DNA of 64,000 bases from Gammaproteobacteria bacterium (GCA_965237805.1 OZ250153.1:1600001-1664000), one strand, 5' to 3'. Counted from the stretch's first letter, positions 1 through 64,000 are shown. Notes: generated by a model from the sequence alone, not told the origin. Numbers and translations are program-made.

Positions 1-3000
1 TGATGTGACGCTGACGGTGACGGATGGCAGCGTGTCGGGCACGGCAGCTGTGACGGTGAATGTGGTGGCGACAGCGCTGACGGTGAGTGCTTCACCGGAT
101 CCGGTGGTGTCGGGTCAGTCCTTCACGCTGACGGTGACGGGAGTCGATGCTGATGGCGCGACGGACACGGGCTACAGCCGGTCGGCGGCGACGACGGTGA
201 CGGCTTCGGTGGGGACGCTGGTGGAGGAGTCGAGCACGGCGACCAGTATTGATCTGCGTTTGAGCGAGGTGGCGGACGGCGCTGATGTGACGCTGACGGT
301 GACGGATGGCAGCGTGTCGGGCACGGCAGCTGTGACGGTGAATGTGGTGGCGACAGCGCTGACGGTGAGTGCTTCACCGGATCCGGTGGTGTCGGGTCAG
401 TCCTTCACGCTGACGGTGACGGGAGTCGATGCCGATGGCGCGACGGACACGGGCTACAGCCGGTCGGCGGCGACGACGGTGACGGCTTCGGTGGGGACGC
501 TGGTGGAGGAGTCGAGTACAGCGACCAGTATTGATCTGCGTTTGAGCGAGGTGGCGGACGGCGCTGATGTGACGCTGACGGTGACGGATGGCAGCGTGTC
601 GGGCACGGCAGCTGTGACGGTGAATGTGGTGGCGACAGCGCTGACGGTGAGTGCTTCACCGGATCCGGTGGTGTCGGGTCAGTCCTTCACGCTGACGGTG
701 ACGGGAGTCGATGCTGATGGCGCGACGGACACGGGCTACAGCCGGTCGGCGGCGACGACGGTGACGGCTTCGGTGGGGACGCTGGTGGAGGAGTCGAGCA
801 CGGCGACCAGTATTGATCTGCGTTTGAGCGAGGTGGCGGACGGCGCTGATGTGACGCTGACGGTGACGGATGGCAGCGTGTCGGGCACGGCAGCTGTGAC
901 GGTGAATGTGGTGGCGACAGCGCTGACGGTGAGTGCTTCACCGGATCCGGTGGTGTCGGGTCAGTCCTTCACGCTGACGGTGACGGGAGTCGATGCCGAT
1001 GGCGCGACGGACACGGGCTACAGCCGGTCGGCGGCGACGACGGTGACGGCTTCGGCGGGGACGCTGGTGGAGGAGTCGAGCACGGCGACCAGTATTGATC
1101 TGCGTTTGAGCGAGGTGGCGGACGGCGCTGATGTGACGCTGACGGTGACGGATGGCAGCGTGTCGGGCACGGCAGCTGTGACGGTGAATGTGGTGGCGAC
1201 AGCGCTGACGGTGAGTGCTTCACCGGATCCGGTGGTGTCGGGTCAGTCCTTCACGCTGACGGTGACGGGAGTCGATGCCGATGGCGCGACGGACACGGGC
1301 TACAGCCGGTCGGCGGCGACGACGGTGACGGCTTCGGTGGGGACGCTGGTGGAGGAGTCGAGCACGGCGACCAGTATTGATCTGCGTTTGAGCGAGGTGG
1401 CGGACGGCGCTGATGTGACGCTGACGGTGACAGATGGCAGCGTGTCGGGCACGGCAGCTGTGACGGTGAATGTGGTGGCGACGGCGCTGTCGCTGAGCGC
1501 CTCAGTGGAGCCGGTGTTATCTGATCGCAGCTTCCTGCTGACGGTTGCTGGGGTGGATGCGGATGGCGCGACGGACACGGGCTACAGCCTGTCGGCGATG
1601 GCCACGGTGACGGCGTCGGCGGGGACGCTGGTAGAGGATTCGCGCGCGGGGCAGGTCATTGGCCTGAGTTTGAGTGGCTTGGCCGCTGGCTCGACGGCAC
1701 TGCTGACGGTGATCGACGATGGCTTGGAGGGTCAGCTCGAGCTGACAGTGGCGGCGGTGGCGGTGGTCTCCTTGGATGTGGCTGCACCTGAGACGGTGGT
1801 GTCTGGGGCGGCGTTCACGGTGACAGTGACGGCCCGCGATGCCAATGCTGTGGTGATTTCGGATGCGGATCTGTCGGCGGCGACGGCGGCCGTGTCGGTC
1901 GGGACGCTGTCGGCGTTCTCGCTGAGCGGGAACAACACACTGAGTATGGAGTTGCGAGCTGTGCCGGATGACACGACATCGACGCTGACGGTGAGCTTGG
2001 GCTCAGTCAGCAGTACGGACACGGTGACGGTGGATGTGGTGGCGACGGTGCTGACGGTCTCGGCACCGGAGACGGTGGTCTCTAGTCAGACCTTCACGCT
2101 GACGGTGACGGGAGTCGATGCCGATAGCGCGACGGACACGGGCTACAGCCGGTCGGTGACGGCAATGGTGACGGCTTCGGCGGGGACGCTGGTGGAGGAG
2201 TCGAGTACAGCGACCAGTATTGATCTGCGTTTGAGCGAGGTGGCGGACGGCGCTGATGTGACGCTGACGGTGACAGATGGCAGCGTGTCTGGCACGGCAG
2301 CTGTGACGGTGAATGTGGTGGCGACAGCGCTGACGGTGAGTGCTTCACCGGATCCGGTGGTGTCGGGTCAGTCCTTCACGCTGACGGTGACGGGAGTCGA
2401 TGCCGATGGCGCGACGGACACGGGCTACAGCCGGTCGGCGGCGACGACGGTGACGGCTTCGGCGGGGACGCTGGTGGAGGAGTCGAGCACGGCGACCAGT
2501 ATTGATCTGCGTTTGAGCGAGGTGGCGGACGGCGCTGATGTGACGCTGACGGTGACAGATGGCAGCGTGTCGGGCACGGCAGCTGTGACGGTGAATGTGG
2601 TGGCGACAGCGCTGACGGTGAGTGCTTCACCGGATCCGGTGGTGTCGGGTCAGTCCTTCACGCTGACGGTGACGGGAGTCGATGCCGATGGCGCGACGGA
2701 CACGGGCTACAGCCGGTCGGCGGCGACGACGGTGACGGCTTCGGTGGGGACGCTGGTGGAGGAGTCGAGTACAGCGACCAGTATTGATCTGCGTTTGAGC
2801 GAGGTGGCGGACGGCGCTGATGTGACGCTGACGGTGACGGATGGCAGCGTGTCGGGCACGGCAGCTGTGACGGTGAATGTGGTGGCGACGGCGCTGGCGC
2901 TGAGCGCCTCAGTGGAGCCGGTGTTATCTGATCGCAGCTTCCTGCTGACGGTTGCTGGGGTCGATGCGGATGGCGCGACTGATACGGCCTACAGCCTGTC

Positions 3001-6000
3001 GGCGACGGCAATGGTGACGGCGTCGGCGGGGACGCTGGTAGAGGATTCGCGCGCGGGGCAGGTCATTGGCCTGAGTTTGAGTGGCTTGGCCGCTGGCTCG
3101 ACGGTACTGCTGACGGTGATCGACGATGGCTTGGAGGGTGAGCTCGAGCTGACAGTGGCGGCGGTGGCGGTGGTCTCCTTGGATGTGGCTGCACCTGAGA
3201 CGGTGGTGTCTGGGGCGGCGTTCACGGTGACAGTGACGGCCCGCGATGCCAATGCTGTGGTGATTTCGGATGCGGATCTGTCGGCGGCGACGGCGGCTGT
3301 GTCGGTCGGGACGCTGTCGGCGTTCTCGCTGAGCGGGAACAACACACTGAGTATGGAGTTGCGAGCTGTGCCGGACGACACGACATCGACGCTGACGGTG
3401 AGCTTGGGCTCAGTCAGCAGTACGGACACGGTGACGGTGGATGTGGTGGCGACGGTGCTGACGGTCTCGGCACCGGAGACGGTGGTCTCTAGTCAGACCT
3501 TCACGCTGACGGTGACGGGAGTCGATGCCGATAGCGCGACGGACACGGGCTACAGCCGGTCGGTGACGGCAATGGTGACGGCTTCGGCGGGGACGCTGGT
3601 GGAGGAGTCGAGTACAGCGACCAGTATTGATCTGCGTTTGAGCGAGGTGGCGGACGGCGCTGATGTGACGCTGACGGTGACAGATGGCAGCGTGTCTGGC
3701 ACGGCAGCTGTGACGGTGAATGTGGTGGCGACAGCGCTGACGGTGAGTGCTTCACCGGATCCGGTGGTGTCGGGTCAGTCCTTCACGCTGACGGTGACGG
3801 GAGTCGATGCCGATGGCGCGACGGACACGGGCTACAGCCGGTCGGCGGCGACGACGGTGACGGCTTCGGCGGGGACGCTGGTGGAGGAGTCGAGCACGGC
3901 GACCAGTATTGATCTGCGTTTGAGCGAGGTGGCGGACGGCGCTGATGTGACGCTGACGGTGACAGATGGCAGCGTGTCGGGCACGGCAGCTGTGACGGTG
4001 AATGTGGTGGCGACAGCGCTGACGGTGAGTGCTTCACCGGATCCGGTGGTGTCGGGTCAGTCCTTCACGCTGACGGTGACGGGAGTCGATGCCGATGGCG
4101 CGACGGACACGGGCTACAGCCGGTCGGCGGCGACGACGGTGACGGCTTCGGTGGGGACGCTGGTGGAGGAGTCGAGTACAGCGACCAGTATTGATCTGCG
4201 TTTGAGCGAGGTGGCGGACGGCGCTGATGTGACGCTGACGGTGACGGATGGCAGCGTGTCGGGCACGGCAGCTGTGACGGTGAATGTGGTGGCGACGGCG
4301 CTGTCGCTGAGCGCCTCAGTGGAGCCGGTGTTATCTGATCGCAGCTTCCTGCTGACGGTTGCTGGGGTGGATGCGGATGGCGCGACGGACACGGGCTACA
4401 GCCTGTCGGCGATGGCCACGGTGACGGCGTCGGCGGGGACGCTGGTAGAGGATTCGCGCGCGGGGCAGGTCATTGGCCTGAGTTTGAGTGGCTTGGCCGC
4501 TGGCTCGACGGCACTGCTGACGGTGATCGACGATGGCTTGGAGGGTCAGCTCGAGCTGACAGTGGCGGCGGTGGCGGTGGTCTCCTTGGATGTGGCTGCA
4601 CCTGAGACGGTGGTGTCTGGGGCGGCGTTCACGGTGACAGTGACGGCCCGTGATGCCAATGCTGTGGTGATTTCGGATGCGGATCTGTCGGCGGCGACGG
4701 CGGCTGTGTCGGTCGGGACGCTGTCGGCGTTCTCGCTGAGCGGGAACAACACACTGAGTATGGAGTTGCGAGCTGTGCCGGATGACACGACATCGACGCT
4801 GACGGTGAGCTTGGGCTCAGTCAGCAGTACGGACACGGTGACGGTGGATGTGGTGGCGACGGTGCTGACGGTCTCGGCACCGGAGACGGTGGTCTCTAGT
4901 CAGACCTTCACGCTGACGGTGACGGGAGTCGATGCCGATAGCGCGACGGACACGGGCTACAGCCGGTCGGTGACGGCAATGGTGACGGCTTCGGCGGGGA
5001 CGCTGGTGGAGGAGTCGAGTACAGCGACCAGTATTGATCTGCGTTTGAGCGAGGTGGCGGACGGCGCTGATGTGACGCTGACGGTGACAGATGGCAGCGT
5101 GTCTGGCACGGCAGCTGTGACGGTGAATGTGGTGGCGACAGCGCTGACGGTGAGTGCTTCACCGGATCCGGTGGTGTCGGGTCAGTCCTTCACGCTGACG
5201 GTGACGGGAGTCGATGCTGATGGCGCGACGGACACGGGCTACAGCCGGTCGGCGGCGACGACGGTGACGGCTTCGGTGGGGACGCTGGTGGAGGAGTCGA
5301 GCACGGCGACCAGTATTGATCTGCGTTTGAGCGAGGTGGCGGACGGCGCTGATGTGACGCTGACGGTGACGGATGGCAGCGTGTCTGGCACGGCAGCTGT
5401 GACGGTGAATGTGGTGGCGACAGCGCTGACGGTGAGTGCTTCACCGGATCCGGTGGTGTCGGGTCAGTCCTTCACGCTGACGGTGACGGGAGTCGATGCC
5501 GATGGCGCGACGGACACGGGCTACAGCCGGTCGGCGGCGACGACGGTGACGGCTTCGGTGGGGACGCTGGTGGAGGAGTCGAGTACAGCGACCAGTATTG
5601 ATCTGCGTTTGAGCGAGGTGGCGGACGGCGCTGATGTGACGCTGACGGTGACGGATGGCAGCGTGTCGGGCACGGCAGCTGTGACGGTGAATGTGGTGGC
5701 GACAGCGCTGACGGTGAGTGCTTCACCGGATCCGGTGGTGTCGGGTCAGTCCTTCACGCTGACGGTGACGGGAGTCGATGCTGATGGCGCGACGGACACG
5801 GGCTACAGCCGGTCGGCGGCGACGACGGTGACGGCTTCGGTGGGGACGCTGGTGGAGGAGTCGAGCACGGCGACCAGTATTGATCTGCGTTTGAGCGAGG
5901 TGGCGGACGGCGCTGATGTGACGCTGACGGTGACGGATGGCAGCGTGTCGGGCACGGCAGCTGTGACGGTGAATGTGGTGGCGACGGTGCTGACGGTCTC

Positions 6001-9000
6001 GGCACCGGAGACGGTGGTCTCTAGTCAGACCTTCACGCTGACGGTGACGGGAGTCGATGCCGATGGCGCGACGGACACGGGCTACAGCCGGTCGGCGGCG
6101 ACGACGGTGACGGCTTCGGTGGGGACGCTGGTGGAGGAGTCGAGCACGGCGACCAGTATTGATCTGCGTTTGAGCGAGGTGGCGGACGGCGCTGATGTGA
6201 CGCTGACGGTGACGGATGGCAGCGTGTCGGGCACGGCAGCTGTGACGGTGAATGTGGTGGCGACAGCGCTGACGGTGAGTGCTTCACCGGATCCGGTGGT
6301 GTCGGGTCAGTCCTTCACGCTGACGGTGACGGGAGTCGATGCCGATGGCGCGACGGACACGGGCTACAGCCGGTCGGCGGCGACGACGGTGACGGCTTCG
6401 GTGGGGACGCTGGTGGAGGAGTCGAGCACGGCGACCAGTATTGATCTGCGTTTGAGCGAGGTGGCGGACGGCGCTGATGTGACGCTGACGGTGACAGATG
6501 GCAGCGTGTCGGGCACGGCAGCTGTGACGGTGAATGTGGTGGCGACAGCGCTGACGGTGAGTGCTTCACCGGATCCGGTGGTGTTGGGTCAGTCCTTCAC
6601 GCTGACGGTGACGGGAGTCGATGCCGATGGCGCGACGGACACGGGCTACAGCCGGTCGGCGGCGACGACGGTGACGGCTTCGGTGGGGACGCTGGTGGAG
6701 GAGTCGAGTACAGCGACCAGTATTGATCTGCGTTTGAGCGAGGTGGCGGACGGCGCTGATGTGACGCTGACGGTGACGGATGGCAGCGTGTCGGGCACGG
6801 CAGCTGTGACGGTGAATGTGGTGGCGACGGCGCTGGCGCTGAGCGCCTCAGTGGAGCCGGTGTTATCTGATCGCAGCTTCCTGCTGACGGTTGCTGGGGT
6901 GGATGCGGATGGCGCGACTGATACGGCCTACAGCCTGTCGGCGACGGCAATGGTGACGGCGTCGGCGGGGACGCTGGTAGAGGATTCGCGCGCGGGGCAG
7001 GTCATTGGCCTGAGTTTGAGTGGCTTGGCCGCTGGCTCGACGGCGCTGCTGACGGTGATCGACGATGGCTTGGAGGGTCAGCTCGAGCTGACAGTGGCGG
7101 CGGTGGCGGTGGTCTCCTTGGATGTGGCTGCACCTGAGACGGTGGTGTCTGGGGTGGCGTTCACGGTGACAGTGACGGCCCGCGATGCCAATGCTGTGGT
7201 GATTTCGGATGCGGATCTGTCGGCGGCGACGGCGACTGTGTCGGTCGGGACGCTGTCGGAGTTCTCGCTGAGCGGGAACAACACACTGAGTATGGAGTTG
7301 CGAGCTGTGCCGGACGACACGACAGCGATGCTGACGGTGAGTTTGGGCTCAGTCAGCAGTGCGGACACGGTGACGGTGAATGTGGTGGCGACGGTGCTGA
7401 CGGTCTCGGCACCGGAGACGGTGGTCTCTAGTCAGACCTTCACGCTGACGGTGACGGGAGTCGATGCCGATAGCGCGACGGACACGGGCTACAGCCGGTC
7501 GGTGACGGCAATGGTGACGGCTTCGGCGGGGACGCTGGTGGAGGAGTCGAGTACAGCGACCAGTATTGATCTGCGTTTGAGCGAGGTGGCGGACGGCGCT
7601 GATGTGACGCTGACGGTGACGGATGGCAGCGTGTCTGGCACGGCAGCTGTGACGGTGAATGTGGTGGCGACAGCGCTGACGGTGAGTGCTTCACCGGATC
7701 CGGTGGTGTCGGGTCAGTCCTTCACGCTGACGGTGACGGGAGTCGATGCCGATGGCGCGACGGACACGGGCTACAGCCGGTCGGCGGCGACGACGGTGAC
7801 GGCTTCGGCGGGGACGCTGGTGGAGGAGTCGAGCACGGCGACCAGTATTGATCTGCGTTTGAGCGAGGTGGCGGACGGCGCTGATGTGACGCTGACGGTG
7901 ACGGATGGCAGCGTGTCTGGCACGGCAGCTGTGACGGTGAATGTGGTGGCGACAGCGCTGACGGTGAGTGCTTCACCGGATCCGGTGGTGTCGGGTCAGT
8001 CCTTCACGGTGACGGTGATGGGAGTCGATGCAGATGGGGCGGAGGACACGGACTACAGCCTGTCGGCGGGGGCAACGGTGGTGGCTTCGGCGGGGACGCT
8101 GGAGGAGGATTCGCGGACGACGGATGTCTTTACTCTGCGTTTGAACGAGGTGGCGGACGGCACGATGGTGACGCTGACGGTGACGGATGGCAGCGTGTCG
8201 GGCACGGCTGATGTGGCGGTGAATGTGGTGGCGACGGCGCTGGCGCTGAGCGCCTCAGTGGAGCCGGTGTTATCTGATCGCAGCTTCCTGCTGACGGTTG
8301 CTGGGGTGGATGCGGATGGCGCGACTGATACGGACTACAGCCTGTCGGCGACGGCCACGGTGACGGCGTCGGCGGGGACGCTGGTAGAGGATTCGCGCGC
8401 GGGGCAGGTCATTGGCCTGAGTTTGAGTGGCTTGGCCGCTGGCTCGACGGCACTGCTGACGGTGATCGACGATGGCTTGGAGGGTCAGCTCGAGCTGACA
8501 GTGGCGGCGGTGGCGGTGGTCTCCTTGGATGTGGCTGCACCTGAGACGGTGGTGTCTGGGGCGGCGTTCACGGTGACAGTGACGGCCCGTGATGCCAATG
8601 CTGTGGTGATTTCGGATGCGGATCTGTCGGCGGCGACGGCGGCTGTGTCGGTCGGGACGCTGTCGGCGTTCTCGCTGAGCGGGAACAACACACTGAGTAT
8701 GGAGTTGCGAGCTGTGCCGGACGACACGACATCGACGCTGACGGTGAGCTTGGGCTCAGTCAGCAGTACGGACACGGTGACGGTGGATGTGGTGGCGACA
8801 GCGCTGTCGGTAGCGGCACCGGCGACGGTGGTGTCGGGTCAGCTCTTCACGCTGACGGTGACGGGAGTCGATGAGGATGACGCGACGGACACGGGCCACA
8901 GCCTGTCGACGGCGACGGTGTCGGCTGCGCCGGGGGAGATCGCGGATCTGAGTCAGACGGGCAACGAGTTGAGTGTGAGTGTGAGCAGGGCGACGGATGC

Positions 9001-12000
9001 TGAGACAGTGACGCTGACGGTGGCGGCCGGTGGCTTGTCGGGCACGGCAGCTGTGGTGGTAGATGTGGTGGCGACGGTGCTGACGGTCGCGGCACCGGAG
9101 ACGGTGGTGGCGGGCGCGAGCTTTGCGCTGACGGTGATGGGAGTCGATGCCGATAGCGCGACGGACACGGACTACAGCCTGTCGTCGACGGCCACGGTGA
9201 CGGCTGCGGCGGGGACGCTATTGCCCGTGACGCGCACGCCGACAGGCAACGGCTTCGGCGGTCTGAGTCTGAGCGTGGTGAGCGACGGCGATGTGGTGAC
9301 GCTGACGGTGACGGATGGCGTGCTGTCGTCTGCAGGCACGGCTGATGTGGAGGTGGATGTGGTGGCGACGGAGCTGACGGTCGCGGCACCGGCGATGGTG
9401 GTGGCGGGCGCGAGCTTTGCGCTGACGGTGACGGGAGTCGATGCCGATAGCGCGACGGACACGGACTACAGCCTGTCGTCGACGGCCACGGTGACGGCTT
9501 CGGCGGGGACGCTATTGCCCGTGACGCGCACGCCGACAGGCAACGGCTTCGTCGGTCTGAGTCTGAGCGTGGTGAGCGATGGCGATGTGGTGACGCTGAC
9601 GGTGACGGATGGCGTGCTGTCGTCTGCAGACACGGCTGATGTGGAGGTGGATGTGGTGGCGACGGTGCTGGCGCTGAGCGCCTCAGTGGAGCCGGTGTTA
9701 TCTGATCGCAGCTTCCTGCTGACGGTTGCTGGGGTGGATGCGGATGGCGCGACTGATACGGGCTACAGCCTGTCGGCGACGGCCACGGTGACGGCGTCGG
9801 CGGGGACGCTGGTAGAGGCTTCGCGCGCGGGGCAGGTCATTGGCCTGAGTTTGAGTGGCTTGGCCGCTGGCTCGACGGCACTGCTGACGGTGATCGACGA
9901 TGGCTTGGAGGGTCAGCTCGAGCTGACAGTGGCGGCGGTGGCGGTGGTCTCCTTGGATGTGGCTGCACCTGAGACGGTGGTGTCTGGGGCGGCGTTCACG
10001 GTGACAGTGACGGCCCGTGATGCCAATGCTGTGGTGATTTCGGATGCGGATCTGTCGGCGGCGACGGCGGCTGTGTCGGTCGGGACGCTGTCGGAGTTCT
10101 CGCTGAGCGGGAACAACACACTGAGTATGGAGTTGCGAGCTGTGCCGGACGACACGACATCGACGCTGACGGTGAGTTTGGGCTCAGTCAGCAGTGCGGA
10201 CACGGTGACGGTGAATGTGGTGGCGACGGCGCTGTCGGTAGCGGCACCGGCGACGGTGGTGTCGGGTCAGCTCTTCATGCTGACGGTGACGGGAGTCGAT
10301 GCGGATGACGCGACGGACACGGGCCACAGCCTGTCGACGGCGACGGTGTCGGCTGCGCCGGGGGCGATCGCGGATCTGAGTCAGAGGGGCAACGAGTTGA
10401 GTGTGAGTGTGAGCGGGGCGACGGATGCTGAGACAGTGACGCTGACGGTGGCGGCCGGTGGCTTGTCGGGCACGGCAGCTGTGGTGGTAGATGTGGTGGC
10501 GACGGTGCTGAGGCTGGAGCCCTCGCAGGATCCGGTCAATGGGGGCTCGCCCTTCACGCTGACGGTGACGGGAGTCGATGCGGATGACGCGACGGACACG
10601 GACTACAGCCTGTCGGCGACGGCCACGGTGACGGCTTCGGCGGGGACGCTGGTGGAGGATTCGCGGACGACGGCGGGCTTTGAGCTGAATTTGAGCGGGG
10701 TGGGCGATGGCACGCTAGTGACGCTGACGGTGACGGATGGCGCTTTGTCGAACACGCTGGATGTGACGGTGCAGGCGGCGGCGGCATCCTTGCTGGTGGC
10801 TGCACCGGCGACGGTGGTGTCTGGCGCTGACTTCACGGTGCAGTTGACGGCTTTGGACGCTGGGGACAACGTCATTCCAAACCACAATCTATCGGCGGCG
10901 CAGGCCACCGCCTCGGTGGGGAATCTGATCTTGGTCTCGCAGACGACGGACACGCTGACTCTACAGTTGCGCGGTGTGTCGGATAGTGCATCGGCGGTTT
11001 TGACAGTGATGGAGGGGTCCGCCAGCGGCACTGACACGGTGGCGGTGGATGTGGTGGCGACGGCGCTGTCGGTCTCGGCACCGGAGACGGTGGTGTCGGG
11101 CGCGAGCTTTGCGCTGACGGTGACGGGAGTCGATGCGGATGACGCGACGGACACGGGCTACAGCCTGTCGACGGCGACGGTGTCGGCTGCGCCGGGGGCG
11201 ATCGCGGATCTGAGTCAGATGGGCAACGAGTTGAGTGTGAGTGTGAGCGGGGTGACGGACGGTGCGACAGCGACGCTGACGGTGGCGGCCGATGGCTTGT
11301 CGGGTACGGCAGCTGTGGCGGTGAATGTGGAGGCGACGGCGCTGACGGTCTCGGCACCAGAGACGGTGGTGTCGGGCACGTCCTTCACGCTGACGGTGAC
11401 GGGAGTCAATTCAGCTGACGAGACGGACACGGACTACAGCCTGTCGAATGTGACGGTGACGGCCTCGACAGGGATGCTGACGACGGTGCAGACCAGCACC
11501 GGCTTCGAGCTGAGACTGAGCGGGTTGGCGGACGGCACGATGGTGACGCTGACGGCGACGGATAGCGTGCTGTCGTCTGCAGACACGGCTGATGTGGTGG
11601 TGAATGTGGAGGCGACGGCGCTGACGGTCTCGGCACCGGAGACGGTGGTGTCGGGCACGTCCTTCACGCTGACGGTGACGGGAGTCAATTCAGCTGACGA
11701 GACGGACACGGACTACAGCCTGTCGAATGTGACGGTGACGGCCTCGACAGGGATGCTGACGACGGTGCAGACCAGCACCGGCTTCGAGCTGAGACTGAGC
11801 GGGTTGGCGGACGGCACGATGGTGACGCTGACGGCGACGGATAGCGTGCTGTCGTCTGCAGACACGGCTGCTGTGGCGGTGAATGTGGTGGCGACGGCGC
11901 TGACGGTATCGGCACCGGCGACGGTGGTGTCGGGTGCGAGCTTTGCGCTGACGGTGATGGGAGTCGATGCAGCTGGCGCGACGGACACGGGCTACAGCCT

Positions 12001-15000
12001 GTCGAATGTGACGGTGACGGCCTCGTCGGGGACGATCTCGGGTCAAAGTCAGACCAGCACCGGCTTCGAGCTGAGTCTGAGCGGGGTGGCGGACGGCACG
12101 ATGGTGACACTGACGGCGACGGATAGCGTGCTGTCGTCTGCAGACACGGTGGCTGTGGCGGTGAATGTGGTGGCGACGGCGCTGACGGTATCGGCACTGG
12201 CGACGGTGGTGTCGGGCGCGAGCTTTGCGCTGACGGTGACGGGAGTCGATGCAGCTGGCGCGACGGACACGGGCTACAGCCTGTCGAATGTGACGGTGAC
12301 GGCCTCGACCGGGACGCTGACGACGGCGCAGACCAGCACTGGCTTCGAGCTGAGTCTGAGCGGGTTGGCTGACGGCACGATGGTGACACTGACGGCGACG
12401 GATAGCGTGCTGTCGTCTGCAGACACGGCTGATGTGACGGTGGATGTGGTGGCGACGGCGCTGACGGTGTCGGCACCGGCGACGGTGGTGTCGGGTGCGA
12501 GCTTTGCGCTGACAGTGACGGGAGTCGATGCAGCTGGCGCGACGGACACGGGCTACAGCCTGTCGAATGTGACGGTGACGGCCTCGTCGGGGACGATTTC
12601 GGGTCAAAGTCAGACCAGCACTGGCTTCGAGCTGAGTCTGAGCGGGGTGGCGGACGGCACGATGGTGACACTGACAGCGACGGATAGCGTGCTGTCGTCT
12701 GCAGACACGGTGGCTGTGGCGGTGAATGTGGTGGCGACGGCGCTGACGGTATCGGCACTGGCGACGGTGGTGTCGGGCGCGAGCTTTGCGCTGACGGTGA
12801 CGGGAGTCGATGCAGCTGGCGCGACGGACACGGGCTACAGCCTGTCGAATGTGACGGTGACGGCCTCGACCGGGACGCTGACGACGGCGCAGACCAGCAC
12901 TGGCTTCGAGCTGAGTCTGAGCGGGTTGGCTGACGGCACGATGGTGACACTGACGGCGACGGATAGTGTGCTGTCGTCTGCAGACACGGCTGATGTGACG
13001 GTGGATGTGGTGGCGACGGCGCTGACGGTGTCGGCACCGGCGACGGTGATGTCGGGTGCGAGCTTTGCGCTGACGGTGACGGGCGTCGATGCAGCTGGCG
13101 CGACGGACACGGGCTACAGCCTGTCGAATGTGACGGTGACGGCCTCGTCGGGGACGATTTCGGGTCAAAGTCAGACCAGCACCGGCTTCGAGCTGAGACT
13201 GAGCGGGTTGGCGGACGGCACGATGGTGACACTGACGGCGACGGATAGCGTGCTGTCGTCTGCAGACACGGCTGATGTGACGGTGGATGTGGTGGCGACG
13301 GCGCTGACGGTATCGGCACCGGCGACGGTGGTGTCGGGCGCGAGCTTTGCGCTGACGGTGACGGGCGTCGATGCAGCTGGCGCGACGGACACGGGCTACA
13401 GCCTGTCGAATGTGACGGTGACGGCCTCGTCGGGGACGATCTCGGGTCAAAGTCAGACCAGCACCGGCTTCGAGCTGAGTCTGAGCGGGGTGGCGGACGG
13501 CACGATGGTGACACTGACGGCGACGGATAGCGTGCTGTCGTCTGCAGACACGGTGGATGTGGCGGTGAATGTGGTGGCGACGGCGCTGACGGTCTCGGCA
13601 CCGGCGACGGTGGTGTCGGGTGCGAGCTTTGCGCTGACGGTGACGGGAGTCGATGCAGCTGGCGCGACTGACACGGGCTACAGCCTGTCGAATGTGACGG
13701 TGACGGCCTCGACCGGGATGCTGACGACGGCGCAGACCAGCACTGGCTTCGAGCTGAGTCTGAGCGGGTTGGCTGACGGCACGATGGTGACACTGACGGC
13801 GACGGATAGTGTGCTGTCGTCTGCAGACACGGCAGCTGTGACGGTGGATGTGGTGGCGACGGCGCTGACGGTATCGGCACCGGCGACGGTGGTGTCGGGT
13901 GCGAGCTTTGCGCTGACGGTGACGGGCGTCGATGCAGCTGGCGCGACGGACACGGGCTACAGCCTGTCGAATGTGACGGTGACGGCCTCGTCGGGGACGA
14001 TTTCGGGTCAAAGTCAGACCAGCACCGGCTTCGAGCTGAGTCTGAGCGGGGTGACTGATGGCACGATGGTGACACTGACGGCGACGGATAGCGTGCTGTC
14101 GGCTGCAGACACGGTGGATGTGGCGGTGAATGTGGTGGCGACGGCGCTGACGGTATCGGCACCGGCGACGGTGGTGTCGGGCGCGAGCTTTGCGCTGACG
14201 GTGACGGGCGTCGATGCAGCTGGCGCGACGGACACGGGCTACAGCCTGTCGAATGTGACGGTGACGGCCTCGACCGGGACGCTGACGACGGCGCAGACCA
14301 GCACTGGCTTCGAGCTGAGTCTGAGCGGGTTGGCTGACGGCACGATGGTGACACTGACGGCGACGGATAGTGTGCTGTCGTCTGCAGACACGGCTGATGT
14401 GACGGTGGATGTGGTGGCGACGGCGCTGACGGTCTCGGCACCGGCGACGGTGGTGTCGGGTGCGAGCTTTGCGCTGACAGTGACGGGAGTCGATGCAGCT
14501 GGCGCGACGGACACGGGCTACAGCCTGTCGAATGTGACGGTGACGGCCTCGTCGGGGACGATTTCGGGTCAAAGTCAGACCAGCACCGGCTTCGAGCTGA
14601 GTCTGAGCGGGTTGGCGGACGGCACGATGGTGACACTGACGGCGACGGATAGCGTGCTGTCGTCTGCAGACACGGCTGATGTGACGGTGGATGTGGTGGC
14701 GACGGCGCTGACGGTGTCGGCACCGGCGACGGTGGTGTCGGGTGCGAGCTTTGCGCTGACAGTGACGGGAGTCGATGCAGCTGGCGCGACGGACACGGGC
14801 TACAGCCTGTCGAATGTGACGGTGACGGCCTCGTCGGGGACGATTTCGGGTCAAAGTCAGACCAGCACCGGCTTCGAGCTGAGTCTGAGCGGGTTGGCGG
14901 ACGGCACGATGGTGACACTGACGGCGACGGATAGCGTGCTGTCGTCTGCAGACACGGCTGATGTGACGGTGGATGTGGTGGCGACGGCGCTGACGGTGTC

Positions 15001-18000
15001 GGCACCGGCGACGGTGGTGTCGGGTGCGAGCTTTGCGCTGACAGTGACGGGCGTCGATGCAGCTGGCGCGACGGACACGGGCTACAGCCTGTCGAATGTG
15101 ACGGTGACGGCCTCGTCGGGGACGATCTCGGGTCAAAGTCAGACCAGCACCGGCTTCGAGCTGAGTCTGAGCGGGGTGACGGACGGCACGATGGTGACGC
15201 TGACGGCGACGGATAGTGTGCTGTCGTCCGCAGACACGGCTGATGTGGTGGTGAATGTGGAGGCGACGGCGCTGACGGTCTCGGCACCGGCGACGGTGGT
15301 GTCGGGCACGTCCTTCACGCTGACGGTGACGGGAGTCAATTCAGCTGACGAGACGGACACGGACTACAGCCTGTCGAATGTGACGGTGACGGCCTCGACC
15401 GGGATGCTGACGACGGCGCAGACCAGCACCGGCTTCGAGCTGAGACTGAGCGGGTTGGCGGACGGCACGATGGTGACGCTGACGGCGACGGATAGCGTGC
15501 TGTCGTCTGCAGACACGGCAGCTGTGACGGTGGATGTGGTGGCGACAGCGCTGACGGTCTCGGCACCGGCGACGGTGACGTCGGGCGTGATCTTTGCGCT
15601 GACGGTGACGGGCGTCGATGCAGCTGGCGAGACGGACACGGACTACAGCCTGTCGAATGTGACGGTGACGGCCTCGACAGGGATGCTGACGACGGCGCAG
15701 ACAAGCACCGGCTTCGAGCTGAGACTGAGCGGGTTGGCGGACGGCACGATGGTGACGCTGACGGCGACGGATAGCGTGCTGGTGTCTACAGACATGGTGG
15801 ATGTGACGGTGCAGGCGGCGGCGGCATCCTTGCTGGTGGATGCACCGGCGACGGTGGTGTCTGGCGCTGACTTCACGGTGCAGTTGACGGCTTTGGACGC
15901 TGGGGACAACGTCATTCCAAGCCATGATCTATCAGCGGCGACGGCCACCGTCTCGGTGGGGACTCTGAGCTTGGTCTCGCGGACGGCGGACACGCTGACT
16001 CTACAGTTGCGCGGTGTGTCAGATAGTGAATCGGCGATTTTGACAGTGATGGAGGGTGACGCCATCGGCACTGACACGGTGACGGTGAATGTGGTCGCCA
16101 CGGCGCTGTCACTGGTGAGCAATGTGGCAGAGATAACGGCAGGGGCGCAGACAGGCGTCACCGTCACTGGCATCGACGCTGATGGCGCGATGGACACGGG
16201 CTACAGCCTGTCATTGGCACCCCAGATCACGGCCTCGATGGGCGTGACGGTCACTGGTATTACGGTATTCCCCACCGGTAGTGGTAGCCACCTCGTGCAA
16301 TTCACCCTGTCGGGTGCGCCAGATGGCAGCGAATTGTTGCTGACGATGACGGCTACCCCTCAGAATGGTGGGCTGGTCGGCAGTACATCCGTGACTTTGA
16401 ATGTGGTGGCGACGGCGCTGAGGCTATCGGCACCGGCGACGGTGGTGTCGGGCACGACAGCCACGCTGACGGTGACGGGAGTCGATGCAGCTGGCGCGAC
16501 GGACACGGGCTACAGCCTGTCGAATGTGACGGTGACGGCCTCGACCGGGACGCTGACGACGGCGCAGACAAGCACTGGCTTCGAGCTGCGTCTGAGCGGC
16601 TTGGCGGATGGCACGATGGTGACGCTGACGGCGACGGATAGTGTGCTGCTGTCTGCAGACACGGTGGCTGTGACGGTGGATGTGGTGGCGACGGCGCTGA
16701 CGGTATCGGCACCGGCGACGGTGGTGTCGGGCCAGCTCTTCACGCTGACGGTGACGGGAGTCGATGCCGATGGCGCGACGGACACGGACTACAGCCTGTC
16801 GACGGCCACGGTGACGGCTTCGGCGGGGGCGCTGGTGGAAGAGTCGAGCACGGCGAGCAGTATTGATCTGCGTTTGAGCGAGGTGTCCGACGGCGCTGAT
16901 GTGACGCTGACGGTGACGGATGGCAGCGTGTCGGGCACGGCTGAGGTGGCGGTGGATGTGGTGGCGACGGCGCTGTCGCTGAGTGCCTCAGTGGATCCGG
17001 TAGTTTCCGGCCAGCTCTTCACGCTGACGGTGACGGGAGTCGATGCCGATGGCGCGACGGACACGGGCCACAGCCTGTCGTCGACGGCAACGGTGACGGT
17101 TTCGGCGGGGACGATCGCGGATTTCAGTCAGACGGGCAACGAGTTGAGCTTGAGTCTGAGCGGTGTGACGGACGGTGCGACAGCGACGCTGACGGTGGCG
17201 GCCGATGGCTTGTCGGGCACGGTGGCTGTGACGGTAGATGTGGTGGCGACGGCGCTGAGGCTGAGCGCCTCAGTGGAGCCGGTGTTATCTGATCGCAGCT
17301 TCCTGCTGACGGTTGCTGGGGTCGATGCGGATGACGCGACGGACACGGGCTACAGCCTGTCGGCGTCGGCCACGGTGACGGCGTCGGCGGGGACGCTGGT
17401 AGAGGCTTCGCGCGCGGGGCAGGTCATTGGCCTGAGTTTGAGTGGCTTGGCCGCTGGCTCGACGGCAACGGTGACGGTGATCGACGATGGCTTGGAGGGT
17501 GAGCTCGAGCTGACAGTGGCGGCGGTGGCGGTGGTCTCCTTGGATGTGGCTGCACCTGAGACGGTGGTGTCTGGGGCGGCGTTCACGGTGACAGTGACGG
17601 CCCGCGATGCCAATGCTGTGGTGATTTCGGATGCGGATCTGTCGGCGGTGACGGCGGCTGTGTCGGTCGGGACGCTGTCGGCGTTCTCGCTGAGCGGGAA
17701 CAACACACTGAGTATGGAGTTGCGAGCTGTGCCGGACGACACGACATCGACGCTGACGGTGAGTTTGGGCTCAGTCAGCAGTGCGGACACGGTGACGGTG
17801 GATGTGGTGGCGACAGCGCTGACGGTAGCGGCACCGGCGACAGTGGTGTCGGGCCAGTCCTTCACGCTGACGGTGACGGGAGTCGATGCGGATGGCGCGA
17901 CGGACACGGGCTACAGCCTGTCGACGGCCACGGTGACGGCTTCGGCGGGGACGCTGGTGGAGGAGTCGAGCACGGCGACCAGTATTGATCTGCGTTTGAG

Positions 18001-18930
18001 CGGGGTGTCCGACGGCGCTGTGGTGACGGTGACGGTGACGGCCGATGGCTTGTCGGGCACGGCTGATGTGGCGGTGGATGTGGTGGCGACGGCGCTGTCG
18101 GTCTCGGCACCGGCGACGGTGGTGTCGGGCGCGAGCTTTGCGCTGACGGTGACGGGAGTCGATGCGAATGACGCGACGGACACGGGCTACAGCCTGTCGA
18201 CGGCGGCGGTGTCGGCTTCGCCGGGGACGATCGCGGATCTGAGTCAGACGGGCAACGAGTTGAGTGTGAGTGTGAGCGGGGTGACGGACGGTGCGACAGC
18301 GACGCTGACGGTGGCGGCCGATGGCTTGTCGGGCACGGCAGTTGTGGCGGTGGATGTGGTGGCGACGGCGCTGTCGGTGAGCGCCTGCACCGGAGCCGGT
18401 GGTGTCGGGTCAGTCTCTTCACGCTGACGGTGACGGGAGTCGATGCGGATGACGCGACGGACACGGGCTACAGCCTGTCGACGGCGGCAACGGTGACGGC
18501 TTCGGCGGGGACGATCGCGGATCAGAGTCAGACGGGCGACGAGTTGAGCTTGAGTCTGAGCGGGGTGACGGACGGCGCTGTGGCGACGCTGACGGTGGCG
18601 GCCGATGGCTTGTCGGGCACGGTTGATGTGACGGTAGATGTGGTGGCGACGGCACTGAGGCTGGTGGCCTCGCAGGATCCGGTCAATAGGGACACATCCT
18701 TCACGCTGACGGTGACGGCAGTCGATGCAGCTGGCGCGACGGACACGGGCTACAGCCTGTCGGCGTCGGCCACGGTGACGGCTTCGGCGGGGACGCTGGT
18801 GGAGGATTCGCGCGCGGCGACCAGTATTGAGCTGCGTTTGAGCGGGGTGTCCGACGGCGATGTGGTGACGCTGACGCTGACGGATGGCGTGCTGTCGAGC
18901 ACGCTGGCTGTGACGGTAACTGCGCGCAAT
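1..18930 (+). repeat. Intragenic tandem array of ~279-291 bp units (several subfamilies) with 1407-bp higher-order repeats
   Basis: Antisense shadow ORFs recur every 282 bp (123, 405, 687, 969). A marker unit recurs at 2022, 3429, 4836 and at 7368, 8775 (1407-bp spacing). A different unit family (SGASFAL...QTSTGFEL) dominates ~11330-15800. Confidence 0.95.
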
Positions 18931-19333
18931 CAGCTCGATATCGATCTCGACGGACGATGTCGACCAAACGGATGCCTTGATGATGTTCCGCACGCTGGGC
19001 TTTACGGTGTCCTTCCGCACCTTGATCAAGGACGGCACCTTGTCGGGTTTCGTGGTGGCTGGCAGCCCGGCCCTGCTCGACGAAGAGCTCAATATCATCG
19101 AGCGTATTGAGGCTCTTGAGGCCAGCTCCAACAGTGTCTTGGACATTGATCTCGACGGCGATGTCGACCAAACGGATGCCTTGATGATGTTCCGCACACT
19201 GGGCTTTACGGCGTCCTTCCGCACCTTGATCAAGGACGGCACCTTTTCTGGTGTCGTGGTGGCTGGCATTCCGGCCCTGATCGACGAAGAGCTCAATATC
19301 ATCGTGCGCATCGAGCAGCGCGCCGGCCTCTGA
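2..19333 (+). CDS. Giant repetitive Ig-like surface protein/adhesin; 5' end outside the window; reading frame broken by three apparent 1-bp insertions near the 3' end
   Basis: Open frame 5..18427 (6140 aa) built of ~93-97 aa Thr/Val/Ala/Ser/Asp-rich beta-strand repeats (consensus ALTVSAP.TVVSG..FTLTVTGVDADGATDTGY). Repeats continue in ORF 18430..19110, and the C-terminus is in ORF 18977..19333, which is back in the original frame. Confidence 0.85.
18931..19330 (+). repeat. Two tandem ~68-aa C-terminal dockerin/EF-hand-like modules (LDIDLDGDVDQTDALMMFRTLGF...LIDEELNII)
   Basis: Near-identical DNA copies about 204 bp apart (GATCTCGACGG at 18943 and 19148). DxDxDGxVDxxD is a Ca-binding-loop pattern followed by an amphipathic helix. 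Confidence 0.75.
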
Positions 19334-19374
19334 GCTAGCGCCGCGCCGTAGCCTCCTCGCGAGCTGGTGGGCGC

Positions 19375-20226
19375 TTGGGCAAAGCCTTGTGCCGCTCGGC
19401 ACCGCCCGCTGTGGAATTGCTGGCGCTGGGTCGCGCTGACTTGGATATCGCCGACGGCCCGCGCGTGATGCAGCGCTTGCGCGAGCTGCGCCCGGCGGCG
19501 ATCATCAACGCCGCCGCCTTCAGTGATGTCGGTGCCGCCGAATGCGATGATGCCGCCGCCCACCGGGTCAACTGCGAGGGGGTGCGCCAGCTGGCGCTGG
19601 GCGCGGCGGCGCATGCGCTGCGGCTGATCCACATCTCCACCGACTATGTCTTCGACGGTGATTTCGGTGCCGCGGTGGCGCGACCCTATGTGCCGGGAGA
19701 TTTGCCGCGCCCGCTGTCGGCCTATGGGCGCGGCAAATTGGCCGGCGAGCGTGCGGCCTTGGCCGCGCACCCACAGGGGACATTGGTGCTGCGCAGCGCG
19801 TGGCTCTACGATGGCCACAGCCACAACTTCGCCACCGCTCTGCTCGCGCGCATGGCTGCTGGCGAGTCGGTGGCGGTGGCCACCGATCAGGTCGCTTCGC
19901 CGACTTGGAGCGCCAATCTGGTGCGCGCGATTTGGTCGGCACTGCGTCGCCCGGAGGTGATCGGGCTACTGCATTTCTGCGACGACGGCGCGGTGACGCG
20001 CCATGTTTGGGCGGCGGCGCTGGCAGAGCTCGCCACGGCGAGTGCGGTATTGCCGGCGGCGGTGACGGTGTCCACGGCGCGGATGGCGGATTTTCCGGTG
20101 CTCGCGACGCGGCCGCGCTACTCGGCCTTGGATTCCAGCCGCGCCGCACAGCTGCTGGCGGTGCCGGTGATGCCATGGCGCGAGGCCACGGCGCTGATGC
20201 TGCGGGAGTATCGCCAGTCGAGCTGA
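19375..20226 (+). CDS. rmlD: dTDP-4-dehydrorhamnose reductase (RmlD family); N-terminal beta-1 and start apparently lost
   Basis: Motifs IINAAAF, HISTDYVFDG, YGRGK, RPRYSALDS. The upstream in-frame AGGRLG glycine motif is present, but no start codon precedes it before TAG at 19336. Confidence 0.8.
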   Translation: MGKALCRSAPPAVELLALGRADLDIADGPRVMQRLRELRPAAIINAAAFSDVGAAECDDAAAHRVNCEGVRQLALGAAAHALRLIHISTDYVFDGDFGAAVARPYVPGDLPRPLSAYGRGKLAGERAALAAHPQGTLVLRSAWLYDGHSHNFATALLARMAAGESVAVATDQVASPTWSANLVRAIWSALRRPEVIGLLHFCDDGAVTRHVWAAALAELATASAVLPAAVTVSTARMADFPVLATRPRYSALDSSRAAQLLAVPVMPWREATALMLREYRQSS

Positions 20227-21567
20227 CTAAGCCTCCACGCGCTCTACGCGGCACAGCAGCTGTCCGCTGCCGAGGCGTGCGCGCAGCTTGTTGGCGGGGG
20301 TGGTGTCCGCAGCGCGGCGCAGGATCTGGCCGCTGTCGGCATCCTGCACGATGGCATAACCCCGCCGTAGCGTTGCCAGTGGTCCCACCGCTTCCAAGCG
20401 TGCACCCTGTGTCTGCAGCTGCGTCGCTGCCCGCTCCAGCGCTCGCTCCAGCGCTCGCTCCAGTCGCTGCGCCAGCTCGCGCACAGCCGGGCTCAGCTGT
20501 TGCAGTTGCCTGCCGCCGCCGCTGTGCAGCTGCCGCTCCAGCTGCTCCAGCCGCTGCCGCTGTCTGGCCAGCCGCTGTGCCGGGTCACCGAGGCGATGCC
20601 GCAGCGTCGCGAGCCGCAGCCCGCTCGCAGCCAAGTGGCGTCGGATGCGGCTGTCGAGCAGACTGGCCAGCGCATCCAGTCGAGCTCGCAGCTGTACTTG
20701 ATCCGCGCTCAGCAGCTCGGCTGCCGCCGATGGTGTCGGCGCGCGCAGGTCGGCGGCGAAGTCGGCGATGCTGAAATCGATCTCGTGGCCGACCGCGCAG
20801 ATCACTGGCAGGCGGCTGGCGACGATCGCCCGCGCCAGCCGCTCGTCGTTGAAGGCCTGTAGGTCTTCGACATCGCCGCCGCCGCGACACAGCAACAGCA
20901 CATCGGGGGCGGGCCAGTCGTCACCCCTCAGCGCGTTGGCGCGGGCGATGGCTGCCACCAGCTGCTGCGGTGCCCGTGCTCCCTGCACTAGGCTGGGCAC
21001 GATGCTGACGGCGGTGGCCGGGAAGCGGCGCCTGAGCACGCTGAGCACATCGTGCAGGGCGGCACCGCTGGGCGAGGTGATGACGGCGATGTGGCGCGCT
21101 TGGCGCGGCACTGGTTGTTTGCGCGCCTCGTCGAATAGCCCCTCAGCCTGCAGTCGACGGCGCAGCTGCTCGAAGCGCAGCAGTAGCTCGCCGCGCCCGG
21201 CCAGCCGCATCTGCGTGGCTAACAGCTGAAAGCGCCCCTGTGCTGCGAAGATATTCAGCCGCCCGCGCAGCGCCACCAGCTGTCCGGGTTGTGGCTCGAA
21301 GTCGACGGCACCGGTATGTCCTTTGAAGATCACGCAGTCCAGCTGCGCGGCTTGGTCCCTGTCCTTGTCCTTGAGACGCAGATACCAGTGTCCAGAGCGC
21401 GGCCGACTCAGTTCGCCGATTTCGCCCTCGACCCAGAGCGAGGGAAATTTGCTCTCCAGCAATGAGCTGGCCTGCGCGCACAGCTCGCTGACGCTGAGCG
21501 CTGGCTCTGGGGCTGTTCGGGGCGGTGGCATGATGCGGCGAGATTGGGGGTGGGGGGTTTTGGGCAT
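20227..21567 (-). CDS. xseA: Exodeoxyribonuclease VII large subunit
   Basis: WVEGEI, SGHWYLRLKD, ITSPSGAALHD, RGGG..EDL.AFNDE, VGHEIDFSIADFAADLRAPTPSAAAE. Confidence 0.96.
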   Translation of the reverse strand: MPKTPHPQSRRIMPPPRTAPEPALSVSELCAQASSLLESKFPSLWVEGEIGELSRPRSGHWYLRLKDKDRDQAAQLDCVIFKGHTGAVDFEPQPGQLVALRGRLNIFAAQGRFQLLATQMRLAGRGELLLRFEQLRRRLQAEGLFDEARKQPVPRQARHIAVITSPSGAALHDVLSVLRRRFPATAVSIVPSLVQGARAPQQLVAAIARANALRGDDWPAPDVLLLCRGGGDVEDLQAFNDERLARAIVASRLPVICAVGHEIDFSIADFAADLRAPTPSAAAELLSADQVQLRARLDALASLLDSRIRRHLAASGLRLATLRHRLGDPAQRLARQRQRLEQLERQLHSGGGRQLQQLSPAVRELAQRLERALERALERAATQLQTQGARLEAVGPLATLRRGYAIVQDADSGQILRRAADTTPANKLRARLGSGQLLCRVERVEA

Positions 21568-21660
21568 GGTGCTCGCCAGCTATAATAACGATTGCTGTTC
21601 AGCGGACAGCCATCCGGCCACTGGTGAGTGGTGCGGACAACATGGCGCGAGGAAATCATG

Positions 21661-23214
21661 ATGGCCGATCTAGGCTTGTGGAAGTTTGCAGAGCAAGATC
21701 CCGGTGCGCTGGCGATCGCCGCACCGGACGGGCGCGAGTGGACGCGCGGAGAATTGGCCGCCCAGAGCTATCAGCTGGTGCATGGCCTGCGCCGCGAGGG
21801 GCTCCAAGTCGGCGATGTGGTCGCGGCCATCCTGCCCAATCAGGCGGAGTTTTTGGCGCTGAACTTGGCCGTCACGCAGGCGGGATTTTATTTGGTGCCG
21901 ATGAACTGGCACTTGGCTGGTGCCGAGGTGGCCTATATCCTGCAGGATAGCGGTGCCAAGGTTTTTGTCTCCCACGAGCGCGTGCGAGAAGAGGCCGTGG
22001 CGGCGGTGAAAGAGGCCGGCTTCCCGGCCGCCAAAGCCTTTGCCTTGGGCGAGATTCCCGGCTTTCGGCCCTATGCGGAGCTCTATGCTGAGGAATCTGC
22101 CGAGCAGCCCGCAGATCGCACTGCCGGGGCGGTGATGAACTACACCTCCGGTACCACTGGCAAGCCCAAGGGGGTTCGCCGCTCGCTGACTGGCCTGCCC
22201 GCCGACGATGCCGCCGAGCTGTTCACTTGGTCCTTGCAGATGTTCGGTATTGCGCCGGAGGATGGCAATGTACACATCGTCGGCTCGCCGCTCTACCACA
22301 CGGCGGTGATGGTCTGGGCCACCTCCTCACTGCATATGGGGCACCCGGTAGTGCTGATGGACAAATGGGATGCCGAGCAAATGTTGCGCCTGACGCAGCA
22401 GTACCGCGTCACCCATAGCCATATGGTGCCAACGCAGTTCAACCGTCTGTTGCAGCTGCCCGAGGAGCTGCGCAATCGCTACGATATTTCCTCCTACCGC
22501 TACATGATTCACGCCGCCGCCCCCTGTCCGGTGTCGGTCAAGCACAAGATGTTGGATTGGTGGGGGCCGGTGGTCTACGAATACTATGCCGCCACCGAGG
22601 GCGGTGGCACGGTCGCACCGCCTAAAGAATGGTTGGAAAATCCGGGCACGGTGGGCTGCGCTTGGCCCGGCGCAGAAATCAAGATTCTCGACGATGACGG
22701 CAATGCGGTGCCGACTGGCGAGCGGGGCACCGTCTATATGTTGACCAATCAGGCGATGGATTTCCGCTACAAGGGTGACGAGGATAAGACGCGCAAGAAC
22801 CGCGTCGGTGACTTCTTCACTGTCGGCGATATCGGTTATCTGAACGAGCGGGGCTACCTGTTTCTGTGTGACCGCAAGATCGATATGATCATCTCAGGTG
22901 GTGCCAACATCTACCCAGCCGAGATCGAGAATGTGCTGATCCAGCACCCTCGGGTGGTCGATGTGGCGGTGTTCGGTATCCCCAATGATGACTGGGGCGA
23001 GGAGGTGAAGGCGGTGGTGCAGCTGGACGACGGCAGTGATGGCGGCGCGGCCTTCGCTGATGATCTGTTGGCTTTTTGCGAAGGCAAGCTGGCGCGTATG
23101 AAGCAACCGCGCTCTGTCGACTGCGTGGCGGAGTTGCCGCGCGACCCCAACGGCAAGCTGTACAAGCGCCGTCTGCGCGATCCGTATTGGGAGGGTCACG
23201 AGCGCCAAGTCTAG
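21661..23214 (+). CDS. Acyl-CoA synthetase / fatty-acid-CoA ligase (ANL family)
   Basis: YTSGTTGKPKG AMP-binding motif, YYAATEG, GDIGY, DRKIDMIISGGANIYPAEIE; SD GAGGA upstream of the ATGs at 21658/21661. Confidence 0.92.
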   Translation: MADLGLWKFAEQDPGALAIAAPDGREWTRGELAAQSYQLVHGLRREGLQVGDVVAAILPNQAEFLALNLAVTQAGFYLVPMNWHLAGAEVAYILQDSGAKVFVSHERVREEAVAAVKEAGFPAAKAFALGEIPGFRPYAELYAEESAEQPADRTAGAVMNYTSGTTGKPKGVRRSLTGLPADDAAELFTWSLQMFGIAPEDGNVHIVGSPLYHTAVMVWATSSLHMGHPVVLMDKWDAEQMLRLTQQYRVTHSHMVPTQFNRLLQLPEELRNRYDISSYRYMIHAAAPCPVSVKHKMLDWWGPVVYEYYAATEGGGTVAPPKEWLENPGTVGCAWPGAEIKILDDDGNAVPTGERGTVYMLTNQAMDFRYKGDEDKTRKNRVGDFFTVGDIGYLNERGYLFLCDRKIDMIISGGANIYPAEIENVLIQHPRVVDVAVFGIPNDDWGEEVKAVVQLDDGSDGGAAFADDLLAFCEGKLARMKQPRSVDCVAELPRDPNGKLYKRRLRDPYWEGHERQV

Positions 23215-23227
23215 CGCCACGTGTGGG

Positions 23228-23584
23228 TTGATGACAGAGCCTCCCAAAGATCCATCGATCCACCCCGATGCGCGTCAAGGCGACTATATGCAGCGCGGCC
23301 TGAGCCAGCTGCGCTGGCTGCGACCCGCCTACTTCTATCTCAAGCGCCGTGAGTTATACCCCAAGAATGTTTTGGAGCTCGCACGGCTGGGGCTGTATCT
23401 GTCGCTGGCCGCCGCCTTGCCCCTCGGCCTGTGGCAGCTCTATCTGGTGGTGTTCGAGCCGATGCTCCACAGCGGCATCCATTTTTTGACCAAGCTGGTA
23501 CTGTGGCTGTCGTTGGGCTACACGGTCTATGCCGTGCTGTTGCTCTGGCAGCACCTCTGGCTGGCTTGGATCAGGAATCGTTGA
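23228..23584 (+). CDS. Hypothetical small membrane protein (2 predicted TM helices)
   Basis: 118-aa ORF directly after the ligase, with two hydrophobic stretches; fills the gap to the convergent SDR. Confidence 0.55.
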   Translation: MMTEPPKDPSIHPDARQGDYMQRGLSQLRWLRPAYFYLKRRELYPKNVLELARLGLYLSLAAALPLGLWQLYLVVFEPMLHSGIHFLTKLVLWLSLGYTVYAVLLLWQHLWLAWIRNR

Positions 23585-23628
23585 GCGGGTCTCGCCGCGC
23601 TTGCTAGCGCACAGCATGTGGCCGCGCC

Positions 23629-24438
23629 TCATTGGGCTTGGCGCTCTTCCTCTTCAGCTTTGATGGCCGATTTTTCGATGAATGACCACAGTATCCCCGG
23701 TGCCAAGCGACGCGCCCAGTCCAGCACCTTGGCCTCGCGCCCCGGCCTGAGGATGAATTCGCCTTTTTCCATCGCCTCTTCGATGGCATCGACGATGAAA
23801 TTTGGATCGGCATAGCGCCCATCGTCGCGGCCGCGACGCAGCAGTACCGGATCCGAGCTCTGCACGGCTTGTTCGATCAGCGGCGTGTTCACCGCCGGTG
23901 GCTGCACCAGCAGGATGCGCAGCCCCGAACCCCGGTTCTCGCGGATCAGCTGCTCGCCAAAGATGTTGACAGCGGCCTTGCTGGCCGAATAGGCCCCCAT
24001 ATGCGGGGTCAGCACATGGCCGGCGATGGAGCCGAATATGATGATGTCGCCGCGACCTCGTGCCAGCATCGTGTCCAGCACCGACTTCACCATGTACACG
24101 GTGCCGTGGTAGTTGATGCGCATGATGTGCAGGATCTCGTCGGCCGGCATCTTCGCCAGCAATTGCGTCGGCATGATGCCGGCAGCATGGGTCAGTCGAT
24201 CCACCGGCCCCAGCTCCTCGACAACTTTGGCCATGGTCGTGGCGATGGCTTCGGGGTCGAGTATGTCGCAGCAGTACGGATGCAGTTGCGCCGCTTCGCC
24301 AGCCACTTTTTGTAGCGCTTCTTCATTGCGGTCGAGGATCGCCACCTGTGCGCCGACACCAGTCAAGCGCAGTGCAGAGACGCGTCCCATGCCGCTCGCG
24401 CCCCCGGTAACCACTGCCACTTTGCCCGTGAATGCCAT
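23629..24438 (-). CDS. Short-chain dehydrogenase/reductase
   Basis: TGGASGMG Rossmann motif; YSASK catalytic motif. Confidence 0.92.
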   Translation of the reverse strand: MAFTGKVAVVTGGASGMGRVSALRLTGVGAQVAILDRNEEALQKVAGEAAQLHPYCCDILDPEAIATTMAKVVEELGPVDRLTHAAGIMPTQLLAKMPADEILHIMRINYHGTVYMVKSVLDTMLARGRGDIIIFGSIAGHVLTPHMGAYSASKAAVNIFGEQLIRENRGSGLRILLVQPPAVNTPLIEQAVQSSDPVLLRRGRDDGRYADPNFIVDAIEEAMEKGEFILRPGREAKVLDWARRLAPGILWSFIEKSAIKAEEEERQAQ

Positions 24439-24584
24439 CGGCTAAAATCCTGTTGTTGCTATCGCTTGTCGATGCCCGAGCATCATGCCACGGGCGATTG
24501 CGCTCTATAATAACCGTGTGGTCATCGCGATGCCGTGTGCTGGTACCGTTGCTCGCCACCCCCAGCATGAGGTACACACAATCC

Positions 24585-25067
24585 ATGGCAGCGCGGGAAA
24601 TCATCCGGATGACAGCGGGGCAGGAACGTTTCGGAAAATTCATGATCCGCTATCTCTGTCGTCTGCAGATTGTGATCTACCGTCTGAGTGGCGGGCGTGT
24701 GTGGAATACATTTCTGGGCGGCAAGGTCGGGCTACTCGGGGTGGTCGGGTGCCGCAGCGGCACGATGCGCACCGTGCCGGTGGTCTTCGCCGAAGACAGC
24801 GCTGGACGCATTGTGCTGGCCGCCTCTCAAGGCGGTATGTCGACCCACCCGGCTTGGTACTTCAATCTGCGCAATAGCGAGACAGCCACTTTCCAAATCG
24901 GTGCAAAGCGTCGTCATATGGCGGTGCATATGGCGGGCGAGGACGAAGAGAAACCGCTGTGGGAGCTGCTGCAACAAGCCTACCCTGACTTCGCCGACTA
25001 CCGCGAGCGCGCTGCCTTGGCGCATCGTCGCATCGCTGTCTTTGTGTTGACACCCACCAGTGGCTGA
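24585..25067 (+). CDS. Deazaflavin (F420)-dependent oxidoreductase, Ddn/FDOR-A nitroreductase family
   Basis: YRLSGG, G.RSG..RTVP, ASQGG..HPAWYFNL, YPDFADY motifs; start at 24567 or 24585. Confidence 0.8.
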   Translation: MAAREIIRMTAGQERFGKFMIRYLCRLQIVIYRLSGGRVWNTFLGGKVGLLGVVGCRSGTMRTVPVVFAEDSAGRIVLAASQGGMSTHPAWYFNLRNSETATFQIGAKRRHMAVHMAGEDEEKPLWELLQQAYPDFADYRERAALAHRRIAVFVLTPTSG

Positions 25068-26190
25068 GGGCATGCACACCAGCTCCAGCCCGCCGTCTCG
25101 GCGACGTTTGCCATCCGCTCCCAGGCACTGCTCGCAGTGGCTGTTATTGCTGGCAGTCTGCTATTGCCTCGCCCCCGTCGCAGCGCTTGCGACCACGCCG
25201 GATGAGACCAACACCATCGCGGTATTTCGCGCGGCGAGCCCGAGCGTGGTCACGGTCAGCAGTCGCCAGTACCGCCGCTCACGCCTGTTCAGTCAGTCCC
25301 CACAGAGTGCAGGCGGATCGGGCAGCGGCTTTATTTGGGATCGGGATGGGTATATCGTCACCAACCACCATGTGATCCACAGTGCCGATATGTTGCGGGT
25401 GACCTTGGAGGGCGGTGAGAGCTACGCCGCAGAGGTGGTCGGCTCTGCCCCAGAGCAGGATTTGGCTGTGTTGCGCATCACCGAGCCCAAACGCCGCCTG
25501 CTGTCGCCGTTGCCAGTCGGCGATTCCGACCGCCTGCAGGTCGGACACAAGGTGCTTGCTATCGGTCACCCATTCGGTTTGGGGCACTCGCTCAGCGTCG
25601 GGGTCGTCAGCGCCTTGGGGCGCGAATTGCGGACCTCTGGCGGTCGCCGGGCGCGCGGTGTCATCCAGACTGATGCCGCCATCAATCCGGGCAATTCGGG
25701 CGGCCCGTTACTCAATTCCCGTGGTGAACTGGTCGGCGTTAACAGCCAGATCTACACCACCACCGGCGGCAGTCTCGGCATCGGGTTTGCCATCCCGGTC
25801 AACACGGTGCGCACAGTCGTCCCGCAGCTGATCGCGCATGGTTATGTCATCCGCCCGCGTCTTGGGGTGGAATTGCTCAACGATTTTTGGCGGCGCTCAC
25901 TCGGTGTGCAACGCGGTGTGGTGGTGGCGGGGGTGGTGCCCGGTTCACCGGCCGCCCAAGCGGGCATTGTCGGCCTGCGCTCGCAAGGCGATTCGCGGCC
26001 GACGGTGGGTGATATCATCCTCGAAGTAGATGGCGTGGAGGTCGACAACTTTGACGATGTGAACACCGCGATTGAGCAGCACAAGGTCGGCGATACCGTC
26101 AACTTGGTGCTGTTGCGCGGCACCAAGCGCAAGCGCCTCAAATTGCGGCTCTACAATCTGCCGCCGCATAATCTGCGGGAGCGGCGCTGA
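25060..26190 (+). CDS. HtrA/DegP-like trypsin serine protease with one PDZ domain and a signal peptide
   Basis: GSGSGF, IVTNHHV, DLAVLRI, IQTDAAINPGNSGGPL; C-terminal PDZ (GSPAAQAGI, GDIILEVDG). Confidence 0.93.
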   Translation: MAEGMHTSSSPPSRRRLPSAPRHCSQWLLLLAVCYCLAPVAALATTPDETNTIAVFRAASPSVVTVSSRQYRRSRLFSQSPQSAGGSGSGFIWDRDGYIVTNHHVIHSADMLRVTLEGGESYAAEVVGSAPEQDLAVLRITEPKRRLLSPLPVGDSDRLQVGHKVLAIGHPFGLGHSLSVGVVSALGRELRTSGGRRARGVIQTDAAINPGNSGGPLLNSRGELVGVNSQIYTTTGGSLGIGFAIPVNTVRTVVPQLIAHGYVIRPRLGVELLNDFWRRSLGVQRGVVVAGVVPGSPAAQAGIVGLRSQGDSRPTVGDIILEVDGVEVDNFDDVNTAIEQHKVGDTVNLVLLRGTKRKRLKLRLYNLPPHNLRERR

Positions 26191-26209
26191 GGGCTGCGCG
26201 GCACTTAGC

Positions 26210-26992
26210 TCAGGCCAGCGCGCCACCGTCGACGCGCACGAACTCGCCGTTGATATAAGAGGCATCGTCAGAGGCCAGCATGGCCACCACTGCGGCCACC
26301 TCCGCCGGTTCGCCGAAGATCGGCTGACCGCTCTCGGTATAGAGATAGCCGGTTGAGTTGCCTCCCATCAGTGAGCGCGACATGCCTTTCTCGGGCTGGA
26401 CGTTAGTCATCTCGGTGTTGACCCCAGCCGGGCACACGCAGTTGCAACGCAGCTTCTGGCTTTTGACATATTCGATGGCGATGCTGCGGGTCATCGCCAG
26501 TACCCCACCCTTGCTGGCGCTGTAGGCGGCACCGTAAGGCAAGGCCGCCAAACTGGCCGAGGAAGCGGTATTGACGATGGCACCGCCATCGCCGTCGAGC
26601 AGATGGGGCAGGGCGTAGCGGATCATCAAGAAGGTGCCGGTCAGGTTGACATCCAGCACCTTTTGCCAGCGCTCTAGCACGCTTTGATCACTGTGCTCGA
26701 AGAGCAGGATGCCGGCCATATTGCACAGCACATCGAGCCTTTGCCAGTGCTCCATGCACTCGGCGACGCTGCGCTCGCACTCGCTTGCATCGCTGATATC
26801 GAAGCTGCCGCCGACGGCGGTGCCGCCAGACTCTTGCACCATGCTGACGGTTTCTTCGACGCCCGTTCGGTTGACATCAATGAGGAAGACGCTGGCACCC
26901 TCGTCGGCCAAGCGCAGGGCAGTGGCGCGACCGATGCCGCGAGCCGCGCCAGTGACGATGGCCACTTTGTTGCTAAAACGCTGTTTGCTCAT
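26210..26992 (-). CDS. Short-chain dehydrogenase/reductase
   Basis: TGAARGIG, NMAG, YSASK, VDGG. Confidence 0.92.
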   Translation of the reverse strand: MSKQRFSNKVAIVTGAARGIGRATALRLADEGASVFLIDVNRTGVEETVSMVQESGGTAVGGSFDISDASECERSVAECMEHWQRLDVLCNMAGILLFEHSDQSVLERWQKVLDVNLTGTFLMIRYALPHLLDGDGGAIVNTASSASLAALPYGAAYSASKGGVLAMTRSIAIEYVKSQKLRCNCVCPAGVNTEMTNVQPEKGMSRSLMGGNSTGYLYTESGQPIFGEPAEVAAVVAMLASDDASYINGEFVRVDGGALA

Positions 26993-27151
26993 GAATCTTG
27001 AGTCGCCTGTAGGGAATGCTTGGTTCGTTGCCGCCCGCCGTATTTCACATGGGAGCCCAGCTGAGGTGGTTTGCTATTATAGATACTGGACATGGGCTGT
27101 GAATGCAGCGTTGCACTGGGGGGCAGATGCCGTTTCGTTTAGGGGGTTGCC

Positions 27152-27889
27152 CTGCTGTTTGATTTTGATGGCAAGGTGGTGCTGATCACTGGTGCTGGCC
27201 GTGGCATTGGCTTGGGCATCGCGCAGGTTTTGGCGGGTCGCGGTGCGCGCTTGGCCATCAACGACTACTTCGCCGAACGGGCTTTAGAGGCGGCGCGCTC
27301 ATTGCGCGACGATAGCGGTGCCGAGGCCATCGCCGTGCCGGCGGATATCTGCTCCGAGACGGCGGTGGCTACCATGGTGGAGGCTGCGGTGGCTGCCCTC
27401 GGTCCGGTGGACATCATCGTCAACAATGCTGGCATCCCGCCTGGCGGCATGGAACCCAAGCGCTTTGTCGAGACCACGCCCCAAGAATGGGACGAATATT
27501 TGGACATCAACCTGCGCGGTGTCATGCTGTGCACCCATGCGGTACTGAGCGGCATGTGTGAGCGGGGCTGGGGTCGCGTGATCAGCATTGTCTCTGAGGG
27601 GTGGCGCGCCGGTACCGGTATGGGCATCAGCGCCTATGCCGCTGGCAAGGGCGGTGCCGTCGGGCTGAGCCGACAGCTCAGCTCGGAGGTGGCTCGCGCC
27701 GGGGTCACGGTCAACTGCGTCTCCCTCGGCCCGATGGACAATATCGACATGAAGCCCACCCATATTCCGGTGGGGCGGCTCGGCTCGCCCGCCGATGTCG
27801 CCGCCGCCATCGTCTACTTGGCCTCCGACGAAGCCGCTTGGGTCACCGGGCAGGTGCTGCCGGTGAACGGCGGTCTCATCACGGCCTGA
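27152..27889 (+). CDS. Short-chain dehydrogenase/reductase (FabG-like); start uncertain (CTG 27152/27155 or GTG 27176)
   Basis: ITGAGRGIG, VNNAG, YAAGK, VTGQVLPVNGG. Confidence 0.88.
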   Translation: MLFDFDGKVVLITGAGRGIGLGIAQVLAGRGARLAINDYFAERALEAARSLRDDSGAEAIAVPADICSETAVATMVEAAVAALGPVDIIVNNAGIPPGGMEPKRFVETTPQEWDEYLDINLRGVMLCTHAVLSGMCERGWGRVISIVSEGWRAGTGMGISAYAAGKGGAVGLSRQLSSEVARAGVTVNCVSLGPMDNIDMKPTHIPVGRLGSPADVAAAIVYLASDEAAWVTGQVLPVNGGLITA

Positions 27890-27938
27890 GCGGTGCTGGC
27901 GTGGAGTTGCCGAAGCAGGCGGGGAGTATAGCGATGCA

Positions 27939-29138
27939 GTGGAGTATTCAGACCACAGCGATCTCGACGGCGGTGCCTCGGCGATGAGCGCTGCCCCGGC
28001 AGTCGCAGCCGTGCTGTTCAGTGAAGAGCAGAACCTGCTGCGCGATTCGGCGCGCGAGTTCATCGCCGCCGAGGCTCCGCTATCCGCACTGCGCAGCTTG
28101 CGCGACAGCGCTGAGTGTGGCTACTCCGAGCCGCTGTGGCAGGGCATGGTGGCGCTGGGTTGGTCGGGTATTTTGCTACCGGAGTCGGTCGGCGGCACAG
28201 ATTTTGATTGCACTGGCCTCGGTGTGGTGCTGGAGCAGTCCGGTCGCTGGTTAGCCGCCTCGCCGCTGCTCAGCACGGCGGGTCTGTGCGCCCCGTTGCT
28301 GTGTGCGGCTGGTGTACAGCAGTGGGCGCAGCAACTGGCGGCGGTGGCCCGCGGCGAGCTGACGCTGGCCTTGGCGCTGGAAGAGAGTCCGCGCCACGCG
28401 CCGTTACAGACGGCGCTGGCTGCCCGCGGTGCCGATGGCGGCTATCGCCTCAGCGGTCGCAAGCTCTTTGTGATTGATGGCCACAGCGCTCGGCAGCTGC
28501 TCGTGGTGGTGCGCGAGTCCGGCGCGCCGGGCGATGAGTCGGGTCTGACTCTGTTGTTGCTGGATGCCGAAACCGATGGTATTGAGCGCCGAGCCAGCAC
28601 CATGATCGACAGCCGCGATGCCATCGACATCGTTTTCGACAGTGTTGCGGTGCCGAGCTCTGCTGTGGTCGGTGAGCCGGGGGCGGCGTGGGAACTGCTC
28701 GCCCCGGCCTTGGATCGCGGCCGCGCCCTGTTGGCGGCGGAGATGCTGGGCGGTGCCCGCGCTGTCTTTGAGCGCACGGTAGCCTACACCAAAGAGCGCC
28801 GCCAATTCGGTGCGTTGATCGGCAGCTTCCAAGCGTTGCAGCATCGCCTCGCTCATCTCTTTGTGGAGTTGGAAATCACCCAGTCCGGAATCTACACCGC
28901 GTTGCGTGCGCTCGACAGTGGTGCCGTCGATAGTGCCGCTTTGGTCAGTGCCGCCAAAGTTCGCGCCAACGACAGCTTCCTCGAGGTGGCGGGCGAGGCG
29001 ATTCAACTGCACGGAGGCATCGGCATGACCGACGAGTTGGACATCGGTTTCTATTTCAAACGCGCCCAAGCATCGTCCCAGACATGGGGCGACAGCGCTT
29101 TCCATAATGCGCGCTATGCGGAGCTGGTGGGCTTCTGA
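27939..29138 (+). CDS. Acyl-CoA dehydrogenase family protein (alternative start 27984)
   Basis: LSGRKLFV, YTKERRQFGALIGSFQALQHRLA, IQLHGGIGMTDE. Confidence 0.92.
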   Translation: MEYSDHSDLDGGASAMSAAPAVAAVLFSEEQNLLRDSAREFIAAEAPLSALRSLRDSAECGYSEPLWQGMVALGWSGILLPESVGGTDFDCTGLGVVLEQSGRWLAASPLLSTAGLCAPLLCAAGVQQWAQQLAAVARGELTLALALEESPRHAPLQTALAARGADGGYRLSGRKLFVIDGHSARQLLVVVRESGAPGDESGLTLLLLDAETDGIERRASTMIDSRDAIDIVFDSVAVPSSAVVGEPGAAWELLAPALDRGRALLAAEMLGGARAVFERTVAYTKERRQFGALIGSFQALQHRLAHLFVELEITQSGIYTALRALDSGAVDSAALVSAAKVRANDSFLEVAGEAIQLHGGIGMTDELDIGFYFKRAQASSQTWGDSAFHNARYAELVGF

Positions 29139-29396
29139 GTTGGACTGTGCCCATTGCGGTGCACGCCACGCCAGCTGGCATGACTTGATGCGCGTCACAT
29201 TTTGGCGCATCCTTGTGCGACACACGCCGCTATATTGATATTTAATGCCGCCTGCGGCATGCTGGTTGCGCATATAGTGACATAGCGAGCTGGCATTGCG
29301 TTGCTCTGCCATCGGGGCTGGCGGGCTTGGCACCACACGACAGTGGCTTTGGTGCAATGGGGCATATTGGGGAGTGCGGTGATATAATCGACACCC

Positions 29397-31058
29397 ATGG
29401 ATACAAGCGACCAGTCGGAGCTGGACACAGCTGTTATGACCACGACGAAGGCCTCAGATATCTTCGTCCGCTGCTTGGAAAACGAGGGTGTCGAGCATGT
29501 CTTCGCGGTGCCGGGTGAAGAGAACCTCGACCTGCTCGAGTCCTTGCGCCAATCTAAAATTCGCCTGATTTTGACGCGCCACGAGCAGGGGGCGGCTTTT
29601 ATGGCCGCCACTTATGGGCGCATGACCGGCCACGCTGGGGTCTGTATGGCGACACTGGGACCTGGGGCGACCAATTTGGTCACCGCCGCTGCCTACGCAC
29701 ACCTCGGTGCCATGCCGCTGGTCATGGTGACTGGGCAGAAGCCGATACGCACCTCCAAACAGGGGCGTTTCCAGATCATTGATGTGGTGCAGATGATGCA
29801 GCCGATCACCAAATCGGCCCGCCAGATTGTCGATGCCGATATGGTGGCACCGCTAGTGCGCGATGCTTTCCGCCTCGCCGAGGAGGAGCGCCCCGGTGCG
29901 GTGCATTTGGAGCTGCCAGAGGATATTGCCGCCGAGACCACCGAGGATTGGCACCTCTACGACCCGAGTCCGGTACTGCGCCCACAAGCGGCAGAGGAGG
30001 CGGTGGAGCGGGCGGCAGAAATGATTCGCGAGGCGCATTGTCCGCTGTTGCTGGTGGGGGCAGCCGCCAACCGCCATTGGGTTTTCGAGCCCCTGACGCG
30101 CTTTGTCACCGCCTTGCAGCTGCCCTTCCTCAACACACAGATGGGCAAGGGGGTCATCAGTTGCGAGGTGGATGGTTTTCTCGGCACGGCGGCGCTGTCG
30201 GACAAAGATCTCATCCACGAAGCCTTCGAACTGAGCGATCTGGTCATCAATGTCGGTCACGATGTGATCGAAAAACCACCTTTTCTCATGCGTCGCGACA
30301 GCGCTTTCAAAGTCATCCACCTCAATTTCCAGAGTGCGGATGTCGATCCGGTCTACTTCCCGCACCATCAAGTAGTCGGCGATATCGGCAACGCCATTGA
30401 GCGCCTCGGTGCAAAACTGTCGATGGCACCCTTGCGCAGCGACCACAGCGCCCTATTGCGTCTGCGCGAGCGCATCGGCGATGCGATCCACGCCGATGAC
30501 GATGCCGCTGGCTGTCCGGTCAAGCCGCAGCGCGTGGTAGCCGAGGTGCGCAAGGGGATGGCGCAGGACGGTGTCATCGCCTTGGACAACGGCGTCTACA
30601 AGATATGGTTTGCACGCAATTATCCGACTTATCGTCCCAACACGGTGTTGCTCGACAACGCCTTGGCGACGATGGGTGCCGGACTGCCGCAGGCCATGGG
30701 GGTGGCGCTGATGTACCCGAAGCTGCAGGTGGCAGCGGTGTGCGGCGACGGTGGTTTCATGATGAACAGCCAAGAGCTGGAGACGGCCATCCGCCTCGAG
30801 TTGAATCTCTGTGTGCTGGTGTTGCGCGATGATTCTTATGGCATGATCCGTTGGAAGCAAGCGGATGCTGGCTTCCCTGATTGGGGGCTGGAATTTGGCA
30901 ATCCGGACTTCCTGCGCTACGCCGAGAGTTACGGTGCGCATGGCCACCGCGTCGAGGCTCCAGAAGACATCTCGCGCCTGTTGCGCCACGCGGCCGAGTG
31001 TGGCGGGGTCCATTTGATCGAAGTGCCTGTGGACTACAGTGAGAACGACAAAATCTAG
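29397..31058 (+). CDS. TPP-dependent acetolactate synthase large subunit-like protein (alternative start 29436)
   Basis: VPGEENLD, TRHEQGAAFMA, TLGPGATN, GDGGFMMNSQELETA TPP-binding motif. Confidence 0.92.
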   Translation: MDTSDQSELDTAVMTTTKASDIFVRCLENEGVEHVFAVPGEENLDLLESLRQSKIRLILTRHEQGAAFMAATYGRMTGHAGVCMATLGPGATNLVTAAAYAHLGAMPLVMVTGQKPIRTSKQGRFQIIDVVQMMQPITKSARQIVDADMVAPLVRDAFRLAEEERPGAVHLELPEDIAAETTEDWHLYDPSPVLRPQAAEEAVERAAEMIREAHCPLLLVGAAANRHWVFEPLTRFVTALQLPFLNTQMGKGVISCEVDGFLGTAALSDKDLIHEAFELSDLVINVGHDVIEKPPFLMRRDSAFKVIHLNFQSADVDPVYFPHHQVVGDIGNAIERLGAKLSMAPLRSDHSALLRLRERIGDAIHADDDAAGCPVKPQRVVAEVRKGMAQDGVIALDNGVYKIWFARNYPTYRPNTVLLDNALATMGAGLPQAMGVALMYPKLQVAAVCGDGGFMMNSQELETAIRLELNLCVLVLRDDSYGMIRWKQADAGFPDWGLEFGNPDFLRYAESYGAHGHRVEAPEDISRLLRHAAECGGVHLIEVPVDYSENDKI

Positions 31059-31113
31059 TTGGCTGAAGCGGGCGCTGTTCGCGTCGGTTTGGGTCGCTCT
31101 AGAGGCGATGTAG

Positions 31114-32494
31114 ATGTCAGAATTGGAAATCGTCAACGCCTATAGTCGCGCAGTTTTGCGGCGCTTGCCGCTGCTTAGTGCCGCAGAGATTGAGGCGATG
31201 TTGGAGCGCGCATCAGCGTTGCACCGGAGTGCCGATGCGCCGTTGCCACCGTGGCGGCGCTTGGAGATCTTGGAGCGCCTTGCCACTCTGATGGCCGAGC
31301 GTGCCGAGTCCTTGGCGCAGCTGATCGCCACCGAGGGGGGCAAGCCCCTGCGCGATGCCCGCGTCGAGGCCGAGCGCGCCGTCGGCGGGGTGCGCGATGC
31401 CAGCGCCGCATTGCGCAAGCTGGCAGGGGAGGAGATCCCGATGGGGCTCAGCGCCGCCAGCGTCGGACGGCTCGCCTTCACCACCCGCGAGCCGTGCGGA
31501 GTGGTGGTGGCGGTCAGCGCCTTCAATCATCCGCTCAACCTGATCGTGCACCAAGTGGTGCCGGCCATTGCCGTGGGCTGTCCGGTGATCGTCAAGCCAG
31601 CTCCGCAGGTGCCGCTGTGCTGTTTGGAGTTTGCCGAGCTCTGCGCTCAGGCTGGTCTGCCCGAGGGCTGGTTACAGCTGGCCTATTGTGGCAATGAGGA
31701 GGCCGAGCGCTTGGTGACCGACCAGCGCGTGGCTTTTTTCAGTTTTATTGGCTCATCGCGCGTCGGCTGGATGCTGCGCTCGCGCTTGGCCCCCGGCACG
31801 CGCTGCGCATTGGAGCATGGTGGGGCTGCGCCGGTCATCATGCTCGACGATGCTGACTGCGCGGCGGCGGTGCCACTACTCGCCAAGGGCGGCTATTACC
31901 ATGCTGGCCAAGTGTGTGTCTCGGTGCAGCGTGTCTTTGCCACAGCTGCGCGTGCGGGCGATTTGGCGCGGCAGCTGGCCGATTGCGCACGCGGCCTGCG
32001 TGTCGGCGACCCGCTGTTGGAAGAGACCGACATCGGCCCGCTGATCAGCCCTGCAGAGGTGGCACGCGTGGACGAATGGGTGCGCGAGGCGGTGGCCGGT
32101 GGCGGCGAGCTGCTGTGTGGTGGCGAGCGGCTCACTGAGACCAGCTACGCCGCCACCGTGGTCTTGGACCCACCTGCCGACAGCCGGCTGGCCTGCGCTG
32201 AGATCTTCGGCCCGGTCATCTCAGTGTTCAGCTGCGCCGACCGAGCAGAGGCCATCGCCCGTGCCAACAGCCTCGATGGCCTTCCAAGCGGCGGTCTTCG
32301 GGCGCGTCGGCACCTTGCTGGACACGGCGCGGCGGCTGGATGCCTCTGCGGTGATGGTCAACGACCACACCGCCTTCCGCGTCGACTGGATGCCCTTTGC
32401 CGGACGGCGCAGCTCTGGTCTCGGGGTCGGCGGCATCGGCCACACGATGGCCGATATGTCGCAGGAGAAGCTGCTGGTGATGCGCTTGGACTGA
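31114..32494 (+). pseudogene. Aldehyde dehydrogenase with a frameshift near 32277 (true lesion or assembly error)
   Basis: FNHP, KPA, FIGS, LEHGG, AGQVCVS, EIFGPV in one frame; the C-terminal AFQAAVF...MPFAGRRSSGLG...QEKL is in another frame (ORF 32099..32494). Confidence 0.85.
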
Positions 32495-32515
32495 GACCCG
32501 GCAGGGCGGTGGCGC
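32231..32515 (+). repeat. Direct repeat copy 1: ALDH 3' end plus downstream bases (copy 2 at 35442..35705)
   Basis: Near-identical sequence from GCTGCGCCGACCGAGCAGAGG to CTGAGACCCGGCAGGGCGGTGGCGC at both places. Confidence 0.95.
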
Positions 32516-32599
32516 ATCCCCGTTCTCCCCATCCTCTAGCTACCGGATGGCTTCATCTTAGCACGGCCAGCTGATTGATCAGAGCTTCCTTAAGTGGTT

Positions 32600-33460
32600 T
32601 TATCCGCTTGAATAATTAACTTTCACAAGTTTAGAGTCAATGTAATGGCCATGCGGATCAGAATCTAATTTATTCTCATCTTGCAGAAAATCAGCAGAAT
32701 AGTTTTCGTTTGACACATAAATATGCGCCTTGTTCTCGCTACAATCAAAAGCTATATTTTTTGCGGTATTCTGGGTGATTGTGTTATAGCCTGCGTAATA
32801 GTTGATATTTTCTGATGGAGCTTCTCCAATTACAATAATCTTAGGGTCGATGCTCTCTAACCAGTCAGTTGGGCTTTGCCGCTATCTCTTCCATGGTGTG
32901 GGGCATGTCGGCTTTACCTGGAGCCTATTTTCCATGAAGTCTGATTCAAGATCTCCCATCCAGAGAAATTCCGCTCCATCTTTTAAACTATATTTAACTA
33001 CACATGAAATGTTATTAGGGCTTTCACCATCCTTTACTTTCCGAGCGATTTAAAATATTCATTTGATGTGATTGGCCATAGATGCCAATGCCAGAAGATC
33101 CTCTCCCATTTAGCTTGATTCAGCAGCATCTTTTGCAGCACTCTTTTTTGAATGATCTCTCAGTTCGCAATAGCGCTTGAAATCGACTGTCTCGGATTCC
33201 TTGGTGGCTGTTGTTGCGCAATAGAAATTTTTAATTTGCATTTTTTTATCCAACGCCACTAGATTTCTTATATGGCACCGTCTGGATGCGTTGAAATAAA
33301 GCGTTCAATTCCTTTGGCTGAAGATTGCCGTTCAATCTCGATTAGAATCCATTCTTTATTTTCATCTGACATGCAACGCAATCATAGTGAAATTATCACT
33401 TTCATGCTTGATATAGAACATGTCGCCATCACCTACGGCTAGTGACTTGACGGTGCTCAT
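32600..33460 (-). pseudogene. Decayed metallo-beta-lactamase-fold (ComEC/Rec2-like) hydrolase
   Basis: Manual translation: MSTVKSLAVGDGDMFYIKH, FISTHPD, SPNNISCVVKY, FLWMGDLE, PKIIVIGEAP; multiple stops and frameshifts; AT-rich. Confidence 0.65.
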
Positions 33461-33576
33461 GAGGCTTTCTCCTGCCGCGCTATTTCGATTCGTTGCCATA
33501 GGAAGTCTGTTTATGATAAGCAGCAAGGAAAAGGATGGTAACCATTATTACAGACCAAAGGTGATGCTGGTTTCAA

Positions 33577-33602
33577 TGAGAACGACAAAATCTAGTTGGC
33601 TG
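33577..33602 (+). repeat. 26-bp exact copy of the acetolactate synthase gene's last codons, stop and downstream bases (31040..31065)
   Basis: TGAGAACGACAAAATCTAGTTGGCTG at both positions. Confidence 0.9.
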
Positions 33603-34391
33603 CGGGCCAAATTGTTTCGGTTTGTTCATAGATTCTGGCTATTAAGAGAACTATAAACAAAGCAACAAAAGTGCGGTACATATTATTCACCTCAGAGAGG
33701 AGTTCGATCTTTTCATCTTTTTTTGATGCTGAAATAAAATCCCCGTAATTTTCGTGGCTAGGTAATAGGAATTTTTTCGGCGAGTATTAGAGCCCCCACT
33801 CTACTGATGATTGCCAATAAAGTAGTAGAAGAATACACCGGTGAGGAGGCTGTCTTGTATAAACGAGCGTTGCAGGAAAGCCTCCGCCAAGATGCAAAGA
33901 CCGTCCCTGTCAACAGATAGTTGAAGATGTCGTACGATGAGAATTTATCAGATATTTCATTTGTTATCTATTTTCCTATGGTTTCCTGTTGGTGATTGTC
34001 TGCTACCCGGTCATTACCGTATACGGTTTGGCACTATACCATTATTTTAGGGAATTACATACTTGCTTGCCGCGCAAGTCAAGATCCGCATAGTCGTGGC
34101 TAGGCATGGTTTTATGGATTCGGCTCCAGCCTTGATTCGTAACAAAAAAAGCCGCTCTCGCTTGGCCTGTATCCTTATTGAGGATGAAAATGACATTTTT
34201 GTGGCCACCACGCATCATGCTATACGGCATTTTGTCAACCATGGCCACTAGCGAAGTAAGACTGCGTCACGACTGCCACAAACCGGCAATTGGGGCAGTT
34301 TGGTGGATTGGGACATGCTGAAGCCTTGGTTCGTCTAGGCCAAGCGATGGATGCACTCTTTCATGCGCTTGTTAGCGGGCCAGTCTCATCA

Positions 34392-35247
34392 TCAAAATGA
34401 ACCGCAGCGCGTAGCTATTGGTAAGAATCGATCTAGTGTTATCCGGAATTCTTGCCATGTCCTGCGCTTGCATCCAAGCCAAGACCTTCCCCAGGTGGAC
34501 TTGTAGGCACGAGTGAGCCAATAGTCGTGCCACGGTCGACGGCCTTCCTCATCTGCTGGATTTCGTTTCTCCAGTAGGCGAAGAAGTCCGGGCGGATTGA
34601 GCCTAGCGTAGATCACATCTTTGCTAATGGAGCTACCCACGCGGGGTTTGCGGTTTTCTACCCGGATTGCTGTGGCCAGCATTTCTTCCCACTCATCCAC
34701 GCGCAGCGGTATATATGTTCATAAAATTCTAATGGGAACTGGTGACCGAGCTTAATGTATTCATGAGCCAAGATGGCTTCAAATGTCTCGCGTAGTGTGC
34801 GTTTGCCGAGTCTTCATAGCCAATAGCCCATGGCAACTGGCCACACCCATTAGTGCCCTGCCCAGCATCTCTGCAGCGGCAATGCGCACACTGTGGCTTA
34901 GTCAGCGCCCCATCTTGCTTGGCGCTAAGCCAGACCTGTATCAGGTTGGGTAGCAAGAGGGCGTCAAATCCGCGTGCTCGGCCACCACGCCTCAATGTAT
35001 ACGGAATTGGGCGAAAAGTAGGAAGCGATTTATCCTTTGCTATATATGCCGACTTATGCTCTCGATTCGCATGGCAAAAAGTAGGAATCGGCTCCCAATG
35101 CGGATTGAGAGTGTGGTGCGCCCAATACGTCCTCAAGAGCGCCTGATTACCCGCGCCACAGCGCAGGCAATCTCCGCACATGCCGTCCCTAACCGCTTTG
35201 AATGATTGCGTCGGCCTTCATCTAATTTGCTTTTATTATCTTTCATG
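34392..35247 (-). pseudogene. Fragmented P63C-domain protein
   Basis: Fragments GGRARGFDALLLPNLIQVWLSAKQDGALTKPQ and DVIYARLNPPGLLRLLEKRNPADEEGRR...WLT resemble P63C-family proteins; broken across frames. Confidence 0.6.
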
Positions 35248-35441
35248 CCGCGGATAGGTGAGCCGCTTGCCAACCGCCGTAGCGAGGCGATGCGCTCCAT
35301 CGTGTGGCGCGCACATTGCCAGCTCACATGGCAGTGCTTCTGGCTCCAATTGTGGTAAACGCCATTGTAGCCGCGCTTCAGCACCGCCCAGCTCTCTATT
35401 CCATTGGTGCTGCCATGCCATTCACATACTCCCTGCCGATG
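35236..35441 (-). mobile_element. IS1595-family transposase C-terminal remnant
   Basis: STNGIESWAVLKRGYNGVYHNWSQKH and GKRLTY motifs; the 5' part is cut off at the ALDH echo. Confidence 0.75.
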
Positions 35442-35705
35442 GCTGCGCCGACCGAGCAGAGGCCATCGCCCGCGCCAACAGCCTCGATGTGGCCTTCCAA
35501 GCGCGGTTTTCGGGCGCGATATCGGCACCTTGCTGGACACGGCGCGGCGGCTAGACGGCGCGCCTTCCGCGTCGACTGGATGCCCTTTGCCGGACGGCGC
35601 AGCTCCGGTCTCGGGGTCGGCGGCATCGGCCACACGATGGCCGATATGTCGCAGGAGAAGCTGCTGGTGATGCGCTTGGACTGAGACCCGGCAGGGCGGT
35701 GGCGC
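35442..35705 (+). repeat. Direct repeat copy 2: orphan ALDH 3' end
   Basis: Encodes CADRAEAIARANSLDVAFQ...AFRVDWMPFAGRRSSGLGVGGIGHTMADMSQEKLLVMRLD*, with its own indels. Confidence 0.95.
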
Positions 35706-35713
35706 GCCGTCAG

Positions 35714-36439
35714 CTAGGTCACCGTGGCCGAGCCGAGTAACCACCAAGCGGCGAGCGCGAGCAATATCAGTGCCGTGGACAGCGCCATCAGTGCGCGCCA
35801 GTTCCCCATCAGTCGGCGCAGCTGTTCTTCGCTCAGGCGTGATGCCACGCCGCTGATGATGGCGAAGCGCGCGCCGCGCCCGCAGCCCGACGCGATGATG
35901 AAGCCCAGCAAGGGCTGCGCCATCACACCTGCGGTGAAGGTGAACAGCTTGAAGGGCAGCGGCGTGAAGCCGACGATCAGCAGCGCCCACACCCCCCAGC
36001 GGTGGAACCAGGAGCGTGCGGTGTCGAAGTGCGCGGCGTAGCTGGGGTGCCGGTAAAGCCACGGCTCCAGCCACTCGAAGAAGAAGCTGCCGATGGCGTA
36101 GCAGCACAGCCCGCCCAGCACTGAGCACAGCGTCGCCAGCAATGCCAGCTGCCACCAGCGCCTGGGCTGCGCCAAAGCCATCGGTGCCAAGATGGCATCG
36201 GGCGGCACCGGCAGGATGATCGCCTCGCTCCAACTGACAAATACCAGCGTCCAGACGGCGTAGCGGTGGCGGGCTGCGGACAGCGCCCAAGTCATCATCG
36301 CCGAGCTCCAAGCCTTCCAGTCCGAGCTCAGTGCCTGATCGGCGGCGGTAGTTGCCCTTGCCGCCACAGCTGGCTCGCTCTCCGCATTGCTCGTCTGAGC
36401 CAGAGCTGGTTGCAGCTCCGGAGAAGATGACTCTGCCAT
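35714..36439 (-). CDS. YqaA/DedA-family (VTT domain) membrane protein
   Basis: SWSEAIILPVPPD, SVLGG...YAIG, GFTPLPFKLFT, GRGARF; hydrophobic. Confidence 0.88.
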   Translation of the reverse strand: MAESSSPELQPALAQTSNAESEPAVAARATTAADQALSSDWKAWSSAMMTWALSAARHRYAVWTLVFVSWSEAIILPVPPDAILAPMALAQPRRWWQLALLATLCSVLGGLCCYAIGSFFFEWLEPWLYRHPSYAAHFDTARSWFHRWGVWALLIVGFTPLPFKLFTFTAGVMAQPLLGFIIASGCGRGARFAIISGVASRLSEEQLRRLMGNWRALMALSTALILLALAAWWLLGSATVT

Positions 36440-36510
36440 GGTAGTCTGCCCCTCATGTTGCAGCATCCGCAACGAGTCAGCTATGATGCATTCTAGCACT
36501 GGGGGCGGCC

Positions 36511-36540
36511 TTGCTAAGGCTCCAAAACATGGGCTATAAT
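36511..36540 (+). promoter_or_regulatory. Putative sigma70 promoter of the 23S-5S unit
   Basis: TTGCTA-18 bp-TATAAT, about 310 bp upstream of the 23S start. Confidence 0.55.
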
Positions 36541-36849
36541 AGCCGTCTAATCTCCTGCCCAAGTGGTTGGAGACTGCTATTTGTCAACTGGTAGAGCCAA
36601 GGTGCGTGGCTGCCCGCAAGGGTACGCCGCGCAAATAAATCGCTTATATAGAAGCGAATTTTTAGCTGATAGATAATTAGTTAATGGGTTTTATTAAGGG
36701 CATGTGCCCTATTAATGCGCATGTCCGGCGAAATAAGATCGCGGGTGCCAGCAAGTAGCTCGGCAACCCGCCTCTGTGATCTCAACGCCCCATAGAGTGG
36801 GCGTTTACCCAGTCTGGTGACACTTCGGTGCCGCTGTTCCGGGTGATAG

Positions 36850-39786
<2,937 letters not shown>

Positions 39787-39889
39787 TATCACCCGGGCCA
39801 GTGGCCCGGACCGGATATGCGTTGTAGCGCGCATCCCTTGATAGCCCATGCGCCGCTTTTGCGGCGGCCTCGGCTCTACCAACCTTTTA

Positions 39890-40008
39890 TGCCTGATGAA
39901 CACAGAGCGCTGGTCCCACCCGATCCCATTCCGAACTCGGCAGTGAAATGGCGTATCGCCGATGGTAGTGCGGGGTCTCCCCGTGTGAGAGTAGGACATC
40001 GTCAGGCA
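39890..40008 (+). rRNA. rrf: 5S rRNA
   Basis: TGCCTGATG...CCCATTCCGAACTCGGCAGTGAAA...GATGGTAGTG...GAGAGTAGG...CGTCAGGCA with complementary ends. Confidence 0.96.
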
Positions 40009-40021
40009 CCCTTGGCGCGCC

Positions 40022-40054
40022 GCCGCCCCAGACCAGGGGCGGCAGCCTTTTTTT
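40022..40054 (+). terminator. Rho-independent terminator after 5S
   Basis: GCCGCCCC-AGACCA-GGGGCGGC stem followed by AGCC and a T7 run. Confidence 0.8.
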
Positions 40055-40187
40055 GTGGCCTCCCTGTCGCGGAAGTCACTGCAATCCGGCTCTGAGGATC
40101 GGCTGGCGTTGCAGCTGTAATTCGCTGTTGTACGCCGCCTCTACGGACTGCGCCACCGTCTCCGAGCGGAGCGTTGCGAAGACACCC

Positions 40188-41086
40188 ATGGCAAAAAACA
40201 GGCGCGACTTCGTAACGCGGGCAAGGAACTGGTTGCAGAACAACAAACACCACTTTGAGGATCTGCCTATCTTTGTGGTCGGCATGGGCCATTCGGGCAC
40301 AAGCGCACTTTGCCAAGCCTTGCAACGGCATTCCCAAGTGAGGATGCTAGCCAAGAGGCCCCGCTATTTGGAGATCTGGGGCAGATGGCTTTCCGCTACG
40401 GTTGCGAGCCCTCAGTATTAGGCAATCCTTATGTGCCGGGTTCGGTGAAGATCAGTGCGGAACAGTTTGGCAAGATGCTCAGGGATTTATGCTACCGTTG
40501 CGCTTTCGGCACCACCTCCCCGGGTTTGAAAGGCTTGCTGGTTTGGCGCAACCGACATCCGCAGTACCGCGGTCACGGCCCCAAAAAATACTGGGGCATC
40601 AAAACCTTCCCTAATGAGCAGCAGGCTGCAGGCTTGCGGTGGCTCTATCCGCAGGCTAAATTCCTGCTCATCGTCAGAAACGGCATGGATGTCGTGCAAT
40701 CGATGTCGGGCTATGGTTATTACTCGCAACAGTCCTTCGAAGAGCGTTGCCGCACTTGGAATACGGTGATGATGAGCTATCGCTTCCTCGGAGACCGTGC
40801 CGAGGCGCTGACCTTGGGCTTCGAGGATTTGCTGGGGGACCCTGCAGCGGTTTTGGCACGCGTTTGGGGTCATTTAGAGCTGGCTGCGGATCCCGCGCCA
40901 GCACATTTCCTATCCTCCACTTTTGTCCACACCCAAAACAACCCGGTAATAAAGGAAAGCGACCCGCTGGTACAGCTGCGCAATCGCTCAGCGGCTTATC
41001 AGGATTGGAGTAGCGAAGAAAAAGCTGTTTTCAAGGAGCTGTGCGCAGAATCCATGGCCGAGCTCCGTTACGACATACCGTTTTGA
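40188..41086 (+). pseudogene. PAPS-dependent sulfotransferase with a 1-bp frameshift near 40353
   Basis: 5'-PSB motif PIFVVGMGHSGTS in the frame starting at 40188; WGIKT and 3'-PB IVRNGMDVVQS plus FEDLLGDP in ORF 40310..41086. Confidence 0.8.
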
Positions 41087-41139
41087 GCGGTGATCGAAAA
41101 AGCAAGGCTGATCATTGCACGAAGCCACAGCCCGCCGCT

Positions 41140-41670
41140 TTAATCCACCACTTCGTGCTTTGAGGGCAGATACCGTTGCAGTGGGTATTTATTCTCGGTG
41201 CATTTCATGCGCTGGATGGCGCTGCTATGCACTTTGGCACCGTCAGGGAGTTTGCGCCGTTTGGGTTGGAGTCTACGCCAGGGCAGCTTCTTCGCTTCGT
41301 CATGCGGCTTGTCATGGGAATCAGCTCGATAGGACTGTTGGCGCAATGCTTGGCGGTTGATTGTTAGACCACGTGCCAGTGCTTTGTGCGCCATCCACTG
41401 CAATGCGCAGTTCGAGAGCCCGCACTCAGCGTAGCCGCCGCCCACATCCGAATGTGATCCGGCAAACCACAGCTGTTCTATAGTCTGCTTCGGTGTTTGT
41501 CGGCTTTCATCCCACAGGGAGGGCTTAAAAGCCGTGCGCCTTTCGTCGATGGCCAGTGCATGGTAGGCAAAGGGGATATCAGGGTTCAGCCGGGCATCGT
41601 GAAAGCGGTGGCGCAGCCGCAGCGGCTCGCAGCGTCCCCCGGCTTGCGGCGCCAGCGTCGCGCCGCTGCG
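41140..41670 (-). pseudogene. Chimeric remnant: lipoprotein C-terminal fragment fused to the 3' half of a DUF2235 paralog
   Basis: RSGATLAPQAGGRCEPLRLR (cf. 44548..44607) joined to RFHDARLNP...HALAIDERR...WFAGSHSDVGGGY...HEVVD* (cf. 43468..43928). Confidence 0.85.
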
Positions 41671-41781
41671 CGTGGGCGGACTATTTGGCCCACCGCCGCC
41701 GAGCGCATCGCCAGCCTGTTGCCTATTCTTAGGTTGATCTGATATGATGAAAATCTTGCGAGACCAGCTGGAGCCAAGTCG

Positions 41782-43110
41782 ATGAAAGCTATTCCACAGG
41801 TGAGCGGTGCCCAGGGCGAAATGGGTCATTTCGCGGAGTTCTGTGCCAACCCGGCACTGTTTCTCAAACGTGCGCACAAGGAAAACGGCGAGCTGTGCGA
41901 GTTCGACTTGGCTGGCCTTAAAACGGTGCTGATGGTTTCTGCCCAAGCGCAGGAACTGGTTTTCCGGGCACCGGATGAGCAGCTCAATGCCGCCGCGGCC
42001 TACCAGCTGATGGTGCCGGTTTTTGGTGAGGGCATCCAGTACGGGGCACCTCCGGAGATCGAGCGCCAGCAGCTCAAAATGCAGGCACGGGGTCTGCGGC
42101 AGGACCGCATGAAAACCTATGCCGCGATCATCGCCCAGGAAGTGGAAGACTGGATCGGCAGCTGGGGAGATGAGGGCGAGCTCAATATTTATGAGGCCTT
42201 TACCCGGCTGACCCTGAAGACCTCCACTCACTGCCTGATGGGGGCGGATTTTCGCTCGACCATGACCGAAGAATTCGCCGAGCTCTACCACGACTTGGAA
42301 TCGGCGGTCAGTCCCGAGGCCCTGCGCGACCCCGACGACGCACAGGATGCTGTCTTTGTACAGCGCGATAAGGCGCGGGCTAGGCTCGGTGAACTGATCA
42401 GCGAGCGTGTCGCCCAGCGCCGGGCCAGTGGCGTAGTCCACGAGGATATGTTGCAGATCTATATTGATGCGACTTATCAGGATGGCCGCCCGCTCAGCGA
42501 CCATGAAATTACCGGCATGGTGATCTGGTTCATGTTTGCCGGTCATCACACCAGTGGCAATACCTCCAGCTGGACGGCGGTGGAGCTGGCCAAGAACCCA
42601 GCACTGGCCGCCGAGATCACCGCCGAGATCAAAGCGCTCTACCGCCAAACCAGTGAGCTGAGTCGCACCGCCCTCAAGACGATCCCCAAGCTGGAGGCGT
42701 TCATCATGGAAACCCTGCGCCTGCACCCGCCCTTGGTGACGCTGACCCGGCGGGTGATGCAGGACTTTGAGTACAAGGGCTATCCCATCACGGTTGGCAA
42801 GAATGTCATGGTCTCGCCCTATGTGGCGCACCGGCTACCGGAGCATTTCCCTGATCCGGAGCGCTTCGATCCCTCCCGCCAGGAGCCGGACAATGTGTTT
42901 GCGTTTATCCCCTTTGGCGGTGGCCACCGCAAATGTGTCGGCAATGCCTTTGCCATTCTGCAGGTCAAGGCCATCTTTTGTGCGCTGCTGCATCACTACC
43001 GCTTTGAGCTGGTGGATGCGCCGGAGACTTACACCGATGTCATGCCCTCGCTGATCCTGCGCCCCAGCGACCCCTGTCTACTGCGTTATCGGCGTCAAGA
43101 GGCCGCCTGA
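41782..43110 (+). CDS. cyp51: Cytochrome P450, CYP51 (sterol 14-alpha-demethylase) family
   Basis: Resembles mycobacterial CYP51B1: P.VSG...GH..EF, AY..M.PVFGEG, MFAGHHTS (CYP51 I-helix signature), ETLRLHPPL, PFGGGHRKCVG heme motif. Confidence 0.9.
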   Translation: MKAIPQVSGAQGEMGHFAEFCANPALFLKRAHKENGELCEFDLAGLKTVLMVSAQAQELVFRAPDEQLNAAAAYQLMVPVFGEGIQYGAPPEIERQQLKMQARGLRQDRMKTYAAIIAQEVEDWIGSWGDEGELNIYEAFTRLTLKTSTHCLMGADFRSTMTEEFAELYHDLESAVSPEALRDPDDAQDAVFVQRDKARARLGELISERVAQRRASGVVHEDMLQIYIDATYQDGRPLSDHEITGMVIWFMFAGHHTSGNTSSWTAVELAKNPALAAEITAEIKALYRQTSELSRTALKTIPKLEAFIMETLRLHPPLVTLTRRVMQDFEYKGYPITVGKNVMVSPYVAHRLPEHFPDPERFDPSRQEPDNVFAFIPFGGGHRKCVGNAFAILQVKAIFCALLHHYRFELVDAPETYTDVMPSLILRPSDPCLLRYRRQEAA

Positions 43111-43113
43111 GCT

Positions 43114-43386
43114 ATGGGCTGTTACCGCATCAAGCTCGATATGCAGCTGTGCCAAGGGCACGGCGAGTGCGCCGAAGAGGCACCGGAGGTCTTCTCGGTG
43201 GATTATGAGCGGGGCGGCTACCCCAAGGTCAGGGTGTCGCAGGCCATGCCCGCTGAGCGTTTTCGTGAACAGGTCGAGGCCGCCGCCAAGTATTGCCCGA
43301 ACCGGGTCATACAGGTGATTGACCTAGACGATGAGCAGCAGCAATGCACCGATCAGGTCGATCAATCCGGCACCGGCCCTGGTTGA
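43114..43386 (+). CDS. 3Fe-4S ferredoxin, P450 partner
   Basis: CQGHGEC...CP motif (CxxHxxC type, as in the ferredoxin next to mycobacterial cyp51). Confidence 0.88.
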   Translation: MGCYRIKLDMQLCQGHGECAEEAPEVFSVDYERGGYPKVRVSQAMPAERFREQVEAAAKYCPNRVIQVIDLDDEQQQCTDQVDQSGTGPG

Positions 43387-43467
43387 AGCTTGTGGCGATC
43401 CCGAGGCGATGATGGAGTGGCATCGCAGCTGGACACGATCTGTCTGTTCTGCGCCGCCAGCTCTGTT

Positions 43468-44436
43468 TTAGTCCACCACCTCGTAGTCCGCGGGCAGCTG
43501 GGGGCGGTAGTGATGCTCGCTCCGCTCCATGCGCTCGCTGACGCTGCGGTGCAACTTGGCACTCTCCGGGATGCGCCGCCGTCGGCTGCCGCGCGCACGC
43601 CACAGGGCTTTGCGCGACTCGTCGTGCTGCTCACAGTGCGGGTTGGCACGATGTTGTCGCATCAATGTCCGGCGATCCAATCGCACCCCGCAGGCCAGCG
43701 CTTTGCGCGCCATCCATTGCAGCGCCCCGTCGGCCAGCCCACAGGCTTCGTAGCCGCCTCCCACATCCGAATGCGCCCCCGGGAACCACAGCTGCTCGAT
43801 AGTCTGTGCGGGCGTTTTGCCGCTCTCATCCCATAGGCAGGGCGGAAAGTCCTTGCGTTTTTCATCGATCGACACGGCGTGATAGCCGAAGCACACTGCG
43901 GGGTTCAGCGCGTGGTCGTGGAAGCGGTCGCCAGCATTTGCCCGCAGCGATGCCACGGTATCCCAGACGCCGATGAAATACACCGGGCAGGGGCGCGCAA
44001 ACACCGTCTTGAAGCTGGCCGCGATCGCCGCGTTGTCGGCGGTGTTGTAGAGCTTGCCAGCGTACTCCACCATATTGTCCAGATCGTCTCGCAACAGCCC
44101 TACCTTGTGCAACATGCCAGCCAGTGAGCGCGCGGTGAACGCGCCGCGAGAAAAGCCGAAAAGATAGATGCGATCGTCCGCCCGATAGTGCCGCATCAAA
44201 TAGCGGTAGGCATCTTGCACATTTTTTTGCACACCGGCACCGCTGGCTTTGTCCCATGCGCCGCGCAGATTTTGCGTGCTGTATTCCCAGCCCCCGGTGC
44301 CCACGCCCGGATCGTAAAAAGCTAATTGATTGGCATCTTTTTGTAGCAACGAGTACAGCTTGACCACATTGCTGTTGATCGCGCCGTACTCATTGCCGGT
44401 GCCGTCACAACATAGAACGATATTGCGCACGGTCAC
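43468..44436 (-). CDS. DUF2235 / Tle1-like alpha/beta hydrolase (phospholipase-like)
   Basis: NIVLCCDGTGN, SNVVKL, YDPGVGT, IYLFGFSRGAFTAR, GVWDTV, HAVSIDE, WFPGAHSDVGGG. Confidence 0.92.
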   Translation of the reverse strand: MTVRNIVLCCDGTGNEYGAINSNVVKLYSLLQKDANQLAFYDPGVGTGGWEYSTQNLRGAWDKASGAGVQKNVQDAYRYLMRHYRADDRIYLFGFSRGAFTARSLAGMLHKVGLLRDDLDNMVEYAGKLYNTADNAAIAASFKTVFARPCPVYFIGVWDTVASLRANAGDRFHDHALNPAVCFGYHAVSIDEKRKDFPPCLWDESGKTPAQTIEQLWFPGAHSDVGGGYEACGLADGALQWMARKALACGVRLDRRTLMRQHRANPHCEQHDESRKALWRARGSRRRRIPESAKLHRSVSERMERSEHHYRPQLPADYEVVD

Positions 44437-44481
44437 CCTCAGCGTAGCAGTCGGTGGGACGACAGTGCCGACACATCCCCG

Positions 44482-45021
44482 CTAGATGCGGTGCCTGGGG
44501 CCACAGCAGTGGCGTGGTTCGCGCAGCTCCTGAGGTGCCTGTGGGCGGCGCAGCTGCAAAGGCTCGCAGCGCCCCCCAGCCTGTGGGATCAGGATGGCCT
44601 CGCTGCGTTCGTGCGGCGTCAATTCCATCAGCGCACCGCTGATCTTGTCTATCCCGGCCATGATAAAGCCGCCGATCATCACCATATTGAAGGCGGTGAA
44701 GCTCTTGCCGCGGGGGCTGAGCTGGGTGCCGATCTCAAGCTCGACTGGCTCGTGGCAGTCTTTGTAGAGTCGCACGTGCAGCGCTTGTTTGCGCTTCAGG
44801 CGCAGCTGACATGGGGTGGTGCAGCGCTTGCCGTTGGAGAGCAGTGCGGTGGCACCCGCTGGCGCGCTGGTGATGACATAGTCCTGCCGCGTGCCCAGCG
44901 CCAGTGTGCCACAACCGCTGAGCGTCAGCACCGCAACCACAGCCGCCATCGCCATGCGGCGGTGGCCGCCGCTAGGACGCTGCGGGCGACGGGAGACCGA
45001 GACGAATTGCAAGCGCAGCAT
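44482..45021 (-). CDS. Putative lipoprotein with a PEGA-like domain (start may be ~44955)
   Basis: Lipobox LSGC after a hydrophobic stretch; ITSAPAGA...CTTPCQLRLKRK; second hydrophobic Gly-rich segment. Confidence 0.7.
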   Translation of the reverse strand: MLRLQFVSVSRRPQRPSGGHRRMAMAAVVAVLTLSGCGTLALGTRQDYVITSAPAGATALLSNGKRCTTPCQLRLKRKQALHVRLYKDCHEPVELEIGTQLSPRGKSFTAFNMVMIGGFIMAGIDKISGALMELTPHERSEAILIPQAGGRCEPLQLRRPQAPQELREPRHCCGPRHRI

Positions 45022-45122
45022 GGCGCAAGATTATAGGCGCAGCGCAGCGCCCCGCGCCGTCAGTCCCCGGGGGCGCCATAGTAAAATGATTGTTCTGCGT
45101 TTTTGTCGCCATCCAGTCCTCC

Positions 45123-46010
45123 ATGCCCGCAGACAAAACCATGAGTGCTGCCGATGTCGTCGCCGAGCTGCGTGACAGCATGACCATCGGCATCGGTGGT
45201 TGGGGTGGACGGCGCAAGCCGATGGCGCTGGTGCGCGAGATCTTGCGCTCACCACTGCGCGATTTGGAAGTGATCAGCTATGGTGGCCCGGAAGTCGGCA
45301 TGCTGTGCGCGTCCGGCAAGCTGCGCCGGCTGGTCTACGGCTTTGTCTCGCTGGATGTGATCCCACTGGAAGCACATTTCCGCCGTGCTCGCCAAGCTGG
45401 CAAGCTGGCTGTGATGGAGCTCGACGAGGGTCTGGTGCAATGGGGTCTGCGGGCGGCCGCCATGCGCCTGCCCTTCCTGCCAGCCCGCACCGGCTTGGGC
45501 AGTGATCTGATGCGCGTCAACCCGCAGCTGAGCACGGTGCGCTCTCCTTACAGCGATGGCGAGGAGCTGTTGGCCATGCCAGCGCTGACGCTGGATGTGG
45601 CGCTGTTGCATGTCAATCGCGCCGATCGCCGCGGCTCCAGCCAACTGCTCGGCCCCGACCCCTTCTTCGACGAACTCTTCGCCCGCGCCGCAGCGCGTTG
45701 TTATATCAGTTGCGAGTCGCTGGTCGAGACCGGCGATTTCGACAATGCCGAGCAGGCCCGCATCGCGATGCCCATCGAACGCTCCTTGGTCAACGGTGTC
45801 GTCGAGGCACCGTGGGGGGCGCATCCGACTTCCTGCGCACCGCACTATGGCATCGATGTCGCCCATCTCAAGGAGTATTCGGCCACCGCTGGCGATGACG
45901 GGGCTTGGGCGGCGTGGCGACAGCGGTGGATCGACTGCTCGCCAGCGGACTATTTGGCGGCGGCCGGCGGGGCGGAACACATCTCCAGCCTGCCGCTGCC
46001 GGTGTTTTGA
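45123..46010 (+). CDS. ipdA: IpdA-like CoA-transferase-fold ring-cleaving hydrolase alpha subunit (steroid C/D-ring catabolism)
   Basis: GIGGWGGRRKPMALVREILRS, YGGPEVG, YGFVSLD, ELDEG, LPFLP.R.GLGSD, GAHPTSC. Confidence 0.88.
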   Translation: MPADKTMSAADVVAELRDSMTIGIGGWGGRRKPMALVREILRSPLRDLEVISYGGPEVGMLCASGKLRRLVYGFVSLDVIPLEAHFRRARQAGKLAVMELDEGLVQWGLRAAAMRLPFLPARTGLGSDLMRVNPQLSTVRSPYSDGEELLAMPALTLDVALLHVNRADRRGSSQLLGPDPFFDELFARAAARCYISCESLVETGDFDNAEQARIAMPIERSLVNGVVEAPWGAHPTSCAPHYGIDVAHLKEYSATAGDDGAWAAWRQRWIDCSPADYLAAAGGAEHISSLPLPVF

Positions 46011-46822
46011 TGAACGCCTCCGCACCGCAGGAGCCAGCCCAGAGCAGCCTCAGCGAGCTGTGCATCGCCGCCGCCGCCGAGGCCTGGCGCGACGATGGCG
46101 AGGTGCTGGCCACCGGCATCGGCTTGGTGCCGCGCCTCGCCGCCAGCTTGGCGATGGCCAGCTTCAATCCCGATCTGATGATGACCGACGGCGAGGCCTA
46201 TTTGGTGTCCGAGCCGGTGCCTGTTGGCCCGCGCGGCGACTACCGCCCGCGCATCGAGGGCTGGATGCCCTACGCCCGTGTCTTCGATAACCTCTGGGGC
46301 GGTCGCCGCCACGCCATGGTGATGCCGGTGCAGCTCGACCGCTACGGGCAGAGCAATATCAGCTGCATCGGCGACGACTTCCAGCGTCCCAAGGCACAGT
46401 TGCTGGGCTGTCGCGGCTTTCCCGGCAACACCGTCCACCACGCCAACTCGATGTTCATCCAGCAGCACAACCGGCGCGCCTTCGTCGCGGGCGAGGTCGA
46501 TATGGTGGCCGGCATCGGCTACCGGCCCGAGCGCCTGGGCGCAGGCCAGCGCACCTTTGTCGATCTGCGCTTGGTGGTCAGCAATCTCTGTGTGCTGGAT
46601 TTTGGCGGTGTCGACCACGCCATGCGTTTGTGCTCGCTCCATCCCGGGGTGGACTTGGCCGAAGTGCTGGACAACACCGGCTTTGCGCTAGAATGCCCAG
46701 AACAGTTGCCGACCACGCCGCTGCCGTCGCCGGAGCAGCTCGAGCTGATTGCCCAGCTCGACCCACACGGCTTGCGCGCACGGGTGTGGCCGGATGACCC
46801 GCCCGCCGTGCGCGACGACTGA
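46010..46822 (+). CDS. ipdB: IpdB-like beta subunit
   Basis: ELCIAAAAEAWRDDGE, MTDGEA, EGWMPY, GRRHAM, Q.DRYG..NISCIG, RGFPGNT; TGATG overlap with ipdA. Confidence 0.88.
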   Translation: MNASAPQEPAQSSLSELCIAAAAEAWRDDGEVLATGIGLVPRLAASLAMASFNPDLMMTDGEAYLVSEPVPVGPRGDYRPRIEGWMPYARVFDNLWGGRRHAMVMPVQLDRYGQSNISCIGDDFQRPKAQLLGCRGFPGNTVHHANSMFIQQHNRRAFVAGEVDMVAGIGYRPERLGAGQRTFVDLRLVVSNLCVLDFGGVDHAMRLCSLHPGVDLAEVLDNTGFALECPEQLPTTPLPSPEQLELIAQLDPHGLRARVWPDDPPAVRDD

Positions 46823-46867
46823 AGCGGTGTGCGGCGAGTGCGGTGACGATCAAACAACAACAGCGCC

Positions 46868-47746
46868 GTGGTGGCGACGCAGGATAGCAACATCATGACT
46901 GACAGTACAACAGAGCAAGGACATCCCTCTTTGGCTGCTCGCACGGCGCTGGTCACCGGCGGCGGCGATGGCATCGGCGGTGCCATCTCACGGCGCTTGG
47001 CAGCTGCCGGTGCCCGCGTGGTCATCGCCGAGATCGACCGCGAGCGCGGCCAGCGAGCGCTGGCTGAGATCGAGGCCAGCGGCGGCCAAGCGCTGCTCTG
47101 TGAGGGCGACATCCGCGATCGCGACACGGTCGCATCCGTCACCCGCCAAGCGCTGGAATACGGCGATGGGGTGGTCGATATCTTGATCAACAATGTCGGC
47201 CACTACAAGCCCTACAAAGTGTTCGCGCTGTCCGACGAGGACGATTGGGAGACGCAGTACCAGATCAGCTTCCTGCATGTATTGCGTTGCACCCGCGCCC
47301 TGTTGCCGGCCATGCTGGAGCGCGGTCGGGGTGCTATCGTCAATGTCTCCACCGTCGAGGCCTTCCGCGGCATCCCCGGCAATGCCGTCTACTCGGCGCT
47401 CAAGGCGGGCTTGGTCAATTTCACCCGCAGCTTGGCGGTCGAGGTCGGCGGCCAAGGGGTGCGGGTCAACGCCGTTGCCCCCGATCTGACGCACACGCCG
47501 CAGACGCCGATGCGCGACTGGCATCCCGACCCGGATATGGTCCGCTGTTGGGTGCCGCTGGGGCGCTTCTCCGAGCCCGAGGAGCAGGCCGACGCGGTGC
47601 TCTTCTTGGCCTCCGATCAGGCGCGTTTTATCACCGGCCAGACCCTGTGCGTCGACGGCGGCACCAGTGCTGCCTCCGGCTGGTACCGCACCGACCCGAG
47701 CCAAGACAAATGGAGCAACACGCCCTATTTTGCGCCGGCGGATTAG
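46868..47746 (+). CDS. Short-chain dehydrogenase/reductase (alternative start 46895)
   Basis: TGGGDGIG, INNVG, YSALK, ITGQTLCVDGG. Confidence 0.9.
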   Translation: MVATQDSNIMTDSTTEQGHPSLAARTALVTGGGDGIGGAISRRLAAAGARVVIAEIDRERGQRALAEIEASGGQALLCEGDIRDRDTVASVTRQALEYGDGVVDILINNVGHYKPYKVFALSDEDDWETQYQISFLHVLRCTRALLPAMLERGRGAIVNVSTVEAFRGIPGNAVYSALKAGLVNFTRSLAVEVGGQGVRVNAVAPDLTHTPQTPMRDWHPDPDMVRCWVPLGRFSEPEEQADAVLFLASDQARFITGQTLCVDGGTSAASGWYRTDPSQDKWSNTPYFAPAD

Positions 47747-47824
47747 GCCATGTCGCCCGCGTGAGGTGGCATGTAGCGTGCGATAGCCAGCGAGGGCCAA
47801 GTGGCGCGTTGCGGGTGGTGATGG

Positions 47825-48916
47825 ATGCCTACTGAGCCCATCGGGCCGCTGGCCACCCGCGGCTCGGCTTTGCTCGGCTGCCGTTATCCGGTGGTGCAAA
47901 CAGCCATGGGCTGGGTCGCCGACGCCGGACTGGTCGCGGCCAGCAGCAATGCTGGTGCTTTTGGCTTCCTCGCCGGTGCGACGCTGCCGCCAGCCGAGGT
48001 GGAGCGCGAGATCCTGCGGGTGCGCGAGCTCAGCGATCACCCCTTCGGCATCAATTTTCATATGTTCCAGCCCAATGCTGCGGACATCATCGAGCTGGTC
48101 TTGCGCCACCAGCTGCGCGCCGTCAGCTACGGCCGCGCACCGGAGCCCAAGGTCATCGAGCGGTTGCGCGCAGCCGATGTGGTGTGCATGCCCACCGTCG
48201 GCGCATTGCGCCACGCCCAGCGGGCGGTAGAGCTCGGTGCCAATGTGCTGACCGTGCAGGGCGGGGAGGGCGGTGGCCACACCGGCGCGGTGGCCACCTC
48301 CATCCTGTTGCCGCAGGTCTTGGACGCCTTCGGTGGCGAGCTGCCGATCTTCGCCGCTGGCGGTTTTAGCGATGGCCGCGGTTTGGCCGCCGCGCTGGCC
48401 TGGGGGGCCGACGGCATCGCCATGGGCACCCGCTTTCTGCTGACGCGCGAGAGCCCGGTGCCAGAGCAGACCAAGCAACGCTATCTGGACTGTGCCGACC
48501 CGCGCCAGATGGTGGTGTCCAAGGCACTGGATGGCCTGCCGCAGCGCATGTTGAGCAATCGTATGCTGCGACGTCTCGAGCGCGGCGGGCCGCTCTATCG
48601 CCTGCTGACGGCGGCATCCAGCGCGCTGGCCTACCGCCGCTTCACCGGTGCCTCGCTGGGGCAGCTCTTGTCCATTGCCTTCTCGGCAGCGCGCAGTGGT
48701 GGCGCGGAGGGCATGTCGCAGGCACTGATGGCCGCCAATGCGCCGATGATCATCCAAAAGGCGATGGTCGACGGTGAGCCCGACGCCGGGGTCTTGCCCG
48801 GGGGCCAAGTGGCCGGGCTGATCGACGAGTTGCTGAGCTGCGAGGACTTGTTGCGCGGCATCGTCGATGATGCCGAACGACGTCTCGCCGCGCTGGGCGG
48901 CGGAGGGCGGCCGTGA
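47825..48916 (+). CDS. ipdC: IpdC-like FMN-dependent enoyl-CoA reductase (nitronate monooxygenase fold)
   Basis: YPVVQTAMGWVA, PFGINF, QGGEGGGHTG, AAGGFSDGRGL, MGTRFLLT, GQVAGLIDEL; located in the ipdAB cluster. Confidence 0.8.
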   Translation: MPTEPIGPLATRGSALLGCRYPVVQTAMGWVADAGLVAASSNAGAFGFLAGATLPPAEVEREILRVRELSDHPFGINFHMFQPNAADIIELVLRHQLRAVSYGRAPEPKVIERLRAADVVCMPTVGALRHAQRAVELGANVLTVQGGEGGGHTGAVATSILLPQVLDAFGGELPIFAAGGFSDGRGLAAALAWGADGIAMGTRFLLTRESPVPEQTKQRYLDCADPRQMVVSKALDGLPQRMLSNRMLRRLERGGPLYRLLTAASSALAYRRFTGASLGQLLSIAFSAARSGGAEGMSQALMAANAPMIIQKAMVDGEPDAGVLPGGQVAGLIDELLSCEDLLRGIVDDAERRLAALGGGGRP

Positions 48917-50079
48917 AGCTGGACTACAGCACCGCGCAGCGCGCCTTCCGTGTTGAGGTGCGCGCTTGGCTGGAGCGCGAGCTGCCAGCCGAGCCGCTGC
49001 CCAGCTTCGACACCGCAGAGGGTTTCGCGGCGCATCGGCAGTGGGAGAAGCAGCTGCACGAGGGGCGTTGGGGGATGGTGACCTGGCCCGAGGCCTACGG
49101 TGGCCGCGGCGCGGACCTGATCGAATGGCTGATCTTCGAGGAAGAGTACTACCGCGCCGGGGCACCGCTGCGCGTCAATCAAAACGGCATTTTCCTGCTC
49201 GGCCCGACGCTGATGGAACACGGCACTGAGGCACAGCGCAAGCGCTTCCTGCCGCCGATGGCGAGCGGCGAGGCGGTCTGGGCGCAGGGCTGGTCCGAGC
49301 CCAATGCCGGCAGCGATATGGCCGCCATCCGCTGCACCGCAGAGCGCCGTGGCGAGTGCTATGTGCTCAACGGACAGAAAACTTGGTCCACCCGCGCCGC
49401 TTTTGCCGATTGGCTGTTCGGCATGTTCCGCACCGAGCCCGGCTCCGAGCGCCACCGCGGGCTCAGCTTTCTGTTGGTGCCACTCGACGCGCCCGGCATC
49501 ACCGTGCGTCCGGTGCGCCAGCTCAACGGCCTGCCGGGCTTCGCCGAGATCTTTTTCGACAATGTCGAGTGCCCGGTCGAGAATTTGATCGGCGCAGAGG
49601 GCGGCGGCTGGGCGGTGGCGATGGCCACCGCCGGTTTCGAGCGCGGCCTGATGCTGCGCAGCCCGGCGCGCTTTCAAGAGGCGGCGCGCCGTTTGGTCGC
49701 GCTCTATCTGCGCCACCGTGAGCGGGCCGACCGCGACCCCGCCCTGCGCGGGGCGGTGTTGTCGGCGTGGATGCGCGCCGAGGCCTACACGCTGGCAACC
49801 TATGCCACCGCCTCGCGCCTGCTGTCCGGCGGACGCATCGGCAGCGAGTCCAGCACCAACAAAATTTTCTGGTCGGAGTTGGATCTCGAGCTGCACGATG
49901 CCGCGATGTCCATTCTCGGGGTTCAGGCCGAGCTGCAGGGCTCGGCGGAGGATGCCGTTGCCGACGGCGCTTGGCTGGAGGGCTTCCTCTTTGCCCAAGC
50001 CGGGCCGATCTACGCTGGCACCAACGAGATTCAGCGCAACATCATCGCCGACCGCATGCTCGGTCTGCCGCGCTCATGA
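48913..50079 (+). CDS. fadE31: Acyl-CoA dehydrogenase, FadE31/ScdM1-like
   Basis: SFDTAEGFAAHRQW, IFEEEYYRAGAP, WAQGWSEPNAGSD, IYAGTNEIQRNII. Confidence 0.8.
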   Translation: MKLDYSTAQRAFRVEVRAWLERELPAEPLPSFDTAEGFAAHRQWEKQLHEGRWGMVTWPEAYGGRGADLIEWLIFEEEYYRAGAPLRVNQNGIFLLGPTLMEHGTEAQRKRFLPPMASGEAVWAQGWSEPNAGSDMAAIRCTAERRGECYVLNGQKTWSTRAAFADWLFGMFRTEPGSERHRGLSFLLVPLDAPGITVRPVRQLNGLPGFAEIFFDNVECPVENLIGAEGGGWAVAMATAGFERGLMLRSPARFQEAARRLVALYLRHRERADRDPALRGAVLSAWMRAEAYTLATYATASRLLSGGRIGSESSTNKIFWSELDLELHDAAMSILGVQAELQGSAEDAVADGAWLEGFLFAQAGPIYAGTNEIQRNIIADRMLGLPRS

Positions 50080-50160
50080 TGGCCATCCGCCGCGCTGTGG
50101 GGCGCGTTGCCAGCCGCTGCCGCCTCGTTGTTGCGGTGGCCTAGCGGGGGGAGCGGGGCG

Positions 50161-51237
50161 ATGGATTTCCAATTCAGCGAAGAGCAGCGCATGTTCGAGC
50201 GCAGCCTGCGCGACTTCCTCGCCGCCGAGCTGTCGACCGAGCGCATCCGGGAGCTGTGGGACAGCGCTAGCGGTCGCTGTGACAAACTGTGGCGCGGCCT
50301 CAGCGAACTCGGTGTGATCGGTGCCTTGGTGCCAGAGGCCGACGGCGGCCTCGGCTTGGACGAGCGCGATTTCGTGTTGATGGCGGAGGCCTGCGGCCAC
50401 GCCGCCCTGCCGGAGCCGCTGGTGGACAGCGCCTTGCTCGCGGCTCCGCTGTTGGCGGCGGCGGGTGGTGAGGCGGCGCAGCGCTGGTTGCCGCCGCTGC
50501 TCAGCGGCGAGGCGCGCGTGGCTGTCGCCACCCCGCTGGATTTGTTGGTGCCAGACGCCGATGTCGCCGCTGCCGTGCTGTTGGCTGGCGGCTGCGCTGG
50601 CGACGACGATGGCGAGCTGCGGCTACTGGCGCTGCCGCCCGCCGCTGGCCTGCGTCGCCAGCACAGTGTGGATCCATCGCGCCGCCTCTTCAGCCGCGCT
50701 CCGCTGGGCGGCGGCGAGTTGCTGGCAATGGGAGACTCGGCGCGGCAGCTGTGGGCGCAAGCCTTGAATCGCGGTGCGCTGGGCGCGGCGGCACAGCAGT
50801 TGGGTGCGGCGGCGCGGATCTTGGAATATGCGGTGGCCTACACCTCCGAGCGCAAGCAGTTCGGGCGCGCAATCGGCTCGTTTCAAGCGGTGCGCAACCA
50901 GTTGGCCGATGTCGCGGTGGCCTTGGAGTTCGCCCGCCCGGTGGTCTATCGCGCCGCCGACAGCTTGGCGCGCGGCGTGGCGACGGCCGCGCGCGATGTC
51001 TCACACGCTTGGCTGGCTGCTGGCGAGGCGGCGCGCATGGCGGCGCGGCACGGCATCCAGTCGCACGGGGCGATCGGCTACACCTGGGAGCTGGACTTGC
51101 AGATCTGGCTCAAGCGCATCTGGGTCACGGATGCGCTGTGGGGCGGTCGCGCATGGCACAGTGCGCGACTCGAGGCGGCGGTATTCGCGCCCGATGCCAT
51201 GCTCGGCGCGGGCCACACTTTTGATGACGGGGGGTGA
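50161..51237 (+). CDS. fadE32: Acyl-CoA dehydrogenase partner subunit, FadE32/ScdM2-like
   Basis: MDFQFSEEQ, SVDPSRRL, RKQFGRAIGSFQAV, HGAIGYTWE.DL.IW.KR; follows the fadE31-like gene. Confidence 0.75.
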   Translation: MDFQFSEEQRMFERSLRDFLAAELSTERIRELWDSASGRCDKLWRGLSELGVIGALVPEADGGLGLDERDFVLMAEACGHAALPEPLVDSALLAAPLLAAAGGEAAQRWLPPLLSGEARVAVATPLDLLVPDADVAAAVLLAGGCAGDDDGELRLLALPPAAGLRRQHSVDPSRRLFSRAPLGGGELLAMGDSARQLWAQALNRGALGAAAQQLGAAARILEYAVAYTSERKQFGRAIGSFQAVRNQLADVAVALEFARPVVYRAADSLARGVATAARDVSHAWLAAGEAARMAARHGIQSHGAIGYTWELDLQIWLKRIWVTDALWGGRAWHSARLEAAVFAPDAMLGAGHTFDDGG

Positions 51238-51562
51238 TGCCAGCAGCTGGTGTGAATTCTGTCTCCTTTTGATGCTACGGAAACATGATTCAGCATTCTG
51301 CCAATCCACTTCGCCATCAGGCATCAGCGAGAGCAAAATGCAGTATTCTTTGAACCTGCCCTTGCTATGGACAGCCTCAGGACAAGGGGCGTGGTGGCGA
51401 CCTACTTTCGTTGCAGCGTGGGCGCACCGCCTCTATCGGCCACCCAGCCCATGCAATGGTATCGCGTCACATCGTACGGGCACTAGAACGGATAGCCTGT
51501 CGGCATCACCCCTACGGGCTGAACAGGACTATCACCCTACGCACGGGATGGTCGGTAGTGGC

Positions 51563-52231
51563 TCAGTTTAATTTGTCGGCCAAAGCCGCGATGTCCTCTA
51601 GGCTCCAAAGGCGCTTTGACACCCCGGCTTCCATCGCCGGGCTGTACCGCAGGGTGCCGTGGATGCGGGCGAAGTTGTAGTGCATGTAGTGCAGGCTGAT
51701 GGCGTGGGCGTGGTTCTCAAGCTTCTTTGAGAAGGCGTTAGTCAGCCGAGCGAAGCGCCGCATGGACATGCGCATCGTGAGGTTCTGGCGCTCTACATAA
51801 GAGGTTGAGACATCCGCCCGCCGTGGACGGCCTGTAACAGCCCGCTTCCTAGCGCCCACGCACTGCGCGGGGCTGTAGCGCCGCTCTGCAGCCTTGTCCG
51901 GTGCTGCTCCATACAACTTGACTAGCTGGGCGTAGTCGATGTCACTCCCAAAGGCTCCGGCCACGGCATCTAGGTAGGCTCCGTGGCCGTCAGTTGTCAG
52001 CTGCACACGCCCCGACAGCCGCTCGGCGAGGTCGTCCATGAAGCGGTTAGCGGCATTTGCGTTGCGCGGCCCAACATGCCAGCAGGGCACCAGCTTGGTG
52101 TCAGCGCAGATGGCTACCCATGTCCAGACATCGCCCAGCCCAAACTCGCCGCGCCTGTCTGGCGGCAGGTTTCGCTGCTTGGCATAGACGAAGCTCCAAA
52201 TCTCGTCGCACTCCACGCGCTTGCAAGGCAA
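51563..52231 (-). CDS. IS1-family DDE transposase, N-terminal DNA-binding region missing
   Basis: [53 protein letters not shown]; under 80 bp separates it from the divergent cargo gene. Confidence 0.88.
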
Positions 52232-52307
52232 TTCCCGCAGGCGCTATACTCAAGTGTGGTATAGTGATTGACCCGTCTTCTTCGATGCGCCCACACAGCC
52301 TCAACCA

Positions 52308-53390
52308 GTGATGAAATACGCCATATGGAACAACAAGGGAGGGGTGGGCAAGACTTTCCTTACTTTTGCGCTGGCCACCTTAACTGCAGAACGATTCAAT
52401 GCAAAAAAGAGGGGGAGCCATCACGCCCGCCAAGTGGTGGTCATAGATATGTGCCCCCAAGCAAATGTGAGTGAAATACTTCTAGGCGGCAATGGCTCTG
52501 GATCAGATAAGCTATCAGAACTCATAGAAAAAGATAAGACGGTCGCCGCTTATTTTCGTCAACGGATACAGGTAAAGCCTTACCAGCCCATGAATAATGA
52601 AAAGAGTTATGCTATCCGTGTCAGCGAACATAACCAACACATTCCCGAGAACTTACATCTAATCTCTGGAGACCCTGAGTTGGAATTACAAATACCAACC
52701 ATCAATTCTCTAGCTGGGCAGGCTATGCCAGAGAATGCTTGGATTGCCGTGCACCAGTGGGTTACTAATTTGATAGAGGGATGCCAAGGACATCTCGGCC
52801 AAGACACGGTCTTCTTCATCGATTGCAACCCCAGTTTCTCTGCCTATACTGAATTGGCACTGGTTGCAGCAGAACGCTTAATAGTCCCCTGCAGTCCAGA
52901 TGGCTCGTCAGCTAGGGCAATATTTAATGTGGCGCGGCTAGTCTATGGTCATAACCTGCAAACAAAGTATAAACAACTGCGATTTAGCGCAAAAATGGAC
53001 GAATCTAATGCCATCCCTCCCCGAATGCACCTGTTCGTAATGAACAGAGCTACGATGTATGCTGGCGATATGGCTAGAGCATTTGATGCGATGGCACAAG
53101 AGTTAAATGAAAAAGTGCAACAATTACATAGTGGCTCTGGCGGTATAGAGATGTTTTCAACACAGGACGGAAACACCTTGTTTGAGAATCTGGATCATAT
53201 GCCTGATTCTCATAGTGTAGGCATAGTAATGGCACATACAGGTAGACCGCTTAGCGCGATCCACCCCGGGGCTATTAAGTATAACATCAGTAGCGCGCAT
53301 AATATCAATATAACTGTTGGGGCTGAGCAAAAAGCACGCTATCTTGAGGCTTTAGAGAGAATAGTAGACCGCCTTGATCTTGGATTTTAA
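52308..53390 (+). CDS. Orphan ParA/MinD-family ATPase (IS passenger, AT-rich)
   Basis: Deviant Walker A WNNKGGVGKT, IDMCPQAN, FIDCNPSF. Confidence 0.88.
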   Translation: MMKYAIWNNKGGVGKTFLTFALATLTAERFNAKKRGSHHARQVVVIDMCPQANVSEILLGGNGSGSDKLSELIEKDKTVAAYFRQRIQVKPYQPMNNEKSYAIRVSEHNQHIPENLHLISGDPELELQIPTINSLAGQAMPENAWIAVHQWVTNLIEGCQGHLGQDTVFFIDCNPSFSAYTELALVAAERLIVPCSPDGSSARAIFNVARLVYGHNLQTKYKQLRFSAKMDESNAIPPRMHLFVMNRATMYAGDMARAFDAMAQELNEKVQQLHSGSGGIEMFSTQDGNTLFENLDHMPDSHSVGIVMAHTGRPLSAIHPGAIKYNISSAHNINITVGAEQKARYLEALERIVDRLDLGF

Positions 53391-53650
53391 CTCTTCGACC
53401 ACCTCGCTTTCACGGCCTGCCGCGCTATCTCGTTGCGCCGCTCTGGCGACATCTTCTCCGCTCTAGCCCTGCCGCCCTTGAGGCCGCCCAGCCTGCCACG
53501 CTCCACAGCCTGAGGGTTCTTGGGCGGCTCAGGCGGCGGCGCATACTCGCCCACGGACTGCTCCATGACCTGCTTGGCGCGCAGGTTGAGGTCGCGGGGG
53601 CGCTTGGGCTTGCCTTTAGGGGGCGTGTGTTCGGGACGGTCTTCGCTCAT
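53387..53650 (-). CDS. Small basic KGG-motif protein at the IS end
   Basis: PKRPRDLN.RAK...KNPQAVERGRLGGLKGGRARAEKMSPERRNEIARQAVKARW; GC-rich like the transposase. Confidence 0.8.
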   Translation of the reverse strand: MSEDRPEHTPPKGKPKRPRDLNLRAKQVMEQSVGEYAPPPEPPKNPQAVERGRLGGLKGGRARAEKMSPERRNEIARQAVKARWSKS

Positions 53651-53716
53651 GTCGGCGATTGTCGCCTAGCGAGCCAGCGCGTCAACCCCAAACTGAGCCA
53701 CTACCGGATGGTCGTG

Positions 53717-53983
53717 CTACTTGTTCCCAACAAAGAGATTGTTTAGGTAGCATGCATGGTGTAGGATTTCTTTTGCCATAGCGTCTGTCACATCATCTAC
53801 ACAACGATTTTGGTCGCCTTTAGGAATCAGTTCTCTAGCTCTAACTAGACTGTCGTATACAACTACACCAGTAACTAGAGCTTGGGCGCTTGCTAGAGCT
53901 GGACCTTTTTGTGGATGACGGTCCCACAAACCTAGATGTTTATACCCTTCATCACTCATCATTAATTCCCTCCTAGGAACCAT
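53717..53983 (-). pseudogene. Unknown AT-rich gene fragment next to the IS insertion
   Basis: 88-aa ORF, with SD AGGAGG before an internal ATG, ending 3 bp from the TSD; no recognisable motif. Confidence 0.3.
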
Positions 53984-54150
53984 TATTTATCAGTATATAA
54001 CAGACACCAGAGCAGACGGAGGGTCTAGCTCCTGGCGCTCACGTCGATAAGGGAATGCGAAGCGCTTATCTCCACCGCTCGGCTAATGGTTACTGGCTGC
54101 GCAGGGAACTGATACATACACCCCCATAGCACTCAATATCTCCCGCCTAC

Positions 54151-54204
54151 TTCTCCCCCGACGCTGCGCTCGGCGCAGGGTATACTTTTGATGATGAGGA
54201 GTGA
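54151..54204 (+). repeat. Diverged copy of the last 17 codons plus stop of the fadE32-like gene (51184..51237)
   Basis: FSPDAALGAGYTFDDEE* versus FAPDAMLGAGHTFDDGG* (12/17 residues identical, same length, same TGA). Confidence 0.85.
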
Positions 54205-54209
54205 TCTCG

Positions 54210-54904
54210 GTCGCTGACGCGAATACAGCTTGCATTTTTCTTTATTGGTTGGCAGCCCGCTGCTCAATCGATGCAGAATCTGAATTGTAGAAGAACTTAG
54301 TGATGGAACCATCACTAATAAACTGCACTTAAAGATGTCGGTATCTTCAGAAAAAACAAAATATCAAGCGTGCCATGAAATGATTCATATCTGGACGGCG
54401 CTCTGTTGTTGCCCAATTCGGATTATCCTTTAGCAGTTGGACATAGAGCTGATTGAGTTGACTAGTCGCTCGCATGTCCAAGCTGCTCTCACGGATTTGT
54501 TTGACGGTGCTGATTCCGGCGAGAGGCAAGAAAAAACCCAAATAATCAGGTAATTCGGCATATTTGCAAGCGATGGATTCACCCCTAACAAGATCTTCGG
54601 AGAGCAAGATCTCTCCATCAGTTGCTAAAATAAATTTTGCGTTTGCAGTGGTGGTTTTGACGTTATCCCGCAAAGCGATAAGTGTCGCATCGACAGCGCC
54701 TGGATCACACATCGCCATATGGATATTATTGCGCTGTAAAACGCCACCGGGAACATCTGACGTATTAGAGATGCCACGTTGTAGTTTGTTGATGGTGGTT
54801 GATGTGTTCCCAAATGCCGCAAGAAATTGATAAGGGAATACCTGCATATCAAATGGCTGACCAGCTAATTCTGACACTGCCTGTTCAATTTCAACGGCAT
54901 TCAA
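54210..54904 (-). pseudogene. Truncated MmeI/YeeA-type restriction-modification (DNA methyltransferase) N-terminal fragment
   Basis: MNAVEIEQAVSELA..PFD...FPYQFL.AFG, LQRNNIH, FILATDG, FFLPLAGI, NHFMARLIFCFF, then a frameshift into EDTDIF; methyltransferase motifs absent. Confidence 0.8.
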
Positions 54905-54944
54905 AACTTGGTCCTCTCGCTATTCACAGTAAACAGTCATCTGG

Positions 54945-56987
54945 CTAATGAACCCCCGCTCCCCGCCGCGCCGTAGCCTCAGCAGCAACAATCTCTACAT
55001 AATACTCGCGCAGGACCTGGAAGGCCAGTTTTTTGCGGCCGTCGTCGCTGATCAGCCCCTTGCGGTTCCAGTGATCCTGCACCCCTTGGTAGAGCCGTAG
55101 CGGCGAGCGGAAATCCTTCAGGACCCACGGTGTCATGCCGACGACGCCGGGCTGCTCTTTCAGCATCGCGATCTGCTGCTGGTAGACCAGTGCTTGGTAT
55201 TCTTCACTGAACACCACCAGCTCTTCGCTCGGCGCGTGCATCCCGGCCAGCGCACCGGCCCCGAGCTCGCTGATGATCAACGCTTGGTCGGGCGGATGCT
55301 CGATGCGGATGCGCGGCATATTCTCGAGCATGATGCGGCGCGCATAGTGGCTGTCAAAGGGAGTGAAGAGCGCCAGCGCACCAGCGTAATACCAGCCGAA
55401 ATATTGGTTCAGTGCCGGCACATCCAAGACCTCGGCGAGTGGGTCGAGCAGCGGGTAGCTCCAGCGCTCGGGCGAGAAGCCCAGCAGCGCTGGCAGATAG
55501 CTGCCCAACATGAAATCCTGCAGCTCCTCTGCGGTGGTCCGCAGGGCGGCGGTCACCAGTCGCGAGCCGTCCAAGCTGCGTACATGGTCGGCCAGCGCGG
55601 ACATGAAGCGCAGCCTCTCCTCGTTGCTCGGCGTCTCGTTGCCGATACTCCACAGGATGACCGAGGCGCGGTTGCGGTCGCGTGCAATCACGGCGCTGAG
55701 CTGAGCGCGCGCCGAGCGCAGGGTATTGGGATTGGTGAAATCAATGCTCCAGTAGACCGGGATCTCTTCCCACAGCAATAGCCCCATGCGGTCGGCGACC
55801 AGCGCCAGATGCCGGCTGTGTGGGTAGTGGGCGAGGCGCACGAAGTTGCAGCCCAGCTCGCTGGCCCAGCCCAACAGCCGCTCGGCATCGGCGCGGCTGT
55901 GGCCACGCCCGCGCCCCATGCCAGCCTCATCGTGCGCGGCGATGCCGCGCAGGAAAATCGGCTCGCCGTTGAGCAGCAGCTGTGCGCCCCTGAGCTCGAT
56001 GGTGCGGAAGCCGACCTCGTCGACCAGCGCGTCCTCGGCGGCTTGCCACTCCACTCGGTAGAGCCGCGGATTGTGCGGTGACCAGCGCTCGGGCGCAGCC
56101 GGTAGCTCAAAGCGCCCCCGCCCGTCGGCATCGGTGTCGATGTGCCGCTGCAGCCCGAGCTCGGGAATGCGTAGCTCGGCACCCTCGGCGCGGCGCGGGC
56201 CAGCCACTTCGATCTGCCCTTGCAGCCGCTCGCCGTCGGCGCTGAGTTCGATGCTGTATGCGCGGATATAGCTGTCCGGCACTTCTATTAGCAGCACATC
56301 GCGCGTCAGGCCGCCGTAGTTGTGCCAATCGGTGAGCGCGGTGGGGATGTCGGCCTCCGCTGAGCGATTGTCCACCTCGATCACCAGCAGATTCTCGCCG
56401 TTGCGCAGTCGCTCGCTGACATCGAAGTTGAAGGGCGTGAAGCCGCCGCTGTGACGGCCGAGCAGCTGGCCGTTGAGATAGAGCGCGCTGTGGTAATTGG
56501 CGGCGCCCAGCCACAGGAAGACGCGCTTGCCGGGGCGTGGCGCGTAGTTGAAGACGCGCTTGTACCAGACGGTGCCCTGATAGAACAGCAGGCTCGGATG
56601 CTGGCTGTTCCAGTCGCCGGGAACCGCCAGCGTCAGGCCGTTATCAAAGGAGAACTCGGCCAGATCACTGGGGTGGCCCGGCTCCGAGGCGCGGGGTGCG
56701 ATCCCCAGCAGCGCGCCGCGCCCATAGGGATCGACAACCGCTTGCCAAGTGCCGTTCAGGGAGTGCTGCTCGCGCAGCTGCACCGATTGCAACAGCGCCT
56801 CGCCGCTGTGCCCGCCGCGCTCGCCGAGAGAGCGCTGGTAGTCGACCATCTGTTTGACTTCCTGCGGCCAGTTGCCGAACCAGATGTAGCCGGTCAGAGC
56901 GAGCAGCAGGACACCGAGCGCGAAGCAGACAGCGCCGAGCGCCGCCCACCATTTGGACTTGAGTGCAATGTGCATGCGTGAACCCAT
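54945..56987 (-). CDS. Glycoside hydrolase family 2 (beta-glucuronidase-like) with an N-terminal membrane anchor
   Basis: SLNGTW, VPGDWN, H.GGFTPF, NYGGLTRDV, NFVRLAHYPH, WSIGNE, ISELG, DFRSP, WNRKGL (NxKG glucuronidase motif). Confidence 0.9.
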   Translation of the reverse strand: MGSRMHIALKSKWWAALGAVCFALGVLLLALTGYIWFGNWPQEVKQMVDYQRSLGERGGHSGEALLQSVQLREQHSLNGTWQAVVDPYGRGALLGIAPRASEPGHPSDLAEFSFDNGLTLAVPGDWNSQHPSLLFYQGTVWYKRVFNYAPRPGKRVFLWLGAANYHSALYLNGQLLGRHSGGFTPFNFDVSERLRNGENLLVIEVDNRSAEADIPTALTDWHNYGGLTRDVLLIEVPDSYIRAYSIELSADGERLQGQIEVAGPRRAEGAELRIPELGLQRHIDTDADGRGRFELPAAPERWSPHNPRLYRVEWQAAEDALVDEVGFRTIELRGAQLLLNGEPIFLRGIAAHDEAGMGRGRGHSRADAERLLGWASELGCNFVRLAHYPHSRHLALVADRMGLLLWEEIPVYWSIDFTNPNTLRSARAQLSAVIARDRNRASVILWSIGNETPSNEERLRFMSALADHVRSLDGSRLVTAALRTTAEELQDFMLGSYLPALLGFSPERWSYPLLDPLAEVLDVPALNQYFGWYYAGALALFTPFDSHYARRIMLENMPRIRIEHPPDQALIISELGAGALAGMHAPSEELVVFSEEYQALVYQQQIAMLKEQPGVVGMTPWVLKDFRSPLRLYQGVQDHWNRKGLISDDGRKKLAFQVLREYYVEIVAAEATARRGAGVH

Positions 56988-57025
56988 CCATCAGGATTCC
57001 GGCGATGCGTTATTCTAAGGAGATA

Positions 57026-58177
57026 ATGAGTGAAGCCTACATTGTCGATGCCCTGCGCAGCCCCACCGGTCGCCGCAACGGCAGCCTCGCCAGCTGGCAT
57101 GGTGCCGATCTCGGTGCCGCGGTGTTGCGCGCCTTGGTCGATCGCAATGCGGTGCCAGCCGAGGACTACGACGATGTGGTCTTCGGTTGCGTCGATGCCA
57201 TCGGCCCACTGGCTGGCGACATCGCCCGCACCGCATGGCTCGCCGCCGGTTTGCCGGATGCCGTGCCCGGGGTGACGGTGGATCGCCAGTGCGGTTCTTC
57301 GCAGCAGGCGCTGCACTTTGCCGCCCAGGGGATCATGAGCGGCACCCAAGATGTGGTGGCGGTCGGCGGCGTACAGACCATGAACGCGATCCCGATCTCA
57401 GCGGCCATGCTGGCGGGGCGCGAATACGGCTTTGAGGATCCTTTTTCCGGCTCCGAGGGTTGGGTGGCGCGCTACGGCACAGAGACAGTGTCGCAATTCC
57501 ACGCCGCCGAGCGCATTGCCGAGAAATGGGATTTGAGCCGCGAAGAGCTGGAGCGCTACGCCCTGCAGAGCCACCAGCGGGCGGTGGCCGCCATCAAAGC
57601 CGGTTATTTCGACAGCCAGCTGTTGCCGGTAGGGGGTTTGGAGCATGACGAGACACCGCGTGCATCCACGACGCCAGAGAAGATGGCCAGCTTGGAGCCG
57701 CTGCTCGAAGGTGGTCGTCTGACGGCTGCCACCTCCAGCCAGACCTGCGATGCCTCGGCGGCTCTGCTGATGGTGTCCGAGAGTGCTATGAAGCGTTATC
57801 AGTTGCGCCCACGGGCACGCATTCACCATCTGAGCGTGCGCGGTGACGATCCGATCTGGATGCTGACAGCACCGATCCCGGCCACCCGCTACGCGATGGA
57901 AAAGAGCGGCATGTCCTTGGCGGACATCGATCTGGTCGAGATCAACGAGGCCTTCGCCTCAGTGCCACTGGCTTGGTTAGCAGAGACCGGCTATCCCGAG
58001 GAGCAGACCAATGTCAACGGCGGTGCCATCGCCTTGGGCCATCCCCTGGGGGCCACCGGAGCCCGCCTGATGACCGCCCTGCTATGCGAGCTGGAGCGGC
58101 GCGGTGGCCGCTACGGCCTGCAGACCATGTGCGAGGGCGGTGGGCAGGCGAATGTGACGATTATTGAGCGGGTTTGA
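57026..58177 (+). CDS. fadA6: Acetyl-CoA C-acyltransferase (thiolase), FadA6/ScdF-like
   Basis: SD TAAGGAG; [51 protein letters not shown]; steroid cluster context. Confidence 0.85.
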
Positions 58178-58363
58178 TGTCTCAGCATTGTATTATTTTG
58201 ACCTTATGTATTTAGGGAGCCTAAAATCAGGTGCCTATAACACCGCTAAGGATACCAGAGAACCTGCCGAACCGAATGATCAGATTTCTGCAGACACGGT
58301 TAAATATGATATAGTCAGGAACTATGCCAACAAACCAGTAGATTTGGCTCGTAGCGTGGCAAC

Positions 58364-60649
58364 ATGATTACTAAGTTTCAGCTTATTAGAAACATTGGCA
58401 TTTTCGATTCAGTCGATACTGGCGCTCGACTGCTATTAAACCGATTTGCGCTGATCTACGCCGAAAACGGAAGAGGTAAGACTACGTTAGCGGAGATACT
58501 TAGGTCCCTTGGTAGCAACAACCCTCTTCCCATTTTGGAAAGACACCGCCTTGGTGCAAAGGGGCCACCACATGTTGTAATTGTAGATGACACTGATAAA
58601 GAATCTGTATTTGAGAACGGCATTTGGAGCAACTATTTCTCTAGTATTACGGTCTTTGATGATCACTTTGTTACAGAGAATATTTGCTCCGGCATGGAGG
58701 TTGAGATTACGCATCGGAAGAAGCTTCATGAGCTGATCATTGGTGAGCAAGGTGTCAAGCTAAACACAGATCTTCAAGGGCACATCGATCGCATTGAGCA
58801 ACATAATCGCGACTTAAAAATCAAAAAAGATAGAATTCCACATAATATCCTGCACAGCCTCACTGTCGATGCATTTTGTGAGTTAAAGGAGCAACCAGAC
58901 ATTGATGCATTGATAACAGAGGCAGAACGTGCTCTTGCTGCGGCACATCAGGCTGATGCCGTTCGACAGGCACCCTCTTTTGAACCCATTTCATTGCCAC
59001 CGATTAATTTATCAGACATCGAGGTGGTTCTGAGCACTCAACTCCAAAATCTAGAAGAAAGAACAGTGGGGCTTGTTCAAAAACACCTCAAAAAAATAGG
59101 AGACGCTGGAGAAGCTTGGGTCGGAGATGGTATGCTCCGTATCAAAGGTGCGTCCAACAATAGTGATAAGGGGACATGCCCCTTCTGCGCCCAAGACTTG
59201 AGTGGATCGCCAATTATTACCCACTACCGAGCCTATTTTAGCGGTGTATATGCGGAATTAAAAAGTCATATCGACACTGCTATCGGGAACGTTGAATCAG
59301 TACACACTGGAAAAGCTCTGGCAATCTTTGAGCGTAGCATTCGTCATGCTGAGCGCTCTAGAGAATTCTGGAAAACTTTTGTCAATGTTCCTGATATCTC
59401 AATTAATACAGAGGAAATCTCACTAGCATGGAACGAAGCAATTCAAGGTATTCTCAGAGATCTAAGAACCAAACAATCCGCGCCGCTCGATCCCGTTTCC
59501 ATTGATGATTCAATTCGCGAGAAGGTTCGTGCATTTGATCAGTTTCGAAGGGAAATTGAGCGACTTAGCGCAGACTTGCTACAGACTGGACAACAGATCG
59601 ATCGCGCTAAGGCAGAGGTTGCGGCAGCTGATGTCGCTGTATTGACAACCCGTCTTGGTAAACTTAAGGCTACCAAGGAACGATTTCTTCCACAAGTTAT
59701 AGTATTATGCGGTGCCTACCTTCAGGAAATTAGCGACAAGATCGCCACTGAGCATCGAAGGCAGACCGCGCGTGAAGCCTTGGATCAATATCGAGAACAT
59801 ATTTTCACGAATTATGAAACCGCGATCAATGAATATCTCGAAAAGTTCAATGTCGGATTTCAGTTAGGTAGTGTTAAGGCGGGGAATAGGGGGAAAAGTT
59901 CGACCTGTAATTATAACGTTTTAATCAATGACAAGGCTGTAGAATTGGCTCCCAGAGAAGGAGAGCAATCTTTCAAGAATACGCTCAGTGCAGGTGACAG
60001 AAATGCACTCGCGTTGGCATTTTTTTTGGCATGCCTTGAGCTTGACCCCAATCATAATCAAAAGATCGTGGTAGTTGATGACCCCATGACCAGCCTTGAC
60101 GAACATCGGCAGGGCACAACGATTCATGAAATTCGGCGGCTTTCAGGTAACGTTGCCCAGCTAATTATCTTCTCACACTCTAAGCAGTTTCTTTGCGGTC
60201 TCTGGGAAGGGGCCGACACGAATCTTCGTTCGGCTTGCCAGATTTCACGCGCTAACGATGGTTCCAAGCTTACTGAGTGGAATGTGAGTCAAGATTGTAT
60301 TACCGAGCATGACAGACGTCATGCGCTGGTCCGTTCTTACATTGATGGCTCTGCAAGCTCTAACAAGCGAGAAGTTGCTAGTGCTCTGCGGCTGATCTTG
60401 GAGTCGTTTGTACGGGTTGCATACCCAGAGTCATTTTGTCCTGGAGATTCATTGGGGGAGTTCATTCATCATTGCAAACGAGAAGAGGCTATCCTCTCTT
60501 GTGCAGATATCAGCAGCCTCGACGGCTTGCTGGTCTATGCGAATAAATTCCATCACGACAAAAACGTAGGCAGCCAGACTGCTGAGATCAATGAAACCGA
60601 GCTCCTTCATTTTGCCCGTGAAACATTGAGTTTTACAAAACGAGCCTAA
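58364..60649 (+). CDS. RloC-like AAA_13/SMC-type ABC ATPase with zinc hook and putative C-terminal HEPN nuclease (defence)
   Basis: Walker A YAENGRGKTT, coiled coil with CPFC, signature LSAGD, Walker B/D-loop VVVDDPMTSLD, H-loop FSH, C-terminal RLILE...NKFHH; AT-rich. Confidence 0.8.
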   Translation: MITKFQLIRNIGIFDSVDTGARLLLNRFALIYAENGRGKTTLAEILRSLGSNNPLPILERHRLGAKGPPHVVIVDDTDKESVFENGIWSNYFSSITVFDDHFVTENICSGMEVEITHRKKLHELIIGEQGVKLNTDLQGHIDRIEQHNRDLKIKKDRIPHNILHSLTVDAFCELKEQPDIDALITEAERALAAAHQADAVRQAPSFEPISLPPINLSDIEVVLSTQLQNLEERTVGLVQKHLKKIGDAGEAWVGDGMLRIKGASNNSDKGTCPFCAQDLSGSPIITHYRAYFSGVYAELKSHIDTAIGNVESVHTGKALAIFERSIRHAERSREFWKTFVNVPDISINTEEISLAWNEAIQGILRDLRTKQSAPLDPVSIDDSIREKVRAFDQFRREIERLSADLLQTGQQIDRAKAEVAAADVAVLTTRLGKLKATKERFLPQVIVLCGAYLQEISDKIATEHRRQTAREALDQYREHIFTNYETAINEYLEKFNVGFQLGSVKAGNRGKSSTCNYNVLINDKAVELAPREGEQSFKNTLSAGDRNALALAFFLACLELDPNHNQKIVVVDDPMTSLDEHRQGTTIHEIRRLSGNVAQLIIFSHSKQFLCGLWEGADTNLRSACQISRANDGSKLTEWNVSQDCITEHDRRHALVRSYIDGSASSNKREVASALRLILESFVRVAYPESFCPGDSLGEFIHHCKREEAILSCADISSLDGLLVYANKFHHDKNVGSQTAEINETELLHFARETLSFTKRA

Positions 60650-60871
60650 TCGAATCAACGGAGAATAATATAGAGCCAATAATTACAATTTTATATAGAG
60701 GATATGAACACCGGATTCGACGTGTCATTGTTTTGAGCATGATCATGTGGAAATCTTCTGTTCGTTGTTGATAAGATAACTTGGCAATGCCAGTGACAAG
60801 TGATATTGATTCCATCTCTCGCGTTTCGAACTGCTGCGTCTTCTTGTTCCCTACCCCACTTTCTCTTTACT

Positions 60872-61083
60872 ACTGGCCTAGCTAGCCGAAACCGACTACC
60901 CCAAAGAGCAGACCAACGTCAACGGCGGAGCCGTCGCCCTCGGCCACTCCCTCGGCACCACCGGTGCCCGCCTGATGACCCCTTGCTGTGCGAGTTGGAA
61001 CGGGCGGGGGGAGCTACGGCCTGCAGATCAGGTGCGAGGGCGGCAGGCAGGCAAATGTGACGATTATTGAGCGGCTGGGGTAG
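60872..61083 (+). pseudogene. Diverged orphan copy of the thiolase 3' end (57967..58177)
   Basis: [35 protein letters not shown]...CELE...[19 protein letters not shown]; many third-position changes, one nonsense change and indels. Confidence 0.92.
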
Positions 61084-61157
61084 AGCCGCATAGCCACTCG
61101 CCCTAGGCGTTGGGATAACGCGGATACACAACGGCGAGGAAGTGGTTCTTGCCGTCT

Positions 61158-62345
61158 CTATTTGTCTGTACTTTTGCTCATCATATTTGACAGCGCTTCA
61201 TAGAAACCATGAGGTCCACTATCTTTAACGAATCCACTTGCACTTGGTCTGAATAGTGTTTGCAGCATCAGCTGCCTCTCTTCGCTTGATGGACCTTTGT
61301 CTTCACTTAGCAGTGCAAGATAGGTTTGGATCATGGTGGTGCGCTCATGTGCATCGCTATTTAGATGAAGGTTTGACATAAATATCTTGGCAGACAACTG
61401 CGTGAGCCATATAGTGAATGTTGAGGTGGCGAATACGATGCCAATCTTCCATAATGGGGTGTTTGTCGCAGTATCTTGGAGCAGCCAGACAGCAAGACAA
61501 ATGATCAATCCTAGGGAGATAAGCCCGCAGCCAAAGGTGAACCAGCCTGCTTTCTGCATGCCGTGCCGGTGAGATTCCTGTTTTTCTTTCCAGTACGTAA
61601 CTGGCGCTCGGAGTGCTATTGCTTCTTTGAAGGTTTTTTCCATGTTTGCAATCTTCGTTTCAGATTCTTGCATAAATTTGAGAAACCTCGCATCAGATTC
61701 TTGCATAAATCCTCGAAACCCCGCATCAGATTCTTGTGTAAATGTGTTGAACCACTCTTGCTGTTCCTGTACTTCTCGGTGTTGATTGCTGAATTTTGGC
61801 CCCCAGTCTTTCTTTAATCTCTCCAGAGATGCTACTTGCGCTGTTGCCGTCTCGGAAGTCCCCTGCCTATATTGCAGAGCTCGATATATGCCTTCTAGAC
61901 CGTGCATATTTATCATCCCATGGAGATTTATATTCTCACGACTCAAATTGAGTAGCGCATAGGCAGCGATGCCGTCGGCATGCTCATTATCTTCGTTGCG
62001 CAGATTAGAGACAAACTCGGCATCTGCCGATCCAGCTGTGATTGTATACCGTCCTAGTCTATTTATATCTGAGATCAGACTTTCTTTGAGCTGCTGTTGA
62101 ACTTCTGGATGGCCCCCACGGGCCTCATAATTTAAAATGAAGCCACCGATATGATCCCACCATTGGGCCATATTGCTCCAGATGGCCTGAAGATTCCTAT
62201 CTTCACGCTGTATCGTCTGAATCCATCCAAATGCATTTCTTTCTCCGTCGACCCACGTACGCAGCTCTTCAATACTGGCGAAATTTTGCTCGCCAGTATC
62301 AATTTTTAATGTAATTAAAGGTTGAGTGTCCTCTGCTTCGCTCAT
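61158..62345 (-). CDS. Coiled-coil, two-TM accessory membrane protein (DUF6161-like)
   Basis: Long helical N-terminus, LRAPVTYW, two hydrophobic helices, [18 protein letters not shown]...LFRPS; AT-rich. Confidence 0.65.
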
Positions 62346-62411
62346 GGGTCACTTCACCTCATCGAACAGCTACTATAAACTCAGCCGATACCCGCTGAGC
62401 AGACAACCACT

Positions 62412-62487
62412 TGGTGGAGCCGAGGGGAATCGAACCCCTGACCTCGACGTTGCGAACGTCGCGCTCTCCCGACTGAGCTACGGCCCC
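62412..62487 (-). tRNA. tRNA-Ala(CGC)
   Basis: GGGGCCGTAGCTCAGTCGGGAGAGCGCGACGTTCGCAACGTCGAGGTCAGGGGTTCGATTCCCCTCGGCTCCACCA; 76 nt, G3:U70 pair, encoded CCA. Confidence 0.97.
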
Positions 62488-62584
62488 CCTGAAGCCTGTA
62501 TTTTAAGGGCGCGGCACCGCTCTTGCCAAGACAGCGCGCCGCCGAGCAGCGCTGGCGGTGCCACCTCAGCCAGCTCAATCCGCT

Positions 62585-62616
62585 ATTCTTGACTTATTTA
62601 CTAGGTTATATATAAT
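62585..62616 (+). promoter_or_regulatory. isc promoter with an overlapping type-1 IscR-box-like site
   Basis: TTGACT-16 bp-TATAAT; ATTCTTGACTTATTTACTAGGTTAT resembles the autoregulatory IscR site overlapping -35. Confidence 0.65.
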
Positions 62617-62646
62617 AAGGCTCATGCAAGTCCCCCGTCTTCGCTT

Positions 62647-63099
62647 ATGAATCTCACCACTCGCGGTCGCTATGCGGTCACAGCCCTGCTGGATTTGACC
62701 ATGAACGAGGGTCGTACGCCCAGCACTCTGGCATCTGTGGCCGAGCGTCAAGGCATTCCGAGCTCCTATCTGGAGCAGCTCTTTGCGCGCCTGCGCCGCC
62801 GCCGCTTGGTGGTGGGTGTGCGCGGTCCGGGCGGCGGCTATCGCTTGGCCCAGCCGGCGGATAGCATCTCGGTGGCGCAGATTCTACGCGCCGCAGGCGA
62901 GGGGATTGAGGCCACCCGTTGCGGTGGCACAGCCGATTGTCATGGCGGCTCGCGTTGCCTGACCCATCAGCTGTGGAGCGATCTGGAGCAGTGCATCGAG
63001 AGCTTTTGTGATGGCATCACGCTGGGCGGCTTGGCGCGGCGTGAGCGGCATTGCGCCATCGCACCCCAAGCACCAGCATCTCTGGTGCTGGTCGACTGA
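62647..63099 (+). CDS. iscR: Fe-S cluster assembly regulator IscR (Rrf2 family)
   Basis: MNLTTRGRYAVTALLDL, SYLEQLF, RGPGGGY, C-x5-C-x5-C-x2-H ligands. Confidence 0.94.
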   Translation: MNLTTRGRYAVTALLDLTMNEGRTPSTLASVAERQGIPSSYLEQLFARLRRRRLVVGVRGPGGGYRLAQPADSISVAQILRAAGEGIEATRCGGTADCHGGSRCLTHQLWSDLEQCIESFCDGITLGGLARRERHCAIAPQAPASLVLVD

Positions 63100-63123
63100 A
63101 AGACAGGACACCGGTACTCAATC

Positions 63124-64000
63124 ATGTCCACAGTGGCAAATATACAACCCCAGCGGCAGGTCTATATGGACTATGCGGCGACGACTCCGGTCGACCCGCG
63201 GGTCGTCGAGCGCATGGTCGAGTTCATGGGGCCACAGGGGGAGTTCGGCAATGCGGCCTCGCGTTCCCATGCCTATGGCTGGAAAGCGGAGGAGGCGGTC
63301 GAGGCGGCGCGTCAGCAGGTGGCCGATCTGATCGGTGCCGATGCCCGCGAGATTGTCTGGACCTCCGGTGCCACCGAGGCCGATAACTTGGCGATCAAGG
63401 GCGCGGCGACTTTTTATGCCGAGCAGCGCGGTCGCCACATCATCACTTCACGCATCGAGCACAAGGCGGTGTTGGACAGCTGTAGGCAGCTGGAGCGCGA
63501 GGGTTTTGAACTCAGCTATCTGGATCCGGATGCCGATGGTCTGGTGTCGGCGGACAGTGTCGCCGCCGCTCTGCGCGACGATACGGTGCTGGTCTCGCTG
63601 ATGCATGCCAACAATGAGATCGGCACGGTCAACGACATCGAGGCCATCGGCGCGGTCACGCGCGAACGCGGTGTGCTGTTCCACAGCGATGCGGCTCAGA
63701 GCGCCGGTAAGGTGCCGCTCAATGTGGAGCGTGCCCAAGTCGATCTGCTGTCGTTGTCGGCGCATAAGGTCTATGGTCCCAAGGGCATCGGCGCGCTCTA
63801 TGTGCGCCGTCGGCCGCGGGTGCGCATCGCCGCCCAATTGCACGGCGGCGGCCACGAGCGCGGCATGCGCTCGGGCACGCTGGCCACCCATCAGATCGTC
63901 GGCATGGGTGAGGCGATGGCGATCGCGGCGCGTGAGATGTCGGCCGAGGCGGAGCGCTTGTCCAAGTTGCGCGACCGTATGTGGGATGGGGTCAAAGACA
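63124..64000 (+). CDS. iscS: Cysteine desulfurase IscS (runs off the window end)
   Basis: Manual translation from ATG 63124: [78 protein letters not shown]. Confidence 0.95.

Follow-up and report, generated by a model that had tools for sequence, protein, structure and literature searches.

Genes at four loci of a gammaproteobacterial genome are followed by accessory DNA (cargo) and then by a second, partial copy (echo) of the gene's own 3' end. We read these structures as insertion scars probably made by the cell's own recombination, without a dedicated integrase, and assign this reading a probability of about 0.6. The DNA examined, called the window, is a 64,000-nt stretch of Gammaproteobacteria bacterium (GCA_965237805.1 OZ250153.1:1600001-1664000; genome 1.73 Mb). 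It was compared with four relatives, G001 (same genus), G002, G003 and G004, and with contigs and their depth from two runs of the source sample, X1 and X2. Echo pairs were detected by BLASTN self-comparison of the window, and the pair at the acyl-CoA dehydrogenase gene only by a focused search; all echoes lie downstream of the parent gene on the same strand. An earlier note on this DNA had described a gene-cargo-echo architecture at four loci. All five of its echo pairs were found where claimed, and its idea as a whole is partly to largely supported.

Echo pairs and accessory DNA at four loci

The features of the four loci are as follows.

29397-31058, +, acetolactate-synthase-type TPP enzyme (ALS); Pfam TPP_enzyme N, M and C domains; NCBIfam NF006187, 801.8 bits, above its cut-off
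31114-32493, +, aldehyde dehydrogenase (ALDH); Pfam Aldedh, E 7e-100, only residues 3-388 matched
32231-32515, +, ALDH tail repeat, copy 1 (BLASTN), ending 22 nt past the stop codon
32516-35441, no strand, cargo 1; 2.9 kb, GC 0.40-0.56, no intact genes, weak P63C fragment (composition, ORFs, Pfam)
33574-33602, +, ALS stop-region echo within cargo 1; 28/29 bases
35442-35705, +, ALDH tail echo (BLASTN), adjoining DedA at that gene's 3' end
35714-36562, -, DedA gene, convergent with ALDH
41139-41670, -, two-gene module echo; lipoprotein 3' region (about 64 nt) fused to the final 152 codons of a Tle1-like DUF2235 gene
41782-43386, +, cargo 2; cytochrome P450 (41782-43110) and ferredoxin (43114-43386), by Pfam
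43468-45021, -, parent module; lipoprotein-like ORF (44482-45021), then full Tle1-like DUF2235 gene (43468-44436; PF09994, E 1.7e-75)
50107-51257, +, acyl-CoA dehydrogenase (fadE32 of the earlier note; Pfam), tail repeat at 51184-51238
51258-54150, no strand, cargo 3; IS1-family transposon (51554-53705) with a ParA-like gene, plus an 88-aa low-GC ORF
54151-54205, +, fadE echo; last 17 codons and stop of the acyl-CoA dehydrogenase
54347-54904, -, type IIG (MmeI-like) restriction-modification gene, N-terminal fragment; Pfam MmeI_N, E 1e-25
57026-58177, +, thiolase; NCBIfam NF005865, 680.9 bits; tail repeat at 57967-58171
58178-60871, +, cargo 4; low GC (0.45-0.48), one intact 761-aa AAA_13 ATPase at 58364-60649 (Pfam)
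60872-61083, +, thiolase tail echo; one in-frame stop, two 1-nt gaps
61158-62487, -, older cargo and far islet border; DUF6161/AbiZ-like gene (61158-62345) and tRNA-Ala(cgc) (62412-62487)

At locus 1, the ALS pair (31037-31065 / 33574-33602) agrees at 28 of 29 bases, 26 of them as an exact run (BLASTN, E 1.3e-5), and the parent copy consists of the last 22 nt of the gene and 7 nt beyond, so that the stop codon is covered. The ALDH pair (32231-32515 / 35442-35705) has a repeat length of 264-285 nt and differs by 3 substitutions and 4 indels, with a longest common exact block of 99 nt. G001 has the order ALS-ALDH, about 250 nt, DedA and then 23S, and 32516-35441 is absent. No DNA match to cargo 1 was found in a phage collection. 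The k-mer depth of cargo 1 was 7.9 compared with about 33 for its flanks in run X1, and 2.5-5 compared with 32-124 in run X2. Because this depth is only a fraction of that of the flanks, cargo 1 is a minority haplotype in the sample, and the ALDH islet is the newest event, still segregating. Alignment with G001 showed that the window ALDH lacks TG after 32276 and ATA after 32306, giving a frameshifted reading; the dominant sample contigs carry both insertions, and the frame is restored.

The mixed sample raises the question of an assembly artefact, in which haplotypes of several strains were stitched in series. We consider this very improbable. The strain mixture at locus 1 is real, with a 4- to 20-fold difference in depth between cargo and flanks, and a joint in run X2 leads from 35434 back to 32223 at depth 72. 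The window sequence also differs from the sample contigs by several indels, and statements based on frameshifts are therefore weak. However, an independently assembled 3099-nt contig of run X1 carries cargo 1 and the ALS echo continuously at uniform depth, beginning at 32486, which is 30 nt into the repeat, and ending at 35323. The contigs of locus 2 are at ordinary depth, and a single one from run X1 (40014-41714) crosses the whole echo. Assembler confusion is impossible at the 72-84% identity of the other echoes, and the separately assembled G001 has a thiolase echo of its own.

At locus 2, the 3' half of the DUF2235 gene is matched on the minus strand by 41375-41617 / 43694-43935 (BLASTN, 72%, E 4e-31), with a second pair at 41139-41259 / 43467-43578 (68%), and the lipoprotein 3' region is matched by 41607-41670 / 44544-44607 (75%, 64 nt). 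The fusion point of the echo is an 11-nt overlap of two alignments, which is the joint of an internal deletion and not an insertion joint. The frame of the DUF2235 echo is open, its stop codon is aligned with that of the parent, and it matches PF09994 profile positions 201-286; over 152 codons, tail and echo differ with dS 1.45, dN 0.31 and omega 0.21. The echo is what remains, after truncation, of a second lipoprotein and Tle1-like gene pair that has diverged strongly, and it could be an old paralog. Cargo 2 is native-looking in GC content and codon use (GC3 0.73-0.74), and the locus 2 stretch had no DNA match in G001-G004.

At locus 3, the fadE pair (51184-51238 / 54151-54205) agrees at 42 of 55 bases (E 1.7e-5 in the focused search of 6.3 kb against 5.7 kb), with a repeat length of 55 nt, up to 74. 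The echo is in frame with the stops aligned (FAPDAMLGAGHTFDDGG versus FSPDAALGAGYTFDDEE, each followed by the stop), and it matches the tail of G001 at 34 of 45 bases. Homology of the gene with G001 extends 20 nt beyond the stop, to 51257. Pfam and NCBIfam searches of cargo 3 gave an IS1 transposase fragment and a ParA-like match. The IS1-family transposon is bounded by perfect inverted repeats of 16 bp, and the copies of its own 8-bp target duplication (GGATGGTC) occupy 51546-51553 and 53706-53713; its arrival is separate from the islet insertion and later than it. Past the echo, the type IIG fragment (PADLOC REase_MTase_IIG, profile positions 7-201 of 912) reads as older cargo. In G001 and G002, the thiolase follows the acyl-CoA dehydrogenase, the islet is absent, and 51258-54944 is missing.

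At locus 4, the thiolase pair (57967-58171 / 60872-61074) is 83% identical over 205 nt (BLASTN, E 2e-54; repeat length 205-214 nt), and the low-GC cargo 4 begins at the last codons of the thiolase. Its AAA_13 ATPase matches PADLOC PDC-S06 (E 1.8e-60, residues 1-687) and is a candidate defence gene of that type. The gene beyond the echo matches Pfam DUF6161 and PADLOC AbiZ (E 7.7e-13), and the following tRNA-Ala(cgc) has its 3' end towards the islet. In G003, the thiolase is followed by about 300 nt and then tRNA-Ala, and 58178-62411 is absent; in G001, G002 and G003 taken together, the low-GC DNA is absent between acyl-CoA dehydrogenase, thiolase and tRNA-Ala. The fadE and thiolase echoes are flanked on both sides by low-GC DNA, and at least two successive events are therefore assumed at each. 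Since relatives show empty sites at loci 1, 3 and 4, the cargo there is inserted DNA. The inserts at the window loci are 2.7-2.9 kb, all below 20 kb, and the cargo is of selfish or defence type (PDC-S06 ATPase, AbiZ-like gene and type IIG restriction-modification fragment, by PADLOC).

Integrases, target sequences and 3'-end bias

PF00589 is matched twice in the whole genome, by genes at 327 kb and 1484 kb that also give full-length matches to the XerD model with 352 and 272 bits, and there is no serine recombinase (PF00239). Both tyrosine recombinases are Xer-type, and no island integrase was found anywhere in the genome. The window itself contains no tyrosine or serine recombinase, as the earlier note had stated; a correction to that note is the IS1-type transposon in the fadE cargo. 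The note had likewise seen no common att core among the targets, and indeed the five share no word of 12 nt or longer. The shortest repeat measures 29 nt and the longest about 530 nt. Exact blocks reach 99 nt at ALDH, 26 at ALS, 21 at the thiolase, 14 at DUF2235 and 11 at the acyl-CoA dehydrogenase, and in coding sequence these could be explained by conservation.

Integrative islands typically give their target gene a new 3' end and leave the previous tail at the far att site, a classic signature of these elements. The order of gene, cargo and displaced tail fits this signature, and the islets could be decayed islands, that is, tyrosine-integrase elements with replacement 3' ends whose integrase genes were later deleted, leaving remnants similar to cis-mobilisable elements. 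Further points for this reading are the tRNA-Ala gene whose 3' side bounds the thiolase islet, the ALS repeat of 29 nt, which with its exact run of 26 nt is comparable in size to an att core, and the 21-nt exact block at the gene end of the thiolase pair. The cargo also contains wrecked genes, so a lost integrase is possible. Nevertheless, we consider decayed islands unlikely, given that the two Xer-type genes are the only tyrosine recombinases genome-wide. As the five targets have no common core, one would have to assume the loss of five or more different integrases within 30 kb. The echoes are long, and at the thiolase their length depends on the species (205 nt in the window versus 366 + 53 nt in G001); the locus 2 echo covers two genes with an internal deletion; and a tRNA echo was looked for in the tRNA-side islet and not found. 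Related copies of the islets were not found in other genomes.

A 3'-end bias, for which the earlier note had proposed a genome-wide test, was confirmed by a probe census, built on a crude in-house ORF caller. Among 35 genes with a single probe type matching within 10 kb, 16 had a 3'-end match downstream on the same strand (2 of these being tandem arrays at the gene end), compared with 4 in the mirror class. The other classes, the mirror class included, were 5' upstream (4), 3' upstream (4), 5' downstream (2), middle (4 + 4) and 5' on the opposite strand (1). Of the orphan partial tblastn matches, 11/25 were C-terminal and downstream. Selection alone could produce such a bias. Further loci include DctM, with a 103-nt repeat, a 2.3-kb cargo after the gene that is absent in G002 and G003, and 10 synonymous versus 4 non-synonymous differences between tail and echo (omega 0.13). 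A FadB-like tail and its echo differ by 21.5 synonymous versus 2.5 non-synonymous changes (omega 0.018, dS 1.41).

Divergence of the gene tails and a possible route

The differences between tail and echo are mostly synonymous, with omega 0.02-0.21 and dS 0.47-1.45. The synonymous divergence described in the earlier note therefore holds for the diverged pairs, and the ALDH pair is the exception, being near-identical. Since the differences are mainly synonymous, tail and echo evolved apart as working genes; they are two lineages' versions of one gene end, diverged functional alleles and not decayed local copies. At the thiolase, 66 codons show 22 synonymous versus 11 non-synonymous differences (dS 0.61, omega 0.13), and the G001 echo compared with its own gene shows 16 versus 3 (omega 0.05).

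These values also bear on local tandem duplication in this lineage, in which gene ends or whole genes were duplicated, the spare copy lost part of its length and diverged, and unrelated DNA later entered between the two. True cases carrying gene tails occur elsewhere in the genome, namely a TonB-receptor pair (1323806-1329608) accompanied by a duplicated FAA-hydrolase tail, and TPR/SDR units after 1691182. The dS of 1.45 and the open frame at locus 2 fit an old tandem paralog, and for a thiolase echo found in both the window genome and G001, a single ancestral duplication would be the simplest account. However, a spare partial copy is expected to evolve neutrally, yet omega is 0.02-0.21. The G001 echo is most similar to the gene of its own genome (91-96%) and less so to the window's echo (81.5%), and the two echoes differ by 23 synonymous versus 13 non-synonymous changes. 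At none of the four window loci does a second copy of the cargo follow the echo, and the DNA between the ALDH repeats is absent from G001. Overall, tandem duplication is a quite improbable explanation, and insertion by general recombination is the reading we retain.

The earlier note had proposed that the gene received a new tail and that the old one was left behind, and the thiolase did not show this. Its tail has dS 0.36 to G001 and the rest of the gene 0.45, so the tail is as near to G001 as the remainder; the sliding dS against this one close relative ranges over 0.23-0.84, with 0.34-0.47 in the tail and no step at 57967. As no breakpoint is visible at the repeat boundary, an imported new tail is not demonstrated. 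Comparison with G001 gave conflicting clues to the polarity: the end of the echo (LG-stop) and the next 12 nt or so are similar to G001's main tail, though the window's main tail is nearer to G001 overall (91.8%) than the echo (82.4%).

We infer the following route, in which homology would be required. Accessory DNA, much of it low-GC and of defence type, would be added right after conserved genes by the general recombination machinery, the incoming DNA being already joined to the 3' end of the same gene in a related lineage. Joining through homology could involve homologous recombination at one end and illegitimate joining at the other, or a single recombination with a circular piece carrying a homologous patch. 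Either route would leave the whole gene, then the cargo, then a second version of the gene end, and repeated events at one border would shift older tails and older cargo further downstream. A general, non-site-specific route, as the earlier note had put forward, agrees with the lack of an integrase and of a core and with the 3' bias; the polarity that it proposed for the tails is not supported, and locus 2 could be a paralog. No donor genome was found; of the 80 loci kept from a metagenome scan, none exceeded 73% protein identity. ComEC (a 766-aa open frame) and DprA are present, and were also matched in 10 and 11 of 14 control genomes, respectively. Both genes occur in non-transformable bacteria too.

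A more tentative possibility, which we rather doubt, is that the islets are mobile by homology alone. The 3'-end patch of the host gene would then act as a portable address: the islet would loop out by recombination between its long flanking repeats, travel to related cells in naked or packaged form, and re-enter at the same gene through RecA. If true, gene tails would be general-purpose attachment sites and the main route of defence-gene turnover, and the ALDH islet, which still segregates, would show such an element in the course of moving.

Accessory and defence gene exchange in small free-living bacteria without integrases or prophages is only partly understood. The genome is a practical test case, having relatives with empty sites, and the sample's reads could directly reveal alternative cargos, empty sites and circles formed by excision. 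Annotators should expect orphan gene tails and apparent frameshifts as by-products at borders of this kind and not take them for novel genes.

Comparison with known systems

Tyrosine-integrase islands and cis-mobilisable elements, as generally known, have the same order of gene, cargo and displaced 3' end as a direct repeat, and, as with such islands, one islet here adjoins a tRNA gene. The islets differ from such islands in having no integrase in the window or genome, no fixed core, and repeats of up to about 530 nt that vary between species.

Insertion with long target duplication was reportedly described by Nobusato et al. in 2000, and its mechanism is still unsolved. In the later study by Furuta, Abe and Kobayashi (2010, NAR, PMC2853133), inserts with restriction-modification genes are shorter than 20 kb and absent from a related genome, and direct target repeats exceed 30 bp (46 to about 420 bp in the tables). 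The same study describes no responsible integrase or transposase, repeats that in some cases overlap a gene's 3' end, and inserts that are often low-GC with a selfish defence gene (PMC2853133). In the present genome, the insert is likewise missing from relatives with aligned flanks at ALDH, fadE, thiolase and DctM. Repeats exceed 30 bp at ALDH, acyl-CoA dehydrogenase, thiolase and DctM, with ALS below at 29 nt, and G002 and G003 each have one copy of the target, the exception being G001 with its own thiolase echo. The inserts are also within the 20-kb limit, with no mobility gene responsible. The screen of Furuta et al. required restriction and modification genes in the insert (PMC2853133), whereas here only the N-terminal type IIG fragment past the fadE echo is of this kind. 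Instead of the restriction-modification genes of that study, the cargos hold a candidate defence ATPase, an AbiZ-like gene, gene wrecks and a P450-ferredoxin pair. Repeats in its tables are mostly near-identical (PMC2853133), whereas here only ALDH is so; identity in the other pairs is 72-84%, with a synonymous bias in their divergence, which points to alleles of two lineages and not to a fresh duplication. The architecture fits insertion with long target duplication and also homology-anchored 3'-end displacement.

Displacement of Rhs C-terminal regions was reportedly described by Jackson et al. in 2009. For T6SS and Rhs loci, Kirchberger et al. (2017, PMC5361080) describe 3'-end displacement as 'akin to' homology-facilitated illegitimate recombination. 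The likeness to the toxin loci outlined there lies in a conserved upstream anchor, a new module adjoining it, an old 3' end with its companions shifted downstream, and successive events that lead to arrays with no integrase involved. In contrast, the toxin loci of that account displace toxin tips and immunity genes kept by selection, whereas the displaced tails here are dead and their parents are housekeeping enzymes (ALDH, acyl-CoA dehydrogenase, thiolase, DctM). Only locus 2, with its Tle1-like and lipoprotein genes, is reminiscent of an effector with its immunity partner, and a whole-genome search for the T6SS sheath gene (PF05943, TssC/VipB) found none. This kind of event has already been described in other bacteria and the route is not new; with at least four scars within 30 kb and more elsewhere, ranging in age from still polymorphic to saturated synonymous divergence, the genome is a good multi-locus example of it.

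Gene tails, echoes and cargos

The window (bases 1600001-1664000) belongs to a single 1.73-Mb contig with a GC content of 61.6%. BLASTN self-comparison of the window recovered the repeats listed in the earlier note between the 3' ends of genes (tails) and orphan second copies downstream (echoes); the echo of the acyl-CoA dehydrogenase gene fadE was found by a focused search. All echoes in the window lie on the same strand as their parent gene and on its downstream side. The DNA between tail and echo is referred to as cargo, and the features are as follows.

Tail and echo repeats, cargos and neighbouring genes (window coordinates, tail / echo; echoes on the parent's strand)
31037-31065 / 33574-33602: stop region of an acetolactate synthase (ALS)-type enzyme, locus 1; 28/29 bases, E 1.3e-5
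32231-32515 / 35442-35705: aldehyde dehydrogenase (ALDH), locus 1; E 1e-101
32516-35441: cargo 1, 2.9 kb, low GC, no intact gene
36850-40007: 23S-5S rRNA pair between the loci, with no adjacent 16S gene or tRNAs
41375-41617 / 43694-43935 (72%) and 41139-41259 / 43467-43578 (68%): Tle1-like DUF2235 gene, locus 2
41607-41670 / 44544-44607: lipoprotein-like ORF, locus 2; 75%
Cargo 2, locus 2: P450-ferredoxin pair with native-looking codon use
51184-51238 / 54151-54205: acyl-CoA dehydrogenase, locus 3; 42/55 bases, E 1.7e-5
Cargo 3, locus 3: stretch with an IS1-family transposon and a ParA-like passenger; beyond the echo, a type IIG restriction-modification gene fragment
57967-58171 / 60872-61074: thiolase, locus 4; 83%, E 2e-54
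Cargo 4, locus 4: 761-aa AAA_13 ATPase matching candidate defence family PDC-S06 over near-full length; beyond the echo, an AbiZ-like gene

The translated fadE echo is in frame, and its stop codon is aligned with that of the parent. No copy of any cargo was found elsewhere in the whole genome, and the DNA of cargo 1 showed no match to the phage collection. Terminal inverted repeats were absent from the cargo borders, the sole perfect pair being that of the internal IS1-type transposon. This transposon (51546-53713) is bounded by perfect 16-bp inverted repeats (GGTAGTGGCTCAGTTT) and flanked by a target duplication of 8 bp (GGATGGTC); a low-GC ParA-like gene sits between its high-GC transposase halves, so the transposon is either interrupted or passenger-bearing.

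The absence of an integrase, noted at first for the window, extends to the genome. PF00589 matched only twice in the whole genome, both times outside the window; each match spans the full XerD model, at 352 and 272 bits. Serine recombinases are absent from the whole genome, and no word of at least 12 nt is shared among the five targets. Echo length also varies at one target, which argues against a fixed attachment site: the thiolase echo is 205 nt here, versus 366 nt plus a 53-nt piece in the same-genus relative G001, where it lies ~230 nt after the gene. The possibility that the islets are integrase-borne islands whose integrases were later lost keeps some weight, because the cargo contains gene wrecks and one border is a tRNA. 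That tRNA-Ala gene closes the thiolase islet on its far side, and a search for repeated fragments of it within the islet gave only chance matches of 9-14 nt.

Several other features of the region were recorded. A second copy of the stretch holding the 23S-5S pair was not seen anywhere in the genome, which means that the rRNA operon is split. The DUF6161/AbiZ-like gene contains three tandem 33-nt units, 70-76% alike (61650-61748). A DUF6161-like stretch in G001 (contig C66, 13452-13683) shares 72% identity with window 61222-61456. Its orientation is opposite, and it is found at the opposite flank of the fatty-acid gene cluster, so the accessory gene has changed its place in this neighbourhood. 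Window 1-18917 (genome 1598105-1618917) is a giant, internally repetitive stretch, with direct repeats spaced 279 nt and larger, 70-94% alike, and a GC skew of ~ +0.27 all along; it is probably a single huge repeat-protein gene. A similar ORF of at least 1467 aa with strong skew stands directly after the thiolase echo of G001.

Genome-wide census and loci outside the window

The echoes had been predicted to be biased towards 3' ends, and two censuses agree. When every protein (1426 ORFs, rough in-house calls) was compared with the genome by tblastn, 25 orphan partial hits were found within 12 kb, with 5 repeat proteins skipped. Eleven of these 25 were C-terminal, same-strand and downstream, and the remainder were N-terminal upstream (3), C-terminal upstream (3), N-terminal downstream (3) or middle (5). 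The ALDH hit was counted among the middle ones because the window's frameshifted ORF overruns the true stop. In the DNA census, 3906 probes of 100 nt from 1302 genes were searched with 11-nt words, and 76 genes had a hit within 10 kb. A single probe type was hit in 35 of them: the 3' end downstream in 16, the 3' end upstream in 4, the 5' end upstream in 4, the 5' end downstream in 2, the middle downstream in 4, the middle upstream in 4 and the 5' end on the opposite strand in 1. Four of the 16 genes with downstream 3' ends lie in the window and two are tandem arrays at the gene end; the two-sided binomial p is ~0.012 for 16 versus 4 and ~0.03 for 14 versus 4. Without the single-type filter, the counts were 41 (3' downstream), 25 (3' upstream), 19 (5' upstream), 18 (5' downstream) and 31 and 29 (middle). 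Selection alone could produce such a bias, since insertions after a stop codon are the least harmful.

Loci outside the window confirm the pattern. At the DctM locus, the cargo (2.3 kb, low GC) contains one 763-aa ORF; after it come an echo of the DctM tail and then a thioesterase gene. The empty site was compared in the relatives G002 and G003, where DctM adjoins the thioesterase gene; in G001, contigs break off at the DctM tail and at the FadB-like tail. At genome 1134875-1146126, copies of the ends of the RpiA, NnrS and MFS genes are nested around an NnrS-NorB insertion, and RpiA, which adjoins an FAD-oxidase gene in G003, is 10.5 kb from it here. The same stretch holds a copy of the last two thirds of RpiA (81% identical, 6.7 kb downstream of RpiA), NnrS and MFS tail copies placed tail to tail (genome 1136495-1136703) and more MFS fragments. 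Arrays of other kinds were also observed. A tandem array at genome 1203499-1209720 has ~5 units of 1.24 kb, ~88-91% alike, each with a GT10-type glycosyltransferase-like ORF; ~13 copies of a 26-nt unit (genome 1670036-1670379) directly follow the gene at 1668871-1669989 and repeat its last bases.

Empty sites, divergence and a polymorphic islet

Relatives show the sites without cargo. In G001, ALS-ALDH is 79% identical and is followed after ~250 nt by DedA, the gene beyond the ALDH echo here, and by the 23S flank, and window 32516-35441 has no counterpart between ALDH and DedA. In the same relative, homology at the acyl-CoA dehydrogenase extends 20 nt beyond the stop, and directly next to it comes sequence that corresponds to the window from 56784 on. 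Dehydrogenase and thiolase are spaced by ~120 nt in G002, and in G003 tRNA-Ala lies ~300 nt after the thiolase gene. A 204-nt piece of the 5' end of a GH2 gene persists upstream of thiolase in G001, so this gene was lost there by deletion, and DNA has been both gained and lost in this region. A metagenome scan with the thiolase protein yielded neither strain-level variants nor donors: 598 of 601 stretches encoded relatives, and the best of the 80 kept was 73% identical.

The divergence between tails and echoes was evaluated against the ratio expected for a dead local copy under neutrality, ~2.7 non-synonymous to 1 synonymous change from the site counts of the thiolase comparison. Over 66 codons, the thiolase tail and echo are separated by 22 synonymous and 11 non-synonymous changes (omega 0.13). 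For the thiolase gene and echo of G001, the numbers are 16 and 3 (omega 0.05). Outside the window, the values were 10 and 4 for DctM (omega 0.13) and 21.5 and 2.5 for the FadB-like gene (dS 1.41, omega 0.018). In the DUF2235 echo, 152 codons can be read without interruption, and comparison with the parent gives dS 1.45, dN 0.31 and omega 0.21. Such synonymous-biased divergence indicates that most of it arose while the copies were working genes in separate lineages, as had been proposed from the first look at the sequence. RpiA and the copy of its 3' two-thirds are less clear (24.5 and 28.5, omega 0.37), and the ALDH pair is near-identical.

The DUF2235 echo is fused to the lipoprotein-gene fragment, the two alignments overlapping by 11 nt; it is thus the remnant left when a second, diverged two-gene module underwent an internal deletion. 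That locus 2 represents old local paralogs is a reading that keeps some weight; DNA of this locus has no counterpart in G001-G004 (G004 being a further relative). With the main thiolase tail of G001, that of the window shares 91.8% identity and the window echo 82.4%; the dS of the tail to G001 (0.36) is in line with that of the whole gene (0.45), with no visible breakpoint. Yet the echo resembles the main tail of G001 in carrying one more glycine codon ahead of the stop and in the bases that follow the stop.

Unlike at the other loci, the event at the ALDH locus is recent, with 3 substitutions and 4 indels between its two ALDH copies. Contigs of two sequencing runs (X1 and X2) of one sample, in which the genome is present at 97% and 87% of sampled words, were compared with window 29301-49300. 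The k-mer depth of cargo 1 was 7.9 in X1, versus ~33 for the ALDH contig, and 2.5-5 in X2, versus 32-124 for the flanks. Assembly error, conceivable only at this locus, is contradicted by a single independent contig of 3099 nt that starts 30 nt into the repeat, runs to 35323 and holds cargo 1 with the ALS echo inside it; this contig has ~250 more letters than the window. Its presence and the depths indicate that the islet is real but is a minority haplotype, and that the sample contains a mixture of strains. At locus 2, contigs have ordinary depth, and one of them spans the echo.

The dominant contigs contain TG and ATA that are absent from the window, which restores the ALDH frame; the reading of both ALDH copies as pseudogenes was therefore dropped for copy 1. 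Small indels between the window and the sample's own contigs at 32276, 32306, 34889, 35390, 36443 (in DedA) and 41736 suggest residual consensus errors or a different strain, and with one-base differences such as that at 36443, frameshifts in the assembly should not be over-read. One X2 contig (depth 72) joins 35434 to 32223 via 20 other letters, and the depths of 92 and 72 sum to the 159 seen on the shared ALDH tail, so the dominant haplotype too may have a second ALDH tail, with different cargo or none.

Proposed route and comparison with known systems

In the simplest account, a conserved gene would serve as the homologous anchor for host recombination. The second joint would be illegitimate, or a single crossover would occur with a circular piece bearing a homologous patch; either would leave gene, cargo and second tail, with the repeat length set by chance. 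A donor from another lineage, with cargo already after the same gene, would explain the diverged tail pairs, and successive events would place older cargo and tails further out, such as the restriction-modification fragment after the fadE echo and the AbiZ-like gene after the thiolase echo. The genome has ComEC and DprA, whose presence does not show competence.

Furuta, Abe and Kobayashi described inserts flanked by target duplications of >30 bp to ~420 bp in several phyla, some overlapping the 3' end of a gene; no other mobile elements accompany these inserts, most cases come from naturally competent species and no proven mechanism is given (PMC2853133). Kirchberger et al. proposed stepwise displacement of effector 3' ends together with immunity genes, "akin to" homology-facilitated illegitimate recombination, and cited the same idea for Rhs loci (PMC5361080). 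The observation in the earlier note is confirmed and its interpretation largely right; the tail-echo loci of the window are a further case of this described kind rather than a new route. What the window adds is how many events a single small integrase-free genome contains, the use of housekeeping enzymes as anchors, the evidence from synonymous divergence and one event that is still polymorphic.
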